Virus record (IMG/VR): IMGVR_UViG_3300026057_000005
DNA: 64,000 nucleotides
Strand: one strand, 5' to 3'
Origin: an uncultured virus (IMG/VR IMGVR_UViG_3300026057_000005)
Lineage: Duplodnaviria > Heunggongvirae > Uroviricota > Caudoviricetes
Part shown: in pieces, positions 1 through 64,000 of the stretch
Layout of the letters: each line of letters begins with the position of its first letter
How positions within the stretch are numbered: the first letter of the stretch is position 1
Program-made: the position numbers and the translations under genes
Notes under the pieces: generated by a model
The model's input: the letters and a program-made list of their open reading frames with translations, nothing else
Database searches by the model: none
What the model was told of the DNA's origin: nothing

Positions 1-16
1 GTGCGATGGTCAGGGC

Positions 17-238
17 ATGAAGGCTACGAACAAGACGAAGACGAAGGTGGCGAAGGCGAAGCGCGTTACCCGCTCGCGTGAGCCGGCGCGGCTGAACGAT
101 GACGATGCCGAGGACGCGCTCGATCAGATCAAGGACGTGATCGACGGGCTGCACGACAGCGTGCCGAACGACAAGCAGCGCGAGGAGCTCGCGCGCGACT
201 TGATCGAGTACATCCAGTTGCACTTTCGGGTGTCGTGA
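17..238 (+). CDS. hypothetical protein
   Basis: 73-aa ORF with basic N-terminus and helical acidic C-terminus; stop overlaps next start. Confidence 0.6.
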   Translation: MKATNKTKTKVAKAKRVTRSREPARLNDDDAEDALDQIKDVIDGLHDSVPNDKQREELARDLIEYIQLHFRVS

Positions 239-609
239 TGGCGGCGCATCGAATCTGGCACGCGACGGCTACTGCGCTGCGCGTGGCCGCGCATGCGTTC
301 GCGAAGCACGATCCGGATCTCAACTCGAGCACTGACGAGAGCGACAAGGCCGGACAGAGGCTCAGCCTCGCGCTACTCGACGCGGCGTGCGCGTACGCGC
401 GGGTCGCGGAGGATGCGGACGTGCGCATCGACGACTTGACCGACGAGCAGATCGGCGAGCTTGTCGGCGAGCTCGAGACGTACCTCGGCATCGCACGGGC
501 GGCGCTCGCGATCCGCAAGGGGCCACTCCGCGAGTCGCTTCGGCGCGGAGCGCTCGAGATTTACAAGCGGTGCTCGTGGTCGATTCGGCCACCGAAGGGC
601 GGTGAGTGA
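235..609 (+). CDS. hypothetical protein
   Basis: ORF coupled by GTGA overlaps on both sides. Confidence 0.6.
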   Translation: MMAAHRIWHATATALRVAAHAFAKHDPDLNSSTDESDKAGQRLSLALLDAACAYARVAEDADVRIDDLTDEQIGELVGELETYLGIARAALAIRKGPLRESLRRGALEIYKRCSWSIRPPKGGE

Positions 610-833
610 TGCAGGTCAAGGTGACCATCACGTTCCAGATCGAGCACGAGAGCGGCAAGTTCATCGCGCGTGACGAGATCGAATCGCAACTCGAGAGCGA
701 TCTCGAGGACGCGATGCCGAGCGATCTCTCGATCGAGGACAGCACGTACAACGTGGAGTCGTTCGAGATCGTCGTGTTGTCGGAGACGCTGTCGGAGCCG
801 ATCCGGCGCTCGCCGAAGGACGGTGCGAAATGA
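606..833 (+). CDS. hypothetical acidic protein
   Basis: Coupled ORF with protein-like composition. Confidence 0.65.
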   Translation: MMQVKVTITFQIEHESGKFIARDEIESQLESDLEDAMPSDLSIEDSTYNVESFEIVVLSETLSEPIRRSPKDGAK

Positions 834-1360
834 AGCGCGGCGCACGCACGACGGAAGAGCACCTTCGCGACATGCGCATCGCGGCAAAGGTCGCCTTCCT
901 GAAGTCGAGGGCGAAGGCCCTCGAGTCGTCGCACCTCGTGACGGTCGCGACGGCCGAGCCGATTCATAGTCGCGGCGACGTCGCGAAGCTGATGATCCTC
1001 GGCGTCGCTAGCATCGATCAGTGCTTGCCTCGCGAGCATGATCTTTCCATCGATACCGCAACGCGCGGCACGGCGCATTCAGTCATCAATCGCCAAGCCA
1101 TCGCGCGGCAGATCTTCGAGCGCGACGGCCGCGCCATCGTCGACGCGCTGGTCTCGTCGCTCCCCGGCGGCACGATCGACGCCGTCCTGATCGCGCTCCT
1201 CGACCATCGCCGCTCGCGTCTGATCGTGTCGGCGCCGGAGTCGGCGCGGCGTTCAGCGGCCATCGCGGTCGTCGAGGATGAGCTCAAGGAGAAGATCAAC
1301 CGTCGACGCGACGGTCGCACGGTCAGCGGCCGACGCGCGAAGCACGTCAGGAAGGGCTAG
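830..1360 (+). CDS. hypothetical protein
   Basis: ATGA overlap with upstream gene; 176 aa. Confidence 0.6.
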   Translation: MKRGARTTEEHLRDMRIAAKVAFLKSRAKALESSHLVTVATAEPIHSRGDVAKLMILGVASIDQCLPREHDLSIDTATRGTAHSVINRQAIARQIFERDGRAIVDALVSSLPGGTIDAVLIALLDHRRSRLIVSAPESARRSAAIAVVEDELKEKINRRRDGRTVSGRRAKHVRKG

Positions 1361-1362
1361 CG

Positions 1363-1590
1363 ATGTTCGACTTCATGCGCATTGGTTTGCCGAGCGCGGC
1401 CGACGCGCACGGTAAGAAGTGGATTTGCCTCCACCGCGTCACGCAGGACGAGGAGTGCGACTACTACATCGCGGTTGAGGCAAACGAGGAGGGCACGCAA
1501 TCCCTCCCGGCGCCGCAGCCTTGCTCGCTCATTGCGGTTCCGGTTGCGCCCGCCGTTGCCGAAGCTCGCTGTAAAAGGGCGAAGCCATGA
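1363..1590 (+). CDS. hypothetical protein
   Basis: AGGAAGG upstream; coupled to next gene. Confidence 0.55.
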   Translation: MFDFMRIGLPSAADAHGKKWICLHRVTQDEECDYYIAVEANEEGTQSLPAPQPCSLIAVPVAPAVAEARCKRAKP

Positions 1591-1904
1591 AGCGCGCGAA
1601 GTCGATCGAGATGGATCGCGAGTGCGAGGTCAGCCTCGACTCGATCGACGTCTCGCTTGAGAGACCGATCGAGCTCGACATCAAGATGTCGCCGACGTAC
1701 GCCGCGACCCTTCTCGAGCAGGTGAACGTCGCGCTTCGCGAGCTCGTCGAGCCGGAGAATCAGTCGCGCGTCGACTCCGGCGACATCGACGCTGCGCAGG
1801 TCTCGATCTCGGTCGACTGCCCGATCTCGATCGTGATCGACATCAAAGCTTTGCGCGACCTTGCTGCGATTCTGTCGGCTTCGCTAACCGACGGTGCGCG
1901 ATGA
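1587..1904 (+). CDS. hypothetical protein with internal duplication
   Basis: IDVSLERPIELDIK and VSISVDCPISIVIDIK resemble each other; ATGA overlaps. Confidence 0.6.
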   Translation: MKRAKSIEMDRECEVSLDSIDVSLERPIELDIKMSPTYAATLLEQVNVALRELVEPENQSRVDSGDIDAAQVSISVDCPISIVIDIKALRDLAAILSASLTDGAR

Positions 1905-2209
1905 GTGCGAGGGCAGGCAACGCCGTCTATCTCAAGAAGTTGCGCATGGAGGCGGTCGCGCGCGGGCTCTGCTACGTCTGTCGCTGTCGCGTCCCGCGTC
2001 CTGGCGTCCGCTCGTGCGATGAATGCCTTGCGCGCGTGTGCTCGTTGGTACATTTGCATCGCGCGATGTCGCTGCGCGAGAGCGCGATCGCGGGCGGCCA
2101 GTGCGGCGACGGGCGCTGCGGCGCGATGCGCGAGCAACTCGACAAAACCGCGTGCAACGCGTGTCTCGCCACAAACGCTGCGCGCAGGCGAAAGGTGAAG
2201 AAGTCATGA
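1901..2209 (+). CDS. Cys-rich zinc-binding protein
   Basis: Repeated G(L/Q)CxxC...CxxCLA units. Confidence 0.65.
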   Translation: MSARAGNAVYLKKLRMEAVARGLCYVCRCRVPRPGVRSCDECLARVCSLVHLHRAMSLRESAIAGGQCGDGRCGAMREQLDKTACNACLATNAARRRKVKKS

Positions 2210-2730
2210 CCTGGCGTATCTGGCATCCGCAAAACGCGCTCGTGCACGTCGTCGAAACCGACGCACTCTCCACCCTCGTCATCGCCGAGCTCGCCGAGCG
2301 CGGCCATCCGTTGACGCCGCAACCCGAGCTGCCGTCCATCCTCGTCCAGGGCGCCGAGCGCGCCGAGCTCTATCTCGACTTGGGCGGATCGGTCCGCACG
2401 GACGAGCCGACGGAGCGCTTCGCGATCGGCGACACGACGTTCACCGTGCGCTCGTCGCACGTCGGGATGATTCTCGCGAAGTTGCGCTCGCTCGAGCTTC
2501 GATGGTTCGACGTCGAAACGGCGAAGGAGGCATGCGAACCGTGCGAGGGGTGTAACTTCGGCCAGCCGATCGAGGGCGATCCGACGCGCCAGGATCGATG
2601 TCCGAAACCGTTCCCTGTCGCGTACGTGAAGCTCAAGATCTGGCATTTCGCGTTCGTGATGACGCCGGAGAAGCGCTGGGCGATCGTGAACGCGTTGATC
2701 GAGATCACCGAGCGGGCCACCGCGCAGTGA
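2206..2730 (+). CDS. hypothetical protein
   Basis: ATG 2206 overlaps previous stop; CxxCxGC motif. Confidence 0.6.
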   Translation: MTWRIWHPQNALVHVVETDALSTLVIAELAERGHPLTPQPELPSILVQGAERAELYLDLGGSVRTDEPTERFAIGDTTFTVRSSHVGMILAKLRSLELRWFDVETAKEACEPCEGCNFGQPIEGDPTRQDRCPKPFPVAYVKLKIWHFAFVMTPEKRWAIVNALIEITERATAQ

Positions 2731-3248
2731 CGCCGTTGCGACATGCGGCGCTGCTTCGCGCCTGCGAGCGCAACGGCTACTCGTCGGTGACGAGCGTCCT
2801 GAATCGCAACAGGCTACGCGGTCACGATGAGAGACGGCCGTACCTGACGCGCTCGACGATCGCGTCCGCGTTTCGCGATGCCGTCGCGGCGGGGTGGTTT
2901 CGTCGACGTTACATCGGCAACATCCTCGAGTGGTGCCCGCTGCCGATCGTGTGCGTCGGGTTTCGCGCAGAAGACGACTTGCGCGTCACGTACAGCAATG
3001 CCGCGGCGTGTTTCGCATCGATGTCAACGCTCGAGATCGAGCGCTACTTCGAATTCTCCGATCATGCGCTGACTCATCTCGCGGGCCTCGATCCTAATGA
3101 TTTCCGAGCACCGTCGCAGGACGCGATCGCGCGCGCGGTGATTTCGTGGGAGCACCGCAGGAGCCTTGCCTCGTCTTGGCTTCACGCGTTACGTAACGCA
3201 AGCCGACCGAATCCCATCAAGCCAATTATGATCCTGACCAACCCATGA
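2727..3248 (+). CDS. hypothetical protein
   Basis: GTGA overlap start. Confidence 0.5.
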   Translation: MTPLRHAALLRACERNGYSSVTSVLNRNRLRGHDERRPYLTRSTIASAFRDAVAAGWFRRRYIGNILEWCPLPIVCVGFRAEDDLRVTYSNAAACFASMSTLEIERYFEFSDHALTHLAGLDPNDFRAPSQDAIARAVISWEHRRSLASSWLHALRNASRPNPIKPIMILTNP

Positions 3249-3270
3249 CCGAGAACGAAAGGCAACACCG

Positions 3271-4341
3271 ATGAGCAACGAGACCGAGACCGAGACCGGC
3301 ACCGAGATCGAAACCGAAGTCCCGCCGCACGCGCGGCCCAACATGCTGCGCGTCTGCTTCGATGGCGTCCTCACGCTGGAAGAGGCGCAGAAGAAGATCG
3401 ACGAGGTCGGCAGCGGCGCGCGCGTGCTCGAGGTGCGCCCGGCGCAGGGCGTGAGCAAGACCGATCCGAACGGTCCACTCATCGCCGCGACGGAGGTGAT
3501 CTTCGAGATCGTCGAGCTCGACGATGACGCGTCGTCGGTCGACGCGTCGGGCGATGCGATCGAGCATCCCGGCATGCTGACCGACGCCGGGCGTTATCCT
3601 CGTCCCGACGATGGCGCGATCTCATGGGGGGATCGTCCGCTGGATCCATCCGCGACGTACGCGATCGATCCGTCGACGATGCAGGTGTCGACGACCGAGG
3701 AGCGCCCGGTGTACGGCTTTATGGAGATCACGCCGGACTCGCCGGGCTGCGGTCACCATCGACTAATGCTGTTCAACCACGACGAGCCGATGATCGAGTG
3801 CGCGGACTGCGGGCGCGCGTGGTCGTTCATGACGCCGCCGGTGCCGCAGCGGCCGTCGTTGCCCGGCGAGCCGATGAAGTTCGACATGGGCGACGTGCAG
3901 GGTTTCGTGGTCACGATCGAAAAGCCGAAGTCGATCGAGTCGCCGCTGGCGCCGCTCACATCGGCGGATTTCGAGGCGCACACCAACGCGATCAGCGCGA
4001 GCACGGATCGCACGTCGTTCGTGACGGCATTCGCTCCATTCGCGCGCGCCATCGTCGGTCGCGTTGGCAAGGAATATGGCGCGGATTCGGATGGCTATAT
4101 CGCGCTAGCCCACTTCGTGAGCGGCATTCTCGAAGGCGCCGGCGTCCTGCCCTCGCAGGTGCCCGGCATGCCGGCGGTGACGTCGCTGACGCCGGCGCCC
4201 CCGAGCGACTTCACGTTGCGCGCACTCATCGAAGAGGCGTGCGGCGAGCTCGAGGATACCGGCGGCGAATTTGCCAAGGCGCGCGCGGCGGAAATTCGTC
4301 GCGCGATCGGTATCGGCACTGGCCCCGGCGCGGAAGGCTAG
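3271..4341 (+). CDS. acidic protein with central Zn-ribbon (CGH...CADC)
   Basis: 356 aa; AAAGG RBS-like site; ETETET N-terminus. Confidence 0.7.
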   Translation: MSNETETETGTEIETEVPPHARPNMLRVCFDGVLTLEEAQKKIDEVGSGARVLEVRPAQGVSKTDPNGPLIAATEVIFEIVELDDDASSVDASGDAIEHPGMLTDAGRYPRPDDGAISWGDRPLDPSATYAIDPSTMQVSTTEERPVYGFMEITPDSPGCGHHRLMLFNHDEPMIECADCGRAWSFMTPPVPQRPSLPGEPMKFDMGDVQGFVVTIEKPKSIESPLAPLTSADFEAHTNAISASTDRTSFVTAFAPFARAIVGRVGKEYGADSDGYIALAHFVSGILEGAGVLPSQVPGMPAVTSLTPAPPSDFTLRALIEEACGELEDTGGEFAKARAAEIRRAIGIGTGPGAEG

Positions 4342-4344
4342 CGC

Positions 4345-5019
4345 GTGGCCCGGGCGCCGAGCGCTCATGGCGTGCGCGCGTCGGCGCCGGCTTCCGCCGC
4401 GGCGTTGCCGTTCGCACCCATCCTCGTGCCGCGGCAACGGACGCCGCCGCCGTGCGTGCATTGCCAGGGCAGCGGGCACCGGATCGTGCCGCTCCACGTT
4501 CGCGATCACGACGAGGACGCGCGCTTTCTCTGCGGCGCGTCGCTGGCACTGCTCGGCGGGGCTGACGCGCTGTCGATCGCGGAACTCCGGATCGGCGCCT
4601 CGCCGGCGCCCGGCGAGGCGTCCATGCTCGAGCGGGCGCGCGGGCGCCACGCCGCGCTCGCCGCGGCGCTCGCCTGGCTGGATGCCCCTCCGGTGCCGCT
4701 ACCCTTCGGCGCGTGCCAGGGATGCCGGGTGAACCTGTCGGCCGCACTGGCATCCGCCCTGGAGAAGCTCGAGCTCCACGAGGGGCTCGCCGCGGCGCGC
4801 GTGGCGCGGGCGAGCTCGCGGAAGGAGACGCGCTCGGGGGCGATGGCGCCGGCGCCCGCCAGGGGCGCCAGAACTGCCCCAGGAACAACGATCGCACCCC
4901 GACCCGAGGATCCGCGTCAGGTCCGCGCGAACGCGCGTATGGAAGCACGGGCCGCGCCGGCGCCGGCACCGGCACCGGCGCCGGCGCCGGGCAAGACGCG
5001 ACGCGTCAAGAAGCGTTGA
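4345..5019 (+). CDS. hypothetical protein with CxxC motifs and PA-rich tail
   Basis: CVHCQGSG and CQGC motifs; (PA)n tail. Confidence 0.55.
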   Translation: MARAPSAHGVRASAPASAAALPFAPILVPRQRTPPPCVHCQGSGHRIVPLHVRDHDEDARFLCGASLALLGGADALSIAELRIGASPAPGEASMLERARGRHAALAAALAWLDAPPVPLPFGACQGCRVNLSAALASALEKLELHEGLAAARVARASSRKETRSGAMAPAPARGARTAPGTTIAPRPEDPRQVRANARMEARAAPAPAPAPAPAPGKTRRVKKR

Positions 5020-5524
5020 ACGCGATCGTCACGCGCGGCTCGAGCTCGTCGTGCGGTTCCGTGGCGTGCTCGACGATCGCCGGGAACGTCAGGAGCATCC
5101 CAGCGCGCGGGGCGACGCGAAGCGACGCGGCGCCGCCGCGGAACAGCGTCGCCGCGCCGCCGGTCGTCAGGTAGAGCACGCCGGAGCATCGCCAGTCGAC
5201 GCCGGTGTGCGCGTGCCAGTCGTGGTAGCTGCCGTTCTCGTGGACGACGGCCCACGCGTGCAACGTCGCACGCGTCGCGTCCGGACGCGAGTCTTCTCGC
5301 GTCCTCGTCTGCGATGGCGATGGCAGGATCAGGCGGGCAATCTGCGTGAGCGTGTGGTGCGCGCGAGGCCATGTCGCGAACTGCTCGCTCGAGCGCCATC
5401 CGCCGACGTTGTGACCGCGCTCGCCGGAGGTCGTGCGCGCCTGATGCAGGATTTCCGCGACGAGCTCGCTGTCGACGCTGATCTCGTCGACGTGCATGCT
5501 CGAGAGCCACCCCGCTAGGTTCAT
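5006..5524 (-). CDS. putative 2OG-Fe(II) oxygenase (TIGR02466/PF13759-like)
   Basis: NVGGWRS, WAVVHENGSYHDWHAH, SGVLYL, PRAGMLLTFP..VEH..P..RVTIAFN; contains an in-frame hairpin element. Confidence 0.8.
   Translation of the reverse strand: MNLAGWLSSMHVDEISVDSELVAEILHQARTTSGERGHNVGGWRSSEQFATWPRAHHTLTQIARLILPSPSQTRTREDSRPDATRATLHAWAVVHENGSYHDWHAHTGVDWRCSGVLYLTTGGAATLFRGGAASLRVAPRAGMLLTFPAIVEHATEPHDELEPRVTIAFNAS
5280..5311 (-). repeat. dispersed hairpin element, in-frame in oxygenase (QTRTREDSRP)
   Basis: CAGACGA GGACGCGAG AAGA CTCGCGTCC GGA on the minus strand. Confidence 0.95.
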
Positions 5525-5946
5525 GGCGCCGGGATCAGGAACAGGTTCACGAAGCACGGCAGGAGCACCGGCGTGTTCGTGCCGTCGGTCATCGCGATCA
5601 GGATCGTCGTCGCGTCTTCCATCGTCGCGGTGATCGTGTTCGGCGGGCTGCTCGTCGACTCGAGCGTCGCGCTCGGGATCGCGAGGCTGGCGTCCGGTAC
5701 CGGTGTCGTGAGCACGACACGCAGGAACGGACTGACGTAGTTCACGCTGGCGACGTTCTGGCCGGCTGCCAGCACCGGGCCTTCGCTGTTCGTGACGTGC
5801 GCCAGCGCGTACGGCGCGCCGGCGCTGCCGATGGCGCGTAGTGGGTTGCCCTGCGAGCCGTCGCCGCGAATCGTGGTGCCGTCGACGGCGACGCGGGTCG
5901 CCTCGGGGATGCGGTTTCCGCCGGGTTGAACCTGGGTCTCGGACAT
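5521..5946 (-). CDS. putative virion spike/fibre-like protein
   Basis: VAVDGTTIRGDGSQGNPL matches the repeat unit of the 61982 spike; beta-rich C-terminus. Confidence 0.6.
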   Translation of the reverse strand: MSETQVQPGGNRIPEATRVAVDGTTIRGDGSQGNPLRAIGSAGAPYALAHVTNSEGPVLAAGQNVASVNYVSPFLRVVLTTPVPDASLAIPSATLESTSSPPNTITATMEDATTILIAMTDGTNTPVLLPCFVNLFLIPAP

Positions 5947-5988
5947 GCGAGCATCCTACACGAAGTCAAGGCACGCAGACACGAAGCC

Positions 5989-6019
5989 ACAACGAGGACG
6001 CAAGGGTTTCGCGTCCGGA
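5989..6019 (+). repeat. degenerate hairpin element upstream of ATG 6031
   Basis: ACAACGAGGACGCAAGGGTTTCGCGTCCGGA. Confidence 0.75.
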
Positions 6020-6030
6020 AGGATTTTTCC

Positions 6031-6552
6031 ATGTCGAATTCGTCCATCATCTCCGGCGGCTCTCCGATTCCAGCGGGCGATACCGTCGTTGCGGATCAGG
6101 TGACCATCCGCGGCGCGGGTACCCCCAACAGTCCGCTGCGTGTGTCCGGAGGCACGGGGTCTCTCGCGCGGACGACGCCGGGCACCTTCATCGCCGGATC
6201 GTCTGTTCGGATCAGCTCCTTCGGGGGCGTGCATGCGGTTCTGTCGAGCGCGCTCGCCATCTCGAGCGCAGACGTGCTTGGCGTTCTGACGGAAGATTCT
6301 CCGGCTGGCGTCGATCTTACGTACCAGTCAACGGGAATCGTGACTCTCACGACGGCGCAATGGGATGCCATTGCCGGAACCTCTGGCGGACTCGACCCGG
6401 GAATTCCGTATTACCTGAGCGATGTGAACTCCGGCGAGCTCCTTCCGCGCGCGTCGATTACCGCGAGCACCCATTGCCTGACGCAGGTCGGTATCGCGAT
6501 CTCGGCAACCGAGCTCCAGTTGCAGATCAGTGCACCCATCGTCATCCCGTAA
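6031..6552 (+). CDS. putative capsid decoration/cement-like protein
   Basis: VVADQVTIRGAGTPNSPL repeat plus a domain (PG.PYY.S...QVG.AIS.T) paralogous to 51227..51667. Confidence 0.6.
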   Translation: MSNSSIISGGSPIPAGDTVVADQVTIRGAGTPNSPLRVSGGTGSLARTTPGTFIAGSSVRISSFGGVHAVLSSALAISSADVLGVLTEDSPAGVDLTYQSTGIVTLTTAQWDAIAGTSGGLDPGIPYYLSDVNSGELLPRASITASTHCLTQVGIAISATELQLQISAPIVIP

Positions 6553-6632
6553 CGCACACCAATCGGCACGGCACTGCGCTGGCTACCCGATCGAAGCCTG
6601 ACGTTATGCGTTTCGTGCGTTACGGTAGCCTG

Positions 6633-6887
6633 ATGAAGGTTTATTCGCTCGGTCTGTTGCTGGCAGTTTGCGTTGCCGAGCTCGGCTGCGGTGACAACGC
6701 GCAGCCGTCGACAGGGCCAGGGCCGGATGCCGGCCCGCTGCCGTCATGCGCGGATCTCAGTTGCGTAGGTATTGGGCTCTGCACGGTTGCCGGCGTATGT
6801 TCGTGTACGATCGATGGCGCAAGCGAGTCTTGCCAGGCGCCGCCGCGGCCGTCGTTCCATCACGACGCCGGCGTCGACGCGCCGTGA
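6633..6887 (+). CDS. small Cys-rich lipoprotein
   Basis: Signal peptide ending ELG-C-GDN; six further Cys; ends DAGVDAP. Confidence 0.65.
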   Translation: MKVYSLGLLLAVCVAELGCGDNAQPSTGPGPDAGPLPSCADLSCVGIGLCTVAGVCSCTIDGASESCQAPPRPSFHHDAGVDAP

Positions 6888-7051
6888 TCTTCCGCCTCTG
6901 CCCGCGCTGTCGATCGGTAAGCCACGAGAAGACGGAGGCCGAGTCGCTGGCGCTCGCCGCCGGCGTACCCGTCGAAACGACGTCCGTCGTCGAGCTCTGC
7001 GTCGGGTGCTTGCGCGCCATGAATCCGCGCGCGCGATCGTCCAGGCGATGA
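6884..7051 (+). CDS. small CxxC protein
   Basis: GTGA overlap; CPRC...CVGC. Confidence 0.45.
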   Translation: MIFRLCPRCRSVSHEKTEAESLALAAGVPVETTSVVELCVGCLRAMNPRARSSRR

Positions 7052-7115
7052 CGCAACCCCGCCCGTACCCGATCGCGACTCCGCTTCGTGCACGCGCACG
7101 CGTTACGATCGCCGC

Positions 7116-7328
7116 ATGAAGATTACGCAGCACACGACGCTCGCCGAGCTCGACGAGCACTTACGCACGATGGCGCTCCATCTCCAGGCGCGCCGCGTCG
7201 CCGGTGAGCGTGTCACCGGGCCTGGCGTCAACGTCGTCGTCGATCACGTGAACGGCCACGTTGGACGCGGCTACGGCGAGACGCTGGCCGAGGCGATCGC
7301 GAGCGCGATCGAGGACTGGCTCAAGTGA
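7116..7328 (+). CDS. hypothetical protein
   Basis: TACGAT 6 nt before ATG; C-terminal G.TLAEAI..AI motif. Confidence 0.65.
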   Translation: MKITQHTTLAELDEHLRTMALHLQARRVAGERVTGPGVNVVVDHVNGHVGRGYGETLAEAIASAIEDWLK

Positions 7329-7549
7329 ATCCGAACCCGCGCTACTTTCGATCTCGCGGCGGATGGATCCTCGTCTTCAAAGGGATCCGCACGATTTCGC
7401 GATCGGGCGTTGCCGTACGTTCGGGAGACACCGAGACGACGTTGCTCGTCACGTTCGCGAGCGTGCAGGCGCCGATGACGATGAAAGTCTTCCTCGACGA
7501 GATCGAGCTCCTGATGACGGCGTTCGAGTGCTGGCTGACGCGCCGCTAG
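7325..7549 (+). CDS. hypothetical protein
   Basis: GTGA-coupled ORF. Confidence 0.5.
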   Translation: MNPNPRYFRSRGGWILVFKGIRTISRSGVAVRSGDTETTLLVTFASVQAPMTMKVFLDEIELLMTAFECWLTRR

Positions 7550-8043
7550 GCGCCGACGGTTCGGCTCGGCTTGCCGGGTCGCTTGCCGCTCGGCTTCGCC
7601 TCGTGCGCGTACGGTGCAAGCGCCATGGCGACGAGCTTCAGATCGGTCGTCGTCGGCCGGATGCGCGCGAGCTGCTTACGAAGCGCGATCTCGCGCTCGC
7701 ACGCGATCTCGTGCGCGTCGTCGTAGTCGATGCCGCCGAACAAGACGAGGTTGCGCTCGACGATCTCGTGGAACGTCGTCGCGATCCGGTCGAGCGCGTG
7801 CATCGCGTCGTCGATCCAGATCTCGCCCTTCGGCACGTAGCCCGGATACGCGGCCTCGTTGCCGCCCTGCGTGAAATCGATGTCGATCTCGTTGCGCACG
7901 AGCTCGCCGGAGACGAGGTACACGGGAAGGCCGGTGACGTGGCCGATCAAGTGCAGTCGTGGTGGCTCGATCTTGAGCGCGCTCCTGATCTCGCGATCGA
8001 GCGCGTTGGGATTCCGTCGTCTCGTCTCGGCTGCTCTCGCCAC
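7546..8043 (-). CDS. zincin-like metallopeptidase-type protein with LDREI tag
   Basis: GEIWID...FHEIVE...YDDAH motif; NALDREIRSAL near the start; GTG start inferred. Confidence 0.6.
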   Translation of the reverse strand: MARAAETRRRNPNALDREIRSALKIEPPRLHLIGHVTGLPVYLVSGELVRNEIDIDFTQGGNEAAYPGYVPKGEIWIDDAMHALDRIATTFHEIVERNLVLFGGIDYDDAHEIACEREIALRKQLARIRPTTTDLKLVAMALAPYAHEAKPSGKRPGKPSRTVGA

Positions 8044-8045
8044 GA

Positions 8046-8969
8046 TCAGATCGCCAGGTTGAAGCACGCGCCAAACGTGACGTCCTGGCCGGCCGTCGCG
8101 GGACTCGTCTGCGAGACGATCGTGAAGTACGCGCCGCCGTTCGGTACTTCGAACGACACGGGCTGGTTGCCGTTGACGAGGAAGTTGCCGATGTTGACCG
8201 TCCCCTGCGGGTCCTGCCAGAACCGGAGGTACGCGACGGTGACGCCGGGGACGACGTTCGGCGACTGATCGCACCCGAACACCGTCACGCGTGACGCGAA
8301 CGCTGGCGTGGCGAACACCGAGCTTTCCTCATCCAGCGTGAGCACGCCGATCTGGATCGTGCGGCGCGCGGCCGACGCGCGCGGCAGCCCCGGGTGTACG
8401 AGACCCTTCAGGTTGTAGAGCCCCGAGGTGCCGGGCTGGTTCGCGGCGTCGGGCGTGATGATCGGAAGGACGTCGAGCGTCGACGCCGGGACATTGATCA
8501 CCGTGCCGTTGACGTAGTCGACGATCGCCTCGAAGCGCGCGCCGCCGACACCCCAGCGCACGAGCGCCGAGATCGGTGGCCAGATGATCGAGTGCGCGAG
8601 GCCGGGGTAGAAGCCACCCCCCATCTCTGCGTTGACGAGCGCCCCGGTCGCGTTCGCGCGATCGAGTGTCGCCGCGACCTGCGCCGCCGAGCGCGGGATG
8701 GCAGCGGGCGAGGCCAGCGTGACCTGGAGCTGCATCGCGTCGGCATCGCTTCCGCGGAGCTCGAACAGGTTGGTCATCGCTGACTGGAGCTCGGTCTCGC
8801 TGGCATCGTATTGGATGTTCGTCTGCGCGCCGACGGATTGGCCGGCGGACAGGCGCGCCCATGGCGACTTCGCGTTATCGACGTCATCGTCGATCGCGCG
8901 CGGACGAAGCCCGCCATGCCCGGGACTTAGGACCGGATCGAACAGGGGTTGTGCGCCGCGGGTGTTCAT
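8046..8969 (-). CDS. beta-rich putative structural protein
   Basis: 307 aa with beta-strand pattern; extended -10 (TGGTAGGAT) 7 nt before ATG. Confidence 0.65.
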   Translation of the reverse strand: MNTRGAQPLFDPVLSPGHGGLRPRAIDDDVDNAKSPWARLSAGQSVGAQTNIQYDASETELQSAMTNLFELRGSDADAMQLQVTLASPAAIPRSAAQVAATLDRANATGALVNAEMGGGFYPGLAHSIIWPPISALVRWGVGGARFEAIVDYVNGTVINVPASTLDVLPIITPDAANQPGTSGLYNLKGLVHPGLPRASAARRTIQIGVLTLDEESSVFATPAFASRVTVFGCDQSPNVVPGVTVAYLRFWQDPQGTVNIGNFLVNGNQPVSFEVPNGGAYFTIVSQTSPATAGQDVTFGACFNLAI

Positions 8970-8999
8970 GACGCCGATCCTACCACGTTGCAGGCCGTG

Positions 9000-10280
9000 T
9001 CACGGGTGACCGAAACGACCCCGCCCCTTGCTCTTGCTGAGCTGCGTCGCCGCGAAGAGGCCGCCAGCGGCGAGTGTCGCGGCGATCGCGATCACCTTCC
9101 CGCTCACGCGAACCGCCCTTCCGGTGCTCTGATCGACGACGTCCTGCGCCTGATCGGCCGGCTCGCCGGCGGGCGTCGGATCGCTCGCCGCGGGGCCGGA
9201 AACGGCCTCCGCATTCGAGGGCGCGCCCGCCGCCTGCATCGCCGCGCCGACGTTGGGGCCCGAGATCACAAACGTCGCGCCGCCGTAGCCGGTCCCCGTG
9301 ATCGGCCATCGCCGTCCGCCTCCGCGCCGATCCCACTCGCCCGTCCATTCGCCCGGATCTCGATCGCCGCGCCCGCCGTGCATCGTGAAGTGCATGATCT
9401 CGCGCGCCGCATGCTCGACGTGGCGCGTGGACACCGTCGGCGGCTGGTAGCGCGCCGCGGCCAGCGTCGCGGCCTTCGCACTGGCGTGCGCCGCCGCTGC
9501 CGCCGCGAGCTCGCCGCGCGCGCTCTCGTGGTCGCCGGCGCGCGCCGCCGACGCCGCGCGATCGAGGTTGACGACGGCCGCCGCGCTGGCGATCGAGGCG
9601 TCGCCGATGGCCTGCTTGACCTCGGGGTGCTCGAACGTCCACGCGATACGACCCGAGGTGATCTCCTGCTTGATCTTGTTGAAGATGTCCGTGTAGGTCG
9701 GGATCATCTTGCGATCGAGCGGATCTTTCGCGTCGAGCTTTTGGCCCGGCTTGTAGCCGGTTTGCGCCCAGAACCGCGCGTCTGCCTCCTGGTACGCGCG
9801 CCGCTCGGTCGCTGGATCGAGCGCCGCGGCGCGCGTTGCCGCACGACGCGGCGCGGGCGAGATGTCGACGCTCGATGCGCCGCGCCCACCGGTGCCGGCG
9901 CTTCCGCCGAGATCGTGATCCGCGTGCAGTTTCGTGTAGCTCCCGAGGAGCTCGCTCAGTCTGGCGCGGTAGCCCTTGAGCGCGTTTGCCAGGCGAGCCG
10001 CATCGGTGTCCGTCGCGATCGCGCCGACGAGCTCGTGCACACCGGATCGAAACTTCATCCAGTCGGCGGCGAACGGCTGCCATTGCTGATGGAGAAAGTT
10101 CCACTTGACGAGCTCGCGCGGATCCGACGGGGCGATCGGCACGAACGGGTTGCGCGGATCGGGGACTCCGTGAACGCTGGCCCGAAGCGACCGATCGAAG
10201 GCGTCGGCCGCATCGCCGATGCTGGCGACGTCTCGTTCGGCGTTGTCGAGGATCGCGCGGGATTGGGCCGAAAGGGTCAT
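9000..10280 (-). CDS. membrane-anchored putative virion protein
   Basis: C-terminal TM helix; W-rich helical domain and RFW..TGYK.G..L...DP.D..MIP domain shared with 15274..17586. Confidence 0.75.
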   Translation of the reverse strand: MTLSAQSRAILDNAERDVASIGDAADAFDRSLRASVHGVPDPRNPFVPIAPSDPRELVKWNFLHQQWQPFAADWMKFRSGVHELVGAIATDTDAARLANALKGYRARLSELLGSYTKLHADHDLGGSAGTGGRGASSVDISPAPRRAATRAAALDPATERRAYQEADARFWAQTGYKPGQKLDAKDPLDRKMIPTYTDIFNKIKQEITSGRIAWTFEHPEVKQAIGDASIASAAAVVNLDRAASAARAGDHESARGELAAAAAAHASAKAATLAAARYQPPTVSTRHVEHAAREIMHFTMHGGRGDRDPGEWTGEWDRRGGGRRWPITGTGYGGATFVISGPNVGAAMQAAGAPSNAEAVSGPAASDPTPAGEPADQAQDVVDQSTGRAVRVSGKVIAIAATLAAGGLFAATQLSKSKGRGRFGHP

Positions 10281-10295
10281 GGCTCCGTTAGCCTA

Positions 10296-11564
10296 TCATG
10301 CCGTCGTGGCGACCTGGTCAACTTCGCCGTCCACTCCGACCGCGGACCCCGCCGCCCCCTGCGGCCCTGTGGCACCGGCACCGGCCAGGGTAACGGCTTC
10401 GAGAAACCGCTGGCGCTGGTCGCCGCTGAGGAGCTGCATGATCGCCTGCATCTGGACGTTGGTGATCGTGTCCTTCAGGTCGGTCAGCATCGTCGGTAGG
10501 AGCGTCTGATTGACGGCCTCGTCGTTGACGGTCTCGAAGATCTCCGACAGCGCGATCTGCTGCTCGAGGGACAGGATCGCCTGAAGCGAGGCGCGCTGTT
10601 CGACGGTGAGCGACTCGAGGAGCGTGGAGACCGTGACCGCGATCGCCGAGCGCGCCGCCGGCGGCGCGGCGGGCGCGGCGCCGTTCGTTGTTCCGTTCGC
10701 CGCGCCGTTCGCGCCCGCGCCCGACGCGGCGCCGTTGCCGTTCGCCGCGGCTGACGCGGTGCCGTTCGTCCCGTTCGCGCCGACGCCCGCTTTCGCCGCC
10801 TTCGCGTCGGCGTGCTTGTTGACCGCACGGATAAGGCCCGAGGTAATGACCGGGAACAGCCCGACGATCTTCTTCGTCGTGAGCGTCTTACGCTCCTCGC
10901 GCGACGTCACGGTCAGCGCCTCGATCTCGCGCTCGTGCTCGCGACTGCGCGCGTCGTCGATCGCCTGGATGTATTCACGGCGCTCCTGATCGCGCTTCTC
11001 GATGGCAGAGCGCAGCGCGTTGTTCTCCTCGCGGAGCGCGTTCGCCTGGTGCATGATCGCGGCGAGGAACTGCTGATCGCGGCTCTGCATCCGCTTCTCG
11101 GAGTTGTCGATATGGCGCATGAGCATGCCGACCACGCCGCGCTCGGTCGGTGCTAGTGGCGCGTTCAGGTCGCCGTCGATGCCGCCGTTGTACGAAGTGA
11201 GCGACTGATCGCCCGTGGCGTCGGTCGACGGGTAGAGCGCGAAGCGGTGGACGCGGCGATCGCTGAGCTGGTGCGACGAGCGCACGATGAACGCGTGCGT
11301 GCCGCCGCCGAACGAGTCCGCGCAGCGCTCGGCGATCTTCAGGATCTCGACGGCGACGCGCTCGGCGTTGACGCTCGTGCCGGTCGCGTTCGTGGGATCG
11401 CAGAAGTAGTCGGGATGGCTTCGGAGCGACCAACTCTTGAGCAGGTCGGGGCGCGTACGCGGCGGCGCGTGCAGGAGCTCGATCTCCTCGGTCGACTGGT
11501 AGCCGGTGAGGCGAAGCAGGTCGGTGACGTGCTCGATCAGATCGATACGGTGGTCGGTAGCCAT
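10296..11564 (-). CDS. coiled-coil protein
   Basis: Start 11564 has TGATACGCT 7 nt upstream; long coiled coil and GANG-rich linker. Confidence 0.75.
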   Translation of the reverse strand: MATDHRIDLIEHVTDLLRLTGYQSTEEIELLHAPPRTRPDLLKSWSLRSHPDYFCDPTNATGTSVNAERVAVEILKIAERCADSFGGGTHAFIVRSSHQLSDRRVHRFALYPSTDATGDQSLTSYNGGIDGDLNAPLAPTERGVVGMLMRHIDNSEKRMQSRDQQFLAAIMHQANALREENNALRSAIEKRDQERREYIQAIDDARSREHEREIEALTVTSREERKTLTTKKIVGLFPVITSGLIRAVNKHADAKAAKAGVGANGTNGTASAAANGNGAASGAGANGAANGTTNGAAPAAPPAARSAIAVTVSTLLESLTVEQRASLQAILSLEQQIALSEIFETVNDEAVNQTLLPTMLTDLKDTITNVQMQAIMQLLSGDQRQRFLEAVTLAGAGATGPQGAAGSAVGVDGEVDQVATTA

Positions 11565-11604
11565 GCGCGGAAGCGTATCACGCACGAGCGCAACGCGTAA
11601 CGCT

Positions 11605-12051
11605 CTAGCGTCGGCGCGCGAGAAGGTCCGAGCGTCCGGTGCGCATCTCGAAGTCGCTCGAGAGCCATCGCCCGCCGATGTCCCAGAAGACGGAATGCCA
11701 GCGACGTAGATCGCGCGCGAGCTTGTTCGTGTCCGGACGTCCCTCGACGTCGAGCCGCTCGGCCTCGACATCGTAGAGGTGCGCGGCGTCCATGAAGTCG
11801 GCCTCGGTCCACCCGGGAAACTTCGCCTTCGTCTTGCCGAACACGACGACGTCGTTCGTATCCGGCGCGCCGGCGCGCGTCGGCACGTGCACGGCCTTGC
11901 CGCTCTCGGTGTAGCCGAGCAGGCGCGCGACCGGCGCCTTGCCGGCCTTGCGGATCGCGCGGCCGATGTCGTGCTTGTGCTCGAGCTCGGCATCGCCGGC
12001 GACGAGCGCGGCGGCGATCTCGCGATCGAGTTGTGCGGGCGACTTAGCCAT
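11605..12051 (-). CDS. hypothetical protein with N-terminal KSPAQLDREI tag
   Basis: Begins MAKSPAQLDREIAAAL. Confidence 0.7.
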   Translation of the reverse strand: MAKSPAQLDREIAAALVAGDAELEHKHDIGRAIRKAGKAPVARLLGYTESGKAVHVPTRAGAPDTNDVVVFGKTKAKFPGWTEADFMDAAHLYDVEAERLDVEGRPDTNKLARDLRRWHSVFWDIGGRWLSSDFEMRTGRSDLLARRR

Positions 12052-12475
12052 GGTCGCACTTCGGCGCGTTCTTTGTGCGGGCACGAACGCCGGCCATCGA
12101 TCGCAGGTTGGCGCGATTTTCGACGGGCATTGCCTCGTGGTATGCGAACGCCGCGTCGACGAGCTTGTTCGCACGCTCCACGCTCGGGTCATCGCCGTAG
12201 TCGATCGCCGCGAGTTTAAGATCATCGTCGGCGTCGAGGACGCGCATCATGACGTTCATGGCGTTCGAATCCGGCGAATCCGACGGCCAGGGCAGCGAGG
12301 AGGGCAGCGGGACGTACGTTCCGATTCCGGCGTCGCCGAATGAGCCGTTGCCCTTCATGATGCGCGAGACGCGCCGCATGAAGAACGATGTGGTTTGCCA
12401 CTTCGCGACGTTCACGACGACGATCGCGAGGAGGCATCCGAGGAAGCAGGCGAGGAAGATGGTGGCATTGTTCAT
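12044..12475 (-). CDS. membrane protein
   Basis: N-terminal TM helix; GAGGA RBS. Confidence 0.65.
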   Translation of the reverse strand: MNNATIFLACFLGCLLAIVVVNVAKWQTTSFFMRRVSRIMKGNGSFGDAGIGTYVPLPSSLPWPSDSPDSNAMNVMMRVLDADDDLKLAAIDYGDDPSVERANKLVDAAFAYHEAMPVENRANLRSMAGVRARTKNAPKCDHG

Positions 12476-12481
12476 GGCGGA

Positions 12482-13264
12482 CTAGTCCTCGGCGTCGCGG
12501 TCGAGCGCGAGCCAGTTGCGCAGTTGATCGAACGACGTCACGCGACGGAGATCGCCGTGCCCGCCGTCGAAGTAGTAGATCTCGCGCTCGTCCTCAATCC
12601 ATGTGTTCGCAGCGTCGCGGATGACGCGCATCAGCGGATCGATCTTGCCGTCCTTGGGCGACGTCCACACGATGTGCGTACCGCTCGGCCCGATGATCCA
12701 CACGAACGGCGCGCCGAGGTGTTTCGCGATCGCAGCGCGATCGTGCTTCTCGAGGTCCGACTGCATGAGCGAGCTCGTGTAGCGGCCGGCCTTCTCGCAC
12801 GCGATGAGGAACGCGTCGAGCTTCTTGCGCATCTCCGGCATCGGGTGCGGGTTCGCGAGCGCGGTCTCGATTTCCTCGTCGAGCTTCTTCGCTGTCTTGG
12901 TCTTTTTCGGCGTGACCTTCTTGCGCGTCGACTCCTCATAGATCGCCGCGAGGTTCGCATCGCTGTCGATCAGGTTCTCGAGCGCGCGCCCGAGGGCTTC
13001 GCGTGCGCGGTCGGCCTTGTCGCGCTGCCAGTCGCCCGGGAAGTTGACATAGGCCGTCGCGGGGTAGAGGCCCGTCGCGGACTTCGACGACATCCAGGAC
13101 CACCGGCCGTCGTCGTGTCCGCCGCGGTAGAACTTCACGTGCGAGTCGTGCCCGTGGTTCTTGACGATCGTGCGCACGAGCGTCGCCAGGTCATGGATCC
13201 CGCCGCCGCGCGGGAAGATCACGCGCCCCATCTTCTCGATCGTCGCCAGGCTGTAGGTCGCCAT
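12482..13264 (-). CDS. two-domain protein with internal KTAKKLDEEI tag
   Basis: TGATG coupling at 13264; tag lies between two globular regions. Confidence 0.7.
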   Translation of the reverse strand: MATYSLATIEKMGRVIFPRGGGIHDLATLVRTIVKNHGHDSHVKFYRGGHDDGRWSWMSSKSATGLYPATAYVNFPGDWQRDKADRAREALGRALENLIDSDANLAAIYEESTRKKVTPKKTKTAKKLDEEIETALANPHPMPEMRKKLDAFLIACEKAGRYTSSLMQSDLEKHDRAAIAKHLGAPFVWIIGPSGTHIVWTSPKDGKIDPLMRVIRDAANTWIEDEREIYYFDGGHGDLRRVTSFDQLRNWLALDRDAED

Positions 13265-13500
13265 CAGAAGAACTCCCGGCCGCCGGCGTACGTGTAGAAC
13301 TTCTCGCGCCCGTTCTCGTAAATCGAGAGCACGCGGCCCGACTTGTTGTTGACCGACACGCGCACGCGAAGGCCGGCATGCGAGAGCTCGCGTGCATGCG
13401 CATTCGCGCGATCGTACGTGCTCTCGAAGCCGAGCGTCGATGTCTTCGGATCGGTGTCGTTGTCGTTGCTGAGCCGGTACTTGCCTGACGTGGCCGCCAT
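13264..13500 (-). CDS. hypothetical protein
   Basis: Directly follows upstream stop; GAGGA RBS. Confidence 0.65.
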   Translation of the reverse strand: MAATSGKYRLSNDNDTDPKTSTLGFESTYDRANAHARELSHAGLRVRVSVNNKSGRVLSIYENGREKFYTYAGGREFF

Positions 13501-14256
13501 CTAGTCCTCGCTTTCGTGCTCGTGCTGCGCGTGTTCGAGCTCGAGCTCGAGCTCGTGCTCCGTCGGCTTCTTCGATCGCAGGTCGCGCAGGATCGACCAG
13601 AACCCGATGAAACCGGCGACCGTCATGACGCCGAACACGACCGTCTTGCCGAGCGTCATCCACGTATCGAGCGAGGTGCCGGTCCCGTCCGCGCCGCGCT
13701 GCCACACCGTCTTGGGCAGCGCGATCGGGTCTGCGCTCTCGAGCTTGATGCCGCGCGCCCGCGCGCTCGAGCGCAGCGATAGCAACCTGTTCTGCCAGGT
13801 CACGAACACGCTCCACTCCGTCGCGAACGCCGCGACCGAGCTCCGCGCGATCCGCTGCACGAAGTTGCGCCACTCCGCCAGCACCGGCGCGACGTCGGTC
13901 GCGATCCAGACGTGATCGGCGGGCGTCCCGTTCGTCGTCACGTCGCGCTCGAGCGCTTCGTAGTCGAGGCCGAGCTGCGCCAGCGCGTTCGCACGATCGC
14001 TGGCGCCGTGATACCACTCGCCGGCAACGACGGCGCGCTCGAGGCCACGCGAGCCGCGCATCGTCGACGATGCGACGCCTTGCACATGCGCCGCGTAGTC
14101 GACGCCGTCCGCGACGCGGTTCGTAATCGGGGACGCCAACGACTCCGCGACCTCGCGCGCGAGCCAGCGCGCGCCGCGCACGCGGAGGTCTCGCGACGGC
14201 GGCGCAATCGGCGCGGTCGGGTTCATCGCGTTCCAGTGGTTGGCACGGTCGCTCAT
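13501..14256 (-). CDS. membrane-anchored putative virion protein
   Basis: W-rich helical domain (PVLAEWRNF...ARARG) plus C-terminal TM helix. Confidence 0.75.
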   Translation of the reverse strand: MSDRANHWNAMNPTAPIAPPSRDLRVRGARWLAREVAESLASPITNRVADGVDYAAHVQGVASSTMRGSRGLERAVVAGEWYHGASDRANALAQLGLDYEALERDVTTNGTPADHVWIATDVAPVLAEWRNFVQRIARSSVAAFATEWSVFVTWQNRLLSLRSSARARGIKLESADPIALPKTVWQRGADGTGTSLDTWMTLGKTVVFGVMTVAGFIGFWSILRDLRSKKPTEHELELELEHAQHEHESED

Positions 14257-14259
14257 GCG

Positions 14260-14442
14260 CTACTTTCCGCTTCTTCGGCGTGGAATATCGTGACCCGCTG
14301 CGCGCGCCTTCGAGATCTGGATCGCGCGCTCTTGCGCGGCGACGTCGTCGAGTGATTCGTGCACGCCGAGCAACCGGCGCGTCTTCGCTTTGCTGTACAG
14401 CGCGTACAGCGGATGGCGCTTGGTGCCGATGTTCCGGATCAC
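14260..14442 (-). CDS. small basic protein
   Basis: YALYSK...RLLGVH......AQERAIQ; GTG start inferred. Confidence 0.5.
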   Translation of the reverse strand: MIRNIGTKRHPLYALYSKAKTRRLLGVHESLDDVAAQERAIQISKARAAGHDIPRRRSGK

Positions 14443-14453
14443 GTCGCTTGCCC

Positions 14454-15260
14454 TTACTTGCCTCGTCGGCGCGCGAGCCCGCTGTACACAGCGACCGGAT
14501 CGCTCGACTTCCTCGCGTTCACGCCGAGGGATACCGCGACCGTGAGCCCGACAAGCCCGACCGCGCCGATCGCGACGTACTTGACGATCTTCGCCATCTC
14601 CGACGCGGCATCGAGCGCGGTGTCCGTCGGCGCGCGCGTCGGATCGAGGAGTGACTTCCCCCACTTCGTCGGCGCCGGCGTCGCGACGTCCATGCCGAGA
14701 TCGCGCGCCTTCTTGCGGAGCTCGACGAGTTTCTCCGAGAACTGCTCGGCCTCGGGGGCATGGTTCCAGAAGAAATTGTCCGTCCACCCGTGGTGTTGCT
14801 CGTAGAACCCGCGCCACCCGTTCGCGAACGGGATCCATGCGCTGGTGAAGAATTCGCCGAGCCGCTGCTTCTTCGTGTCGGTCGTCGGCGCCGGCACGCT
14901 CTGCTTCTGGATCACCTTCTCGCGCGCCGCAGCGATCTGCTTGCTCTCCTCGTCGAGCGCGTCGAACGCCGCCGCGCCGCCGAGCGGGTACGACCACCAG
15001 GGCGCGCCGACGCTCACAACGCCTGAACTGGCGACGGGCGCAGCGGCGACGGTCATCGGATCGAGCGCGCCGACCGTTCGCGCGAGCTCGGCCGAGAACG
15101 CGCGGATGTCCGCGTCGATCACGTCCATCTCGCTCTGGATGCCGCCCGGCGTTTGCCAGAACGACGCCCCCATCGCGTGCGCGACTCGATCTTGCCGCGC
15201 GATCGCGCGAGCGCGCGTCGCGGGGTAGGCCGGGGTCAGGAATCGTGCGCCGCGGGTCAT
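14454..15260 (-). CDS. membrane-anchored putative virion protein
   Basis: W-rich helical domain (WIPFANGWRGFY...ARDLG) plus TM helix; TGATAGGAT 7 nt before ATG. Confidence 0.75.
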   Translation of the reverse strand: MTRGARFLTPAYPATRARAIARQDRVAHAMGASFWQTPGGIQSEMDVIDADIRAFSAELARTVGALDPMTVAAAPVASSGVVSVGAPWWSYPLGGAAAFDALDEESKQIAAAREKVIQKQSVPAPTTDTKKQRLGEFFTSAWIPFANGWRGFYEQHHGWTDNFFWNHAPEAEQFSEKLVELRKKARDLGMDVATPAPTKWGKSLLDPTRAPTDTALDAASEMAKIVKYVAIGAVGLVGLTVAVSLGVNARKSSDPVAVYSGLARRRGK

Positions 15261-15273
15261 GATCGCGATCCTA

Positions 15274-17586
15274 TCACGCCGCCTTCGGCCGCGGCGTGAG
15301 CTTGTCGCGCAGCCAGTGGTACACGTTCGGCCCGAAGCGCAAACCCGCGATGCCGCCGCCGGCGCCGAGCGCGAGCGGCAGGAGCCAGTGGCCCGAGGAC
15401 ACCGCGCCCGCGCCGCCGCTCGGCTTTCGACCGAACGACTCGTTCAGCGGCCCGGGAAACGTGATGTCGTTCTTGTCGAAGTACGCGATGTACTCGACGG
15501 CCTCCGGCATCTGCATCCAGCTTCCGAACCAGTCGTCCGCCTCGTCGGTCGTACCGAACGCCTTCACGACGGCCGGGTTGCCGCGCGGCTGGCAGAACCC
15601 GACGATGTTCGCGATGCTTCCCGTGGCGGCTTGCTTCGCGATACGGCGCAAGTCGTTCGGCGAAGCGCCCGAGCTCGTGACGCTGGCGTTGTCGCCCGCC
15701 TGCTGCGTGACGTCGTTGGCGAACTGCATCGTCGCTTGTGCCGCCCGATCGCCCTGCTTCGCGGCGTTGGCGAGCTCGGCGATCTGCGCGCGCGCGTCGG
15801 GGTTGCCGGCGGCGGCGTTCGCGACGGTCTGCGCGAGGTGATAGCCTGCGGTCGCCTGCGCGACGGCCTTCTCGGCGGTGCCGAGCGCTGCCGCGGCCTG
15901 CGGGTTCGTCTTCGCCAGCGCCTTCGCCTGCTCGACCACCTGCTTGGCGCTGCCGCTGCCGGCTGCCGCGTTGACGAGCGATCCTGCGAGCGACGCCGCC
16001 ATCGGAGCAACGAACGGGCCCGCGCCCGGAATCGCCAGCGCCGCCGCGCCCGCCGCGGTCGACGCCGCGATCGCGATCGGTCCCTTGAACTTCTTCAGCG
16101 TGTGCGCGGCGCCGGACGCCGCGCTCTCGATCGAGTGCGTGAGGCTGTGCCACCACCCCGCACACAGCGCGACGGGGTGCTGCTCGATGAGCGCGCCGAC
16201 GAGCGCGGACACGACGCGGCCCTGCGGATCGCCCTCGGCGAGCGCGCCCATGAGGGCCATCGGCTCGGCGTGGAGCTGCGGATGAAGCGCGCGGATCCGA
16301 TCGTCGATCACGCCGCCGAGATCGGCCGCACCCGTGTAGCACTTGCCGTCGATGCAGAGCTGTACGACGAGGTTTGCGCCCTCGAGCGACAGGTTGACCG
16401 TCGTGCCGCGCACGCCCGGCGCGATGACGGGCGCGATCGACACGAGGCGATCGTCGAGCGCGGTCGGCGGCGTCGCGGCGACACCGACGATCTGATAGCC
16501 GGCGGGCGAATAGCCTTCGGCGAGGTAGAGGTCACGGCGGTATCCAGAAGAGATCACGTTGCGCTCGACTTTCTCCGGCAGACGCTGGAACGCCGGAATC
16601 TGGGGGCTGATGGACGAGGAGATGCGTGCGCGCTCGCGCGAGCTCGCGCTCGTCGCGTACCTGTCGCGATCGCGCTGCGCGAATTCGCGCGCGACCTGGT
16701 AACGCACGGCGAGCCACACCGGGATCATCGCGCGGTCGTTCGGATCGTTGCGGTTGAGATCCTCGCCCCACTTGTATCCGGTCGACTCCCAGAACCGGAT
16801 GTTGGTGACGCGGTTCATCTCGGCGACGAGCGGATCGGGGCGCGCGGCGCCAGAGGAGACGGCGGCTGCCGCACCCGACGGATCGGGCGCGCTCGAGACG
16901 CTCGCATCGTCGAGCGCCTCGTCGAGGACATCGGGCGCCGGATCGCCTTCCTGATCGGCGTTGACGACGTCGCGCGTGCGGTCCTCGGGCACGGGCTCGG
17001 CGGGCGACGTGTCGTCGATGTTCGGATCGACGTCCTCGGCGAGCGTGTTCACGTCGGAGACGATCCACACGTAGCCGGCGGGCCCCCACCACCAACGACC
17101 CGGCGAGCGATGGCCGTGGCGGTAGAACCCGCCGCGACCATGGAAGCCGTGCATCGGGCGACGCGCCGGCGCGGGGCGATGGCCTGCCGGATGCCCTCCG
17201 CCTCCACCATGGCCATGGCCGGCGACGAGTGCCGCGCCGCCATCTCCGACGACCGTCGGCAACGTCGGAACCGGGATGCTCCAGCGCGGACTACGCGCGA
17301 GCGCACGGAGTGCGGTGAGGCTGCGCGCGTACGCGTTCACCGTCGCCTCGTCGAGCTTGCCGCCGGTCTGCTCCCATGCCTCGTAGAACGCGGTGATCCA
17401 GGGGTTCCACGCGTCGTGAAACCACGCGTTCATCGCGCGCCGGTTGTCGCCGGTGACGTGCTGCCCGATGCGGCCCCAGAAGTTCTCATGGAGCGCGACG
17501 ATGTCGACGAGTCGCTGGGCGTTGCCGGACTTCACAGACGAGGACGCGAAGTTTTCGCGTCCGGACGATGCGGTAGTTGCGGTCAT
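15274..17586 (-). CDS. large multidomain membrane-anchored putative virion protein
   Basis: ~770 aa from ATG 17586; W-rich helical domain, RFWESTGYK domain, Ala-rich hydrophobic region, C-terminal TM helix. Confidence 0.75.
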   Translation of the reverse strand: MTATTASSGRENFASSSVKSGNAQRLVDIVALHENFWGRIGQHVTGDNRRAMNAWFHDAWNPWITAFYEAWEQTGGKLDEATVNAYARSLTALRALARSPRWSIPVPTLPTVVGDGGAALVAGHGHGGGGGHPAGHRPAPARRPMHGFHGRGGFYRHGHRSPGRWWWGPAGYVWIVSDVNTLAEDVDPNIDDTSPAEPVPEDRTRDVVNADQEGDPAPDVLDEALDDASVSSAPDPSGAAAAVSSGAARPDPLVAEMNRVTNIRFWESTGYKWGEDLNRNDPNDRAMIPVWLAVRYQVAREFAQRDRDRYATSASSRERARISSSISPQIPAFQRLPEKVERNVISSGYRRDLYLAEGYSPAGYQIVGVAATPPTALDDRLVSIAPVIAPGVRGTTVNLSLEGANLVVQLCIDGKCYTGAADLGGVIDDRIRALHPQLHAEPMALMGALAEGDPQGRVVSALVGALIEQHPVALCAGWWHSLTHSIESAASGAAHTLKKFKGPIAIAASTAAGAAALAIPGAGPFVAPMAASLAGSLVNAAAGSGSAKQVVEQAKALAKTNPQAAAALGTAEKAVAQATAGYHLAQTVANAAAGNPDARAQIAELANAAKQGDRAAQATMQFANDVTQQAGDNASVTSSGASPNDLRRIAKQAATGSIANIVGFCQPRGNPAVVKAFGTTDEADDWFGSWMQMPEAVEYIAYFDKNDITFPGPLNESFGRKPSGGAGAVSSGHWLLPLALGAGGGIAGLRFGPNVYHWLRDKLTPRPKAA
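17535..17565 (+). repeat. dispersed hairpin element (antisense within CDS, reads SGRENFASSS)
   Basis: CAGACGAGGACGCGAAGTTTTCGCGTCCGGA. Confidence 0.95.
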
Positions 17587-17795
17587 AGGTCGACTCCGAG
17601 TTTGCGCCATTCGGCGGCGGTTTTCGAGAAGCGTTGCGTTCCGTCGAGGGAGGTGAGTTGCACGTTCGGGCTGACGCCGCCCCACAGGACGGAGGAGAAC
17701 ACGTAGAGCGGCGCGCCGCCTACGTTGACGAGGACGCGCTTGCCGGCGCGCGTGCGCGCGAGCATCTTCTCGAGGCGGTGTTGCTGGCTTGCCAT
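17583..17795 (-). CDS. hypothetical protein
   Basis: Begins MASQQHRLEK; ATGA-coupled to the next gene; bracketed by hairpin elements. Confidence 0.6.
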   Translation of the reverse strand: MASQQHRLEKMLARTRAGKRVLVNVGGAPLYVFSSVLWGGVSPNVQLTSLDGTQRFSKTAAEWRKLGVDL

Positions 17796-17805
17796 AGGAT
17801 AGGTT

Positions 17806-17828
17806 TCCGGACGCGATCTTATCGCGCG
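17806..17828 (-). repeat. partial hairpin element
   Basis: CGCGCGATAAGATCGCGTCCGGA; 5-prime part missing. Confidence 0.65.
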
Positions 17829-18454
17829 TTGAGCGCTCTGTGTTCGGCGATCCACGCATGAACGCCCTCAAGATTCCGGAAGTCATTGCCCGTCGGTGCG
17901 TACGTACCGCTACGTCCGATTTCTTGCATGATCTGGTAACGCCCTCGATGCGCAGCGCCAGGCGCAGTCGCGTCATCAAAGACGGCGTAGCCGCCAAGGC
18001 CGAACAGACGAGGTAGTTTCCATGCGCGCACTCGTGTCTTTCCAGACCTGTCTGCTTCGATGACGGTCCATGTCGGTTTGAATGCCGTGTCCTTCGCTGA
18101 TTTTTGCCGAAATGCTGCGCGAACTTCGCCGGGCGTACCTCCGCGCGCAAGAATCGGCTTTGCTACGGCAACAAGGCGAGGGATTTCATCCGCGTCGTAA
18201 AGGATCGAGTCGTCCAGCACATACCAGCCGACGCGTCTCCCTACGTCGATCGATTCTGGCGTTCGCCCGCCCGTGCCCTTGATGATCGTGCCAAATCGAC
18301 CGACGGTGAGTGCGCCATCGCCATACAGGAACAGATCCTTGCCGTCCGCGGTTCCGCTGCCCTTTTGTGCGATGGACTTGCCAATGATTTCGCGTGATGA
18401 CGCCTTGGCAAGCTCGCGATCGATTTCCGCCCTCAGTTGCGACGCCGTTTTCAT
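17819..18454 (-). CDS. hypothetical protein with N-terminal KTASQLRAEI tag
   Basis: ATGA overlap start; visibly more AT-rich than its neighbours. Confidence 0.7.
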   Translation of the reverse strand: MKTASQLRAEIDRELAKASSREIIGKSIAQKGSGTADGKDLFLYGDGALTVGRFGTIIKGTGGRTPESIDVGRRVGWYVLDDSILYDADEIPRLVAVAKPILARGGTPGEVRAAFRQKSAKDTAFKPTWTVIEADRSGKTRVRAWKLPRLFGLGGYAVFDDATAPGAAHRGRYQIMQEIGRSGTYAPTGNDFRNLEGVHAWIAEHRALNAR

Positions 18455-18699
18455 CGCTTGCTCCGCCGCGCGTCTTCGTGCGCTTGCGCGGCGACGAGCG
18501 CGTCGCGCTGCGTTTCCAGCGACGGACCGATGCGCTCGAACACCGGCTTGGGGTGCTTCGCAGACATCTGTGGCATGAACGCGACGCGCCAGGTGCCGGA
18601 CGCTTCCTCGGTGAGGAGGTACGCGCCGCGGCGCACCCACGCGATCCAGTCGCGCGGGCCGGTTTTCTCGAACCGAAGCGTGTACTTCGTCTGCCTCAT
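18451..18699 (-). CDS. hypothetical protein
   Basis: Coupled 82-aa ORF. Confidence 0.55.
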   Translation of the reverse strand: MRQTKYTLRFEKTGPRDWIAWVRRGAYLLTEEASGTWRVAFMPQMSAKHPKPVFERIGPSLETQRDALVAAQAHEDARRSKR

Positions 18700-18705
18700 C
18701 TGACC

Positions 18706-19641
18706 CTAGAACGCTCCATTGCAGCGCAGGAACGCCGCCGTCGTGTTCGGGTACCGTCGACGATCGTTCTCGTTCTCGAGCCACCCGACGCAGCCCTCGA
18801 GCCCGGCCGCCATCGCGACGCCGAGGATGCCGGACACCGTGAGGTCGACGTTCGCCGACGCGCCGATCGGCCCCTTCTCCGTCATCGTCGGCACCGACAG
18901 CGGCGTGCCGACGTACTGCTCGAGCGTGCCGCTCTCGACGAGCTCGCGCAGGTTCTCGAACGCGTCGGTCGCGAACGCGTCGTCTTGCGCGTCGGTCGAA
19001 CCGACGATCGAATCCGGATCGATCCCGATCGCGATGAGGCGATCGCGGTTGTGGCGGTAGCGACCGACGTGCTTGGGCCCCGCGAACGACGCCGACTCGC
19101 GCGCGCACGCGGTCGCGAACCGCGACCAGGCGTCGTCGTCGATGCCGTTGATCGGTGACTTGATCTGTATCGGGTGCGCGCTGGCGTCGGCCGCTGGAGC
19201 CGCCTCGGCGGTCGTGGTCGCGGTTGTGGTCGGCGTCTCCGGTGCTGCCGGCGCCGGCGCGGCGCCAGGCGTGCCTGCGGGCGCCGTCGCATGCTTGAGC
19301 ACGTGCGCGAATTCCTCTTCGAGGTAGGTCGCGACGTCGGGCTTGCCGCGCATCCGCACGTCGGCGATCGCGCACTGCACAATGAACGGCGGCGGCGTCT
19401 GGTTGCGGTGAAGCATCGCGACGAGCACGTCGAACGGCGCCGGCGGTGCGCCGGACACCATCGCACTCGGAAGCGGGATCATCGGCGGATTCGCAGACGC
19501 GTACGGTGTGGGGGCGGGCGAGCTCGCCGCCGGCAACGCCAGGCGCGGCGATGCCGCGAGCGCGCGATCGCGACGCGCGTTGCGCTCGCTCATCGCGACG
19601 ACTCCGAACACGACAGCGAAGGGAAGAAGGAAGAGAAGCAT
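18706..19641 (-). CDS. N-terminally membrane-anchored protein
   Basis: N-terminal hydrophobic helix, P/A/T linker, globular C-terminus; AAGG RBS. Confidence 0.7.
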   Translation of the reverse strand: MLLFLLPFAVVFGVVAMSERNARRDRALAASPRLALPAASSPAPTPYASANPPMIPLPSAMVSGAPPAPFDVLVAMLHRNQTPPPFIVQCAIADVRMRGKPDVATYLEEEFAHVLKHATAPAGTPGAAPAPAAPETPTTTATTTAEAAPAADASAHPIQIKSPINGIDDDAWSRFATACARESASFAGPKHVGRYRHNRDRLIAIGIDPDSIVGSTDAQDDAFATDAFENLRELVESGTLEQYVGTPLSVPTMTEKGPIGASANVDLTVSGILGVAMAAGLEGCVGWLENENDRRRYPNTTAAFLRCNGAF

Positions 19642-19742
19642 GTCACCTTGCCTTGGAAGGTATCACGGGGACGCGATCTGCGAGAATGGACTCGCGCGCG
19701 AGCTGGATGCATTTCGTGAACCCGCAGAGCGACGAGCGCGCG

Positions 19743-19782
19743 CCGTCTACCAGACGAATTCCGCATTTCGCGCAGTAGACGG
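19743..19782. other. intergenic inverted repeat
   Basis: CCGTCTAC...GTAGACGG just downstream of 19794..20372. Confidence 0.4.
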
Positions 19783-19793
19783 GCATGGCGCTC

Positions 19794-20372
19794 CTACGCT
19801 CGGCTCGTGTAGCTGCCGCCCATGCCGAGGATCTTCGAGGTGTCCTCGATGGCGCCGCTCGGGAAGCGCGCGACGCAGTGCACGAGCCAGAGCCCCTCGG
19901 GCGGGATCCCCTTGTCGCCCGGCGACGTCGACGGGAAGTAACCGAACTGGCGCGCCTGATCCTGCGTGAGGTGCTGCCACTTGATGACGGGCACGACCGA
20001 GTTGGGGAGCTCGTCCTCGAAGCGAAGCCCGCGCTTCAGTCGATCGGCGTAGCGGAGCTCGGCGCATCGCCACCCGATGATGTTGTCGCAGTCGATCCCC
20101 TTGCCCGTCTTCGCGACGTGCTCGAGGATCGCCATGATGTCGCGCCAGTCCTCGCGGCCCTGTGGATCTTCCTGGTAGCGAATCCCCGTCTCGAACAACG
20201 GCGGGATCGGCGGCGTGCCGAGACGCTGCGCGCGCTTGAACGACTGATCGATGTGCCACTCGTTGAGCTTGACGAGCCCTTCAAGCATGAACGTCATCGG
20301 CGCGAAGTGCGCTTCCGGCGACCACCCCGCGCGCATGTCCGGTAGCGAGACGTGGACGAGAGGGAGGAACAT
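19794..20372 (-). CDS. transglutaminase-like (Cys-His-Asp) protein, possible maturation protease
   Basis: GIRYQEDP..REDW...GIDCDNIIGWRCAEL...VHCVARFPSGAIEDTS.ILGM; lies immediately downstream of the capsid-like genes. Confidence 0.65.
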   Translation of the reverse strand: MFLPLVHVSLPDMRAGWSPEAHFAPMTFMLEGLVKLNEWHIDQSFKRAQRLGTPPIPPLFETGIRYQEDPQGREDWRDIMAILEHVAKTGKGIDCDNIIGWRCAELRYADRLKRGLRFEDELPNSVVPVIKWQHLTQDQARQFGYFPSTSPGDKGIPPEGLWLVHCVARFPSGAIEDTSKILGMGGSYTSRA

Positions 20373-20413
20373 CAGAACGTCCTTTCGGGATGGGTGGCTC
20401 GCAGAGTGACTCG

Positions 20414-20433
20414 CAGACGCGGACGCGGATATC
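20414..20433 (+). repeat. partial hairpin element (left half)
   Basis: TCG-CAGACGCGGACGCGGATATC. Confidence 0.45.
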
Positions 20434-20509
20434 GTACTCGGGACCGACTCGCGAGCGCCGAGCTCGACCAAGCTCGTGTAGCGCCCGCGGGTCGCGCCCG
20501 ATCACGATC

Positions 20510-21310
20510 TCAGACGGCCGCGGTGCCGATGATCGAACCGTAGAACGGCGTGCCGCCCTCGGTCGCACCCTGGTAGGTGACGATCATGACGACGTCCATC
20601 GCCGTCTGCGCGGTCTCGAACGTCACGAACGAATCGATCGACACGTTCGAGAACATGTCGCCCGGCAGCGCGCCCGACTGCGCGAACTGCGAGCGGTTGC
20701 CGATCGTGATGTCGTTGATGATCCAGTTCGCCGCGCTGCCCCCACCCCCGATGTCGTTCGACGACACGAAGATGCGCTCCGGCCGGAATGCCACGCGCTG
20801 CGGGCGCGAGGTGATCTGCGCGGTGCTCGCGATCGGAACCGGCGTCGTGCCGGTGTTCATCGGCAGCACCTGGCGGTTCGCCATCGTCGGCGGTTCCATG
20901 TCGCGCAGCCACGCGCGGGGCTGGAGACCGGCGAGCCCGCCTTCCGCATCGGCGCCCATCAGCGCCTCGACGCCGACGAACGGGATGCCGGGGTGGCGGC
21001 GCTCCCACTCGCGGCGGCGCCACTCGCGGTGGTGGTGCTTGGGCAACGTCGGGCCACCCCACGCCTGGTGGCGGTGGTACTCCGGCTGCTCCTGGTACTG
21101 CGGGTACTGCGGGTACTGCGGCTGGTACGCCTGGTACTGCGGCTGGTACGCGGGCGCCTGGTACGCCGGCGCCCGCGGGTTCTGGTACGGCTGCTGGTAG
21201 CCGCCGCGATGGTCGCGCGTCGTCAGTTGCTGAGGCCAGCGACCGACGAGCGCAGCGGCGTCCTGCGCGCCGAGATAGGCGCTGGCGCCGAGAAGTGCAC
21301 GTGCAGACAT
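20510..21310 (-). CDS. putative single jelly-roll major capsid protein, copy B (YQP-rich N-terminus)
   Basis: C-terminal ~125 aa is all-beta-like and identical to 21449..22072; AAAGGA RBS; capsid role is inferred. Confidence 0.55.
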   Translation of the reverse strand: MSARALLGASAYLGAQDAAALVGRWPQQLTTRDHRGGYQQPYQNPRAPAYQAPAYQPQYQAYQPQYPQYPQYQEQPEYHRHQAWGGPTLPKHHHREWRRREWERRHPGIPFVGVEALMGADAEGGLAGLQPRAWLRDMEPPTMANRQVLPMNTGTTPVPIASTAQITSRPQRVAFRPERIFVSSNDIGGGGSAANWIINDITIGNRSQFAQSGALPGDMFSNVSIDSFVTFETAQTAMDVVMIVTYQGATEGGTPFYGSIIGTAAV

Positions 21311-21868
21311 GGTCTGTTCCTTTCGTCGTAGAGCTCGAGGAAGTCCTCAAGCGGAGAGTGAAGCGGAGAAACGTCGAAGGGGCGACCGCAAAGCTCATAC
21401 GAGCTCGACGGTCGCCCCTGCAGCACCGAGGTCGACCGGGCTAGCCGATCAGACCGCGGCCGTGCCGATGATCGAACCGTAGAACGGCGTGCCGCCCTCG
21501 GTCGCACCCTGGTAGGTGACGATCATGACGACGTCCATCGCCGTCTGCGCGGTCTCGAACGTCACGAACGAGTCGATCGACACGTTCGAGAACATGTCGC
21601 CCGGCAGCGCGCCCGACTGCGCGAACTGCGAGCGGTTACCGATCGTGATGTCGTTGATGATCCAGTTCGCCGCCGAACCGCCACCCCCGATGTCGTTGCT
21701 CGACACGAAGATGCGCTCCGGCCGGAACGCCACGCGCTGCGGGCGCGAGGTGATCTGCGCCGTCGACGCGATCGGCACCGGGGTGGTCCCGGTGTTCATC
21801 GGCAGCACCTGGCGGTTCGCCATCGTCGGCGGCGCCATGTCGCGCAGCCACGCGCGGGGCTGGAGACC
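20510..21868. repeat. ~420-bp direct repeat pair (20510-20929 and 21449-21868)
   Basis: Near-identical DNA with mostly synonymous differences. Confidence 0.95.
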
Positions 21869-22072
21869 CGACGCCTGGCCGTGGCGGTGGCCGCCGTTGT
21901 GGTGCCCGAGGGCGCCGTGCGGGTCGCCGTACACGCCGTGCGCGAGCGCGCTGGCGCCGGGGCCGCTGAGGTCCGGGCCACCCTGGCCGACGAGCTGCTG
22001 CCACGCGCCGCAGAGCTGATACCACGCGCCCATGAGGGCCTGATCACCGGAGAGCTGATAACCGTTGTTCAT
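21449..22072 (-). CDS. putative single jelly-roll major capsid protein, copy A
   Basis: Same C-terminal domain (ITSRPQRVAFRPERIFV...WIINDITIGNRSQF...FYGSIIGTAAV); long structured leader. Confidence 0.55.
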   Translation of the reverse strand: MNNGYQLSGDQALMGAWYQLCGAWQQLVGQGGPDLSGPGASALAHGVYGDPHGALGHHNGGHRHGQASGLQPRAWLRDMAPPTMANRQVLPMNTGTTPVPIASTAQITSRPQRVAFRPERIFVSSNDIGGGGSAANWIINDITIGNRSQFAQSGALPGDMFSNVSIDSFVTFETAQTAMDVVMIVTYQGATEGGTPFYGSIIGTAAV

Positions 22073-22176
22073 AACACGTCGTCTTTCCGTGCGTGAGGTG
22101 CACGAGTCCATCGATCGTTGGTGGGGATGCTGTGATCTGCCCTCGACATCGCGCTCGACGTCGGCTCGCGCTCGAG

Positions 22177-22243
22177 CCCGAGGGGCATGAGTGAGTGAGC
22201 TCGCGAGCGTGAAGCTCGGTTCGGGTCACTCATGCGGCTCGGG
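22177..22243. other. long hairpin in the non-coding region upstream of capsid-like gene A
   Basis: CCCGAG/CTCGGG and GCATGAGTGA/TCACTCATGC arms. Confidence 0.6.
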
Positions 22244-22388
22244 CCGGATCGCGGGATTGCGATACGGCTGCCACCCGTCAACGAAGGCTACGACGCCGAC
22301 GGGCGCAAATTATACTGCGATGAGAAAGAACACCCCGCGCTCGGGAAAGGAGTGACGCGCTCTGGATCCCGGCGTCAGCCGAAATTCA

Positions 22389-22417
22389 CAGCGAGCTCGA
22401 AGAAGTCTTCGAGCGGA
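22389..22417 (+). repeat. variant hairpin element with alternative stem
   Basis: CAG-CGA GCTCGAAG AAGT CTTCGAGC GGA. Confidence 0.85.
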
Positions 22418-22421
22418 TTCA

Positions 22422-22452
22422 CAGACGAGGACGCGAAATTTTCGCGTCCGGA
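22422..22452 (+). repeat. dispersed hairpin element
   Basis: CAGACGAGGACGCGAAATTTTCGCGTCCGGA. Confidence 0.95.
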
Positions 22453-22456
22453 TCGA

Positions 22457-22936
22457 TCAGCCGCCCGCCTGCATCCGCTGGATGAGGTTGGCCGCCATCT
22501 GCTGCGGCGAGATCTCGCCGTGCACCGCGGCGGGCGCGCCCGCCGGCAGGGCGCCGACCGGGCCGCCGTGCCCGAAGAACGAACCGCTCGTCTTCTTGCG
22601 CGTGCCGACCGCGAAGCCCTTGTCCGTGGCGAACGCCGCCAGGAAGCCGGTGCCGAGGTTCGCCAGGTGGGGCGACCACTCCGAGCCGGCGACGTCGAGC
22701 GCCGCGGCGAGGTTGAGCCCGATGCCGAGGCCGAGATCGACGGGCACCCGGAACAGGTGCGGGTCCTTCATCATGCCCTGGAGCAAGCCGCCGAGCGCCG
22801 CGCCGGCGGTCACCTCGAGCAGATGCACGCCGTGCTTGGTGAGCGTGGCGCCCTTCGCCTTGAGCTTCTCCACCTTGGCGTGGAGCGAGCTGTTGCGCTT
22901 CGCGAGATGCTGAACGTGTTCGTGGGTGAGCGTCAT
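22457..22936 (-). CDS. membrane protein with N-terminal coiled coil
   Basis: Gly/Ala-rich hydrophobic segments; first gene of the structural block. Confidence 0.75.
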   Translation of the reverse strand: MTLTHEHVQHLAKRNSSLHAKVEKLKAKGATLTKHGVHLLEVTAGAALGGLLQGMMKDPHLFRVPVDLGLGIGLNLAAALDVAGSEWSPHLANLGTGFLAAFATDKGFAVGTRKKTSGSFFGHGGPVGALPAGAPAAVHGEISPQQMAANLIQRMQAGG

Positions 22937-22944
22937 AGGGTCTT

Positions 22945-22974
22945 TCCGCTCGAAGACTTCTTCGAGCTCGTCTG
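22945..22974 (-). repeat. variant hairpin element with alternative stem
   Basis: CAGACGA GCTCGAAG AAGT CTTCGAGC GGA, 8 nt before ATG 22936. Confidence 0.9.
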
Positions 22975-22999
22975 AATCGGGGTTCTCTTGATCACCGAA

Positions 23000-23030
23000 G
23001 CCCCTTCCCGCGGGCCTCGCGTGAAGGGGC
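23000..23030. other. intergenic hairpin (possible terminator)
   Basis: GCCCCTTC.CGCG...CGCG.GAAGGGGC. Confidence 0.45.
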
Positions 23031-23063
23031 GCGAGCTCGCGCTCGCTGGTATTGGATCTGTCT

Positions 23064-23513
23064 CTAGCCTCTACGTCGTGTCCCGTAGCCGCGTTGCTGG
23101 ATCTCGGCGAGCTCTTTCGCGGACACCGTCACCGGCGTCATCTGGCCGACGACGATCTTCCGCTTGCGGTTCTCGAGGAGGACGTTGACGCCCATGTCGG
23201 TCAACTTGATCGTCCACCGAAACGGCCGCGTCTCACCGGGGCGTACGTACTCGCGCTCGCGCACGACTTCGGCGTTGATCATGCGTCGAATGACCTCGCG
23301 CGACTCGGCCTTGATCCCGTCCCACGTGAAGCCGATCTCGTGATCGGGCGCGGCGAACATGTGCTCCATGATCGCGAACGCCGCCGGCGGAAGCCGGAGC
23401 TCGGTCTGCACGTCGTGCTGGATCTTGAGGTCGACGAGACCTCCGATCTCTACCCGGTCTTCCGGACGCGAAGATTTCGCGTCCTCGTCTGTGCAATCCG
23501 ACACGAGGCTCAC
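23064..23513 (-). CDS. putative winged-helix-like protein
   Basis: GTGA overlap start; WTIKLTDMG wing-like motif; in-frame hairpin element near the N-terminus. Confidence 0.55.
   Translation of the reverse strand: MSLVSDCTDEDAKSSRPEDRVEIGGLVDLKIQHDVQTELRLPPAAFAIMEHMFAAPDHEIGFTWDGIKAESREVIRRMINAEVVREREYVRPGETRPFRWTIKLTDMGVNVLLENRKRKIVVGQMTPVTVSAKELAEIQQRGYGTRRRG
23461..23491 (-). repeat. dispersed hairpin element, in-frame (TDEDAKSSRP)
   Basis: CAGACGAGGACGCGAAATCTTCGCGTCCGGA. Confidence 0.95.
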
Positions 23514-23983
23514 GCCGCCTTCTTCGCCTCGGCGAGCGTCTTCGCGAGCGCGTCGCGCACCGCGATCGCGTGCGCCTCGGACGGGCACGAGACGTGGCAC
23601 ATGTCGCCGAGCACGAGGAACTCGATCGCGTTCGTCGACAGGTTGCGCGAGCGCTTGATCGTGAACGACGGCGCCGGCGGCGCCGGAATGACGACGGGCG
23701 CGACGGGCTCGACGATCTCCGCGTCCTGGATCTCGAGCTCGCTCGAGCTCGTCGACGCGGCCAACGCCTTCACTGCGGGCGCCGCAGCGATCTCGCGCTG
23801 GTCCGACTTGCCGATCTGGCCGCGCTTGTTTGCCTCGGTCGAATCCGCCTTCGAGTCGCTCATGTCGACGCCGAGCAACGCGCCGGCGATCTCGACGCCC
23901 GACTCGAGCTTGTTGAAGGTCCGATCGATCACGTTCGAGATTTGCTCGTCGTTCGAGCGCTGCGTGGTCCCGTTGTTCGTCAT
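23510..23983 (-). CDS. hypothetical protein
   Basis: GGAGGA upstream of ATG 23983. Confidence 0.65.
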   Translation of the reverse strand: MTNNGTTQRSNDEQISNVIDRTFNKLESGVEIAGALLGVDMSDSKADSTEANKRGQIGKSDQREIAAAPAVKALAASTSSSELEIQDAEIVEPVAPVVIPAPPAPSFTIKRSRNLSTNAIEFLVLGDMCHVSCPSEAHAIAVRDALAKTLAEAKKAA

Positions 23984-24099
23984 GTAGCCTTGTCCTCCTC
24001 CGAGATTAAGAGGCATCACCCGACGGTGTCGCAAGGCTTCTGCGAAGCGCGCCGACACTTTCACGGATGCGCCAAACCGTGTACACTTCGAGTGTGCAC

Positions 24100-24903
24100 A
24101 TGTCCAACCATCGAAATGCGCGAGGCAATCCGACTTCCCAGGAAGTTGTCAAGTCTGTTTATACGCGCACCGAGACGATGGCGATCCTGGGCTGCTCGAT
24201 GACGTCGGTGATTCGCATGGAAGCGCACGGCACGCTGACGCGAAAGACGATCGTCAAGCCGACGAAGGGTGGCCGAACCGACATCGAGGTGGTCGTCTAC
24301 GAGGCCAGCGAGGTCACGCGCCAGGCGGAGCGCATGGGGAAGCGGATGCGGATGCGCGGCAACGGCGAGATGCAGTCCATCCCGGAAGGCGAGTTGACGG
24401 CGATCGCGTTCGAGATGTTCGATCGCGGGTGCTCGCTGCGCGAGGTGCTCGTGCGCACGCGCGAGCCCGTCGACAAGGTGCAGGACATGTACGACGCGTG
24501 GCTCGACATGGGCGGCAGCGCGATCACGATCTCGACCGTGGCACAGGCCGAGCTCGAGCGCTTCGTGGGGCCATTCGCGTCCATCGCCGAGCTCGTACAG
24601 CGCGTCGCTGATCGCATCGGCGAGCGCGTCGATCTCGACGACGCCGCAGCGGTCGTCGTCGGCGGCGCGCCGGACGTCGCGATCGAGCGCGCGATCATCG
24701 AGGCGCTTGACGTCGCCGCGCAGACGCCAGGGCTCGCGCACATCGGCGAGTGCGTCGATCTTGACGACGCCGCGGCGGCCGTTGTCGACGGCGCGCCGGA
24801 CGTCGCGATCGATCGCGCGATCACCCTGGCACTCGACGCCGCGGACGTCGCAGACGAGGACGCGGGGCGCGTGCTCGCGTGTGGACCGGACGCGACCGCA
24901 TGA
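24100..24903 (+). CDS. HTH DNA-binding protein with C-terminal tandem duplication
   Basis: YTRTETMAILGCSMTSVIRMEAHGTL (MerR/excisionase-like HTH); two copies of IGE.VDLDDAAA.VV.GAPDVAI.RAI. Confidence 0.7.
   Translation: MSNHRNARGNPTSQEVVKSVYTRTETMAILGCSMTSVIRMEAHGTLTRKTIVKPTKGGRTDIEVVVYEASEVTRQAERMGKRMRMRGNGEMQSIPEGELTAIAFEMFDRGCSLREVLVRTREPVDKVQDMYDAWLDMGGSAITISTVAQAELERFVGPFASIAELVQRVADRIGERVDLDDAAAVVVGGAPDVAIERAIIEALDVAAQTPGLAHIGECVDLDDAAAAVVDGAPDVAIDRAITLALDAADVADEDAGRVLACGPDATA
24851..24885 (+). repeat. degenerate hairpin element
   Basis: TCG-CAGACGAGGACGCGG...CTCGCGTGTGGA. Confidence 0.6.
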
Positions 24904-26147
24904 CGGTTTCGCTCGTCGCCGCGCCGGCGTTCGCGTGCTCGAAGTGCCACCACCTCGAGCGCGTTCGTCATAGCCGTTGCTCGGGCTGCGGGCAGTGGCA
25001 CACGCTTGTGCCGGTGAGCGAGCTCGCACCCGGCGCATCGTCGACGTTCGATGCGGATCCAGCCGCGCGCGTCGTCGGCATCATCGATGTCGCGAAGGCG
25101 CACCCCGATCCGTCAACGATTGGCAGCGTCGGGCTCGAGGTGCTGCGCGATCAACGCAGCGGTCGCGCGGGCGATTCACAGACGAGGACGCGAGAAGCCT
25201 CGCGCCCGGACGCTCGCGCGCTGCCGATCGTGCCGTTTCACGGGCGCGAGCTCGCGCCGAGTCCCGTCGAGCGCGTCGCGCGCGGCGTCAGCACGCCGAC
25301 GCGCATCACCGAGATCGAGGCGGCGGCGCACTTCCGCTACACGACGGGGATCCCGGGGCTCGATCGCGTGTTCGGCCTCGAGCCCATCCCGCCCGACGGC
25401 GGCGCGCTGGCCGGCTGCGTCCGTGGTGGCATCTACCTCCTGAGCGGCTCGCCGGGTGCCGGCAAGTCGACGCTCCTCATGCAGATGATCTCGAGGATCG
25501 CTGGCGACGCGCTCGTGCTCTACGCCTCCGGTGAAGAAGCCGCCGCGCAGATCGCGGCACGCGCGCATCGCGTCGACGCCGCGCGCCCGAATATCCTTCT
25601 CGTCGCCGAGACTGATCTCGAGGCCATCCTGGCGCACGCGCGCGCGCTGCGTCCGCGCATCCTGATCGTCGACTCGATTTCTACGATCTCGACGGCGTAC
25701 GAGAGCGGCATCCCGGGCAGCGTTACGCAGGTCAAGGCGTGCGCGGCCGAGATCGAGCGCTACGCGCACGACGCCGAGTACCCGACGACCGTCTTCATGA
25801 TCGGGCACGTCACACAGGACGGCAAAACGGGCGGCCCACGCGCGCTTCAGCACCTGGTCGACGTGCTGCTCGAGCTCGACGGCTCGGATCTGCGCGTCCT
25901 GACGTCGCCGAAGAATCGTTTCGGTTCGACGCTCGAGCGCGCGGCGTTTCGCATGACGGCGGCCGGGCTCGTCGAGGTCGACGAGGGCGAGATCGCGGCC
26001 GAGGAAGCCGAGCGCGACGCGCGGTTCTTGCCGATCGCGCAAGAGCTCCTGAACCGCTACCTGGCGCTCGGCGGTCACCTCGACGACGGGCTGCGCCAGC
26101 GGATCGACGATCGGCTCGACCTCGAGATGTGGCACGAAACGAGATAG
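24900..26147 (+). CDS. radA: RadA/Sms-like RecA-family ATPase lacking the C-terminal Lon-like domain
   Basis: CSKC...CSGC..W Zn finger, GSPGAGKST, YASGEE, IVDSI, IGHVT, KNRFG. Confidence 0.9.
   Translation: MTVSLVAAPAFACSKCHHLERVRHSRCSGCGQWHTLVPVSELAPGASSTFDADPAARVVGIIDVAKAHPDPSTIGSVGLEVLRDQRSGRAGDSQTRTREASRPDARALPIVPFHGRELAPSPVERVARGVSTPTRITEIEAAAHFRYTTGIPGLDRVFGLEPIPPDGGALAGCVRGGIYLLSGSPGAGKSTLLMQMISRIAGDALVLYASGEEAAAQIAARAHRVDAARPNILLVAETDLEAILAHARALRPRILIVDSISTISTAYESGIPGSVTQVKACAAEIERYAHDAEYPTTVFMIGHVTQDGKTGGPRALQHLVDVLLELDGSDLRVLTSPKNRFGSTLERAAFRMTAAGLVEVDEGEIAAEEAERDARFLPIAQELLNRYLALGGHLDDGLRQRIDDRLDLEMWHETR
25179..25210 (+). repeat. dispersed hairpin element, in-frame in the RadA linker (QTRTREASRP)
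   Basis: CAGACGAGGACGCGAGAAGCCTCGCGCCCGGA. Confidence 0.9.
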
Positions 26148-26148
26148 A

Positions 26149-26451
26149 GTGATGAGAGAGAAAACTCCAACCGATCGCTGGTCGCGCCATCCACAAGAAG
26201 ATGCAGCATGCGCGGACATCGAGGACGCCCACAAGAGCGCATGGCTGTCACCGAATGGACGAGTCGCGGTTATCAGTTCGTTCGATGGCCGTGAGTTTCA
26301 TTTGTCAATCTCTACAGCGCTTGGCAAGCCGTCGGATTCGCAGGCGAGCGCTGCGCTCGCTGCGTTCGGCGTGCCCGAAGCCGCGGAAGTCAACTGCGGT
26401 CGACGAGCTCGGCATTATTTCGTACGCGCTCGCGGCGTCGCGTCCGCCTAG
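26149..26451 (+). CDS. hypothetical phage-type protein
   Basis: FHLSIS...PSD motif; lower GC than neighbours. Confidence 0.55.
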   Translation: MMREKTPTDRWSRHPQEDAACADIEDAHKSAWLSPNGRVAVISSFDGREFHLSISTALGKPSDSQASAALAAFGVPEAAEVNCGRRARHYFVRARGVASA

Positions 26452-27419
26452 AACGCGAACAGGTTCTTGTGCCCGTTGCGCCCGGTCGCGCCCGCGATGC
26501 CGGCACCGATCGGTGTGCCGCCGACGCCGCCCGGCACGAGGTACTCGCCGCTGCCCGAGCGCTTGCGCGCCATGCTGAGGATGATCCCGCCGGCGCCGCC
26601 GCCGCCACCGCCGCCGTTGCCGCCCGCGCCCGCCGCGTTGCCGCCGACGCCGCCGCGCGAGCGGACGGTGCCATCGTTGACGAGATCGAGCACGTGGAAC
26701 ACGAGCACACCACCGCCGCCTCCGCCGCCGCCGCCGTTCACGCCGGCGTTGTCGGATCCGCCGCCGCCACCGCCCGCGCCGCCCTGAATGATATTGATCG
26801 ACGCCGATCCGCCGCCGCTCTGCTGCGTGAACAGGTATCCCGTCGACATCGGCGTGAAGTAGTTCGCGCCGCCGTTCGTCGACAGCGACGAGTACGCGCC
26901 GCCGGCGCCGCCCGCCTGCGCACCGCCTGCGCCGCCCGCGCCGCCGATCGCGCTGGCGTCGGTCAGCGAGTTGACGGCCTGCACGCTGACGCCGTTGCTT
27001 CCGGCGCCTACGCCGACGTGGCCTGCGCCGCCGGCCGTGCCGGCGCCCGTCGTCCCGAGGGCGGAGGTCCCGCCGGCGACGTTCAGGACGGCGGCCTTGC
27101 CGTCGTTCTCGATGATGCTGCCGAGCTTGACGTGAAACCGCCCGTTGCAGAACAGCCGGAACCCCGCGGTATAGACCGTGACGCCGGCGTCGGAGTAGGA
27201 TCCGCCGGCGAGGAACGTGTCGCGCGTGAGCGTGTACACGCCCTCGGACAGCGTCGCGAACGGCGGCACCGCGGTCATGCCGTCGAATGCGATCGCGCCG
27301 TCCTGACCAGAGCCATAGGCGATGCTGCCGACGATCGCCAGGATCGCCTCGAGCTCGGTGGAGACGAGGCTAGCCTGGTTCTGCGGCGTGCCGCCGGGGA
27401 GGATCTCGGTGTTGGACAT
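26448..27419 (-). CDS. glycine-rich putative virion fibre protein
   Basis: YGSGQDG plus extensive GGGG tracts; TAGAAT 6 nt before ATG. Confidence 0.75.
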   Translation of the reverse strand: MSNTEILPGGTPQNQASLVSTELEAILAIVGSIAYGSGQDGAIAFDGMTAVPPFATLSEGVYTLTRDTFLAGGSYSDAGVTVYTAGFRLFCNGRFHVKLGSIIENDGKAAVLNVAGGTSALGTTGAGTAGGAGHVGVGAGSNGVSVQAVNSLTDASAIGGAGGAGGAQAGGAGGAYSSLSTNGGANYFTPMSTGYLFTQQSGGGSASINIIQGGAGGGGGGSDNAGVNGGGGGGGGGVLVFHVLDLVNDGTVRSRGGVGGNAAGAGGNGGGGGGGAGGIILSMARKRSGSGEYLVPGGVGGTPIGAGIAGATGRNGHKNLFAF

Positions 27420-28015
27420 GGGCGAATTCTACGCCGCTTGTCGAAGGTACAACAGAACTACGTCTTGCCGCCGCGTGCGTCCTCACGATCGAGCGCGGCG
27501 TTGATCGCGCGCTCGATCGCGTCGTCGTCGGTGAACCGCCGGATGATCTTCGCGGCGCGCGCGCTGATCGGCACGACCCTCGGCACCTGCACGTGCGTGT
27601 CGAACGCCATGACGAGGCTTTTCTTCGTCGCGCCGATCCCGCCGGCCTGGAAGCCGAGCACGACGTAGCGCGAGCTGGACCACGCAGCGATGCCGCCCGT
27701 AACGCGTACGATGCTCATGATGGCGAGCAGCGTAACGCGCATCGCGTCACGTGTCGAGTTGCGTTCCCTGCGTCGAGGCGATCCCTGCATCCGCGTAGAG
27801 ACGTCGGCGCGAGAGGCACTCGAAGCAATGCGCGCGCCGGCAGTTCGAGAACCCGAACATGTGCGCGTTGGGCGGCGACAGGAGATCGCGCGTCGGACCG
27901 TTCGCGCGTAGGTAGCGCTGCGAGAATAGGTGAGCGATCGGCGACGGCCGCGACTCCTCGCCGTAGCTGATCCAGATCGTGCCGTCGATCAGCCGCACGG
28001 ATTTCTCGCGTCTCC

Positions 28016-28792
28016 CTACTTGAGCGTGACGTGGTTCATCGCCAGGTACCCGAGGAGCGCGGTCGATACGAGCCCGATGATCGCGAGCTGGATCTTCTCC
28101 CGATAGGAGATCCGCCGCTTCGTGATCTCGACGTTGTGCCCGGATTCGATCGTGCGCGCGCGATCGCCTTCTACGCGCGCTGCGCTCGCCGCCGCGCTCG
28201 CCGCCGCCGCCGCGTTGATCTCGGCTGCGGCGATCGTCGCGCGGGCGTTCGCTTCGGCGGTCTCCTTCGCGACGGCACGCTTCTCGGCGAGGTCCGCGAA
28301 CGTGACGAGCGACTTCATCTCACCGGCGAGCTCGGCGAACCCCGTCCGCACGTCCGAGGACACCTGCCCGATCGCGCGCCCGAGCTCGACGTGGCCGGCC
28401 TCGAGCTTGCGGATGCGGTACACGACCTCGTCGTGCGGTTTCAGGTCGGTCGGTACGGACTTCTCGTCGTCGATCACGTTCGTCGGCGCCGCGGCGACGC
28501 CGACCGTCGTCGGGTGGCCGAGCGGGTAGCCCTCCTGGATCGCCTGCATGACCGCGGTCGGAATCGGCCGCGATCGCGGACCCTTCGGGACGGACGACAT
28601 CTCGTCGCTCAGCATGTCATCTTCATGGGTGTCGGTGCAATCTTGCACCTGGACACCTTGCGGCGAGCCCGCCGCGAGCACCGCCGTCGCGGAGTCTTCG
28701 GCCTCGGCCTCGGCTTGCGCTTCGGCGGTCGCGACCGCTTCCGCGGCCTCGGTCGGGTTCTGGACGTCGATCCAGACCGTCGGCGGGGTCAC
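28016..28792 (-). CDS. coiled-coil protein with C-terminal TM helix
   Basis: GTGA overlap start inferred; IQLAIIGLVSTALLGYLAM. Confidence 0.6.
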   Translation of the reverse strand: MTPPTVWIDVQNPTEAAEAVATAEAQAEAEAEDSATAVLAAGSPQGVQVQDCTDTHEDDMLSDEMSSVPKGPRSRPIPTAVMQAIQEGYPLGHPTTVGVAAAPTNVIDDEKSVPTDLKPHDEVVYRIRKLEAGHVELGRAIGQVSSDVRTGFAELAGEMKSLVTFADLAEKRAVAKETAEANARATIAAAEINAAAAASAAASAARVEGDRARTIESGHNVEITKRRISYREKIQLAIIGLVSTALLGYLAMNHVTLK

Positions 28793-29130
28793 GGGGGCCC
28801 CGAGCGCCGCGAGCTCGCGAGCATCGGTGCCGGCGGATCCGGCGACTCCCCCGCCGGCGGCGTCGGGATCCGCGAGAGCTCGAATGGATGGAAGCAGCCT
28901 TCGTCGCACATGTCCGCGATCGTGGGCCCGTACTGCTCGGATCGTGTCGCGTACCCGTTCAACGGGTGTCCGCACGCCGTCGTCGTGCCTCCGACGGCCT
29001 TGCGATGCCATCGTCCGCGGATCGCCATCTTGACTTGCACGCGCAGATCCTCTCGTCGATCGTACTGGTCCGCGAGGAGGATGTCTGCGTCGAACCCCGG
29101 CGGAGGGATGGTAACGGCGTCGTGTTGCAT
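28789..29130 (-). CDS. hypothetical Zn-binding protein
   Basis: WHR...TACG...MCDEGCF. Confidence 0.6.
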   Translation of the reverse strand: MQHDAVTIPPPGFDADILLADQYDRREDLRVQVKMAIRGRWHRKAVGGTTTACGHPLNGYATRSEQYGPTIADMCDEGCFHPFELSRIPTPPAGESPDPPAPMLASSRRSGPP

Positions 29131-29284
29131 CGTCGGTAGTGGTATCCTAGCGGCATTGCAACCACGAAGTGAAGCGCTTCGCGTGCGTGGGGTGACGGTT
29201 TTCCACATGACTGTGGCGCATGCGCACGGCGCGCCAGAACTCGGTGCGCCAGGACCAACGCAGGCGAGCTCATGGCTGCTAAAT

Positions 29285-30235
29285 TCAGCGCGCGGCGTCC
29301 GGCAGCATGCTTCCGATCGCCGCGCCTAGCAGGGCGCCGATCGCTGCGTTGGTGGCGCGCGTTCTCGTAGCGGCCGGCAGTCGCTCCGCTTGACAGAACG
29401 CGACGAGTCGGGTATCGACGCGCTCGAATCCGGGCGGCATGTCCGCGCACTCGAGATCGACGTGCAGCCAGTCGCCCGCTTCCATCGGGATGTTCATGTG
29501 AAACGGCGATACGCCGCCGGCGGCGAGCGCTGCGATCGGAACGCGGCAAGTGAGCTCGACCCGATCGTTCACGTGTACGCCGACGACGAACAGGTTCGCG
29601 TGCGCGGGCGTCGCGGTCGCGACAAGTCGCATGACGGTGAGCTTGCGCAGGGGCTGCACGGACGCACGCACACGCAGTGACGGAGCTCCGGGAACCACGC
29701 GCGAGATCGCATCTGCATCGAACGTGGCGAGCGCGAATGGAAGCGGCAACATCGTCGACGGCGCTCGCGGCGCGCGAAGCGGCGACAGGCTTGCGAGCAA
29801 GCGAAGAAGCGGCTCCGCGTGCGGCGACTTCGCGGCATCCGCGAAGCGTGCGGTGACGGGCCTCGCCGTTGCCTGACGCGCCATGTGGAGCTCGTCGATC
29901 AACCCGGCGAGCGCAGAGGCGGGCTCGTCGTCCTCTCCGTCTTCCCCTTCATTGTCGTTGTCGCCGAGATCTCGGTAGCGCTCCTCGACGCGCTCCGCTT
30001 CGAGGCGCGCGATCGTGGCGAGGTTCGAGCCCCATGCCTGCGTGCGTCTCACCTCGACACCGAACGCGTCGTACGCGATGCGGCGCGCCTCGAGCCCGAT
30101 GCCGCGCAGGACGAGCCCGAAGCTCGCCTCGCAGAGATCATCGAGCGTCGCCATCGTCTCGATGTCGGCGTCCGTGGCCTTCCAGTCGCCGTCGTCGAAC
30201 CACGCGCGCACGGCTGCGGCGGTGAGCGTCGTCAT
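29285..30235 (-). CDS. hypothetical protein with C-terminal beta domain
   Basis: ATGA overlap; C-terminal beta domain weakly resembles the capsid-like domain. Confidence 0.6.
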   Translation of the reverse strand: MTTLTAAAVRAWFDDGDWKATDADIETMATLDDLCEASFGLVLRGIGLEARRIAYDAFGVEVRRTQAWGSNLATIARLEAERVEERYRDLGDNDNEGEDGEDDEPASALAGLIDELHMARQATARPVTARFADAAKSPHAEPLLRLLASLSPLRAPRAPSTMLPLPFALATFDADAISRVVPGAPSLRVRASVQPLRKLTVMRLVATATPAHANLFVVGVHVNDRVELTCRVPIAALAAGGVSPFHMNIPMEAGDWLHVDLECADMPPGFERVDTRLVAFCQAERLPAATRTRATNAAIGALLGAAIGSMLPDAAR

Positions 30236-30861
30236 CGGATCTCGAACGCGACGGTGACACGCGGCGTCTCGCCGAGGTAGGGCGGTACGCGATGCCAGGT
30301 CGCGCCGGGGAAGAACACGAGCCGACCGGCGACTGCAGGGACAAGCCACCGATCACTTCCGATCGTCGCCTCGCGCTGATCGGCGGCGGATCCGGCGTAA
30401 TCGCGCGGCGCCTTCACCGTCGACGCGAACATCGTCGGGCCCGGCGGATCGCCCGGATCGGCGTAGTACACGCCGACGAGGTAGTGCGCGCCGTGCTTGT
30501 GCCACTTGTGATAGTTGCCCTTGCCGTTCACCATCGCCCATCCGACGAGCGAGCGGTTGTCGCGCCAGTCGGCGAACTTCGCGTTTTGCGCGACGAGCTT
30601 TCGCTGGAGATCACCGAACGCGTCCGCGACGTCCGGTAGCGAGGCGCGCGCCTGGACAGCGCGCGCGAGCTCGCCGAGGCACGGGTAGGGCCACGACAGG
30701 AACGTGTCGGCTGACTTCCACCCGCCGACGTTGTTCGAGCCCGCGCTGCGCGTGCGCGTCGAACTGTCGATGGCGAGCTTGACGATCTCGGCGCGGCGCT
30801 CGAACGCGAAGTCGTCGACGATCGCGACCGGGGTGCCGTCGGTGAGGTGGGACACGTTCAT
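30232..30861 (-). CDS. putative 2OG-Fe(II) oxygenase (paralogue of 5006..5524)
   Basis: NVGGWKS, WAMVNGKGNYHKWHKH, GVYY, AGRLVFFP..TWHRVPP..RVTVAF. Confidence 0.8.
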   Translation of the reverse strand: MNVSHLTDGTPVAIVDDFAFERRAEIVKLAIDSSTRTRSAGSNNVGGWKSADTFLSWPYPCLGELARAVQARASLPDVADAFGDLQRKLVAQNAKFADWRDNRSLVGWAMVNGKGNYHKWHKHGAHYLVGVYYADPGDPPGPTMFASTVKAPRDYAGSAADQREATIGSDRWLVPAVAGRLVFFPGATWHRVPPYLGETPRVTVAFEIR

Positions 30862-31082
30862 GGCTTCTGAATCCTTCGCACGGTGTAGTCGTCTCTCGAT
30901 CTCCAGCGTATTTCGATACGACTCCCCATGCGAGGTGGCGACTTGTCGTCGAACCTAGAGACATGGACGTTGAGAACATCTCCGGTAGCGAGTGCGATCG
31001 CGAACGTGCGATCGACCTCCGTGCGTCGCCGACTTGGCGTCCTGACGACGCGTCCACGAATATTCATCACGCCAAAGCTCAT
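30858..31082 (-). CDS. small OB-like protein
   Basis: ATGA-coupled on both sides. Confidence 0.5.
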   Translation of the reverse strand: MSFGVMNIRGRVVRTPSRRRTEVDRTFAIALATGDVLNVHVSRFDDKSPPRMGSRIEIRWRSRDDYTVRRIQKP

Positions 31083-31201
31083 CGCGTCGGCGCCTTGCCC
31101 GTCGCTCGCATCTCCGCGATCGCGTCCGCGTACTGCTTCCTCATCGCGTCGGCGCCTTGCCCGTCGCTCGCATCTCCGCGATCGCGTCCGCGTACTGCTT
31201 C
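31078..31201. repeat. perfect 62-bp tandem duplication
   Basis: 31078-31139 is identical to 31140-31201. Confidence 0.95.
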
Positions 31202-31479
31202 GGCACGACTACGCCAGGGCGACGCCTGGCGTAGTCGTAGTTTGCGAATAGCAGCACGCGCGCGTCAACCTCGAGCGCGCCGAGCGCGACCGCGTGCGCG
31301 CGCTTCGGCGGCGTGATGTCGTAGTGGTCGAAGCTGGCGCGCTGGAACCATCGGCGCTCGAGCCCGATCCGGCGCGCGAGCTCGTGGAGCTCGTCGGGCG
31401 ACTCGGTCGAGACCATGTGACACCAGTTCTTGTACCGGAGGCCCGTCTCGTACGTCGTGATCTTGTCGACGAGGATCAT
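31141..31479 (-). CDS. DUF4031 family protein
   Basis: ILVD...WCHM....DELHELARRIGLERRWFQ...HYDIT..KRA.AVALGA. Confidence 0.85.
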   Translation of the reverse strand: MILVDKITTYETGLRYKNWCHMVSTESPDELHELARRIGLERRWFQRASFDHYDITPPKRAHAVALGALEVDARVLLFANYDYARRRPGVVVPKQYADAIAEMRATGKAPTR

Positions 31480-31697
31480 CCGGTACCGTCTAGATCTTCG
31501 GCGCTGTTGACGCCTTCAGGGAGTTCCCAGTATCCGAGAATCGTCGCTCCGGGGAACCTGCGCCTGATCGCTCCGCATCGCCTGCACCAGTTGACGGCGA
31601 GCAATCCTCCCGCGAATTCCTTGGTGAGATTCGTGGCCGGCTTTGGCGCGAGATCGTTGTAGACGACCGTGACCGCCTTTTCGTGCTCGCACCTCAT
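31476..31697 (-). CDS. small Zn-finger protein
   Basis: MRCEH...WCRRCGA. Confidence 0.5.
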   Translation of the reverse strand: MRCEHEKAVTVVYNDLAPKPATNLTKEFAGGLLAVNWCRRCGAIRRRFPGATILGYWELPEGVNSAEDLDGTG

Positions 31698-32060
31698 GGC
31701 AGCCAGCGCCACCACGCGGGCTGGTTTCGTGCCGACCATTCTGCGGCCGTCATCATGATTGCGGTCGCGCGCTCGCGTGGCTCGAGCGCTGGTGCCGCCG
31801 CTTGCAAGAGCAATAATTGGAACGAGAGCCCGCGCGAGACGCTCATCTTGACCCCATCGACTCGCGACACAGCGGACAGTAGCCTCGCGCCCCGCGCTTG
31901 CGCTCCGACGGAAGCAGCCACACTCGATCGAGGCGCGTGCCGCAGTAGATGCAGTGAATCGCCCTTCGCAGCGCCCGACGGCGCGTGGCGGCGACCAGGA
32001 CGCCAAGGCCGGCGATCAGCACCCCTGCGATCATGACGAGCTCACCAAGGAGTCGCATCG

Positions 32061-32333
32061 CTACTCCTCGCACGCGCCGTCGCCGGCCTTGCGGATCTCG
32101 CCGTTCGCGAACAACGCGTAGCCGCACCGCCGGCAGCGCACGAAGAGGCCATCGCGCGGCCTAGAGGAGGCGCCCTTCTTCGGGCTGCGCGGTTGGATCC
32201 GCTGGCTGCCGTCGCCGCACACGAACAGGTCGTGCACGCCCGATGGCACGTTGAGACCCGCGCGCGCGGCGATTTGCTCGGCGTCGTTCGGCCTGACCGA
32301 TGCGCCCGTCGCTTCCGTTGCGTTCATCGTCAT
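32061..32333 (-). CDS. small Zn-ribbon protein
   Basis: HDL...RCRRCGY; TGATAGGAT 7 nt before ATG. Confidence 0.55.
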   Translation of the reverse strand: MTMNATEATGASVRPNDAEQIAARAGLNVPSGVHDLFVCGDGSQRIQPRSPKKGASSRPRDGLFVRCRRCGYALFANGEIRKAGDGACEE

Positions 32334-32352
32334 CGTTGTCATCCTATCACGA

Positions 32353-32371
32353 GTAACGCTTGTTGCGTTAC
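32353..32371. promoter_or_regulatory. palindromic operator-like site GTAACGC-N5-GCGTTAC
   Basis: Perfect inverted repeat next to a -10 box; variants at 35029, 51738 and 54857. Confidence 0.55.
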
Positions 32372-32395
32372 GGGTTTCGCCACCGGGTTTTGCGT

Positions 32396-32785
32396 TCATC
32401 GCTCGACTCGCCACGAGCGAAGCGCGACGCCGCCATGGATCACCGCCTCACCATCATCGACGCCGCGATGGCCTGCGTCGCCTCCAACGAGAGTGATCCA
32501 GCCACGACCGAGCGCGATGTAGTCGTGCATCCCCGCGAGCGCCCTGGCGACGGGCACGCCATGTCCGACGGCGAGTGTTGACACGCCGCCCACCAATTCG
32601 TCCGTCTTCTCTCCGTCCTCGTAGATGTGTGACTCCGGCATCTCCTCGCCCTCGGCGGGTTTCCGATCGTCGACGCGCAGTCCGAAGAGTTGATAGTCAT
32701 GCTCGTCGATCGCGACCTGAATTTCGGAGCACAGCAAGGCGGTGTAAATTTCGGCGTCAAGTCGGTTGGATTTCTTAATGGTCAT
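32396..32785 (-). CDS. hypothetical phage protein
   Basis: FGLR......G....SH...DGE.T.EL.GGVS...G.D.GE.VI pattern. Confidence 0.65.
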   Translation of the reverse strand: MTIKKSNRLDAEIYTALLCSEIQVAIDEHDYQLFGLRVDDRKPAEGEEMPESHIYEDGEKTDELVGGVSTLAVGHGVPVARALAGMHDYIALGRGWITLVGGDAGHRGVDDGEAVIHGGVALRSWRVER

Positions 32786-33023
32786 GCACAGATCCTTCGG
32801 ATGGTAACAACTTCGCGCGCACGAGCTCGTCGTAGCGCGCCTCGATCGCGGACAGGAGCGCGTGGAACGCGGGCGTGCCCTTCTCCTGCTCCGCCTTCGC
32901 CTCGATCTCGGCGCAGTCGACGTGCGTCGCCGGCGCGCCGCGTTCCCAGCGCACGATCTCGCCGGCGGCGATGTCGCGCCCGCACGACTTGCACGTCGAA
33001 TCGAACTTCGCGGTGATGATCAC
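32775..33023 (-). CDS. small Zn-binding protein
   Basis: AKFDSTCKSCG..I.AGE......HVDC. Confidence 0.65.
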   Translation of the reverse strand: MIITAKFDSTCKSCGRDIAAGEIVRWERGAPATHVDCAEIEAKAEQEKGTPAFHALLSAIEARYDELVRAKLLPSEGSVHDH

Positions 33024-33196
33024 GCGCGCCTCGTCGCGCGCTCGGCGCGCATGCGGTCCTGGTGGAACATTGCGATCTCGAGCTCGTGATCGTGCCACCG
33101 CTCGTCGCATTGCGACGCCGAGCACGCGCCGCTACATCGAACCATCACGCACGGACGGTTGGCCGCGGCGCCGCAGCGCTCGCAAGAGATCGGCAT
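33020..33196 (-). CDS. small Zn-finger protein
   Basis: CERCGA..NRPC...FH.DR. Confidence 0.55.
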   Translation of the reverse strand: MPISCERCGAAANRPCVMVRCSGACSASQCDERWHDHELEIAMFHQDRMRAERATRRA

Positions 33197-33225
33197 CGTT
33201 TCGCCTGGATGCGGGGCAGGGCCGG

Positions 33226-33606
33226 TCACGCGACAACCTTCAGGCGTGGGCAGCACTGGAGCGCCTCGCGGATCCAGATCTCCAGCGGCGCGCCGTCGCC
33301 GATCTTGCGACGCGCCTCGGCCGCGGCCTCACGCGCGATCGCTGGCGCGTAGCCGAGTTGCACGAGCGCGTCGCGGACCTCGTTCAGGACGGGGACGGGC
33401 GCGACGTCTGGCGACACCTTCGGCGCCGGCGATGTGGCGGCACGCTTCGGCTTCGCGGACTGGCGCCTCGGTTCGGCCTCGCGCTCGCGCGCTTCGGCGG
33501 GCGCACGGGCGCCGTTGCGGATTCGATCGGCAACGGCGCCGGCGAGCACGCCGACGTAGACGAGCAAGCCGCCGACCAGCATCGCCAGGAAACTCGTCGC
33601 GGTCAC
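33226..33606 (-). CDS. membrane-anchored protein with RuvA C-terminal-like domain
   Basis: N-terminal TM helix; EVRDALVQLGY...AREAA....LEIWIREAL. Confidence 0.65.
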   Translation of the reverse strand: MTATSFLAMLVGGLLVYVGVLAGAVADRIRNGARAPAEAREREAEPRRQSAKPKRAATSPAPKVSPDVAPVPVLNEVRDALVQLGYAPAIAREAAAEARRKIGDGAPLEIWIREALQCCPRLKVVA

Positions 33607-34991
33607 TGCGCCACCTCGTGCTCGCGCTCGCGCTCGTCGGCGAGCCATCGCGCGCGCTGCTCGCGCTGCTCGCGCTCGGTCAGCGTGCCGCCACTATCGG
33701 CGCCGCCTTCGCTCTTGCGCTTGCGCGTCGGCTTCGCCAGGCTCGCCGCGATGAAGCCGTCGAGCGTGATGCCCTGCGCCGCCAGCGACGCGACGACGTC
33801 ATCGTGCGGCACGACGTAGCCGCCGAGATACTTGTCGTCCGTCTCGCGCATCCGCGTGCGCTCGACCTCGATCGCCTTCTCGAACGCCGCTTCGGCCTTC
33901 AACCGCTTCGCGCTCCGAACCGGGTGGCGGTACGCGACGACACAGCCGTTCGGGCGCGACATGAACACGAAGTGGTCATCCGGACGCGAGCCTTCTCGCG
34001 TCCTCGTCTGTGAGGTCGGCGCCTCGAGCGTCGCGCGCACGTCGACGCGCATGCCGACGAGCGCGCGGCGGATGAGCTCGCCGCGATCCGGCACGCGCTC
34101 GCCCGCGGGGACGACGAACCGCTCGCCATCCGCGATCGCGACCGCGTGCTCGAGCACGCCGGCCGGCGCCGATCCCCAGGCGATCCAGCAACCGGTGGGC
34201 GTGGCGACCTTGATCGAGATCTTCCAGGTGAACCCGTAGTCGCTCTCGCGCAGCTTCGCGCTCGTGATCACGCCTTCGAAGTCGATGCCCTTCCCGGTCG
34301 GAGCCGGCACATGGACTTCTTCGGGTGCGGGCGGGCGCGGGTTCCGGATCTCGTTGGCGAGCTTCACGACGAGCGCGATCTGTTTGTCCGACAGGGAGGC
34401 GAACTCGACGAACCGCGCCGCGATGTCGGCGATGATCTGCGCGCCGCGCGAGGCGTTGCTTTCTGCGCTGCCGACTTCGAACGCTTCGGCGAGTCCCGGG
34501 TGCTCGGCGAGGAACGCGGCGCGATCCTCCGCGCGCTCGGCTTTGCGGATCTGCGTGGCGATCGCGGCACGATGGCGCCCGTTCGCGAGCTCGGCAGCCG
34601 AGCGGTCCATCATGAGGCCGTACTTCTGCGCGCAGTCGTGGCCGAGGTGCACGTAGTCGCCGGTCGGCACGTGCAGCCAGAGCTCGCCGTAGATGAACCA
34701 CGCGCCGCACGAGCCGCACTTGCCGGGCGCGCCGAACACTTCCTTGCCGGCCGCTTCGGCGCGACGGTGTGCTTCGCACGTGCAGCACACCGGACGGTGC
34801 GCGGCGTTGCACGCGCCCTCGGCAATGATCGCGCCTGTCGCGTCCATCTTGCGGCGGTCGAGCCCGCACGTGATGCCGAACGACGGCACCGGCCAGCCGT
34901 CTTGCGACGTCGCGCAGTTGTAGGCGATCGCGGCCTCGTAGTCGGCAGGGACGATCGCACCGGGGCGGTGCGGGTCGGTGCGCTTGGTCAT
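33603..34991 (-). CDS. Zn-finger/OB-like phage protein
   Basis: CGSCGA...G.DCA, LSDKQ, VPAPTG, OB-like C-terminal part; TACAAT 6 nt before ATG. Confidence 0.7.
   Translation of the reverse strand: MTKRTDPHRPGAIVPADYEAAIAYNCATSQDGWPVPSFGITCGLDRRKMDATGAIIAEGACNAAHRPVCCTCEAHRRAEAAGKEVFGAPGKCGSCGAWFIYGELWLHVPTGDYVHLGHDCAQKYGLMMDRSAAELANGRHRAAIATQIRKAERAEDRAAFLAEHPGLAEAFEVGSAESNASRGAQIIADIAARFVEFASLSDKQIALVVKLANEIRNPRPPAPEEVHVPAPTGKGIDFEGVITSAKLRESDYGFTWKISIKVATPTGCWIAWGSAPAGVLEHAVAIADGERFVVPAGERVPDRGELIRRALVGMRVDVRATLEAPTSQTRTREGSRPDDHFVFMSRPNGCVVAYRHPVRSAKRLKAEAAFEKAIEVERTRMRETDDKYLGGYVVPHDDVVASLAAQGITLDGFIAASLAKPTRKRKSEGGADSGGTLTEREQREQRARWLADEREREHEVAQ
33979..34010 (-). repeat. dispersed hairpin element, in-frame (QTRTREGSRP)
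   Basis: CAGACGAGGACGCGAGAAGGCTCGCGTCCGGA. Confidence 0.95.
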
Positions 34992-35131
34992 GGCTCGATT
35001 GTAGAGCACGCCGCGTGCCGCGGGCGATGTGACGCAACCGTGCGTTACATAGGGATCGCGCGGGCCGAATTGTACGACGGATTACGCGGCGTTTTCACAC
35101 TCCGTGCGCGGCGTTCACGCTCCCGGATGCG

Positions 35132-35371
35132 TCAGGCGGACTTCCAAAACCAGAACTTCTCGACGAAGTCAGAAACACCCTTCTCGATCTTGGATGCCGG
35201 ATAGGTTGCTAGGACAGCACCGCCCGGACCGATGGCGCGAAGGCGCCCCTTGATCACATCGAAGTTGACGCTCAACTTCTTCTGATTCTTCGCGATGAAG
35301 CCGTCATTGGCGAGCCCGGCGCCGTAGCGCTGTAGGGCCGCGTCGATCAGGATTCGTTGTTCCAGCGTCAT
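35132..35371 (-). CDS. hypothetical protein
   Basis: GGAG RBS; C-terminal FVEKFWFW. Confidence 0.6.
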   Translation of the reverse strand: MTLEQRILIDAALQRYGAGLANDGFIAKNQKKLSVNFDVIKGRLRAIGPGGAVLATYPASKIEKGVSDFVEKFWFWKSA

Positions 35372-35372
35372 T

Positions 35373-36596
35373 TCATCTCCAGTACGTGAACGTGCCGTCG
35401 GGTTTGTGCTCGAACCGCGTCGACTTCTGCCCGGTGTTGAGCACCCACTGATTCGAGACCTCGCCGCGCTCGCGCTCGCCACGCGACGGCAACGTACGAA
35501 TGAAGATCGCCTCGCCGCCGCGAGGGCCGATGAGCGTCGCCGAGCCCTTCTCGATTGAGCCCGACGCCACGCGATATGCCGTGCCGCCGAGCTCGATCGC
35601 GGGTAGGTTGGCCAACGTCTCGATCTCCTGCCTGTCGACCGGCACCCATCCGCGCCGCGGATCGTGCACGACTGGGCGACCGGCCGCGCGCTCGGCGAGT
35701 CTGATCAGGTGCTTGAGGCAATGCTCGCCGGCGTGCTGAAGGCTCTTGCCGCAGATCGACTTGGTCGCGGCAGGGCCGAGCGCCGCCGCGGCCTCTTCAC
35801 CGCGCCGCAAGAGCTCGCGAAACTCCTGGTTCGACTCCGCCATCACGCCCTGCTTCGCAGCGTCCTCGAGCGGCTGCGCGTCGACGGATAGGTAGTACCC
35901 GACGTCGAAGTGATCGCGCTGCGTGTCGGAGTTGTTGTAGTTGTGGCGATCGGCGATCTTGTCGACCGCGACCAGCGCCTTGTTGAGCGCCGACGAGAGC
36001 GAGACGTCGAACCGGCGAGATGCGTAGTCCGATCCCATGTGCTCTCGATCGCGAAGCTCGATCTGCACATCGCGATCCCATGGCGTCCCCTTGGGGTCCA
36101 TCAGGTGCTTGAGGTAGCGCTTGCTGAACACCTCGCCCATCCAGTGCGTGATCTCGACGCGCATCGAGTTGTGATCGCTGCGCACGGAGAACTTGGTGCC
36201 TTCGGGTAGCGCGCCCGCGTCGACGGCGCCCGCGAGCTCCTTGCGGACGACCTCGGCGACCTTCTTGACGGTCACGCTGTCCCGACCTCGCAGCACGAGC
36301 GGAGGTGGCAGCGAGTCGAGGTACTGCCCGAGCGTCATGCCACCGCGCTTCGCCTTCGCGGGCTTCGCGCTCGCAGGCTTCGGGGTCCTCGCGGGCCGGG
36401 CGGATGCGCCGCGACGTCCGGACGGGAACGGCGGCAACGGCTTCCCGGTCGTGCCAGGGATGCGAGGCGCGATCTCCTCGTCGATCTCGCGCTCGAGTTG
36501 CTTCGCTGACTTCGTCGACGTCGACGTGGGCTCGTCGGCTCCGCCGATGAGCCACTTCATCGCCGCGTGTCCAGATGAAAACTGTTGCTTCGTCAT
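35373..36596 (-). CDS. LPD29-like (large polyvalent protein domain) protein with KSAKQLEREI tag
   Basis: VAEVVRKEL...TKFSVRS..NSMRV...HNYNNSDTQRDHFDVGYY. Confidence 0.7.
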   Translation of the reverse strand: MTKQQFSSGHAAMKWLIGGADEPTSTSTKSAKQLEREIDEEIAPRIPGTTGKPLPPFPSGRRGASARPARTPKPASAKPAKAKRGGMTLGQYLDSLPPPLVLRGRDSVTVKKVAEVVRKELAGAVDAGALPEGTKFSVRSDHNSMRVEITHWMGEVFSKRYLKHLMDPKGTPWDRDVQIELRDREHMGSDYASRRFDVSLSSALNKALVAVDKIADRHNYNNSDTQRDHFDVGYYLSVDAQPLEDAAKQGVMAESNQEFRELLRRGEEAAAALGPAATKSICGKSLQHAGEHCLKHLIRLAERAAGRPVVHDPRRGWVPVDRQEIETLANLPAIELGGTAYRVASGSIEKGSATLIGPRGGEAIFIRTLPSRGERERGEVSNQWVLNTGQKSTRFEHKPDGTFTYWR

Positions 36597-37528
36597 GATG
36601 TCACTCCAAGGGCGCGCTTCGCGTGATACCACGCGCCGTTGCTGGCCTGGCGCTGCCACGCGCCTTCGGTCGGCGCCCAGCGGAACCCGGCGCTCTTGAG
36701 CTTCGCGCGGATCGTCTCGCTCGGCTTGCCGTCGAAATGGATCTGCACGCGATTGACGTCCTTGTTCTCTTCGATGCGAAAGCCGAGCGGCTTCCCGTCG
36801 GACTCGACCGATCCGACGACGTCCGCCGCGGCCGGCGTCGCCTCTTTCGTCAGGAGCTCGGCGATGCGCTTCTCGATGCGCCGGATGTTCGCTCCGTTGT
36901 TCGTGATCTCGTAGTCGGCGAAACCGATGCGCCCGGCGAAGTCTTTCTCGAGTAGCCTCGCCGCAGCCTTCGGGTGATGGCCGAGCGCAACGAGCGCCGC
37001 GATCTGCGCTTCGGGCCCCGCCTTCGCGTGCTTGCGGATCGCGGCGTTCGCGGCCTTCATGCCCTCCTGGCGCTTGACGAGCGGCGCGAGTTCGGCGCGC
37101 AACTTCTGGACGGCCGCCGGATCATCCGACGAGATCCCGCCGGTCCCGATCGCCGCGGCGCGGCCGGCGAGATCGGCGGCGCGCTTCTCGGCCTCGATCG
37201 ACTTGCGGATGTTGTTGTCGACGCGCTCGAGATCGCGACGGTGCCGGCGCTCGCTGTGATGTCCGACGAGGATGGGCTGCCCCATCGGGATGATGTCGAG
37301 CACCTGCTGCGCGGCGCGGCTGCGCGACGCCGCCTCTCGGCGCGCCTTGCCAGCGGCGGCCTCGAGTCGCTCGCGCTTCGCTTCCTGCTTCTCTTCGTAC
37401 TGCGCGATCCGGATCTCGCGATCGAGCTCGGCGGCAGACTTCTTCGGGGCCCCGGGTGCGGGCGCGTCGCCGCCCTCGATGAGCCACTTCATCGCGTCGC
37501 GACCTGATCCGAACGTGCGCGCTGCCAT
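36593..37528 (-). CDS. DUF3560 domain protein with KSAAELDREI tag
   Basis: IPMGQPILVGHHSERRHRR, ISSDDP.A..KL, Y.ITNNGANIRR, RVQIHFDGKP...LK..GFRWAP...AWQR. Confidence 0.85.
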   Translation of the reverse strand: MAARTFGSGRDAMKWLIEGGDAPAPGAPKKSAAELDREIRIAQYEEKQEAKRERLEAAAGKARREAASRSRAAQQVLDIIPMGQPILVGHHSERRHRRDLERVDNNIRKSIEAEKRAADLAGRAAAIGTGGISSDDPAAVQKLRAELAPLVKRQEGMKAANAAIRKHAKAGPEAQIAALVALGHHPKAAARLLEKDFAGRIGFADYEITNNGANIRRIEKRIAELLTKEATPAAADVVGSVESDGKPLGFRIEENKDVNRVQIHFDGKPSETIRAKLKSAGFRWAPTEGAWQRQASNGAWYHAKRALGVTS

Positions 37529-37571
37529 GCCTCGAACGTACCAGAACGGCCGGCAGCACTCCACCCCGACG

Positions 37572-37602
37572 TCCGGACGCGAAGACTTCGCGTCCTCGTC
37601 TG
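37572..37602 (-). repeat. dispersed hairpin element, intergenic after the polymerase
   Basis: CAGACGAGGACGCGAAGTCTTCGCGTCCGGA. Confidence 0.95.
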
Positions 37603-37609
37603 TGAGCCC

Positions 37610-39931
37610 TCACCCCTCCCTCGCCGACCGCTCGCGCTCGGCGAGCATCTCGCGGATCTCCTCGACGTCCGGCGGGAACGTGATCCCGTTCGAGGCGAGC
37701 TTCCGATCGCCGTACCACACCCGCTCGCCGCGCTCGCCGGGCAGCGACCATCGCCGCCGGCGACGCGTGAACAGCCCGCGCTCGGTCTCGCGATCCTTCG
37801 TGCGCCGGCGCGCACCTTCGGTCGGCGTCTCGCCATCCGCCCCGTGCGTCCGCTCGTCGGGATCCTTGCCCGCCGAGCGCACCGCCGCGCCGAACGTGAC
37901 GATCCCGCGATCGATGATCCCCGCGCCGCGCTTCCAGTCGTCCGGCGTGATGCCGGGGACGCCGCGCACGTGCTGCACCCCTTCGGCCTTGTGGTAGACG
38001 GCGCGACCCTCGCGACGCGACGCGACGGGATCGAGTGGCGGAAACTCTGCGAGCTCGCGGAACGCGTACGTGTTCGCGCTGCGCACGTCGAGATCAGCCC
38101 ATGCGTGCTGATACTCCCACTGCCCGAGGCCGTCGCCGAGGGGATCCGGAGCGCCACGGCCGATCGTCCAGAGCGAATCGGTGTTCCCCAGGCACAGGTC
38201 GCCGCTGAACCGCTCGGCCTGCTCGAGCCACTGGATCCGGGTGAGCGCGCGCAGGTACGACGACCACTGCGGGTACGCCGACGGACCGATCCGTGCGTAC
38301 GGGATCGCCCAGATCTCGCCGGCAAGATCGAGCTGCTCGTACGCGCCGCACCGCCCCGTGCACTCGTGACGACACGGCCCCTTGCGCGTGCAGACCTTGA
38401 TCGACGCGGGGTGCATCGTCACGCGCTGGCGCTCCGGGCGCTCGGCGAGCTTGCCCGCGACCGCCTTGCAGAGCTTGCCGATCCACTGCCCGAACGGCGT
38501 CTTGCGCCCGGTCTCGCGCCGGATCGCGTAGAGCCGCTCGACGAACGGCGCGAAGATCGGCGCGGTGCCCTCCCAGACGAGCGCGGTGTGCACGCCGTCG
38601 AGCGACACGCCGCGCTCGAACGCGCACACGAGCTCGGGCAGGGTCCACGTCCCGGTGAAGTTGCCGGTCGGAAACCACATCTGTTTGCCGCGGAGCCAGG
38701 GCAGCGGCGGCAAAAACAGCGTGTCGGGCACGTTCACCGTGCACTGGTACATCCCCGGCGCCAGGTTCTTGAGCGCCAGCATCGCGTCGCGCTGGCCGAG
38801 CTCGCGCACGTCACCGACCGGCAACTCCGCGCGCGCGAGTTGCGCGGGGTACGCGTTACAGATGTCGTGATGGCGCCCCGGTCCGGCGGCGCGCGGGCGG
38901 ACGATCGCGACACGCCCGCCGCGATCGGCGCGGCGCGCGTGGCGCCAGATCGACCACGGGATGTCGGAGTCCGGGATGCCGAGCTCTTCCTGCGCCGCCA
39001 GCCACGCGGTTTGGCCAAGCGTGCCGGCGAGGTGGACGCGATGCGATGCGGTCACGTCACGGAGCTTGCAAAGCCCCTCGTGGAGCCGCTCGCAGTCGGC
39101 GACGCAGTAGTCCTCGAGATCAGGATCGCCGGCCGCGGCGCGTGGGCCGATCTGGCAATAGCGCCCGACGCACGGGCGCCGGCGACGCTTTTTCTTGACC
39201 TCGCTCCGCTCGGCGCTCCGACGCGCACCTTGCGCGTCTCGCGTCCCCTTCGCATCCTTCTTTCGATCGTCCGATTTGCTGTCGTCGACGGCGCCGACGC
39301 CGCATAGGCATCGCCACGACGACGGCAGCGCGGGCACCGGCTTGCCGATGAAGCCACAGATCTCGTCGAGCGGCACCGGCCATACGCCGTAGCTGTCGCG
39401 CAACGTGAGCGCGCCCATGACGATCCGTGACACACGTTGCTGCGCGCGATCGATCTGACACGGGATGCCGCGCACGCGCGCGCGCTCGAGCATGAGGAGC
39501 ATGTCGTAGATCCCGCCGGCGTGCGCCCACCACGTGCCGCCGCGGGCGCGCATGTGATCGATCATCTGGTCGACGTCGTAGAAGACTTTCGCCCGGAAGC
39601 CGTCGTAACAGACGCCGAGGGCGAAGCGATTCCAGTCCGCGCACTCGATGTCGAACGTCCCGTCGATCTGGATCGGCTTGCGGATCGCGAGCCTCTCGGG
39701 CGGAGGTGTCGGCTCGGTCGGCTCGGTCTCGACGTCGGCGTCGGCGTCATCATCGTCGGCGAGCTCGTCGGCGGTAGACTCAGGCGCATCGTCGTCGATC
39801 GCGTCCGGATCGGTGACGGGCTCGGGCGAGATTCCCATCATGCGGAGGATCGCGTTCGCGCGGCTTTCTTCCGGACGCGACGTCGGTTCGCCCGGCTTCT
39901 GTCGCCCTTTCTTCAGTCGCCGCATTCGCAT
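37610..39931 (-). CDS. family B DNA polymerase, protein-primed type, with degenerate motifs
   Basis: ExoI FDIE, ExoII AHAGGIYD, ExoIII YCVADC, DRGGR, motif A DICNAYP, motif B KLCKAVAGK, motif C GNTDS; start uncertain. Confidence 0.8.
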   Translation of the reverse strand: MRMRRLKKGRQKPGEPTSRPEESRANAILRMMGISPEPVTDPDAIDDDAPESTADELADDDDADADVETEPTEPTPPPERLAIRKPIQIDGTFDIECADWNRFALGVCYDGFRAKVFYDVDQMIDHMRARGGTWWAHAGGIYDMLLMLERARVRGIPCQIDRAQQRVSRIVMGALTLRDSYGVWPVPLDEICGFIGKPVPALPSSWRCLCGVGAVDDSKSDDRKKDAKGTRDAQGARRSAERSEVKKKRRRRPCVGRYCQIGPRAAAGDPDLEDYCVADCERLHEGLCKLRDVTASHRVHLAGTLGQTAWLAAQEELGIPDSDIPWSIWRHARRADRGGRVAIVRPRAAGPGRHHDICNAYPAQLARAELPVGDVRELGQRDAMLALKNLAPGMYQCTVNVPDTLFLPPLPWLRGKQMWFPTGNFTGTWTLPELVCAFERGVSLDGVHTALVWEGTAPIFAPFVERLYAIRRETGRKTPFGQWIGKLCKAVAGKLAERPERQRVTMHPASIKVCTRKGPCRHECTGRCGAYEQLDLAGEIWAIPYARIGPSAYPQWSSYLRALTRIQWLEQAERFSGDLCLGNTDSLWTIGRGAPDPLGDGLGQWEYQHAWADLDVRSANTYAFRELAEFPPLDPVASRREGRAVYHKAEGVQHVRGVPGITPDDWKRGAGIIDRGIVTFGAAVRSAGKDPDERTHGADGETPTEGARRRTKDRETERGLFTRRRRRWSLPGERGERVWYGDRKLASNGITFPPDVEEIREMLAERERSAREG

Positions 39932-40746
39932 ACCCCGATCTCGATGCGCTCGCGCTCGGTCACCTTGCGTCGCAATCCGATCTTGACCAACTCGCGCAGC
40001 GTTATTCCGCTTCCGCCAGCATGAAAACCTCGAATGATGGAGTGCCCGAATTCCTCTTCGAGTTGTGCGCGCTGTTCGAACACGTCCGGGTGATTCAAGG
40101 CAACCTGAAGCCAATAGGCGCGGCCACCCTTGACGCAGCCGACGCAGTTCGCGTGCTCGGCCCACTTGTACATGTCCGAAGGCTTCACGCCCATCGTGCA
40201 CTGGCACCAGTCGGCGGTCTGCTGCTTCGTGACACCCTCCTCGATGACCGGGAAGCGCGCCGTGATGCCCTCGCGATCACAGTGCCCGATCATCCGCGTC
40301 ACGCGCGCTGGCTCGCTCGCCGAGTAGCCGATGACCTTCACAATCTCGATCGGGTCGACCGCTTCGATCTCGTCGTCGAGTGGATGAAACGCCGCAGCAA
40401 CGCCACGCGCGCCACGCCATCCGCCGTCGTCGTGCTTGAGCCATGCCACGAAGGCCGAGCCCTGCTCGGCCTTCAGGATGCGCGAGCACATCGTGTTCTG
40501 TCCGTTGCCGAGCATGCCTTCGTCGCGAAACAACTCCGTCACCGAGCGACCGTCGCTGCGCTCGGTAACCGACATGCCGAGCGCAGCCGACATCTCACGA
40601 AGGAAGCGATACGTGTCCGGGTGCTCCTCCTTTGTGTCGTGCCAGAGGAGAATCACCTCATCGCGCGGAAACGTCCGCAGTGCCCATCCGGCGCACCACG
40701 CCGACGTCACGCCACCAGAGAACCCGACGATAATCGCGCGCGTCAC
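39913..40746 (-). CDS. PAPS reductase / adenine nucleotide alpha-hydrolase family protein
   Basis: FSGGVTSA PP-loop, DTKEEHPDTYRF, CSRILK, HANCVGCVKGG, C-terminal CEC. Confidence 0.8.
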   Translation of the reverse strand: MTRAIIVGFSGGVTSAWCAGWALRTFPRDEVILLWHDTKEEHPDTYRFLREMSAALGMSVTERSDGRSVTELFRDEGMLGNGQNTMCSRILKAEQGSAFVAWLKHDDGGWRGARGVAAAFHPLDDEIEAVDPIEIVKVIGYSASEPARVTRMIGHCDREGITARFPVIEEGVTKQQTADWCQCTMGVKPSDMYKWAEHANCVGCVKGGRAYWLQVALNHPDVFEQRAQLEEEFGHSIIRGFHAGGSGITLRELVKIGLRRKVTERERIEIGVCECGD

Positions 40747-41336
40747 TTGCGCTCGTCCAGATCGCGCGGCTCGTCGTCGCCCGTGCTCGGCAGATCGAAC
40801 GTCGGTTGCGCTTCCTCGCGCGCCGCCTTGCGGCGCCGCGCCGCCGCGGCCGGGCTCTCGTCCTTCGGCCGGTCCGACTCCGTACCGTCGACGAGACCCT
40901 CGCGCCGCTTGCGCTCGTATTCGGCGCGCGCGCGCTCGAGATCGGCCGCGCGTCGCCGGCGCGTGTCTCCGCGATCGGTGTCGGTCGACCACCATGCGAC
41001 CTGCTGCGCCAGCCCCGGATCGTCCGCGCTGATGATCGCATCGGCGTCGACGTCGACCTGCTGTCCCTCGTCCGCCAGCGCCAGGCGCGCGCCGCACACG
41101 TGGAGCTCGTGCTCGCCGTAGTGCGAGGCGCTCTGCCAGGGCGCGTCGGGCGGATCGTCGCCGCGCTTCACGTACATCGCCAGCGAGTCGCGATCGGTCG
41201 CGAGCAGGAACACCCATGACTTGCGCGAGAGCGCGTGCCCGTAGCAGTCACAGAAGATGCGGATCGCGAACTGCCGCGTCAGGTATACCTCGACGGGCTC
41301 GCGCGAGCCTTCCTTGATAGCCTTCGCCCTAAGCAC
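40743..41336 (-). CDS. hypothetical protein
   Basis: GAGGAG before GTG 41336. Confidence 0.55.
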   Translation of the reverse strand: MLRAKAIKEGSREPVEVYLTRQFAIRIFCDCYGHALSRKSWVFLLATDRDSLAMYVKRGDDPPDAPWQSASHYGEHELHVCGARLALADEGQQVDVDADAIISADDPGLAQQVAWWSTDTDRGDTRRRRAADLERARAEYERKRREGLVDGTESDRPKDESPAAAARRRKAAREEAQPTFDLPSTGDDEPRDLDERK

Positions 41337-41598
41337 GCTGGTACTCCTCGTCGAGCTGAGCGCGCAGTGAGTCGCTCGAAAATTTCGCGTCCTCGTCTGT
41401 GATGGCGCGCTCGATCTCGCGCAGGTCACCCCGTGCAACGGCGCCGAGCCGCACGAGCCCGGCAGCGTGAGCCGCGCAGTACGTCGATTCCGTCAGCCAG
41501 ATCCCGCCGTCTGGCGAGCGCGTGCCGACGATGATTCTCCAACGAGGACGCAGCGCGCATCTTCTTTCGGTTCGCAGCACCTGATTACAGTTGTCCAT
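41329..41598 (-). CDS. hypothetical protein
   Basis: AAAGG RBS; C..C..YC..H motif; carries hairpin-derived TDEDAKFS. Confidence 0.55.
   Translation of the reverse strand: MDNCNQVLRTERRCALRPRWRIIVGTRSPDGGIWLTESTYCAAHAAGLVRLGAVARGDLREIERAITDEDAKFSSDSLRAQLDEEYQRA
41369..41399 (-). repeat. hairpin element with decayed right arm, in-frame
   Basis: CAGACGAGGACGCGAAATTTTCGAGCG. Confidence 0.8.
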
Positions 41599-41629
41599 GT
41601 CGTAGCCTTTCGTTCGTATGGTTACTGCG

Positions 41630-42154
41630 TTACGGATTCGGATCGGGCTCGCTGTCGTCGAGCGCGCCGGAGAATTTCAGCTTGAGCAGCCCGCGTACCT
41701 CGAGCTGACGGATTCGCTCGCGCGTGAGGTTCAGGATATCGCCGGTACGATCGAGCGTCAGCCCGCCGATCTCGGCGACGTCGAGCGCGCACGTGTGCGT
41801 GAGCTCCCAGGGCTCGAGATCCGGAAAGTTGATCTTGATCGACCCGGTATCCGGGTTGATGTCGAGGTAGAGATGGTGCTTGCACCCAACCCACGGGCAG
41901 GGTCGCTCGCCGTTCGGGCTGCGACCGTCAATGCAATCGCTGCGCGTCTGCGGTCGCTCGTCGTCGAGCGGCGACGGCGGGAATTCGAGCTGGCCGCGCA
42001 TCATGATCTCACGCGTGAGCTTCTTGATCGGGATCGACTGCGCGCGCGGTCGACTGCGCCGGCGTTTCGGGCGGATGCGCGCCGGCTTCGCGGACGGCTC
42101 CGGCGTGGACGGCGCGCCGCCGGCGCCGGTTTCTGGATCGAACTCGTCCTTCAT
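41630..42154 (-). CDS. Cys-rich sigma70 region-4-like HTH transcription factor
   Basis: RPQTRSDC...[15 protein letters not shown]...[13 protein letters not shown]...[13 protein letters not shown]. Confidence 0.8.
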
Positions 42155-43206
42155 CGCCGCCCCGGCCATCCTGCGCGACCCTGCAACGGAACGGTGACCG
42201 TGCGCGCGAACGGGCTCGCCGAGCGAAACACTTGCGTCTCGTGGCTGAAGAACACGTAGAAGTACGGCACGGTGCTCTCCTTGTAGCGCGCCGCCAACGA
42301 GTCATCGGCCGGGTTGTCGATGTCCGCGCCGACGAGCTCGGTGATGATGTCGGAGATCGCGAACGCCCACGCGCCGATCCGCGAGACGACGGAATCGCCC
42401 TCGCCGCGCGCCCGCGGGCGGATCGTGCCGTCGGGATTCTGGCCGGCCTCGGCAAATACGATCCGGATCTGCGAGAGCCGATCCGGGTTGATCGCGGTCT
42501 CGAGGAACACGTCATCCTCGACGACGCGTAGCCCGCGCGCCAACGTCTGGTACGAGATCGCGTCCTCGGGATCGAACCGGCCGACGATGAACCACGGGGT
42601 ACGCGACGCGCGGACAGCTGCCTCGATGCCCTGATCCTCGATCAGGTTCGCCGCGCCGCCGCCGGGGTTCGTGATCGTCAGCCCGACGTCGAACACGGTC
42701 GCCAGGTCGTCGCGGATGCGCGTAAGCCAGTCGTTCGCCGCGGCCTCGGCGGTACGCCGCGGATCGGCGTCGCGCATGCGTTGCTCGAGGCGTTGCCGGC
42801 GACGGCGCGCGTTGCGTGCCTGGCGCTGCGCTTCCTCGCGAGCGCGGGCCTCGGCACGCGCCGCGCGAGCTCGCGCGTTGCGGGCGGCCTTCTGTTGCGC
42901 GGCGCGCGCGGCGACTGCGGCGCGCGCGGCGGCTGCGGCGCGCGCGGCGACGGCGGCTTGCTTCTTCGTGAGCTTCGCCGGTGCCGGCTTCTTCGGCTTC
43001 GGCGCAGACTTCTTCGGCGCAGACTTCTTCGGCGCAGGCTTCTTCGGCGCCGGCTTCGGTGACCTTCGAACGGCAACCAACTTCGCCTTCGGTGCAGGCT
43101 TCTTCGGCTTCTTCGTTGCCTTTGTCGCCTTCGTCGCCGACGCACGCGCCGGCCGGCGCTTCGTGGCGCTGGCCTTCTTGCGCTTCGGTGTGCGTTGCTT
43201 TGCCAT
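42151..43206 (-). CDS. histone H1-like K/A/P-rich protein with globular C-terminus
   Basis: [10 protein letters not shown] repeats followed by an Arg/Ala helix. Confidence 0.7.
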
Positions 43207-43379
43207 GCGCGGACGACAGACGACGATCAGCGAACGAGCGCGCGGCAGCACGCTCTAGAAATGAAAGCAGCGATCGAGCATAGCGCGATCGCGGACGGCG
43301 AAGCGCACCACGACAACATCGAGTAGCCCTCGATCTTGACGCAGTGCGCTTCGCGCGTACCGCTTGACGAAGCGATCGA

Positions 43380-43976
43380 CTAGTGCGTGACCGCGCTGTT
43401 GCCGGCGGCCGGCAGCGCCGACTGACCGGCCGGCGCGTCGCCGACATCGAGCACCGGCTTCATCGCCCACGAGCGCGTCTGACCGTCGACGCGCGGACCG
43501 GCGACCAGGTACTCGGTCACGCGAAAGCCACCCTTGGTCTCGATGTCCTGGCCACGCACGATCTTCACCATGCCACCGACGAACGGCGGCAACTTACGAT
43601 CGAGCTGCGCGCCGCCGAGGATCGACGCGCGCTGTCCGCCGTTGGCATCGCGCACGATCCACGTCTTCACGATGTTCGTCTTGACCTGCTTCGTCGCCTT
43701 GTCGACCTGCTCGAGCTCGGCCTCGGGGCCGTTGCCTTCGAGGATGCCCTCGAGCATGTCGCCCTCCTCGAGCTTGAGGAGCTGCGGCGCGAATTCCATC
43801 GTCTTGTCGGTGACGATGGACTGGATGTCCTCCTGTGTCACCTTGCGGATCATCCCCGCCGCGGCGGTGACGATCTGCGGAGCGTTGCTCGCGTCCTCGG
43901 GCGCGTTGCCAGTCGCCTTCGCGACCACGTTGTTGTACTTCGTGCTCTTGCTGTTCGGGTTCACGGGATCCGCCAT
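43380..43976 (-). CDS. putative single-stranded DNA-binding (OB-fold) protein
   Basis: EGDMLEG...ILGGAQLDRKL..VGGMVKI.RG......GF....Y.V pattern; replication context; purine-rich leader. Confidence 0.5.
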   Translation of the reverse strand: MADPVNPNSKSTKYNNVVAKATGNAPEDASNAPQIVTAAAGMIRKVTQEDIQSIVTDKTMEFAPQLLKLEEGDMLEGILEGNGPEAELEQVDKATKQVKTNIVKTWIVRDANGGQRASILGGAQLDRKLPPFVGGMVKIVRGQDIETKGGFRVTEYLVAGPRVDGQTRSWAMKPVLDVGDAPAGQSALPAAGNSAVTH

Positions 43977-44043
43977 TTGATTTCTCTTTTCTTTTCCGTA
44001 TCTCGAGCGTTCACATCGCGCCCCCACCATAGGAACGCTTTCG

Positions 44044-44106
44044 TCGCGCGCTGCGGATTCGAACCGCGGCATCTAGAATGCCGACCCCCTTCCGGGTCCG
44101 CACGCG
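44044..44106 (-). ncRNA. compact tRNA-like cloverleaf with CUA in the anticodon-position loop
   Basis: CGCGTGC/GCGCGCG acceptor, GACCC/GGGTC arm, GGCA-TTCTAGA-TGCC arm, GCGG-TTCGAAT-CCGC T-arm; intergenic and co-oriented with neighbours. Confidence 0.5.
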
Positions 44107-44121
44107 TTTCGCTGTCCGTCG

Positions 44122-45099
44122 CTACAAGAGCAAGTTCGTCTGCTTCCAGTCGCGCACGCCGCCACCGCAGATCACGAGCTCGTGGACGTTCTTTCGCTTC
44201 TCGCCCGCCGCGGCCATCGTGTGCCGCGTCGCCAGCGTGCCGAGCTTGAAGTCCTCACACCCGGCCAACGATCCGTAGATTTCGCGCACGAGCTCGGTAT
44301 CGCTGTTCGAGATCATGACGCGTGCGCCGGCCTTGACGATCTCGCGCGCGACGAACGCGAGTTCGCGCTGGCTGTCCGCGTCGAATCCGTCCGCGGTGTA
44401 CCCTGCGAACGTGCCATCGTACGGCGGATCGAAGTACACGAAGTCGCCGGCGCGCACGTCCTTCACAGCGTCCGTGTAGTCGCCGGACTTGAGCGTGACA
44501 CCGGCGAGCGCGAGGGCGCACGCGCGCAGGTTCGTCTCGTCGCAGAGCGCGTTGTCGCGCTCGATGTCCTCCGGCTTGATCACGCGATCGCCGGCAGGCG
44601 TGTTCATCTTGCCGTTCTTCGCGACGCGCCATAGTCCGTTGAAGCACGCGCGATTCAGATAGAGGAAGTCTCCGGATGTCGTGCTCCTCTTCTCGTTCCA
44701 GTGCTCGCGCGTCGCGTAGTAGTGGAGTTTTCCGTTGGCGACGTGCGCGCGTACGTGGGCTCGCAGTTCCTCGATCGTTCGATCGACGTAAGTCCGCACG
44801 TCGTAGAACGCGAACATCAACGCCTCGTTCGCGTCGGACAGGACGACGTGACGCATGTCGACGCCGCCCGGCGCATCGCTCGACGCCGCCGCGAGTGCGA
44901 AGAACAGCGCGGCGCCGCCGGCGAACGGCTCGAGGTAGCGACGATCGGCACGGCGACCGACGTACGGAGGGACGAGCGCGGCCAGGTCGTTCGCGATCTT
45001 GCCCTTGCCGCCGGCCCAACGCACGAACGGCTTCGCGATCGGCGCGACGCCTGCGGGACTCTCTTCGATCGTCGAGGTCGCCGTCGTCTTGGTCATCAT
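44122..45099 (-). CDS. dam: Dam-family (D12 class) N6-adenine DNA methyltransferase
   Basis: PFVRWAGGK, YLEPFAGGAALF, YLNRACFNGLWR, VYFDPPY, VMISNSD. Confidence 0.9.
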   Translation of the reverse strand: MMTKTTATSTIEESPAGVAPIAKPFVRWAGGKGKIANDLAALVPPYVGRRADRRYLEPFAGGAALFFALAAASSDAPGGVDMRHVVLSDANEALMFAFYDVRTYVDRTIEELRAHVRAHVANGKLHYYATREHWNEKRSTTSGDFLYLNRACFNGLWRVAKNGKMNTPAGDRVIKPEDIERDNALCDETNLRACALALAGVTLKSGDYTDAVKDVRAGDFVYFDPPYDGTFAGYTADGFDADSQRELAFVAREIVKAGARVMISNSDTELVREIYGSLAGCEDFKLGTLATRHTMAAAGEKRKNVHELVICGGGVRDWKQTNLLL

Positions 45100-45335
45100 G
45101 AGCGGCTCCTGATCATGTCGCTGACGTGAAATGCGATGAACCCGACGGTGACGCACGCGAGCGCCGTGATCGCACCGACCGACCAGGGCACCGCGTCGCA
45201 CGTCAGCATCGCGCTGATCGTGCCGACGCCGCCTGTAACCGCGAGCAAGCCGACGGTCTCGGCCGTCGACTCGTGGCGGCGCTGTCGACGTCCGGACGCG
45301 ATCCTATCGCGTCCTCGTCTGTGATGCTCCAGCAT
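45096..45335 (-). CDS. small two-TM membrane protein
   Basis: TGATG coupling; two hydrophobic segments; N-terminus encoded by a hairpin element. Confidence 0.5.
   Translation of the reverse strand: MLEHHRRGRDRIASGRRQRRHESTAETVGLLAVTGGVGTISAMLTCDAVPWSVGAITALACVTVGFIAFHVSDMIRSRS
45291..45321 (-). repeat. dispersed hairpin element
   Basis: CAGACGAGGACGCGATAGGATCGCGTCCGGA, identical to the 60648 copy. Confidence 0.95.
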
Positions 45336-45541
45336 CACGCGGCCCTCGCCTGCGTAACGTTGGCCGCGCCGTTCGTGTTCGCCTCGTGCTTCGCGATGAG
45401 ATCGCGGATCACGTCGGAGAATCGAACGCCGCGCTCGCGCGCCCACTTCTCGACGAGCTGCACCTGGCGACGATCCATGCGGATCGATCGCGCGCGGCGC
45501 GGGGCGGGCGCGGACGGCTTGCGCGTTCGCTCGTTCTTCAT
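45335..45541 (-). CDS. ribbon-helix-helix (CopG-like) regulator
   Basis: RSIRMD.....VEKWARERGVRFSDVIRDLI. Confidence 0.7.
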   Translation of the reverse strand: MKNERTRKPSAPAPRRARSIRMDRRQVQLVEKWARERGVRFSDVIRDLIAKHEANTNGAANVTQARAA

Positions 45542-45650
45542 CGAAGGAGTGTGTAATACGTTCGTACGACGTTGGTCAATGTCGTTCGATCCGAAATCGT
45601 GATCGACCGACGAGCAATCGTGACGATCCCGGGCTTCGGCACGAACGCCT

Positions 45651-45956
45651 TTACCACGATAGCGGCTCGCCGTTGTCGTCAACGTCGTCGTAGTCGTCGC
45701 GATCGTCGCGCTCGTGCCGATCGCGCTCGTCGGCCTCGTGCTGCTCGAACATCTCGACCTGATACACGTAGAACGAATCGGCGAGCCACGCCCAATACTC
45801 CGGCGTCGGCTCGAGCCCCGCGACGACGACGTCGGCGAACCATGGGCGATCGGCGCCCGGGATCGCCAGGCATGCCTCCTCGAACGCGATCGCGTCGCTG
45901 ACGGCGTCGAATAGCTCGACGTACTGCGTACGGGTTCGGACGTCGTCGCCGTTCAT
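45651..45956 (-). CDS. acidic hypothetical protein
   Basis: AGGAG RBS. Confidence 0.6.
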   Translation of the reverse strand: MNGDDVRTRTQYVELFDAVSDAIAFEEACLAIPGADRPWFADVVVAGLEPTPEYWAWLADSFYVYQVEMFEQHEADERDRHERDDRDDYDDVDDNGEPLSW

Positions 45957-46100
45957 GGTTGCTCTCCTGGTGAGGCCGAACAAGTGTTCGACCGGATCAT
46001 CGTAGCGTACGCGTGATTCGCGACGATCGCGACGCGCGCCACCCCGCCGCTACCCCGGCAGATCCCGACATGTCGCCCGCGATCCGCTACCGTTGTCGGC

Positions 46101-46418
46101 ATGGAAAAGAAATTGCTGTTTGCGGCGCCCGTGTCATCGGGTGTTCCGGCCGACACGACGCCGCCGAAGATCGACGACGTTGCCGCCGAACGCCGCGCGC
46201 GCATCGTCGACGTCGTCATCCGCGTCGCGACCGAGCTCGCGCTGGGCGACCGCAAGCGCGACGAGGCCGGCTTCGCTTACGCCGGAGGAGAAGCGCAGGT
46301 GGCGCTCGTCGGTGCGTTGATCACGCTGGCGCGCACGTCGCGCGACCCGAGCGCCGCGGTCCGCCGCGCGCTCGAGATCATCGCCGGCGCTGATCTCACT
46401 CCGCTGGGCTCGAAATGA
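46101..46418 (+). CDS. hypothetical protein
   Basis: First gene of the rightward block; TACCGT 7 nt before ATG. Confidence 0.6.
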   Translation: MEKKLLFAAPVSSGVPADTTPPKIDDVAAERRARIVDVVIRVATELALGDRKRDEAGFAYAGGEAQVALVGALITLARTSRDPSAAVRRALEIIAGADLTPLGSK

Positions 46419-47062
46419 CGTCGACGTCAACGAACAGCCAACAGACGAGCGACCTCGACGAGATCGGGCGAATCGATCCGTTCGACGGCTTCGCCTGGAA
46501 GTGCGGCGCGTGCGCGTTCCTCGGAACGTCCGGCGCGAGCATGCGAGTGCACCTCGAAGACATGCACGCCGATCTTCTCCGCGCACCCGTGGAGATCGTG
46601 TGCCGAATCGTCGAAATCGAGATCTCAGAGGCGTTCGACGTCGGCGCCCGCGGACTCTTTCCATCTCGCGCCAAGCGCGACGTGACGTCGTCTATCCTTA
46701 CAGACGGGGAAGCGGTGGCGGCGCTGATGGCTACGCGCGTCCTCGCCGCCGGCATCGCGTGGGCGCGCGCCGACGCTCGCGCCGACGCGTACGCCGACCT
46801 AGCGATCGAGCTCGAGCGCAAGCTCGAGTTGGCACGCGTCGACGTGCGTGCCGAACTGGCGATCGATCCAGCGCGCAAAAGCGAATGGCATGCGGGAATT
46901 CGGGCGCAGTACGATCGCGTCGTCGAGGAATTCGGCCGCGCGTGCGAGCTCGAGGCGGCGACGATGGCCGAGCTCATGCGACTCGCGCGAGCCGCGCGCG
47001 TCGAGGCGATGAAGGCCGACCAAGGCGCGTACCTGAACGTCACGAAGGAAGGCACGCGATGA
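46415..47062 (+). CDS. C2H2-type Zn-finger helical protein
   Basis: WKCGAC.......MRVHLEDMH. Confidence 0.65.
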   Translation: MTSTSTNSQQTSDLDEIGRIDPFDGFAWKCGACAFLGTSGASMRVHLEDMHADLLRAPVEIVCRIVEIEISEAFDVGARGLFPSRAKRDVTSSILTDGEAVAALMATRVLAAGIAWARADARADAYADLAIELERKLELARVDVRAELAIDPARKSEWHAGIRAQYDRVVEEFGRACELEAATMAELMRLARAARVEAMKADQGAYLNVTKEGTR

Positions 47063-47421
47063 AGGTAGGAAGGATCACGAAGGCCGCGGCGCGTCGCCGC
47101 GAGGAGTCCGCGCTCGACGAGCTCCAGACCAACCACTCCTACCTGTTCTTCGAGCTCCTGAACAAGCGCGAGCGCTCGACGGTGATCGCGCGCACGTACC
47201 GACGTAATCCGACGGGGCCGGCCGTCGGGATGAAGTTGCGCGACGCCGTCGCGATCAAGCTCGTCGTGCCGGAGGATTCTGCGCTCGGCAAGCGCATCCT
47301 GGCGATGCGAAAGCAGAAGCCGATCAGGCCCAGGAAGCCGGCCGCGAAGCGCGCCATCGATCGCGCGCTCGGTCGCAAACCGTCGGAGCCGCGTGAGGCG
47401 AAGTCGAAGGAGAATGGCTGA
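47059..47421 (+). CDS. basic hypothetical protein
   Basis: GGAAGG RBS and ATGA overlap. Confidence 0.6.
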   Translation: MKVGRITKAAARRREESALDELQTNHSYLFFELLNKRERSTVIARTYRRNPTGPAVGMKLRDAVAIKLVVPEDSALGKRILAMRKQKPIRPRKPAAKRAIDRALGRKPSEPREAKSKENG

Positions 47422-47708
47422 TGCCGAACTGCTTCCAGCTACTACGCGACGGCGTCGCGGTTCCGCTCGCCACTATCGACGAGGAAATGTGCCGTCATTT
47501 CGACGAACCATGTCACCCGACGCGCTACTGCGAATGCTGGTATGACGTGATCGGCTACGGCCTCGCGATGGGGCAGTCCTTCGATCAGATCAGGTCTCAG
47601 ATCAAGTCCGATTTCGCTGAATACCCGAGACTCGTCGAGATCGCCGACTGGATCGAGCAACGCTTCAGCGTGAGCTCGTGGAGTGAGCTCAAGGGAGCGT
47701 GGTCATGA
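47421..47708 (+). CDS. hypothetical phage protein
   Basis: AAGGAG RBS; MPNCFQL...IDEEMC.HF...WYD.IG. Confidence 0.7.
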   Translation: MPNCFQLLRDGVAVPLATIDEEMCRHFDEPCHPTRYCECWYDVIGYGLAMGQSFDQIRSQIKSDFAEYPRLVEIADWIEQRFSVSSWSELKGAWS

Positions 47709-48159
47709 CGCTCCTCGGCCGGCACGTCCCGCTCCTGCATCCCGATCGCCGGCTCGATCGCCGGCACGGCGTCGCGCCGATCACGTCGCGCCCGTACCCC
47801 ATCGGGCGCAACTGCACCGCCGAGGCCGTCATCACGCCGCAGAAGCCGATCCTCGTCGAGGCGATCCGAATCGAGTCGTTGTGCGACGCGGATCACTGGA
47901 TGATCGAAGACGTGCGTCTCGGGTATCACTCCCTGCGGTGCTGGTACGGCTCGCGCTTCCTCGAGCGCCGATCTACGGCTCGAGCGACGGCAACAAGTTG
48001 CCTGGCGATGGCGTCGCGGTTCCGGTCGCGGTTTGCTTCGTGATCGCGGTGCGCTACGTCGGTCCGGCACCGCTCGGCGAGGTGTTCATGGCGTCGCTCT
48101 ATGGCGAGAACTACGTCGGTGATCAGGCGAACGCACGCAACACGCGGGTGCGAGCATGA
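47705..48159 (+). pseudogene. frameshifted paralogue of the capsid-like domain
   Basis: N-half (ITPQKP...HWMIEDVRLG) in one frame and C-half (VIAVRYVGPAPLGEVFMASLYG) in the -1 frame; junction near 47968. Confidence 0.6.
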
Positions 48160-48386
48160 CGACCGCCAAGTTCTGTGCGATCTGTACCGACCCGATCTCC
48201 GCAGGCACGAGCTCGAACAAGATTCCTCGGCGCGCGCCGCTCGGGCGCGACGGCGCGATGGTCGACGTTTGCGAGGCATGTGATACCGAGCATCCGCGGG
48301 GCGGGCGCTACGCGTTCAACGGCAGCGAGGAGGCCCACAGCGAGAACGCGACAAGTAACGGCAACCGAAGGACGCCGATCCGATGA
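48156..48386 (+). CDS. small Zn-finger protein
   Basis: CAIC...CEAC. Confidence 0.6.
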   Translation: MTTAKFCAICTDPISAGTSSNKIPRRAPLGRDGAMVDVCEACDTEHPRGGRYAFNGSEEAHSENATSNGNRRTPIR

Positions 48387-48702
48387 TCGTCGCGATCGTT
48401 ATCGCCGGTGTCGTCGTCTACTTTGTTGGCGGCTACTGGATCACGTGGCGCATCGTCACCGGCGGATGGAGTGGCGCCTGGACGCGTTCCGGGGCGGGTG
48501 ATTCCCGGTGACGCGCGATGACGATCGCAAGCTCGCGAGCGCGCACGCGTGCCCGGAATGCGGATCGAAGCGCACGAAGCCATGGGGCAAGGGATGGCTC
48601 GCCGGATCGCGCCGCCAGGCGTGCACCGAGGCTGCGTGCGGCACGGTGTTCCTGGTCAAGAAGGACGCCGCGCCGTAACGCGCTTTCTGGTAGGCTCGGA
48701 GG

Positions 48703-49236
48703 ATGCCGGAAACGCAGATCATCAACCCCGTCGCTCCCACCGTTCGCGTGTCGTCGCTCGACAACACGAAGATGCTCACCCATCCCGCCGCGGTGCCGCC
48801 CCGCCGCGGCACGCAGAAGCCGCGCCGCGAGATCGCCGGCGCGATGTCGTCGAGCTCGCCCAACGTCGTCATGAAGCAGATGCCGATCGAGATCGCGCCG
48901 GGTCGCGTCGATCGACAGACCGCGCCGGAGCGCGAGGCCGCGACGCGTCGCTCGGCCGCGGTCGAGCGCGGCGACGTCGTCGCCGGCGCCGAAGCGATCA
49001 CCGAGACGGTAACGTCGGCCGCGCCGACGTCCGCGTCCCCCGCGCTCGCCGGCATGCCGGATGGCGCGCCCGCCCTGCTCCTGTTCCTACTCGAGGCGGC
49101 GATGGCCGACGTCGCGACGGACGAGCCGACGAATCAGCTCGTCGATCAGACGACGGCGTGGGTTCGCGCGAACCTGATGGCCGTCGGCCAGGACGCGACG
49201 GAGATCGCGACCGAGATCGCGAGCGATCCGGCGTGA
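48703..49236 (+). CDS. hypothetical protein
   Basis: TGGTAGGCT and GGAGG immediately upstream. Confidence 0.65.
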   Translation: MPETQIINPVAPTVRVSSLDNTKMLTHPAAVPPRRGTQKPRREIAGAMSSSSPNVVMKQMPIEIAPGRVDRQTAPEREAATRRSAAVERGDVVAGAEAITETVTSAAPTSASPALAGMPDGAPALLLFLLEAAMADVATDEPTNQLVDQTTAWVRANLMAVGQDATEIATEIASDPA

Positions 49237-50111
49237 GCGAGCGCGGCAGCAATGCCGCCGGGATCCTTGGCGGCGTCGTTGCCGTCCTCGGAGTCGGCGC
49301 GATCGGGTACAGCGTCGTCGCCCTGCGACGCGCGCACGCTGCGCGCGCGGAGTCATCTACCCATCCAGCTCGCGCAAGCGCGAGCACTGCGAGTTCGCCC
49401 ATGGCCACGTCGACCAAGAATTTCAACGCCGCGTACTCGCTCCCGATCTGGCGCTTCCTGTTCACCGCGCGCAACGCGCTGACCAACTACCCGATCGACT
49501 TCATCATGGACTCCATCAAGGAAGAGTCTGGCGGCAACCCGTGCACGATCGGCAACCCGGAGCAGTACGGGCCCGACGGCAATCCACGCGAGCTCGGGAT
49601 CTTCCAGCTCTACAACCCCGACGATCTGAAGCTCGTCAGGCGAACAGGTGCGCAGATGCGCGCGTACTGCAACCCGAACAAGGTCCAGTATCATCTCCGC
49701 GATGGGCGCATGGTGATGGGACCGTCGCAGGAGGTCTCGCGCCTCTTGACCTCCGAAGAGATGGGGGCGGAGGTCGACGCCGTCCTGGCGAAGATCGGCG
49801 CGTCGCGTGCGTCGGTGCTCCGTTGCACGACGGAAAACGGCGTCACGTGGCCGCTCGACAGCAAAGACTTCTGGCGCCTGGTGAAGCTCTGGCACGGCCT
49901 CCCCGGGCTCGTATCGACCGGGCTGCACGCCGTTGCGAAGTACCTCGGGCGTCCACCGAGATCGTGGGCGGAGTACCGCCACCTCGTCCAGACGGGGACC
50001 GTCAAGTGCGATGCGGGCACCGAGGCGTACCGCGGCAACGACGGGTTCGCGCACGTGTTCGACAACGCCGAGAACGCCACGGCCAATATGCCGGGCCAGG
50101 CGCTGGCGTGA
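49233..50111 (+). CDS. membrane-anchored lytic transglycosylase / lysozyme-like protein
   Basis: N-terminal TM helix; IKEESGGNP and LGIFQL motifs of the SLT-like fold. Confidence 0.65.
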   Translation: MSERGSNAAGILGGVVAVLGVGAIGYSVVALRRAHAARAESSTHPARASASTASSPMATSTKNFNAAYSLPIWRFLFTARNALTNYPIDFIMDSIKEESGGNPCTIGNPEQYGPDGNPRELGIFQLYNPDDLKLVRRTGAQMRAYCNPNKVQYHLRDGRMVMGPSQEVSRLLTSEEMGAEVDAVLAKIGASRASVLRCTTENGVTWPLDSKDFWRLVKLWHGLPGLVSTGLHAVAKYLGRPPRSWAEYRHLVQTGTVKCDAGTEAYRGNDGFAHVFDNAENATANMPGQALA

Positions 50112-50431
50112 TGATGAGCGAAGCAGGAGACCACGCGCGCGCGATCGCGCACCATGCCGGCGAGCTCGCCGGCGACGCGAAGGACGCGATCGTCGCGCAG
50201 GTCGAGCGCCGCCCGCGCCTGCGCTCGGCCGCGCGCGCCGCGGCGCCGTACGCGCGCGCCGCGGCGTACGGGATGGCGTTCGCCGGCGGCGCGCTCCTGC
50301 TCGCGCGCCTGTTCGGACCGTCGACAGCGCGCCGGCTCGGCGACGAGGGCGGACGCGAGGCCGGGCGCGCGTTCGGCGAGGGCGTGCTCGAGGTGCAACG
50401 CACGCTCGGGCGCGGCGCGCGGTTCCTGTGA
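50111..50431 (+). CDS. small membrane protein
   Basis: Hydrophobic AYGMAFAGGALLLA segment; follows the lysin-like gene. Confidence 0.55.
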   Translation: MMSEAGDHARAIAHHAGELAGDAKDAIVAQVERRPRLRSAARAAAPYARAAAYGMAFAGGALLLARLFGPSTARRLGDEGGREAGRAFGEGVLEVQRTLGRGARFL

Positions 50432-50596
50432 AAGCCATCGTGACGTGCGCGCACTGCGGGTGGTCATGCTCGCGCGACGCACGGTGGCCCAAGCGCATCC
50501 CTCGCGAAATGTCCGAGCATCTCCTGGCAAACGCGAGCGATCCTGCCCACGCACCGCGACGTCGACTGCGCTAGCTTTTCGCGTTACAGTCCAGGA

Positions 50597-51064
50597 ATGC
50601 CCGAGTTCAGCATCTACAAGTCGGAGCACTCCGTCCGGATCGAGAACACGCTCCTGAAGCAGAAGATGCGCGAGCTCGAGGCCGAGAACGCACGGCTGCG
50701 CGCGAAGGCCGGCGAGGAACCGATCGCGGTCTCCGCGCTCGCCGCGAGCGAAGAGTCGACGTCGTTCAAGGCCGGCAACTGCTCGGTGCAGATCGGTCAG
50801 GGCGCGGGCCGCACCACGGGACAGGCGTCGGTGAACCCCGCGCGCACGCCGCGCCCGCCGCAGCGGCAGCCGCAGCAGCAGGTCGCTCGACGCGCGCCGC
50901 AACCGCAGCGCGGGTACCAGTACAGCGACGACACCGTCAACGGCGGCTATGCCGATCAGCAGGAGCAAGCACAGCCCGCGATGGTCGGCTCGCAGCCGGC
51001 CGCGCGTCGCGTCGACGACGGCGACGAGGCCGTCATGCGGTTCTCGATGCTCGAGCTCGACTGA
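50597..51064 (+). CDS. coiled-coil / Gln-rich protein
   Basis: TACAGT 6 nt before ATG; ends RFSMLELD. Confidence 0.7.
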   Translation: MPEFSIYKSEHSVRIENTLLKQKMRELEAENARLRAKAGEEPIAVSALAASEESTSFKAGNCSVQIGQGAGRTTGQASVNPARTPRPPQRQPQQQVARRAPQPQRGYQYSDDTVNGGYADQQEQAQPAMVGSQPAARRVDDGDEAVMRFSMLELD

Positions 51065-51067
51065 CTG

Positions 51068-51098
51068 TCCGGACGCGAAAATTTCGCGTCCTCGTCTG
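51068..51098 (-). repeat. dispersed hairpin element directly after a stop codon
   Basis: CAGACGAGGACGCGAAATTTTCGCGTCCGGA on the minus strand. Confidence 0.95.
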
Positions 51099-51226
51099 TG
51101 AATTCGGCCTCCGGCCGGGATGCAGATGAGACAGGGGGGTAGCGCTCGGGCACTTGACTTCCGCCGCGCATCGGCGATCCTCGGGGGGAAGCTAAGTCGC
51201 CGCCGCGCGACGGAAAGATCTCCCAC

Positions 51227-51667
51227 ATGTCCGACTCCTCGATCGAACCGGGCGGCGCACCACCGCCGCAGCCCAACACCCTGAACCCGAAGGTCGCCGC
51301 CGGCGCCGCCGTCACGCCCGGTATGCCGGTCTACGCCGAGTCGACCGGCGACATCGGCCCCGCGAAGGCCGACAGCGCGACCACCGCGTACGCGCTCGGC
51401 CTGGCGCTGATCAACGCCGCGAACGGCGAGCGGGGGCAGTACCGCTACTCGGGCCCGGTCCAGCTCCCCGCGACCGCGGACGGGTGGGGTTCGGTGCTCA
51501 ACACCGGGACCGCGCTGATCCCGGGCGATCCGTACTACGTCTCGCAGGCGAGCGCCGGCAAGATCACGCACACGCTGCCGGGCTCCGGCATCGTGTGTCA
51601 GGTCGGTACCGCGATCTCCGAGACGACGCTGCTCGTCGCGGTCTGCTCGCGCACCGTCGGCGGCTGA
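51227..51667 (+). CDS. putative capsid decoration/cement-like protein
   Basis: GMPVY...A.AD...LGLA...LIPGDPYYVS..AGKIT...QVGTAIS; paralogue of 6031..6552. Confidence 0.65.
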   Translation: MSDSSIEPGGAPPPQPNTLNPKVAAGAAVTPGMPVYAESTGDIGPAKADSATTAYALGLALINAANGERGQYRYSGPVQLPATADGWGSVLNTGTALIPGDPYYVSQASAGKITHTLPGSGIVCQVGTAISETTLLVAVCSRTVGG

Positions 51668-51686
51668 AGAGGATCGACGCCCCACC

Positions 51687-51723
51687 AAACGCCGAGGGTC
51701 GCAACGTGCGGCCCTCGGCGTTT
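51687..51723 (+). terminator. intrinsic terminator-like hairpin
   Basis: AAACGCCGAGGGTCGCA-ACG-TGCGGCCCTCGGCGTTT after stop 51667. Confidence 0.7.
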
Positions 51724-51770
51724 CTGCGTCGACGGTGGTAACGCACCGCGCGTTCATGGTACGAGAAGAC

Positions 51771-51893
51771 GTGTCCGTAACTTAACGGTAGAGGGCTGGG
51801 CGTATGTGCTGGCGCAATGCCTTCGGGTCGCGGACCCACGGGCAGACGGTGCAGATGAACCCGGCAGTGCCAGTTCGAATCCGGCCGGACACA
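51771..51893 (+). tRNA. tRNA-like gene with a ~59-nt anticodon loop (intron-like insertion); identity unassignable
   Basis: GTGTCCG/CGGACAC acceptor, TA linker, D-loop AACGGTA, CTGGG/CCCGG stem, GCCAG-TTCGAAT-CCGGC T-arm. Confidence 0.6.
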
Positions 51894-51942
51894 CGACGCG
51901 CGAACACGCAACGCACATCAAGGACAGGAAAGGCTAAACGAC

Positions 51943-53640
51943 ATGGCTGACGGACCCCAGCGCCCCACGTTCACGATCTCAGGACCCGGCGGCGGCCAGC
52001 GCCAGCCGAACCGCAACGGCGGCGCGCAGCAGCAGCGCGACGCCGAGCCGGCGCGAGACCCCGAGCTCGAGCGCGATCTCGCGGTCACTCGCAACGAGCT
52101 CGAGCGCGTGAAGAAACACCTCGAGCTCGCCGAGGGCGAGATCGACAAGATCCAGCGCGAGCCGACGCTCATCGCGACCGTCGTCGAGCTCATGCCGCCG
52201 CCGCCCAAGGAGCCGTCGCCGACGCAGCGCGACGCGCAGCAAGCGCGCAACGGCAAGCCGGCGCGCGAGGTGAAGCCGCGCATGCTCGTCGCGTTCGGGC
52301 CCGGCAACGCTGTCGACATCGAGCAGTGCGCGGACGTCAAGGTCGGCGATCGCGTGCGCTGCAACCGCAACACGATGCAGGCGCTCGGCATCGTGCGCGC
52401 CGACGAGACGCCGGCCGGCTCGATCGTGTCAGTCATCCGGCAGACCGGCATGATCGTCGAGGGCGACATCCTGGGCGTGTTGAAGGGGTTCCGCGCGATC
52501 GAGAAGACGCCGGGTTCGGGTCAGTACCAGATGTACGAGAAGGGCGAGCGCGTCGTCCTCGATCCCTCGCAGAGCTTCGTGATCTCGTCGCTCGGCACAC
52601 CGCCGGCGCAGTTCGCCTTCTCCGACGACGTGCGCGTGTCGTGGGATGACATCGGCGGTCACGCCGCGGCGAAGGCCGCGCTCCGCGAGGCGATCGCGAT
52701 GCCGCATCTCCACAAGGCATTGTTCGCGGCGTACGGCAAGCGCCCGGTGCGCGGCGTCTTGCTCGAGGGGCCGTCCGGTACCGGCAAGACGCTCCTGGCG
52801 AAGGCCGCTGCAACCGAGCTCGCGTCTGTCCATGGTCATAAGGCGACCGACAAGCTCCCCAGCGGCGCGTTCATCTACGTCAAGGGCCCCGAGCTCCTGC
52901 ACCCGTTCATCGGCCGCAGCGAGGAGCACATCCGCAAGATCTTCACGTCGGCGCGCGACCACTACAAGGCGCATGGCTACCCCACGGTCGTGTTCCTCGA
53001 CGAGTGCGACGCCGTCTTGGCGGCGCGCGACTCGAACCTCAACACGTCGCTGAATCAGACGATCGTGCCGCAGTTTTTGGCCGAGATGGACGGCCTCGAC
53101 TCGCACGCGACGATGATCATCCTGGCGACGAACCGGCCCGATCGGCTCGACCCCGCCGTCACGCGCGATGGTCGCATCGATCGGAAGATCCACGTCGGTC
53201 GCCCGCAGTCGCGCGCGGAGGTGTCGTCGATCCTGGCGATCCACCTGCGCGATCGCCCGCGCGCGAAGGTCGTCACCGCGCCCTGGCTCGCCGAGCTCTT
53301 GTGGGACGAGGCGCCGGTCGTTCGCCGGATCCCCATGATGGAGAGCGGCGCCAACTTCACGCTCGTGTGCCGTCTGCGCCAGTACCTCAGTGGCGCGATG
53401 ATCAACACGCTCGTCGAGATCGCGGCGACGTTCGCGATGCAGCGTGATGTCGAGGCAAAGCTCGGCGCGTCCGACGCCTCGGGCATCACCGAGGCCGACG
53501 TCCGCGCCGCGATCGACGTCGTCGTGCAGCAGTCAGCCGGCGGCAACCCGTCGGAGGTGCTCGGCGAGTGGCGCGCGCGATGGGATGCGCAGACGCAGGC
53601 GATCGTCGACGGCGCCGACATCGAGGCGGGTGCCGCGTGA
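51943..53640 (+). CDS. AAA+ ATPase, proteasome-associated ARC/PAN-like architecture
   Basis: Coiled coil plus two OB-like segments, VSWDDIGG, GPSGTGKT, VKGPELL, VFLDECD, FLAEMDG, ATNRPDRLDPAVTRDGRIDRKI. Confidence 0.85.
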   Translation: MADGPQRPTFTISGPGGGQRQPNRNGGAQQQRDAEPARDPELERDLAVTRNELERVKKHLELAEGEIDKIQREPTLIATVVELMPPPPKEPSPTQRDAQQARNGKPAREVKPRMLVAFGPGNAVDIEQCADVKVGDRVRCNRNTMQALGIVRADETPAGSIVSVIRQTGMIVEGDILGVLKGFRAIEKTPGSGQYQMYEKGERVVLDPSQSFVISSLGTPPAQFAFSDDVRVSWDDIGGHAAAKAALREAIAMPHLHKALFAAYGKRPVRGVLLEGPSGTGKTLLAKAAATELASVHGHKATDKLPSGAFIYVKGPELLHPFIGRSEEHIRKIFTSARDHYKAHGYPTVVFLDECDAVLAARDSNLNTSLNQTIVPQFLAEMDGLDSHATMIILATNRPDRLDPAVTRDGRIDRKIHVGRPQSRAEVSSILAIHLRDRPRAKVVTAPWLAELLWDEAPVVRRIPMMESGANFTLVCRLRQYLSGAMINTLVEIAATFAMQRDVEAKLGASDASGITEADVRAAIDVVVQQSAGGNPSEVLGEWRARWDAQTQAIVDGADIEAGAA

Positions 53641-54860
53641 TGCAAGACACCAAGAAGGCGCTCGGGGCAGCGATCCAGATGTACGAGGACGCGAACAGGA
53701 CGAAGCGCGAGCTCTGGTCGCTCGCGATGTTCGCCGACTGGACGGACGTTCGCGAGATCTGTCCGTCGCCGTTCCCGGGGTTCTGGCTGTTCAACCCGTC
53801 GGTGTGCATCGTCCCGCCGGGAAGCTCGAGCGCATGGGCAGGACGCATGCTCTGCACGATCCGCGCGGCGAACTACCACCTACCCGGATCGACGGCGCAA
53901 GCGTCGCGCGGACAGACGCCGGTGAAGAACCGGATCCTGATCGCCGAGCTCGCGCGTGGATGCTCGCCAGGCAACGAGACTCGGACCTACGACGTCAAGC
54001 GCATGGTCGAGGTGATCGTTCCGCCGGAGATCGCGCAGGCGTGGAATCCGACGCTCGGGCTCGAGGATCTCCGCCTGTTCTGGACCGCGCGCGAGGGCCT
54101 GTGCGCGACCGCCAGCGCGATGCGCCGCGCCGATCCGGACGAGCCCGACGACGGCGGGGCGCTCGAGATCGTGCTCCTCACGTTCGATGACGACCTGTCG
54201 ATTACGTCGGTGCGCCCGCTGCGCGGCGCGTGGTCAGCCGGGCATCAGAAAAACTGGTCCCCGTACCAGGGCGTCGAGACGTTTCGCGCGCTGTATTCGC
54301 CGCTCGCCGGCGGCGTGCACGATGCCAACGGTCGGATCGTCGACACGTACGAGCCCGTGCATGTGGCCGCGCTGTCGAGCGCCGCGCTGCGTGACGTCGT
54401 CGGACCCCACGCGACGCACGCCAGCGCGGACGCGCACCCGACGTTGCGCAACCAGCGTCGGTTCACGACGGGATCGATGGACGTCCACATCCGGTCGGGC
54501 GCGAACCCGGTCGCGTCGGCGTCGACGGCACCACGGCTCGCGCTGCGCGGCGGCACGCAGCTCGTGAAGACGCGCACTGTCGATGGAGTCGATCGCTGGC
54601 TATCCCTCGCGCACGGCTGCACGGTCGGGTTCACGAAGTTCTACTGGCACCGCTTCTACGAGGTCGACATCGACGGCGCGCTGCTCTCGCTGTCACCACC
54701 GTTCAAGCTCGATCCGGAGCACGGGATCGAGTTCGCGGCGGGCATGGCGCTCGACGACGACGGCGACACGCTGCACGTCTCGTTCGGCGTCGAGGATGAT
54801 CGCGCGATGATCGGGCGCACGCGGGCGAGCCAGGTGCGCGCGCTGCTCGTTGACTTGTAA
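53640..54860 (+). CDS. five-bladed beta-propeller glycosidase-like protein (GH43/GH130-like)
   Basis: FNPS, GLEDLRLF, QKNWSP, LRGGTQ, YWHRF, IEFAAG, SFGVED. Confidence 0.7.
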   Translation: MQDTKKALGAAIQMYEDANRTKRELWSLAMFADWTDVREICPSPFPGFWLFNPSVCIVPPGSSSAWAGRMLCTIRAANYHLPGSTAQASRGQTPVKNRILIAELARGCSPGNETRTYDVKRMVEVIVPPEIAQAWNPTLGLEDLRLFWTAREGLCATASAMRRADPDEPDDGGALEIVLLTFDDDLSITSVRPLRGAWSAGHQKNWSPYQGVETFRALYSPLAGGVHDANGRIVDTYEPVHVAALSSAALRDVVGPHATHASADAHPTLRNQRRFTTGSMDVHIRSGANPVASASTAPRLALRGGTQLVKTRTVDGVDRWLSLAHGCTVGFTKFYWHRFYEVDIDGALLSLSPPFKLDPEHGIEFAAGMALDDDGDTLHVSFGVEDDRAMIGRTRASQVRALLVDL

Positions 54861-54875
54861 CGAGAAGCGCGTTAC
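54857..54875. promoter_or_regulatory. operator-like site overlapping a putative -10
   Basis: GTAACGA-GAAGC-GCGTTAC. Confidence 0.5.
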
Positions 54876-54886
54876 GTTCTCTGAGC

Positions 54887-55288
54887 ATGGCCAACGTCGG
54901 AACGTACATCGCATCACGCGTTTCAAGGGCGCCGGCATGGAGAGCGCTGCGCGATGTCGATGGATGGAAGATCAGTTCCACCTGGATCGACGAGGCCGGC
55001 GACGGGGAATCTGCCGATCTCGGCGAGCTCTGGACAAGGATCGAGCGCGAGATCGCGACGTCCGAGCGACTGATCCTCTACGCGGTCACGGACGACTTTC
55101 CAATGAAGGGTGCGCTCGTGGAAGTCGGGATGGCGATCGCCAGCGTCATTCCGATCCGCGTCGTCGTGCCTGGCGTAGAAATCCATCCGAAATCTTTCAG
55201 GCCGCTCGGATCATGGGTCAGGCATCCGCTCGTGACGTTTTCGGAAACCATGGAAAGCGCGCTCGCTGGCGCGACCATTAGCCTCTAG
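54887..55288 (+). CDS. nucleoside 2-deoxyribosyltransferase-like protein
   Basis: YIAS...STWID...LILY...GALVEVGMAIA..IP. Confidence 0.65.
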   Translation: MANVGTYIASRVSRAPAWRALRDVDGWKISSTWIDEAGDGESADLGELWTRIEREIATSERLILYAVTDDFPMKGALVEVGMAIASVIPIRVVVPGVEIHPKSFRPLGSWVRHPLVTFSETMESALAGATISL

Positions 55289-55296
55289 AAACGTCA

Positions 55297-56208
55297 ATGC
55301 TTCTAAGCGTAATCGTCATCACCGCGCGAGCGCAGCCACAGATCGAGACGCTGATGCGCGCGATCGACGCGCAGGCGGTCTCCGGCGATGTCATCGAGCT
55401 CGTGCTCGTGGACTTCCTCGGGCGCTCGTTCACGGATCTCGATCTCGACAACACGTGGCTGGCGCAACGCACGGCGAGGCCTGCCCACATCGGATCGGTG
55501 AAGCTCTGCAAGCCGAAGCCGACGCCGTACCAGGGCGAGCATCGCGTGACATCGCGCGACCTGCACGCGATCGCGAACGCGCGCAACACGGGGTTCATCG
55601 TGTCCTCGATGCCGTACCTGGCATTCCTCGACGACCGCGTCACGCTCGGGGCGCGCTGGCTCGAGACGATCCGCGAATACGCGAAGCGCGGCGACGATGA
55701 CCGGGCGATCGCCGGTCCGTGCGACCGCCACGAATTCGGCGCGCGCGTGCGCGACGATCGCCGCCTGCGTAGCCCGAACGGGCGCGGCGACTGCCCTGGG
55801 GACTGGCTCTACGGCGGCAACTTCGCGCTCCCTCGCGCGCTGTACGAGCTCGTGAACGGCTGCGAGGAGGGTACTGATCCGTGCGGCCGTCAGGATCGCG
55901 TGCTCGGGATGATGCTGCGCAACAACGGCGTGCGCATCGACTTCCTGACCTCGATGGGTGTCGTGTTCGATCGCGACACCGCCAACAAGCCGCACCCGTT
56001 CCCGCGCCTGCGTCCCGGCGTGCCGCCGGCCGATAAGGCGCGCGCGATCCTGAAGCGGTACGGCGGACGGATGCGCACCGATCCGGCGACGACGCCAGAT
56101 CTGAAGGCGATGCGCCGGATCATCCTCGCCGGCGGTAAGTTTCCGTCGCACGCGTTCACCGCGGACAGCCGCGACTGGTTCGACAACACCCGATTCGGAG
56201 ACCTATAA
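55297..56208 (+). CDS. GT-A fold glycosyltransferase (GT2-like)
   Basis: LSVI...ELVLVD...ANARNTG...LAFLDD...YGGNF...VNG.EE...D. Confidence 0.75.
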   Translation: MLLSVIVITARAQPQIETLMRAIDAQAVSGDVIELVLVDFLGRSFTDLDLDNTWLAQRTARPAHIGSVKLCKPKPTPYQGEHRVTSRDLHAIANARNTGFIVSSMPYLAFLDDRVTLGARWLETIREYAKRGDDDRAIAGPCDRHEFGARVRDDRRLRSPNGRGDCPGDWLYGGNFALPRALYELVNGCEEGTDPCGRQDRVLGMMLRNNGVRIDFLTSMGVVFDRDTANKPHPFPRLRPGVPPADKARAILKRYGGRMRTDPATTPDLKAMRRIILAGGKFPSHAFTADSRDWFDNTRFGDL

Positions 56209-56209
56209 G

Positions 56210-56614
56210 ATGGCTAGCATCAACGATCCGCAGCCGGCCCCCCGCGCCGTCGAGGGTAGAACCCCGGCGTGGGAGCTTGTCATGCGCGACGCGCGCGATA
56301 TCTGCGTGATGTCGGAGCGCGTGCTCGAGGACATGGCCGAGCGCCACGCGATCGGGACGCGCAAGTACGGCGTCCCGCTCACTGCTGGCGACGGTCGCGA
56401 TCACTTGATCGATGCGTACCAGGAAGCGCTCGACCTCGCGGTGTACCTGCGCCAAGAGCTCGACGAGCAAGGTATCGTCGTCGACGTCAAGGTGATCATG
56501 TCGTTCGTCAGCGTGGAGCAACGCGAGATCATCGAGCTCTACGCGGGCGCGCTCACCAGTATAGCATCGCTCCGTCGCGTCATCGACGCGCGCGTGGCGC
56601 GGAGGTCCACATGA
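56210..56614 (+). CDS. all-alpha NTP pyrophosphatase-like phage protein
   Basis: R..IG..KYG..L....RD.L.DAYQEALDLAVYL. Confidence 0.55.
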   Translation: MASINDPQPAPRAVEGRTPAWELVMRDARDICVMSERVLEDMAERHAIGTRKYGVPLTAGDGRDHLIDAYQEALDLAVYLRQELDEQGIVVDVKVIMSFVSVEQREIIELYAGALTSIASLRRVIDARVARRST

Positions 56615-57279
56615 ACAACGAGCGCAAGTGTCTCGATCACGGCTACGTCGTACTGGTCGACTCGATGGGCGGCGATCGCACGCCCGCGCAGACCGCGCGC
56701 ACGAGCTATCGCAACAGCGGCGTCGCAAAGACTGTCGAGGAGGACGCGAAGCTGACGAGCTACCTCGTCAAGCACAAACACACAACGCCGCTCGAGTTCT
56801 GCCAGGTCCGCTACTACATGAAGTTGCCGATCTTCGCCGCGCGGCAGTTCATCCGCCATCGGACGGCGTCGGTCAACGAGGTCTCGTACCGCTACGTGAA
56901 GGCGGCGCGGGAATTCTACATCCCGACCGACGATCGGATGCAGCGTCAATCGGCAACCAACAAGCAAGGCTCGTCGAACGACGTCGTCGACAACCCGCTG
57001 AAGTGCCGCGAGATCATGCAGGCAGCGAACGACCGTGCGTTCGATGCCTACGACGCGCTGCTTTCCGAGGGACTTGCGGCCGAGCTCGCGCGCGCCGTAC
57101 TGCCCGTCGCGACGTACACGGAGTGGTACTGGCAACAGGATCTCCACAACCTCCTGCACCTGCTGCGGCTGCGGCTCGATTCGCACGCGCAGTACGAGAT
57201 CCGCGTCTACGCGGAGGCGATGCTCGATCTGATCAGGCCGCTATATCCGACGATCATCGCGGCATGGAGCGCAGTATGA
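56611..57279 (+). CDS. thyX: flavin-dependent thymidylate synthase
   Basis: ARTSY, HTTPLE, PIFAARQFIRHRTASVNEVSYRY, ELARAVLP, LRLDSHAQYEIR. Confidence 0.95.
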   Translation: MNNERKCLDHGYVVLVDSMGGDRTPAQTARTSYRNSGVAKTVEEDAKLTSYLVKHKHTTPLEFCQVRYYMKLPIFAARQFIRHRTASVNEVSYRYVKAAREFYIPTDDRMQRQSATNKQGSSNDVVDNPLKCREIMQAANDRAFDAYDALLSEGLAAELARAVLPVATYTEWYWQQDLHNLLHLLRLRLDSHAQYEIRVYAEAMLDLIRPLYPTIIAAWSAV

Positions 57280-58034
57280 CGCCGCGTGAGTCCGTCTTCG
57301 ATTCGCCGGGCACCGTCGGCAAGCGGCCGGGCGTCGGCGACCTGATGCGCACGATCGAGCGCGTCCTGCCCGACGGTGGAGACTGGTGCGATCTCCACAA
57401 GGCGCACACGCTCGCCGCGCTCGTGCTCGCGCTGCGCCCGCGCGTCATCGTCGAGATCGGCGTGTGGATGGGCGGCTCGCTCGTGCCGATGGCGCTGGCG
57501 CTGCAATGGCTCGACGCGCACGCGGCGCCGGCGCTCGAAAGACTCGAGCAACGCGGCAAGATCTACGGCATCGATCCATGGTCACCTGTCGCCAGCGTCG
57601 CCGGCGAAGACGATGCGACGAACGTCGCGTGGTGGAGCGGCGTCGACCATGAGACCGCGTACACGAAGCTCTTGCTTCGCATCGCCGATCTCGGACTCGC
57701 ACCGTACGTCGGCATCGCGCGAATCACGTCCGACGACTTCGAACCATCGATTCTTGGCGCGATGCCGGGCGTCGTGGGATGCGGGATCGATCTGATTCAC
57801 ATCGACGGCAATCACACCGAGCAAGCGCACCGCGACGCGAAGCGCTACCTGCCGCACGTTCGCGTCGGCGGCATCGTCGTGTTCGACGACGTCGGATGGG
57901 GCGGCGGCGGCGTCGCGCGCGGCGTCGAGTGGGCGCGCGAGCATGGCTTCGTCGACTTGTACGCGCTCGGCACCGGGCTCGTCATGCAGCGCGTCGCCGA
58001 CGCGTTGCATGACTTCGAGGAGGCGCTCACGTGA
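57276..58034 (+). CDS. class I SAM-dependent methyltransferase (Methyltransf_24-like)
   Basis: IVEIGVWMGGS, GIDPW, IDLIHIDGNH, GGIVVFDD. Confidence 0.85.
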   Translation: MTPRESVFDSPGTVGKRPGVGDLMRTIERVLPDGGDWCDLHKAHTLAALVLALRPRVIVEIGVWMGGSLVPMALALQWLDAHAAPALERLEQRGKIYGIDPWSPVASVAGEDDATNVAWWSGVDHETAYTKLLLRIADLGLAPYVGIARITSDDFEPSILGAMPGVVGCGIDLIHIDGNHTEQAHRDAKRYLPHVRVGGIVVFDDVGWGGGGVARGVEWAREHGFVDLYALGTGLVMQRVADALHDFEEALT

Positions 58035-58435
58035 GCAACTCGAAGAAGACGAAGGCGACGAAGACGAAGCCAAAACGCACGCACTACCCGCGCGCGAGAC
58101 GTCAGTACGATCCAGACGACGCGCCGCTGCGCATGCCGCCGCGACGTCGCGACTGGATCAAGGGCACGTATCAGGTCGGCGTGTTCGTTCGCACGCCGAC
58201 CGGATCGACGCTGATGATGGTCACGATGAAGCCCGCGCTCGAGATCACGGTCGAGCTCGCGATGCTTGCGATGGCCGCTTCTTCGGGCGAGACGCGCGAG
58301 GCGCGGCGGTCGCGCGTCAAGGCGGCGCTCGACGAGCACGGCAAGCACGTCGACGGCGTCCCGCAGGGCGGATGGATCGACGACGACGGCATCGACGCGA
58401 TCATCGCGGCGGTGCTCGGCACGAGGAAGCCGTGA
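58031..58435 (+). CDS. hypothetical protein
   Basis: GAGGAGG RBS and GTGA overlap. Confidence 0.6.
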   Translation: MSNSKKTKATKTKPKRTHYPRARRQYDPDDAPLRMPPRRRDWIKGTYQVGVFVRTPTGSTLMMVTMKPALEITVELAMLAMAASSGETREARRSRVKAALDEHGKHVDGVPQGGWIDDDGIDAIIAAVLGTRKP

Positions 58436-58593
58436 CCGCGACGGACTTCGTACGCGAGTTGTGCAAGCTCGCCCTCAGGCACGGCCGACCCGTCATCGCG
58501 ATCGACTTCGAGCCGGCGACCGACGGGAAAAGTCTTCAGTTGCGCTTCCATCTCAAAAACGATCACAAAAACGATCAAGGCAACGAAGGATGA
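58432..58593 (+). CDS. small hypothetical protein
   Basis: Coupled on both sides. Confidence 0.45.
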   Translation: MTATDFVRELCKLALRHGRPVIAIDFEPATDGKSLQLRFHLKNDHKNDQGNEG

Positions 58594-58769
58594 AGCCCAA
58601 CGTGTCCGAGGCCGCGCAGTCGCCGATGAACGCGCGCCGCTGGAAATGCGTCCTCGCGTGCGGCCACACGCAGTGGCACACCGCGAACAAGCGACCGAAG
58701 CACGTGCACTGCGTCGCGTGCGGCATCGAGAAGGGGCGCAACGCGCCCAGAAAGCCCGGGTCTCCGTGA
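58590..58769 (+). CDS. small Zn-finger protein
   Basis: LACGH...CVAC. Confidence 0.55.
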   Translation: MKPNVSEAAQSPMNARRWKCVLACGHTQWHTANKRPKHVHCVACGIEKGRNAPRKPGSP

Positions 58770-59416
58770 AGTTGTTCCCCTACTTCGGCGAGGGCGGTGT
58801 GTCGCGCCCGCTCGGCCTCGAGATGAGTCAGAACCGTCTCGCCGTCCCGACGTGGAGCTACGCGATGGAGATCGCTCCACCGGCGCGGATCGTCGAGATC
58901 GGGCACGCGGGCGGAGGCTTCACGACCGCGCTCGCGCTCCATGCTCACCTGATCGGTGCGGAGGTGTGGTCGTTCGACCTGTGTGCCGTCAACCAGCGCT
59001 ACGCGCCGATCGCTCACCAGTTCGGCGTTCACTTCGTGCAGATCGACGTGTGGGGTCAGGCAGCGCAGGAGCATCTCGAGCGCTTGATCGCGCGCCCGGG
59101 GCCGACGTTCGTCCTGTGCGACGGCGGCGACAAGCACCGCGAGCTCGCGCTGTTCGCGCCGTTCTGCAAACCGGGCGACGTACTCGCCGCGCACGACTAC
59201 GACGCGATGCACGAGCGCGATCCGTCGAGTGACCAGCTTGCGCGGCCGTGGCCCTGGTGCGAGACCCGCAAGGCGGTCGGCGACGAGGTCGCGCAAAAGC
59301 ACAACCTCGAGCCCTGGCTTCAGGAGCATTTCGATCTCGCCGGGTGGCTCGCGTACCGCAAGCGCGACGTGTCGCAGACGAGAGCGCGAGAAGTCTCGCG
59401 TCCGGAAGGCGCCTGA
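58766..59416 (+). CDS. SAM-dependent methyltransferase-like protein
   Basis: RIVEIGHAGGGFT, SFD, LCDGGDK, KPGDVLAAHDY; C-terminus encoded by a hairpin element. Confidence 0.75.
   Translation: MKLFPYFGEGGVSRPLGLEMSQNRLAVPTWSYAMEIAPPARIVEIGHAGGGFTTALALHAHLIGAEVWSFDLCAVNQRYAPIAHQFGVHFVQIDVWGQAAQEHLERLIARPGPTFVLCDGGDKHRELALFAPFCKPGDVLAAHDYDAMHERDPSSDQLARPWPWCETRKAVGDEVAQKHNLEPWLQEHFDLAGWLAYRKRDVSQTRAREVSRPEGA
59375..59406 (+). repeat. dispersed hairpin element, in-frame at the C-terminus (QTRAREVSRP)
   Basis: CAGACGAGAGCGCGAGAAGTCTCGCGTCCGGA. Confidence 0.85.
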
Positions 59417-59712
59417 TGGAGATCGACATCCCAAGCCCAGCGTTCGAGGTTAAGTCACACGAGTTGACCGACGAAGAGGACGAAGCATTGCTCACCGCAT
59501 GGCTTGCATGGTCCTCATTGAAATCTCCTGGCAACCTCGTGAATCTTCGCTGCGTTGTCGAACGCGTTCGATTCGAGGTAACGATCAGGCGCAGGACCGA
59601 AAAGATCAGCAGACTCGTCGACACTGGACGCAGACACAACGATCGTTACATCACGAACCGCGCCATCAAGATGATCGCCAACCTCGGAGCACACGACGAG
59701 GAGGACATATGA
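59416..59712 (+). CDS. hypothetical protein (lower GC)
   Basis: TGATG coupling. Confidence 0.5.
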   Translation: MEIDIPSPAFEVKSHELTDEEDEALLTAWLAWSSLKSPGNLVNLRCVVERVRFEVTIRRRTEKISRLVDTGRRHNDRYITNRAIKMIANLGAHDEEDI

Positions 59713-60644
59713 AGCTCGCCCTGACGATCATGACCGGCCGCGCCGACCCGAAGATCGAGTGGATCACGCAGTCGCTCGACCAGCAAGCGCGGACAGGCGA
59801 CGAGATCCACCTGATCGTCGTTAACGCGCTCCTCGCGCACGACGCCTCGCGCACGATCGACGTGGGTCCGGGGCGCTCGCCGAGCCATCCCTGGCTCGCG
59901 GGCGTCACGCACACCGCGCCCAAGCCGAACGTCTGGCAGGGCGCGCAGCGCGTGACGAGCTCAGACTGGTGGGCGACGTCGAACGCACGCAACACCGCGC
60001 TCGTCGTGTGCCCCGAAGGCTACGACTACCTCGCGTTCCTCGACGATCGTTGCCGACTCGGGCCGCACTGGCTCGACGCGGTCCGCGACGCGTACACGAA
60101 GCGGGCCTCCGTCATCGCGGGCGCGTACGTGAAGACGGAGGGGCCGGCCGACGATCCGCTCCAGCAGGTCACCGCGAAGGATCATCGCGCCGGGCTTCAC
60201 CCGAGCGGAAAGATCAACTGCGGTGGCGGTTGGCTCTACGGATGTTCGTTCGCGCTGCCGCTGGCGTGGGCGCTCGAGGTCAACGGCTTCGAGGAGGCGT
60301 GTGACGGGCTCACCGGCGAGGACTACATCTTCGGCCTCATGCTCGGCAACCGGGGGCGGCGCATCGACTACCGCACCGACATGCTCGTCATGCAGGACCG
60401 GACGCGCGGCAACGAGTCGTGCAAGGGGAGCTATCGCTGCACCGACAAGGGCGTGTCGCCGAACGATAAGTCGCACGCCGCGCTCGCGAGGTTCGGCAAG
60501 CGCGATCGCACCGACGCGCGGTTCACGCCCGACCTGACCGCGCTCCGCGCGCGCTACCAGCGCGGCGAAGGCTTCCCCGATGTCGATCGATCGATCGAGC
60601 ATCGCGACTGGTATGACGGACAACCCATTCGAGAGATGACCTGA
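59709..60644 (+). CDS. GT-A fold glycosyltransferase (paralogue of 55297..56208)
   Basis: PKPNVWQG..RVTS.D....SNARNT...YLAFLDDR...WLYG..FALP...VNGFEE..GED. Confidence 0.8.
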   Translation: MKLALTIMTGRADPKIEWITQSLDQQARTGDEIHLIVVNALLAHDASRTIDVGPGRSPSHPWLAGVTHTAPKPNVWQGAQRVTSSDWWATSNARNTALVVCPEGYDYLAFLDDRCRLGPHWLDAVRDAYTKRASVIAGAYVKTEGPADDPLQQVTAKDHRAGLHPSGKINCGGGWLYGCSFALPLAWALEVNGFEEACDGLTGEDYIFGLMLGNRGRRIDYRTDMLVMQDRTRGNESCKGSYRCTDKGVSPNDKSHAALARFGKRDRTDARFTPDLTALRARYQRGEGFPDVDRSIEHRDWYDGQPIREMT

Positions 60645-60647
60645 TCG

Positions 60648-60678
60648 CAGACGAGGACGCGATAGGATCGCGTCCGGA
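60648..60678 (+). repeat. dispersed hairpin element flanked by 12-bp direct repeats
   Basis: AGATGACCTGAT at 60634-60645 and 60680-60691. Confidence 0.95.
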
Positions 60679-60691
60679 AAGATGACCTGAT

Positions 60692-61261
60692 ATGCGCAAG
60701 ACCACCGTGACCTGCGATCGCTGTAGCCGAGACGTCGATACCGGCTACCTCGAGCTCTCGATCGACGGCTATCGAAAACTACACACGTGCTCCATCTGCA
60801 CGCCACTGCTCGTCGAATTCTTCGAGGCCGCCGGACGAAGCTACGCTGACGGTCTCGGATCGCTCACTCGCCATCAGCACGTCGAACGACTCGAAATCGC
60901 GAAGGACAACGACACCATCGCCGAACGGAACGGCGGATTACAGATCTCCAGCGACGGAGGTCGGCTGCCGCGGGTGATCCAGTCCATCGACGTGATCGGA
61001 GACCTCGACGGGTGGGAGATTTGCGACGTGTCCGTCGGCAATCGTAGGCAGTTCTCGCCCGATGGGCCGCGCTCTAATGCGGAGTGGATGGCGCAGTTCT
61101 CCAACATGAGCAAGGCGGACGCCGTCATGCCTCGCATGAAAGTAGCCATCGTCTTGATTCGTGTTGGTGATCCGATTCAGGTCTCGAAAGCGCCCGCGTT
61201 CGAGATCACGTTCCTGCGCTCCGGCTTCGCCGATCTCGCCGACGCCGAGGACAAGTTGTGA
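60692..61261 (+). CDS. Zn-finger fused to a capsid-like domain paralogue
   Basis: CDRC...CSIC then WEICDVSVGNRRQFSPDG, resembling WIINDITIGNRSQFAQSG. Confidence 0.6.
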   Translation: MRKTTVTCDRCSRDVDTGYLELSIDGYRKLHTCSICTPLLVEFFEAAGRSYADGLGSLTRHQHVERLEIAKDNDTIAERNGGLQISSDGGRLPRVIQSIDVIGDLDGWEICDVSVGNRRQFSPDGPRSNAEWMAQFSNMSKADAVMPRMKVAIVLIRVGDPIQVSKAPAFEITFLRSGFADLADAEDKL

Positions 61262-61479
61262 CCAAGCTCGAGGCGGCCGAAGGCGAGCTCAAGCACGCCG
61301 CGAAGGCGTACGGCAAGGCCGTCGGCGACGACGCCGTCGCATGGCGCGAGCTCGCGCGCGCGGCCCTGCGCTACGCCGCGGCGTGGACCGAAGACAGCGC
61401 ACGCAAGGCAGGGTCGGGGCTGCGCCAGGCGGGCGACTTCATCGCGGGGTTGCGCGGACGCGCACGGCGCACCGAGTAG
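61258..61479 (+). CDS. small helical protein
   Basis: GTGA overlap. Confidence 0.5.
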   Translation: MTKLEAAEGELKHAAKAYGKAVGDDAVAWRELARAALRYAAAWTEDSARKAGSGLRQAGDFIAGLRGRARRTE

Positions 61480-61484
61480 CCTCA

Positions 61485-61561
61485 TAGGCGATGACGCGAA
61501 TTTTCGCGTCCGGAAGATTGCTAAGATTCGCAGACGAGGACGCGAAATTTTCGCGTCCGCA
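61485..61561 (+). repeat. tandem pair of hairpin elements (61485-61514 degenerate; 61531-61561)
   Basis: TAGGCGATGACGCGAATTTTCGCGTCCGGA and CAGACGAGGACGCGAAATTTTCGCGTCCGCA. Confidence 0.9.
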
Positions 61562-61574
61562 AGAGGAAGTGACC

Positions 61575-61739
61575 ATGCCGAACCCCGTCAAGACGACCAT
61601 GAACCTTCGCGTGCTGCCGAGTGTCAAGCAGCGCGCGAAGGACGCCGCGAAGAAGGCGCATCAATCGCTGACCGCGTGGCTCACGACGATCATCGAAGCG
61701 AACACGCCCGACACCGACGAGAAGCGGACTCGGCGATGA
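61575..61739 (+). CDS. ribbon-helix-helix (Arc/HicB-like) regulator
   Basis: TTMNLRVLPSVKQRAKDAAKKAHQSLTAWL; GAGGA RBS. Confidence 0.75.
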   Translation: MPNPVKTTMNLRVLPSVKQRAKDAAKKAHQSLTAWLTTIIEANTPDTDEKRTRR

Positions 61740-61981
61740 GCTCGCGCGCAAGGATGCTCGCTGTCGCCGCTGCGTCTATCGGGCTGCCGACCTGGATGGA
61801 CGACAACTTCGAGCCACGCATCATCGTGCCGCCGTCGATCCCCAAACCGAAGACGCCGCGCGACGCCGCCCGAGACGACCGGCCGGTGCATGTCTCGAAC
61901 CGGCGCGCGAAGAAGCGCCGCGGCTGGTAGGGGTGCCCGAACGAGGGCGCGATTCGACCGCTCGAATGGTACGATGCCCCC

Positions 61982-64000
61982 ATGTCGGACTTCCAGATCG
62001 CGCCGCCGGGCGCGCCCGTCGACCTCGGCTCGGCGGATACACTCATCAACCAGAACGGCGGGCCGCCCGTCCCCGCACTGGCGCTCGTCGGAACCGACCA
62101 GAAGACGATCCTCGGCAGCGGATCGCAGTACGACCCGCTCCGCACGAACCCCGACGGGATCCCCGTCACCACCGACAAGACGACGATCGGTGGCGACGGC
62201 ACGATCGCGAGCCCGCTCGCCGTCATCCCACTCGGGCTCTCCGAGCGCGTCCCGGTCCTGACCGATGGCCTGACCGCGGTCGGTGACGGCACCGTCGGAT
62301 CGCCGATCACCGTCATCACGGGCGGCGGCGGCGGCGCCGTCGTCGCCGACAACGTCACGCTGACCGGGTTTGGCACGCCGCTTGTCCCGCTCACGATCAA
62401 GCAGGTCGAGCATGACGGCACGATCGCTGGCGCGGGCACCGTTGCGTCGCCGCTGACGATCCCCGCCGGCGTTGTCCATGTCGCCACGGACGGCACGACC
62501 CTCGAGGGCAACGGGACCTCGGGGACGCCGCTCAAAATCAAGCAGGTCGAACACGACGGCACGCTTGCCGGCGCGGGCACCGTCGACTCGCTGCTCGCCG
62601 TCGTTCCGGCGGCGCTCGCTGGCGACGTCGCGGTCGCCGTCGACGCGAGCTCGATCGCTGGCGACGGCACGTCGGGCACCCCGCTTCATACGGTCGCCGG
62701 CGGTACCGCCGTCGCGACCGATGCGACGATGACGGGTAACGGCACGACTGGATCACCGCTCTCGGTGAGCGGCATCCCGTCGACGGTCAAGACCGACAAC
62801 ACGATGTCGGGCACGGGCTCGATCGGCTCGCCGCTCTCCGTCGTCGCGGTCGGCGCACCAGCGGGCTTCCTCACGCCCGAGCAGTTCGGCGCCGTCGGGA
62901 ACGGCGTCACCGACGATCGCGCCGCGATCCAGGCGATGCTGAACGCCGCCGGCGCGCTCAACGGGCTCGCGAATATTCGGTTCGGTCCCAAGGTGTACAT
63001 CGTCGGGCGCTCGAGCACGAACGCGTTCTGTCTCGACCTGCCCAACGGTAACCTGACGATCGAGGGCGTCCCCGGGCGCTCCACGCTCAAGCAGCCGGCA
63101 GGGCTCCCCAGCACGACGGTCGTGATTCTGCGCATCGATCAGAAGGCGAACGTGATCGTTCGCGGGATGACGTTCGACGGCAATTGGGGCAATCGCGCGA
63201 CCTACGTCGCCGCGGCGTCCAGCGGGCTAACGCTCCCCCAGGCGACGATCAACGTCGCAACCACCGAAGGCTTCGCCACGTCGGGCACGATGACCGTCCA
63301 GAGCAGCACGGGCCCCCAGGTGGTGACGTACACGGGCGTCACGGCGACGAGCTTCACCGGGTGCACCGGAGGGGTCGGAGACATCTTCGGTCCTACCACG
63401 ACGGGGTTCCAGGGCTCGCTCGTGGGATACGTCGACGCGCAGACCGGCATCAACCAGGGCAACCAGACCGGCAATCCCACGAACCACGGGATCATGCTGC
63501 GCGGATCGACCAACGTCACGATCGAGAGTTGCCTGTTCACGAACAACTACGGCGACGGAATCTGGGTGGGCGCGAGCTCGACCGATGCGACGGTGGGGTG
63601 CAAGAACACGAAGATCCTCGGCTGCAACATCGACATGTCGGGACGCAACAGCATCTCGATCGCGCAGCTCGCACAGGACACGTACGTCGAAAAAACGAAC
63701 TGCACGTACATGTTTCAGAACGCGCTCGACATCGAGCCCGGCGGGCAGCCCGTCAAGAACACGATCGTCGAGGACTGTCACCTGGGAATCTGGTGGAACC
63801 CGAGCAACGCCGGGCGTACCGCGAACATCGCGCTCAACATCAAGGGCGGCGAAGATCTCCAGCCGTCGCCGCAGTTCCAGACGCAGAAGGTGCGAATCCG
63901 GGACTGCACGATCACGGGATCGATCAACATCGCCGACGCGACGGACATCATCATCGAGCGCTGCCGGATCGTAATGGACTGGCCGGGCCCGGGCACCGGC
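61982..64000 (+). CDS. spike/depolymerase-like protein: repeat shaft plus pectate-lyase-like beta-helix (partial, runs off the window)
   Basis: Open frame from ATG 61982 to the end; about 11 D.T..G.GT..SPL repeats, then PEQFGAVGNGVTDDRAAIQ and beta-helix rungs; TGGTACGAT 6 nt before ATG. Confidence 0.85.
   Translation, partial: MSDFQIAPPGAPVDLGSADTLINQNGGPPVPALALVGTDQKTILGSGSQYDPLRTNPDGIPVTTDKTTIGGDGTIASPLAVIPLGLSERVPVLTDGLTAVGDGTVGSPITVITGGGGGAVVADNVTLTGFGTPLVPLTIKQVEHDGTIAGAGTVASPLTIPAGVVHVATDGTTLEGNGTSGTPLKIKQVEHDGTLAGAGTVDSLLAVVPAALAGDVAVAVDASSIAGDGTSGTPLHTVAGGTAVATDATMTGNGTTGSPLSVSGIPSTVKTDNTMSGTGSIGSPLSVVAVGAPAGFLTPEQFGAVGNGVTDDRAAIQAMLNAAGALNGLANIRFGPKVYIVGRSSTNAFCLDLPNGNLTIEGVPGRSTLKQPAGLPSTTVVILRIDQKANVIVRGMTFDGNWGNRATYVAAASSGLTLPQATINVATTEGFATSGTMTVQSSTGPQVVTYTGVTATSFTGCTGGVGDIFGPTTTGFQGSLVGYVDAQTGINQGNQTGNPTNHGIMLRGSTNVTIESCLFTNNYGDGIWVGASSTDATVGCKNTKILGCNIDMSGRNSISIAQLAQDTYVEKTNCTYMFQNALDIEPGGQPVKNTIVEDCHLGIWWNPSNAGRTANIALNIKGGEDLQPSPQFQTQKVRIRDCTITGSINIADATDIIIERCRIVMDWPGPGTG

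Follow-up and report, generated by a model that had tools for sequence, protein, structure and literature searches.

The element analysed here has the build of the super-families of tagged REPs, which include RPE-4 and RPE-6 of Rickettsia (Di Nocera et al. 2013, PMC3733652). Table 1 of that paper describes stems of 8-9 bp, short loops, 3-bp tails and units lying within genes, and the CGTC-type tagged REPs are presented in it as having no linked transposase. It is dispersed in about 19 copies through a 64-kb stretch of a novel phage-like genome, the whole of which is called the window below (Table 1 of the present work). The unit is 34-36 bp long and consists of a 10-nt tag, TCRCAGACGA, which is unpaired and found on the 5' side only, a G+C-rich stem of 9 bp, a loop of 3-4 nt and a 3-nt tail, GGA. 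At the position 2 nt after the tail, a G is favoured (14 of 20 copies).

As far as the tagged REPs are described in PMC3733652, the element shares with them the unpaired 5' tag, the stem of 8-9 bp, the short loop and the 3-nt tail, as well as intragenic in-frame copies and the absence of a linked transposase. An earlier note on this DNA had recognised no known analogue, and this build argues otherwise. Two differences can be noted, taking REPs as they are characterised in the literature drawn on here. First, REPs carry a GTAG tag and an A/T stem start, whereas the tag here differs from GTAG and the stem begins with GG. Second, the window holds head-to-tail pairs (22385 with 22419, and 61482 with 61528), an arrangement that this literature rates as negligible.

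Table 1. Copies of the hairpin element in the 64-kb window, with covariance-model scores and gene context (sense and antisense refer to local transcription).
Position	Strand	Copy	Bits	Sequence details	Context
5280..5314	-	full, 22-nt hairpin	52.7	inner pair G-C, loop AAGA	in frame in 2OG-Fe(II) oxygenase gene 5006-5524(-), encodes SQTRTREDSRPD; frame open throughout
5986..6019	+	degenerate	42.1	tag ACAACGA, one stem mismatch; tail runs on as GGAAGG	11 nt before ATG of gene 6031-6552(+)
17532..17565	+	full, antisense to local minus-strand genes	58.6		17 nt past stop of gene 17583-17795(-), frame changes across element; at or just before start of large gene 15274-175xx(-), tag gives possible GTG start
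17806..17836	-	decayed		regex with 2 substitutions only, covariance model silent at E<=10; 3' arm and GGA tail retained, 5' arm and tag degenerate	10 nt before ATG of gene 17583-17795(-)
22385..22417	+	alternative stem, antisense	15.2	tag TTCACAGCGA, loop AAGT, tail GGA	head-to-tail directly before copy 22419..22452, downstream of gene 22457-22936(-)
22419..22452	+	full, 21-nt hairpin, antisense	56.8		4 nt past stop of gene 22457-22936(-)
22945..22977	-	alternative stem, sense	33.9	perfect hairpin; tail runs on as GGAAAG	8 nt before ATG of gene 22457-22936(-); inverted relative to copy 22385
23461..23494	-	full, 21-nt hairpin, sense	56.5		after stop of gene 23510-23983(-); in frame within first 20 codons of ORF 23064-23513(-), if this starts at the GTGA overlap
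24847..24903	+	partial	22.1	E 0.0037; tag and 5' arm intact, remainder replaced	3' end of gene 24178-24903(+)
25176..25210	+	full, 22-nt hairpin	51.5	one A.C mismatch	in frame in RadA/Sms-like ATPase gene 24900-26147(+), encodes SQTRTREASRPD
33979..34013	-	full, 22-nt hairpin	53.3		in frame in gene 33603-34991(-) for a 462-aa zinc-finger protein, encodes SQTRTREGSRPD
37572..37605	-	full, sense	56.2		intergenic, 4 nt after stop of protein-primed-type DNA polymerase B gene; next gene 79 nt away
41368..41404	-	partial	28	tag, 5' arm and loop intact, 3' arm decayed	31 nt upstream of gene 40743-41336(-)
45291..45324	-	full	51.1	inner pair T-A, loop AGG	5' part of small membrane-protein ORF 45096-45446
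51068..51101	-	full, antisense	58.5		3 nt past stop of gene 50597-51064(+); no intrinsic terminator flagged by consensus scan
59372..59406	+	22-nt hairpin, 2 weakened pairs	47.2	tail GGAAGG	in frame in last 15 codons of FtsJ-like methyltransferase gene, encodes SQTRAREVSRPE; tail precedes ATG overlapping methyltransferase stop
60645..60678	+	full	49.3	inner pair T-A, loop AGG	space between genes 59709-60644 and 60692-61261; flanked by AGATGACCTGAT as exact 12-nt direct repeat
61482..61514	+	slightly decayed, first of head-to-tail pair	44.5	tag TCATAGGCGA, 20-nt hairpin	2 nt after stop of gene 61258-61479
61528..61561	+	full, second of pair	55.3	tail GCA for GGA	13 nt before ATG of gene 61575-61739

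The stem motif GGACGCGA-N4-8-TCGCGTCC has 10 matches in the window and was matched in none of 100 dinucleotide-preserving shuffles of it. A covariance-model scan, in which full-length matches were counted at E<1e-3, returned 16 full-length copies of 28-59 bits and 2 further weak ones; with the same hairpins taken from the opposite strand, no score exceeds 21.7 bits, which marks the unit as asymmetric between strands. The dispersed, asymmetric, multi-copy structured element proposed in the earlier note is thus borne out by model and shuffle control, and all 12 copies given there as full came back as full-length matches (47-59 bits). Its consensus was too short in the 5' flank, which is conserved over the 10 nt of the tag. 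Three of its six degenerate copies are clear (5989, 42 bits; 61485, 44.5 bits; 41369, 28 bits), 24851 is weak (22 bits), 17806 is seen only by the two-mismatch regex, and 20414, a tag-like stretch with part of one arm only, is not counted here. Both of its copies with a replaced stem have the hairpin, the tag and the GGA tail; 22945 reaches 33.9 bits, and the 15.2 bits of 22389 are, as a score alone, at noise level. Decay is visible in copies 17806, 24847 and 41368. No Rfam family, a match to which the earlier note had said would remove novelty, matches the hairpin element, and a second dispersed hairpin family is absent among the 87 perfect hairpins of the window.

Selection acts on the hairpin structure, not on the stem sequence: compensatory changes occur while tag and tail stay fixed, as had been claimed before. 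In an alignment of 20 usable rows (one mis-registered row was ignored), the innermost stem pair, pair 9, is A-T in 9 copies, G-C in 5 and T-A in 2, and these three Watson-Crick types uphold the covariation reported at that pair. The alternative stem, GCTCGAAG/CTTCGAGC, is a perfect 8-bp hairpin, identical in both copies (22385 and 22945), and is changed on both sides relative to the standard stem at pairs 2, 3, 6, 7 and 8 (5 double changes), with the same tag and GGA tail. Standard stems have predicted folding energies of -11.3 to -12.6 kcal/mol as DNA and of -15.6 to -17.8 kcal/mol as RNA, with z-scores of about -3.3 to -4.7.

All four copies with a 22-nt hairpin (5280, 25176, 33979 and 59372) occupy exactly 12 codons (36 nt) in one common frame and share rare codons (AGG, CGA, GAA, CGT). 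The loop base differs among them, giving residue D, A, G or V, and it is the nucleotide sequence rather than the peptide that is conserved. Judging from alignments, copies 5280, 25176 and 33979 are probably insertions at tolerant loops or linkers that are missing from homologues. The 2OG-Fe(II) oxygenase aligns full length to its paralogue 30235-30861, with copy 5280 in a gap/loop region, and copy 25176 lies in the linker that joins zinc finger and ATPase domain, in a segment missing from 6 of 6 aligned homologues. The motif of copy 33979 was found in none of 13 aligned homologues, the closest of which (70-72% identity) have a different, longer segment at this place, so that this copy is a replacement of a longer segment rather than a plain insertion.

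The one syntenic relative available is a metagenome contig of 1.35 kb, L088, with 1.2 kb of synteny at 70-79% nucleotide identity. None of 3 element sites is common to the two, and the differences are in-frame indels of 30-60 nt. L088 carries a 42-nt in-frame antisense insert in the methyltransferase gene and, where a small ORF ends, a tandem pair with a period of 30 nt. It lacks copy 45291 at the orthologous place, which in the window is longer by about 30 nt. Element identity between loci reaches 31/31 and 34/34, far above the conservation of the surroundings. These three sites suggest that copies have been gained and lost between related genomes by frame-preserving indels. Filled and empty sites thus differ, which favours turnover, or the mobility considered in the earlier note, over fixed operators.

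Besides the window, with its protein-primed-type polymerase B, and the related phage fragment L088, the element family is found in a third setting: contig L106 has a tandem pair with an outer-membrane-like gene on one side and a Gfo/Idh/MocA oxidoreductase gene on the other. By its gene content, L106 is inferred to be a Myxococcota-like chromosomal contig, bacterial rather than viral. The element appears to be lineage-restricted, with no copy in 169 kb around distant IMG/VR relatives. A relaxed pattern had no match in 401 genomes of one phylum, and the covariance model had none in 5 genomes. In all GTDB species genomes (185,579), 29 loci had a single stem match and none of them the tag; among 241 million metagenome records, L088 alone had more than one match at a locus. 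None of the three genome scans met a genome with many copies.

We consider it probable that these copies form a family of non-autonomous, tagged palindromic mini-elements, REP/RPE-like, which turn over by insertion and deletion. Among the roughly 96 ORFs of the window, neither a transposase nor a RAYT/Y1, integrase or HNH gene was found, in agreement with the earlier note, which had seen neither an HUH transposase nor a tyrosine recombinase; the mobilising enzyme is accordingly inferred. One strand of the unit would fold as single-stranded DNA, much of which would be exposed by strand-displacement replication of a protein-primed genome, and a structure-specific enzyme acting in trans would recognise hairpin and tag and copy or move the unit. 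Candidates are a host RAYT/HUH-like nuclease, an enzyme encoded in the 13.7 kb by which the contig extends beyond the window, or another nuclease. Target-site duplications are lacking in 17 of 18 copies examined; copy 60645 alone is flanked by a direct repeat. Copies have accumulated outside genes, 12 of the 19 falling in the 13% of the window without called genes. Selection would retain only copies that neither break genes nor terminate transcripts, and surviving copies would be transcribed and could take on a secondary role as hairpins at 3' ends or in 5' UTRs. The tail of several copies may form part of a ribosome-binding site, and the tag of antisense copies may supply a GTG start.

The position and orientation of the copies bear on another reading, which we regard as unlikely: that of a cis-acting RNA signal, in which a protein of virus or host, for instance a translational regulator or a Cas6/Csy4-like endoribonuclease, would bind or cut the transcribed tag and hairpin. 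Polycistronic messages would then be separated or stabilised and a GGA-led ribosome-binding site exposed, copy turnover being regulatory rewiring. With respect to local transcription, 15 of the 19 copies are in sense and 4 in antisense orientation, or 14:3 when counted by locus (two-sided binomial about 0.013). This bias follows the strand of the genes, even in small islands, and not that of the genome, and it leaves room for an RNA-level role; it fits RNA-level function or selection equally well as neutral selfish spread. Many sense copies follow closely on a stop codon or precede a start codon by 8-13 nt, with the tail extended to GGAAGG or GGAAAG (5986, 22945, 59372 and 60645). The RNA folds are stable, and an invariant single-stranded 10-nt tag is what protein recognition would predict. 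However, cleavage at the three mid-gene copies would destroy the message, the four antisense copies leave the tag out of the RNA, no site of three is conserved in L088, and no RNA-binding nuclease was recognised among the ORFs of the window.

It is improbable that the units are recombination hubs or module boundaries, a role with a precedent in PeSLs, the stem-loop cassettes with promoter and terminator known from T4-like phages (PMC2839356 and PMC4122927). Identical units at gene borders would allow gene shuffling by homologous recombination, with spread as a by-product. Most copies do lie at gene borders, gene 22457-22936 is flanked by inverted units, and the 12-nt duplication bounding copy 60645 repeats the last codons of the upstream gene, including its stop. 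However, 34-36 bp is short for homologous recombination, L088 differs by gain or loss of units and not by the genes between them, and the 12-codon copies in mid-gene are no module borders. The unit contains neither a sigma-70 promoter nor a T-run terminator.

A set of double-stranded operators for a virus-encoded regulator, comparable to stoperators, is very improbable. Dispersed, near-identical phage palindromes, some of them genic, have a precedent in Cluster O mycobacteriophages, for which PMC4351075 describes 34 occurrences of a 17-bp palindrome, 5'-TGTTCGGNNNCCGAACA, 10 of them inside genes, and among the products of the window are a protein with sigma-70 region 4 and small DNA-binding-like proteins, with weak HicB/Arc-like matches at 61575-61736. 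Operators of this kind are disfavoured by compensatory changes that retain pairing yet alter the half-site sequence, by an alternative stem that has only tag and tail in common with the standard one, by a strong one-sided 10-nt tag that a symmetric dimer site would not need, and by the lack of site conservation in L088.

Hairpin-type CRISPR repeats combine a hairpin with a conserved tail, and Rfam includes families of CRISPR direct repeats. Read on its antisense strand, the unit starts with a 3-nt lead, followed by a hairpin and a handle of 10-11 nt; it resembles such repeats in this layout and in its size of about 35 nt, and solitary repeat units are described in viruses (PMC10651486), but solitary CRISPR-repeat mimics (RNA anti-CRISPRs, Racr-like) or stray repeat units are hardly credible here, given the lack of any array with the element in the 185,579 species genomes or 241 million metagenome records, the single match per locus outside L088, the absence of an Rfam match, the wrong transcription orientation of 15 of 19 copies, and the in-frame position of the mid-gene copies and a density of about 19 per 64 kb, neither of which is expected of a decoy.

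To return to the tagged mini-elements, their scatter, their turnover between relatives, their in-frame genic copies and their occurrence on a bacterial-looking contig suggest that a selfish palindromic repeat of bacterial type has colonised a virus. With a tandem pair on a Myxococcota-like contig, the family does not appear to be the purely viral system that had been supposed, and this pair may point to the host.

No specific repeat other than the element is dispersed through the window, and among the 87 perfect hairpins there it forms the sole dispersed family. Its stem motif occurs 10 times, against none in 100 shuffles. The unit was defined from an alignment of 20 copies, 16 from the window and four from two metagenome contigs: a 10-nt tag, TCRCAGACGA, each position of which is kept in 17–20 of the 20 copies, a hairpin of 20–22 nt, and a GGA tail (18–20/20 per position), with a weaker conserved G two bases beyond it (14/20). 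The stem has 9 bp with a 3–4 nt loop or, in an alternative reading, 8 bp with a 5–6 nt loop. A covariance model run without filters gave 16 full-length matches in the window at E<1e-3 (28–59 bits), a further match at E 0.004 and, at E 0.12, a copy with the alternative stem; read on the opposite strand, the element hairpins do not exceed 21.7 bits, and the strongest unrelated match has 15.7 bits. In all, about 19 copies are present in 64 kb, or roughly one per 3.4 kb. All 12 copies that an earlier note had listed as full were recovered by the model; among its six degenerate copies, four are supported, the one at 17806 is found by a loose regular expression only, and the one at 20414 is unconvincing.

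Since MAFFT puts the 21-nt, 22-nt and alternative stems out of register, a script was used to tabulate base pairs. The inner pair is A-T with loop RTY in nine copies, G-C with loop AAGN and a 22-nt hairpin in five, and T-A with loop AGG in two. Two identical alternative-stem copies, 22385(+) and 22945(-), have both partners altered at pairs 2, 3, 6, 7 and 8, with tag and tail unchanged. What is kept is thus pairing plus a one-sided tag, which argues against a symmetric duplex operator and bears out the earlier proposal that structure and flanks, not stem sequence, are conserved. The folded single strand is predicted to be stable both as DNA and as RNA. The sole Rfam match in the window is tRNA-like and lies elsewhere than the copies; in permissive scans, the best match at a copy reached 17.5 bits against a cut-off of 81, and no family attained its gathering threshold, so that the element indeed corresponds to no recognized Rfam family.

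Outside called genes lies 13% of the window, and this part holds 12 of the 19 copies. With respect to local transcription, 15 are sense and four antisense, and copy strand tracks gene strand even in a short plus-strand island at 24–26 kb, a pattern better explained by selection or function linked to transcription than by the direction of replication. The four antisense copies, at three loci, all lie 3–17 nt beyond a stop codon. Several sense copies stand 8–13 nt ahead of a start codon, with the tail lengthened to GGAAGG or GGAAAG, and at some genes ribosome-binding or start-codon sequence comes from the element itself. The sense bias and the closeness to ribosome-binding sites speak for the main rival to a mobile element, namely a signal for RNA processing, stability or translation. 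No copy in the scanned regions matches a sigma-70 promoter or T-run terminator consensus, and none was flagged as an intrinsic terminator in either scanned region: such terminators have a G+C-rich hairpin followed by a T/U run, whereas the tails here read TCGTCTGYGA (antisense) and GGA (sense). Sigma-70 promoters and canonical terminators were therefore dropped, as were, by reasoning, ECF-type or single-subunit-polymerase promoters, for which orientation or spacing is unfit and no such polymerase appears in Pfam scans.

All four close pairs (22385/22419, 61482/61528, and one on each of the metagenome contigs L088 and L106) run head-to-tail. The sole inverted pair consists of the two alternative-stem copies, 530 bp apart around gene 22457-22936, which encodes a Gly/Ala-rich membrane-like protein; a REPtron at this place was considered and dropped, the product being not HUH-like. 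One of 18 copies, 60645, is bracketed by an exact 12-nt direct repeat, AGATGACCTGAT, which repeats the last codons of the upstream gene, including the stop, just before the start of the next gene, and resembles a duplicated target or a scar left by slippage. Direct repeats of at least 8 nt adjoin none of the other 17.

Seven or eight of the 19 copies lie within ORFs, and three of these were validated against homologues. The 2OG oxygenase that holds copy 5280 can be aligned over its full length with its paralogue, and the residues encoded by the element correspond to a gap or loop region. Copy 25176 occupies the linker between zinc finger and ATPase domain of a RadA-like protein and is missing from all six aligned homologues. 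Copy 33979 falls in a variable segment of a conserved 462-aa protein and is absent from 13/13 aligned homologues; the closest of them carry a longer, unrelated segment there, which indicates replacement and not clean insertion. With 70 homologues, some on IMG/VR contigs of 100–400 kb, this protein is a widespread uncharacterized phage protein.

The four window copies with a 22-nt hairpin and the L088 tandem share one frame and encode exactly 12 codons (TCR CAG ACG AGG ACG CGA GAA GNC TCG CGT CCG GAN). That frame is used in five of five cases although the other two sense frames are also open. For a genome whose GC3 is about 87%, these codons are unusual, and variation is confined to the middle base of a single codon, which specifies D, A, G or V; it is therefore the nucleotide hairpin that is conserved and not the peptide, and a conserved peptide motif was rejected. 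Translational bypass was likewise set aside, since every mid-gene copy is in frame. Such mid-gene copies tell against an RNA signal.

Turnover could be followed in one short syntenic relative, L088, a 1,351-nt metagenome contig that matches 44448-45634 of the window at 70–79% nucleotide identity. The comparison of filled and empty orthologous sites proposed in the earlier note was made on this alignment, in which none of three element sites is common to both, occupancy differing at every one. The methyltransferase gene of L088 holds a 42-nt insert (14 codons) with an antisense unit where the window has none. Two tandem units of 30-nt period lengthen the C-terminus of a small membrane-protein ORF in L088, and copy 45291 adds about 30 nt to the 5' part of the same ORF in the window. 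The units of L088 and L106 are 97–100% identical to window copies, far above the identity of the flanks. That positions are not conserved also weighs against the RNA-signal explanation. The two readings, mobile element and RNA signal, are compatible, as for bacterial REPs.

Beyond this relative, ten IMG/VR loci near distant homologues (29–43% protein identity, 169 kb in total) contain no copy and no comparable repeat, so the family appears lineage-restricted. Scanning IMG/VR returned no match to the full pattern and 85 single, unrelated matches to a 15-mer; scanning 241 million metagenome records returned 37 loci, with tag and tail in L088 and L106 only. The sequencing runs containing the window are four DNA metagenomes, with no RNA run listed. 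Assemblies from these four break at the copies, and none of the matches listed among their contigs skips 30–60 nt at a copy.

L106 (2,115 nt, GC3 about 0.95) encodes two proteins. The first is a 284-aa fragment that has no Pfam match and looks like an outer-membrane barrel; the second is a Gfo/Idh/MocA oxidoreductase whose nearest named homologues (65–77% identity) come from MAGs labelled Deltaproteobacteria, Proteobacteria, Myxococcales and Kofleriaceae. The 65-nt spacer between both genes is filled by two antisense tandem units, and homologues, with their MIRV… N-termini, place the start codon at a GTG within the second tag. The public call for this oxidoreductase (359 aa) starts upstream and runs through both units, an annotation artefact that the repeat has caused at 855-930 of L106. 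Judged from this contig's gene content, the family may also reside in a myxobacterial-type chromosome, possibly the host's, and the earlier idea of a purely viral element finds no support. Searches of genome sets gave no further carrier: among all 185,579 GTDB species genomes, 29 loci have one stem match each and none has the tag; a relaxed pattern has no match in 401 genomes belonging to one phylum; and matches in three genomes were at chance level and formed no hairpin. Among 151 genomes of one class, the closest orthologues of the oxidoreductase are just 54–65% identical, and the covariance model found no copy in five genomes with orthologues of 57–65% identity.

The carrier itself looks like a novel phage-like element. 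Its G+C content in the window is 65–71% and the coding share 87% (self-trained ORF caller), and in the protein database the proteins of the window are assigned to a 77,738-nt contig. At about 78 kb, it is unusually large for known viruses with a polymerase B of protein-primed type. With 20 kb as query, Megablast revealed no relative among 50,697 phage records, and a polymerase query found no IMG/VR relative. The other annotated features are collected in the table. The tRNA match among them spans 123 nt against a 71-position model and thus needs an insert of about 50 nt; ARAGORN reports no tRNA in the window, and this could be an intron-containing or degenerate tRNA gene.

Genes, repeats and structures annotated in the window (gene calls made in this analysis)
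Feature	Position (strand)	Remarks
Polymerase B gene	37610-39925 (-)	Organellar/viral (protein-primed) type; best identity to tectivirus polymerases 26%
D12 adenine methyltransferase		
2OG-Fe(II) oxygenases (n=2)		
ThyX		
RadA/Sms-like ATPase and AAA ATPase		
DUF3560/primase-like protein		
Protein with sigma-70 region 4		
Cement protein		Weak match
Beta-helix fibre-like protein		
462-aa protein	33603-34991 (-)	Motifs GKCGSCGA and GHDCAxKY; no Pfam family
Rfam tRNA match	51771-51893 (+)	40 bits; gathering score 29
Direct repeat, 300 nt	20510-20809 and 21449-21748	95% identity; at the 3' (downstream) ends of neighbouring minus-strand genes, two recent paralogues
Tandem 102-nt duplication	24615-24842	87% identity, 126-nt spacing; internal to gene 24178-24903(+)
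CCG/GCC-rich triplet repeats	26580-26950	Gly-rich, collagen-like coding repeat in gene 26448-27419 (-); very high, mixed metagenome contig depth and many loose ends
Longest perfect hairpin	31205-31238	14-bp stem, 6-nt loop; unrelated to the element family; overlaps called gene 31141-31479(-), close to its downstream end
Second small palindrome	45321-45338	GTGATGCT..AGCATCAC; overlaps tag of copy 45291 and small-ORF start region; 3' arm without counterpart in L088
Direct repeat around copy 60645	60633-60690	AGATGACCTGAT, 12 nt, exact

Contrary to the earlier view that the element is not recognizable as any known analogue, the architecture is that of the tagged REP super-families (GTAG- and CGTC-tagged, including Rickettsia RPE-4/RPE-6 and Neisseria dRS3) as set out by Di Nocera et al. 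2013 (PMC3733652). Those repeats measure 20–40 bp, have an unpaired conserved tag at one end, form sub-families that vary in stem, loop or tail, and occur in coding regions at protein ends or loops, all as here. The CGTC-tagged ones have a stem of 8–9 bp, a loop of 4–5 nt and a 3-bp unpaired tail, compared with 9 bp, 3–4 nt and GGA in the element, and lack an associated transposase gene, as does the element in the window (PMC3733652). The tag differs: it is 10 nt long with ACGA next to the stem (17–20/20 per position), and CGTC appears only on the opposite strand, 3' of the stem (…TCGTCTG), a comparison whose strand convention is uncertain, tag orientation having been taken from the text of PMC3733652. 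Further differences from what that text describes are the tail (GGA versus CCA), the first stem positions (G-G versus A/T in CGTC-tagged REPs) and the head-to-tail pairing, such dimers being negligible among tagged REPs, where head-to-head ones predominate (PMC3733652). Fitting in architecture but not in tag sequence, opening stem bases or head-to-tail pairing, the element is a relative in kind of tagged REPs, not a member.

Other comparisons are partial. The element resembles REPs and REPINs as a 20–40 bp palindrome (34–36 bp) of high copy number and mostly extragenic placement, and it shares with the REP/RAYT system (REPtron), as outlined by Corneloup et al. 2021 (PMC8266576), the layout of a hairpin directly preceded on its 5' side by a short guide-like motif. 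However, GTAG does not precede the palindrome as described in PMC3733652 and PMC8266576, a cognate RAYT (Y1 HUH), typically REP-flanked, was not detected among the window's ~96 ORFs, and close pairs are head-to-tail and not inverted doublets (REPIN/BIME). According to the summary in PMC10969869, Rickettsia RPEs are palindromes inserted in frame in unrelated genes, adding peptide at fold-compatible places, as the element does; they are about 150 bp long, versus 36 nt or 12 codons, and differ from the element, in which the 22-nt-hairpin sub-type alone occurs mid-gene, always in one frame. Phages do have comparable repeats (PMC4351075, PMC2839356, PMC4122927): the 17-bp repeat of Cluster O and the PeSLs of T4-like phages are short inverted repeats with tens of nearly identical copies in each genome, for the most part bordering genes and in some cases intragenic, like the element. 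Nevertheless, the Cluster O repeat is described as symmetric and invariant without a one-sided tag (PMC4351075), whereas the element covaries, has such a tag and shows unit-sized indels, and PeSLs, which have been linked to gene gain and loss, hold a promoter and a terminator (PMC2839356, PMC4122927) that the element lacks by sigma-70 and T-run matching.

A CRISPR repeat or an RNA anti-CRISPR solitary repeat is improbable: the species-genome and metagenome scans gave no locus with several matches apart from L088, hence no CRISPR array bearing the unit, and the unit has no Rfam match. MITEs have terminal inverted repeats with target-site duplications, whereas the whole unit here is one hairpin with unlike ends, and a flanking repeat is present at 1/18 copies. 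Integron attC sites, which adjoin an IntI tyrosine recombinase, are imperfect palindromes of about 57–141 bp that contain extrahelical bases; the stems here are perfect, 9 bp and bulge-free, and the copies are dispersed, with no cassette array and no tyrosine recombinase found in the window.

The best-supported reading is that of a REP/RPE-like tagged palindromic element mobilized in trans. Pfam and PHROGs scans detect no Y1/HUH transposase, integrase or HNH nuclease among the ~96 window ORFs, in agreement with the earlier note, which had seen neither an HUH transposase nor a tyrosine recombinase. In REP/RAYT systems, motif and hairpin are recognized on single-stranded DNA by an HUH tyrosine nuclease, as stated in PMC8266576, and by analogy an enzyme acting in trans would recognize the folded element. 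The single-stranded stage might be provided by the strand-displacement replication expected of a protein-primed genome. A bolder proposal, which we consider improbable, is that of a virus-adapted, self-propagating hairpin cassette whose spread is tied to virus biology and not to a RAYT. The folded tag and hairpin, on the displaced strand or on a transcript, would then serve as substrate for an as yet unrecognized enzyme encoded by the virus, either a nuclease or one that processes RNA. Units of 36 nt would represent a 'codon-exact' form entering genes at codon boundaries in one frame (5/5 independent cases), and the family would be a novel class of mobile insert, regulatory or coding, common to phage and myxobacterial host.

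The element makes a compact system for studying how transposase-less REPs are moved. REP-type palindromic repeats have been treated as features of bacterial chromosomes, and here a repeat related in kind occurs in a phage-like genome of about 78 kb. Full-text searches of open-access literature yielded no description of a REP-type family populating a virus genome, and neither the main text of PMC3733652, where the word 'phage' is absent, nor the RPE summary of PMC10969869 has words on occurrence in phages, while the carrier here is virus-like. A dense set of perfect hairpins in a phage genome also bears on host defences that sense palindromic DNA (PMC11707656). Phage proteins are remodelled by the element through insertions of 10–14 residues, and its presence in both the phage and the Myxococcota-like contig means that it could serve as a host-linkage signal for uncultivated phages.

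What the first reader, a model, noticed from the sequence alone, without database searches (positions are those of the whole stretch)
7546..45099. Apparent large tailless virus: jelly-roll-like capsid pair, membrane proteins and protein-primed-type PolB, without head-tail genes
Seen: twin beta-rich capsid-like genes, an adjacent transglutaminase-like protein, many TM-anchored proteins, spike/fibre and cement-like genes, a TM-anchored lytic transglycosylase and a pPolB-like polymerase. No terminase, portal, HK97 capsid or tail gene was recognised in 64 kb. Established: pPolB with an internal membrane typifies tectiviruses (~15 kb), and paired single jelly-roll capsids typify Halopanivirales; both groups have much smaller genomes. 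Inference: a >64-kb Varidnaviria-like or novel lineage. Caveat: no A32/FtsK packaging ATPase was recognised here.
Basis: inference. Interest (0 to 1): 0.8.

Follow-up and report, generated by a model that had tools for sequence, protein, structure and literature searches.

The report
Unrecognised large virus-like element, soil/wetland
This stretch belongs to a large, almost entirely unannotated virus-like genome from wetland and soil metagenomes that shows no head or tail genes, has a tectivirus-type polymerase and carries a strongly conserved pair of small jelly-roll-like proteins that may build a tailless capsid, though this is not proven.

Summary
The window (68% GC, part of a 77.7-kb contig) holds two adjacent genes with a 94%-identical C-terminal domain, a polymerase whose only relatives in phage and plasmid collections are tectivirus protein-primed PolBs, a weak transglutaminase-like Cys-His-Asp protein, at least six single-pass membrane proteins and several fibre or spike-like proteins. 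No terminase, portal, HK97 capsid or tail family was found, even at E<=0.5. The lytic transglycosylase was not confirmed. No FtsK/HerA or P23-77-type packaging ATPase is present.

Best reading (about 0.45): a new lineage of large, probably tailless bacterial viruses. Rivals are a very divergent tailed phage whose head and tail genes lie in the unseen 13.7 kb, and a non-viral element. Automatic Atlas labels ("Uroviricota") weigh against the tailless reading.

The parts
21449..22111 (-). Short twin gene. Database start at 22072, 207 aa. Disordered N-terminus plus a conserved 136-aa C-terminal beta-sandwich.
20510..21310 (-). Long twin gene, 266 aa. Q/Y/P/H/R-rich N-terminus plus the same C-terminal domain.
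22457..22936 (-). Conserved small Gly/Ala-rich hydrophobic protein upstream of the twins.
   Evidence: Homologues in 31 loci. No family hit.
24067..24903 (+). Divergently transcribed HTH regulator. Relatives hit MerR.
   Evidence: Homologues in 15 loci. MerR hits in L052, L009 and L036. Weak excisionase-type PHROG hits.
19794..20471 (-). Transglutaminase-like Cys-His-Asp protein. True start is near 20372.
   Evidence: An intein sits at the catalytic Cys in L009.
18706..19641 (-). N-terminally anchored protein with a conserved C-terminal domain of unknown fold.
   Evidence: Homologues in 13 loci. No lysozyme or SLT support.
15274..18150 (-). Large Ala-rich protein. The ORF is probably over-extended at its 5' end. 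It shares a motif with 9000-10280.
13501..15260 (-). Two proteins with C-terminal membrane anchors (13501-14256 and 14454-15260).
9000..12475 (-). Three genes: an N-terminally anchored 143-aa protein, a coiled-coil protein and a C-terminally anchored 426-aa protein.
8046..8969 (-). 307-aa protein predicted as two tandem beta-sandwich domains. Candidate vertex or capsid protein.
24879..26147 (+). RadA/Sms-like RecA-fold ATPase with an N-terminal zinc ribbon.
   Evidence: TIGR00416 E 7e-59, below the family cut-off.
26448..27419 (-). Glycine-rich fibre-like protein with the shared N-terminal motif.
33226..37564 (-). Replication-associated genes: a RuvA_C-domain protein, a 468-aa Cys-rich protein, a 428-aa protein and a DUF3560/primase-PHROG protein.
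37610..40207 (-). Protein-primed-type family B DNA polymerase.
   Evidence: Exo and Pol motifs are visible in the translation.
41630..45201 (-). Four genes: a sigma-70 region-4 HTH protein, a Lys/Ala-rich 366-aa protein, a 230-aa protein and a D12 Dam methyltransferase.
51227..51667 (+). Small protein with the fibre N-terminal motif and a sub-threshold Phage_cement_2 hit.
51943..53640 (+). ARC/Mpa (proteasome-ATPase)-like classic AAA+ protein.
   Evidence: PF00004 E 2.3e-31. TIGR03689 E 6.8e-65, below the family cut-off.
55297..60644 (+). Two paralogous GT2-like proteins, an FtsJ-like methyltransferase and small ORFs.
61982..64000 (+). Beta-helix spike-like protein with N-terminal repeats. It runs off the window.
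5521..6552 (.). Two divergent small genes, 5521-5946(-) and 6031-6552(+), with the shared fibre N-terminal motif.

Best explanation
The window is part of the genome of a previously undescribed lineage of large bacterial viruses. Its own contig is 77.7 kb, and one relative has a circular 102.7-kb map. The host is unknown and the habitat is wetland, peat and soil.

Inferred mechanism: the tandem 'twin' genes encode the shell subunits. Each has a variable, low-complexity and partly basic N-terminal arm and a nearly identical single beta-sandwich (jelly-roll-like) C-terminal domain. These domains would co-assemble into capsomers. Gene conversion would keep them identical within a genome because they must fit one lattice.

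The adjacent Cys-His-Asp transglutaminase-fold protein would act as a maturation protease or cross-linker. The run of single-pass membrane proteins downstream would form a virion membrane with entry or fusion machinery. The two-domain 8046-8969 protein, and five fibre or spike proteins that share an N-terminal MSxxxIxPGGxP peptide, would form vertices and receptor-binding appendages.

DNA is copied by a tectivirus-like protein-primed PolB in this member. Other members carry a primase-helicase or SNF2 helicase instead.

Shown here: the genes, their conservation, synteny, predicted folds and polymerase affinity. Inferred: every virion role, the absence of a tail and the presence of a membrane.
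For: Twin family:
- It is large and strongly conserved: 311 proteins at >=50% identity, and 1,503 representative clusters at E<=1e-3.
- Against the closest long relative, L005, the twins are the best-conserved proteins: 70-74% identity, against 51% for PolB and 31-53% for the rest.
- Genes occur as tandem arrays of 2-4. Within a locus, C-domain DNA identity is 85-98% in 13 of the 16 loci compared. The other 3 loci gave some ungapped values of 0.34-0.56, which I attribute to indels.

Fold of the twin C-domain (model pLDDT 62 overall, 70-90 in the domain):

Fold of 8046-8969:
- The model has two beta-sandwich domains.
- Foldseek returns tandem jelly-roll proteins, including PR772 and PRD1 P3 and the STIV capsid protein, at E about 1e-3.

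Synteny:
- The module 24067 / 22457 / twins / 19794 / 18706 / 15274 / 14454 / 13501 recurs in 5-31 loci, next to different replication genes.

No head or tail genes:
- 66 window proteins.
- 32 unknown window proteins at E<=0.5.
- 140 relatives' proteins against Pfam and 150 against PHROGs, with overlapping sets.

Other virus-like content:
- A beta-helix spike, a collagen-like fibre in L041, Dam and N4/N6 methyltransferases, inteins, endonuclease VII and tRNA genes in L065.
- The polymerase's only relatives are tectiviral.

Absences elsewhere:
- The family is absent from plasmids.
- 185,579 species genomes gave only one weak tblastn hit.
- The Atlas labels 73-90% of labelled cluster members as viruses.
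Against: - hhalign of the twin profile against P23-77 VP16 and VP17 gives probability below 1%.
- 8046-8969 does not match double-jelly-roll capsid proteins over both domains. None is among the top 50 by VIA. Its pTM is 0.52.
- The window has no FtsK/HerA or P23-77-type packaging ATPase.
- The HerA-type ATPase near the module in one relative belongs to a family that also sits in the early region of an ordinary tailed-phage genome, MW202482.1. It is therefore not a capsid hallmark.
- Some family members are single chains with a signal or TM segment and 3-5 tandem domains. One is fused to a KaiC-like ATPase. This architecture is more usual for surface or adhesin proteins than for shell subunits.
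- Atlas labels give Uroviricota as the commonest phylum.
- A spike gene runs off the window end, and 13.7 kb of the contig is unseen.
- Two 'head and packaging' PHROG hits occurred in the window: phrog_800 on the RadA-like ATPase (35 residues) and phrog_1644 on a 2OG oxygenase. Both proteins have stronger hits to other families.
Confidence: 0.45

Rival explanations
1. It is a very divergent tailed phage (Caudoviricetes). Its terminase, portal, HK97 capsid and tail genes would lie in the unseen 13.7 kb, or be too divergent for Pfam and PHROGs. The twin proteins would then be accessory virion proteins (decoration, fibre or baseplate) or non-structural.
For: - Atlas clusters of the twin family are labelled commonest Uroviricota.
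- The beta-helix spike hits PHROG tail fibre and tail spike families, and the gene runs off the window end.
- There is a Phage_cement_2-like hit.
- The 15274-18150 product is Ala-rich and helical, like a tape measure.
- The HerA-type ATPase family of relatives also occurs in a tailed-phage genome.
- BFVD neighbours of the 8046 model are mostly tail or fibre proteins of tailed phages.
Against: - No terminase, portal, capsid, tube, sheath or baseplate family in 64 kb, even at E<=0.5.
- None within about 10 kb of the twin genes in the long related loci (140 proteins from 11 loci against Pfam, 150 from 14 loci against PHROGs). Structural genes of tailed phages normally cluster.
- The family is absent from IMG/VR and GenBank phages. 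That would be odd for recognisable tailed phages.
- The Atlas labels are automatic.
Confidence: 0.27
2. It is a non-viral mobile element, such as a large plasmid or a conjugative or other extrachromosomal element. The conserved module would encode envelope or surface proteins: beta-sandwich repeat proteins, a papain-like hydrolase and membrane proteins, as in Gram-positive transfer systems.
For: - One relative has a circular map.
- The module contains many membrane-anchored proteins and a Cys-His-Asp hydrolase-like protein.
- Some family members are signal/TM plus 3-5 tandem domains.
- No capsid hallmark is proven.
- No packaging ATPase is present in the window.
Against: - No relaxase, VirB4, VirD4, FtsK/TraB, partition or replication-initiator family in the window.
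- No match to 72,556 plasmids, and one weak tblastn hit in 185,579 species genomes.
- The window has spike and fibre-like proteins and a tectiviral-type polymerase.
- Atlas labels are mostly 'Viruses'.
Confidence: 0.18
3. It is a virus with a non-icosahedral or capsid-less virion, such as a pleomorphic membrane vesicle. The twin proteins would be DNA-binding nucleoproteins and the membrane proteins would be spikes.
For: - The long twin has a basic N-terminal stretch.
- The module contains many membrane-anchored proteins.
- No packaging ATPase is present.
Against: - No known pleomorphic bacterial virus has a genome of this size (recalled, not tested).
- The twin domain's neighbours are shell-forming jelly rolls.
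Confidence: 0.1

Closest known systems
Halopanivirales (P23-77, IN93, SH1, HCIV-1, HHIV-2), now placed by ICTV outside Varidnaviria according to my recollection. In the listing, PMC12714852 holds the words Helvetiavirae and Singelaviria; I did not read the paper.
   Different: - No sequence or profile similarity.
- Here the paralogues share one nearly identical domain, whereas VP16 and VP17 are two dissimilar proteins.
- No adjacent packaging ATPase, whereas P23-77 ORF13 lies just upstream of its capsid genes.
- The genome is at least 77.7 kb, against 17 kb for P23-77.
Tectiviridae (Bam35, AP50, pGIL01, PRD1/PR772)
   Different: - The genome is at least five times larger.
- No double-jelly-roll capsid protein was demonstrated.
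- No P9-type ATPase is present.
- Relatives of the element replace the pPolB with other replication genes.
Sulfolobus polyhedral virus 1 (Portogloboviridae) and STIV turret proteins
   Different: They are archaeal viruses with no sequence similarity to this element. The scores are in the non-specific range.
Large or jumbo tailed phages of soil metagenomes
   Same: Size, ORFan-rich content, methyltransferases, inteins, tRNA genes and a spike protein.
   Different: No terminase, portal or HK97 capsid was detected.

Membership tests
Protein-primed family B DNA polymerases (Pfam PF03175) | Match to DNA_pol_B_2 above the gathering score | tested here: met
   E 5.7e-11, 42.4 bits against a cut-off of 25.8, residues 421-569.
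Protein-primed family B DNA polymerases (Pfam PF03175) | Exonuclease and polymerase catalytic motifs | tested here: met
   Read by eye in the translation: FDIE, GGIYD, YCVAD, DICNAYP and NTDS. The motif names are recalled.
Protein-primed family B DNA polymerases (Pfam PF03175) | Terminal protein and inverted terminal repeats | not testable with these tools
   The contig ends were not available. One relative has a circular map, and it has no PolB in the 21 kb held.
Halopanivirales-type virus | Two capsid proteins with single vertical jelly rolls | tested here: inconclusive
Halopanivirales-type virus | FtsK/HerA-superfamily packaging ATPase next to the capsid genes | tested here: not met
   - Only two canonical P-loop proteins in the window, RadA-like and AAA+.
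- The HerA profile and the P23-77 ORF13 sequence find nothing in the window.
- 13.7 kb of the contig was unseen.
Halopanivirales-type virus | Internal membrane | not testable with these tools
   Only membrane-anchor predictions are available.
Tectiviridae | [quoted passage not shown] | tested here: inconclusive
Tectiviridae | Linear genome of about 15 kb | tested here: not met
   The contig is 77,738 bp. Tectiviral records are 13-15 kb.
Caudoviricetes | Terminase large subunit, portal and HK97-fold capsid protein | tested here: inconclusive
   No hit in the window or in related loci. However, 13.7 kb was unseen, only two proteins were folded, and Atlas labels say Uroviricota.
Transglutaminase-like cysteine proteases (PF01841) | Cys-His-Asp triad in a Transglut_core match | tested here: inconclusive
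   7 of 9 relatives match weakly (best E 0.0021), while the window protein itself has no hit. The triad is invariant. An intein sits at the Cys in L009.
Lytic transglycosylase / lysozyme | SLT or lysozyme family match in a membrane-anchored protein | tested here: not met
   No such family in 66 window proteins. The 18706-family profile gives nothing in PDB or Pfam.

The most novel reading that the evidence does not exclude
This is a founding member of a deep, so far uncatalogued lineage of large tailless bacterial viruses. Genomes are 78 to over 100 kb; twin-bearing contigs reach 231 and 461 kb, of which only about 20 kb each was seen. The shell would be built from tandem, concertedly evolving single-jelly-roll proteins with disposable N-terminal arms, beside a cysteine-protease-like maturation enzyme and a set of virion membrane proteins. 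The lineage is widespread in soils and wetlands, yet absent from the IMG/VR, GenBank phage and plasmid collections searched here, because it carries none of the usual hallmark genes.
Probability: 0.35. Interest if true: 0.9.

Novelty: new variant of a known kind. Interest (0 to 1): 0.72.

Why it matters
Known tailless, membrane-containing bacterial and archaeal viruses with jelly-roll capsids have genomes of roughly 10-30 kb (recalled). A lineage five to ten times larger would change the view that large prokaryotic virus genomes are a monopoly of tailed phages. It would also give a prokaryotic parallel to the growth of jelly-roll viruses into giant viruses in eukaryotes.

Whatever the particle looks like, the twin domain is a large 'dark' family: 1,503 clusters at 50% identity, with no Pfam, PHROG or NCBIfam model. 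It marks ORFan-rich elements that current virus catalogues miss. A profile of it would be a practical marker for recovering them.

Tried and rejected
- No whole genome is held for the window. Records behind the metagenome loci cannot be searched. I therefore could not inspect the other 13.7 kb of the contig, or complete relatives.
- The polymerase found no relatives in species genomes or IMG/VR and none in PDB sequences.
- 8046-8969 in IMG/VR gave one weak hit, L001, which I did not pursue.
- The twin family gave no match in IMG/VR by peptide patterns or by a degenerate DNA motif, none in GenBank phages and none in plasmids. One weak Streptomyces hit, L002, was not confirmed by the domain profile at E<1e-5.
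- My first guess was that 51943-53640, 53568-54860 and 55297-56208 were terminase, portal and capsid. This was wrong: they are an AAA+ protein, an unknown protein and a GT2-like protein.
- The 'terminase large subunit' PHROG hit in L077 was re-read as a HerA-type ATPase. It was then discounted as a capsid marker.
- Distant paralogues of the twin domain in 60692-61261 and 47699-48043 are not significant (E 0.083 and 0.29).
- The Atlas search with 8046-8969 was uninformative (scores 0.76, TM <=0.39).
- No RNA holder was listed for the stretch.
- Earlier notes of this scan held nothing.
- The listing of cluster members gave no names.
- Four literature searches (listings and abstract starts only, no paper read) showed no description of such a group.
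- Promoter and terminator scans of 17-27 kb gave counts near the shuffled expectation.
Full report
WHAT IS IN THE WINDOW

The window has 65-72% GC throughout. High-GC DNA gives many spurious ORFs (345 of at least 80 aa), so I called genes by third-position GC. This gave 83 calls, translated. No whole genome is held. A protein search shows that the window's contig is 77,738 bp, so 13.7 kb was never seen.

Of 66 proteins scanned, 15 had a Pfam hit at E<=0.01 and 14 had a PHROG hit at E<=0.001. The recognisable genes are:
- A family B polymerase of the protein-primed type, 37610-40207(-): PF03175, E 5.7e-11, above the family cut-off.
- A DUF3560/primase-PHROG protein.
- A D12 Dam methyltransferase.
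- A sigma-70 region-4 HTH protein.
- A RuvA_C-domain protein.
- Two 2OG-Fe(II) oxygenases.
- A DUF4031 protein.
- A RadA/Sms-like ATPase, 24879-26147(+): TIGR00416 E 7e-59, below its cut-off.
- A classic AAA+ protein, 51943-53640(+), most like ARC/Mpa proteasome ATPases: TIGR03689 E 6.8e-65, below its cut-off.
- Two paralogous GT2-like proteins, 39% identical.
- An FtsJ-like methyltransferase.
- A beta-helix spike-like protein that runs off the window end.

No terminase, portal, HK97 capsid, tail tube, sheath or baseplate family appeared. Two 'head and packaging' PHROG rows did appear. One was a 35-residue P-loop match of the RadA-like ATPase to a small-terminase family. The other was a 2OG oxygenase matching a 'minor coat protein' family. 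Both proteins have much stronger hits elsewhere. A permissive scan (E<=0.5) of 32 unexplained proteins gave no head, packaging or connector hit. Tail-category rows appeared only at E 0.027-0.43.

- Twin genes are real. They share 98.6% amino-acid identity over the last 140 residues and 94.3% DNA identity over 420 nt.
- The polymerase's only relatives are Bacillus tectiviruses or their linear plasmid forms: 12 of 12 records in 50,697 phage records and 20 of 20 in 72,556 plasmid records, at 22-29% identity over 27-41% of the query. No pipolin-type hit appeared.
- The 'transglutaminase-like' gene, 19794-20471(-), has no Pfam hit itself. However, 7 of 9 aligned relatives hit Transglut_core weakly, and Cys128, His198 and Asp210 are invariant. 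In relative L009 an intein with a LAGLIDADG domain interrupts the gene exactly at that cysteine. Inteins usually sit at catalytic sites, so this fits a catalytic residue.
- Single hydrophobic anchors are predicted in at least six proteins of the 9-20 kb block and in 28016-29011.
- The lytic transglycosylase could not be confirmed.

THE TWIN FAMILY

The short twin has 311 relatives at >=50% identity in the 5.8-billion-protein collection, none with a Pfam domain. A profile search of 1.84 billion representatives finds 1,503 clusters at E<=1e-3, 647 at <=1e-10 and 150 at <=1e-30.

A metagenome scan returned 89 relatives, of which 77 loci from JGI metagenome contigs were kept; the contigs reach 461 kb.

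A profile of the 136-residue C-terminal domain shows tandem arrays of 2-4 genes in the long loci. Each gene has a different low-complexity N-terminus of 85-360 residues.

Within a locus the C-domains are 85-98% identical at the DNA level in 13 of the 16 loci compared. The other 3 loci (L003, L038/L045-type and L052) gave some ungapped values of 0.34-0.56, which I attribute to indels. Between genomes, the proteins are 50-85% identical. This is concerted evolution.

Against the closest long relative, L005, the twins are the best-conserved proteins: 70-74% identity, against 51% for PolB and 31-53% for eleven others.

Some members are single chains with a signal or TM segment and 3-5 tandem domains. 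One is fused to a KaiC-like ATPase.

FOLDS

The short twin model (60-sequence alignment; pLDDT 62 overall, disordered to about residue 70, 70-90 in the domain) is a beta-sandwich.
- Foldseek found nothing at E<=1e-3. The best rows were the furin P-domain and CUB domains.

The 8046-8969 model (16 sequences; pLDDT 74, pTM 0.52) has two beta-sandwich domains.
- Foldseek lists only tandem jelly-roll proteins: PNGase F, SID1, and PR772/PRD1 P3 and the STIV capsid protein at E about 1e-3 with TM about 0.2.
- VIA matches only the C-domain: YomS 8.3, XepA 7.8-8.1, PR772 P31 7.7, STIV A223 7.1-7.3.
- BFVD neighbours are mostly tail or fibre proteins.

CONTEXT IN RELATIVES

The order 24067 (MerR-type regulator, divergent) / 22457 / twins / 19794 / 18706 / 15274 / 14454 / 13501 recurs. 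By tblastn, homologues are in 15, 31, 77, 15, 13, 9, 5 and 6 loci respectively.

The replication genes beside the module differ between elements: PolB and RadA in L005, primase-helicase in L014, and SNF2 helicase in L077. The remaining neighbours are ORFans, including 20 kb inside the 231-kb and 461-kb contigs. None of 140 proteins (Pfam, 11 loci) or 150 proteins (PHROGs, 14 loci; overlapping sets) hit a portal, capsid or tail-tube family.

The contig Ga0335076_10000044 (102,754 bp) begins inside a short-twin C-domain and ends just upstream of a long twin. Its end region is a 94.4% repeat of that domain (214 nt). The map is therefore circular and the assembly broke in the repeat.

THE ATPASE QUESTION

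Only two canonical Walker A proteins lie in real ORFs of the window.

In L077, a protein 4 kb upstream of the module hit a PHROG named 'terminase large subunit'. Its Walker A and B motifs and its 'SQRSQ...VLSQ' motif, together with 5 of 5 PDB sequence hits, identify it as HerA-type. Its family has 1,204 hits, many with PF01935. It shares six contig lengths with the twin family, so co-occurrence is inferred from equal lengths.

However, a profile of this family finds nothing in the window. The same family also sits among early genes of a complete tailed-phage genome that has its own terminase, portal, capsid and tape measure (MW202482.1). I therefore do not count it as a packaging hallmark. The P23-77 packaging ATPase also finds nothing.

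WHERE THE FAMILY IS NOT FOUND, AND HOW IT IS LABELLED

The family is absent from IMG/VR, from GenBank phages and from plasmids. In 185,579 species genomes there was one weak tblastn hit, which the domain profile did not confirm at E<1e-5.

The ESM Atlas labels 73-90% of labelled members of the nearest clusters as viruses, with Uroviricota the commonest phylum where one is known, for 10-30 members per cluster. These are automatic labels. They support 'virus' and lean against 'tailless'.

The window's DNA is held by wetland metagenome runs, with small shares in a peat run.

READING

The best-supported reading is a new lineage of large bacterial viruses whose conserved module is the morphogenetic module. 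The tandem twins would be shell subunits.

Points in favour:
- The twins' conservation rank within the module.
- Their concerted evolution.
- The 'disordered basic arm plus jelly roll' layout.
- The neighbouring protease-like and membrane proteins.
- The swapped replication modules.
- The lack of head and tail genes.
- Five fibre or spike-like proteins share the N-terminal peptide MSxxxIxPGGxP. This suggests a common docking site on the particle.

Points against:
- The non-specific fold scores.
- The missing packaging ATPase.
- The multi-domain secreted-looking family members.
- The Atlas labels.
- The unseen 13.7 kb.

I put the tailless jelly-roll virus at 0.45, a divergent tailed phage at 0.27, a non-viral element at 0.18 and another virion type at 0.10.

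LITERATURE

Four full-text searches listed no paper describing such a group. I saw only listings and the starts of abstracts, and I read no paper. Statements about genome sizes and capsid architecture of Halopanivirales and tectiviruses beyond searches are recalled.

Noticed in passing
window 5280, 5989, 17535, 22422, 23461, 25179, 33979, 37572, 45291, 51068, 59375, 60648, 61485, 61531: A 31-32-nt hairpin element (a CAGACGAG leader, then a GGACGCGA...TCGCGTCC stem) occurs 14 times on both strands, against 0 in 20 Markov-simulated sequences. Seven copies are intergenic. Four copies with a longer stem lie in frame inside genes (a 2OG oxygenase, the RadA-like ATPase, the 33603 protein and the FtsJ-like methyltransferase). 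There they are translated as SQTRTRExSRPD, like a miniature in-frame palindromic insertion element.
   Followed up: partly
window 51771-51893 (+): Rfam tRNA match (40 bits against a cut-off of 29) with intact acceptor, D and T arms but a 59-nt anticodon loop region, about 52 nt more than usual. ARAGORN does not call it. No canonical U33/anticodon register could be read. It may be a tRNA with an intron, or one disrupted by an insertion.
   Followed up: partly
L009:11760-13262: In this relative the transglutaminase-like gene is split by an intein with a LAGLIDADG domain. The intein sits exactly at the invariant catalytic cysteine (GHGD | intein | CDRLVAWR).
   Followed up: yes
window 20510-22111 and loci L005, L036, L041, L042, L047, L056 and others: Tandem twin genes are homogenised within each genome (85-98% DNA identity of the C-domain), while the N-terminal halves are unrelated. 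Many metagenome contigs end inside this repeat.
   Followed up: yes
P0258, P0259, P0260, P0261, P0374 (proteins): Some family members are single chains with 3-5 tandem copies of the twin domain behind a signal or TM segment. One is fused to a KaiC/RecA-like ATPase.
   Followed up: partly
window 5521-5946(-), 6031-6552(+), 26448-27419(-), 51227-51667(+), 61982-64000(+): Five otherwise different fibre, spike or cement-like proteins begin with the same peptide, MS-x3-[IV]-x-P-GG-x-P.
   Followed up: partly
L077:4065-5771(-) and MW202482.1 20547-22415: A large family of HerA-type ATPases with C-terminal winged-helix-like repeats (1,204 hits). PHROGs names it a terminase large subunit. It occurs both beside the twin module and in the early region of a tailed-phage genome.
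   Followed up: partly
window 51943-53640 (+); L009:5314-6198: A proteasome-ATPase (ARC/Mpa)-like AAA+ protein, with a coiled-coil or OB-like N-terminal part, is encoded by the element. A shorter AAA+ lies near the twin module in L009.
   Followed up: no
L065:2751-2960: Two tRNA genes lie 7 kb upstream of the twin gene in a relative. ARAGORN reads one of them with a four-base anticodon.
   Followed up: no
window 9000-10280 and 15274-18150: Two membrane-associated proteins share a 41-residue motif (41% identity; FW..TGYK.G..L...DP.DR.MIP) of unknown function.
   Followed up: no
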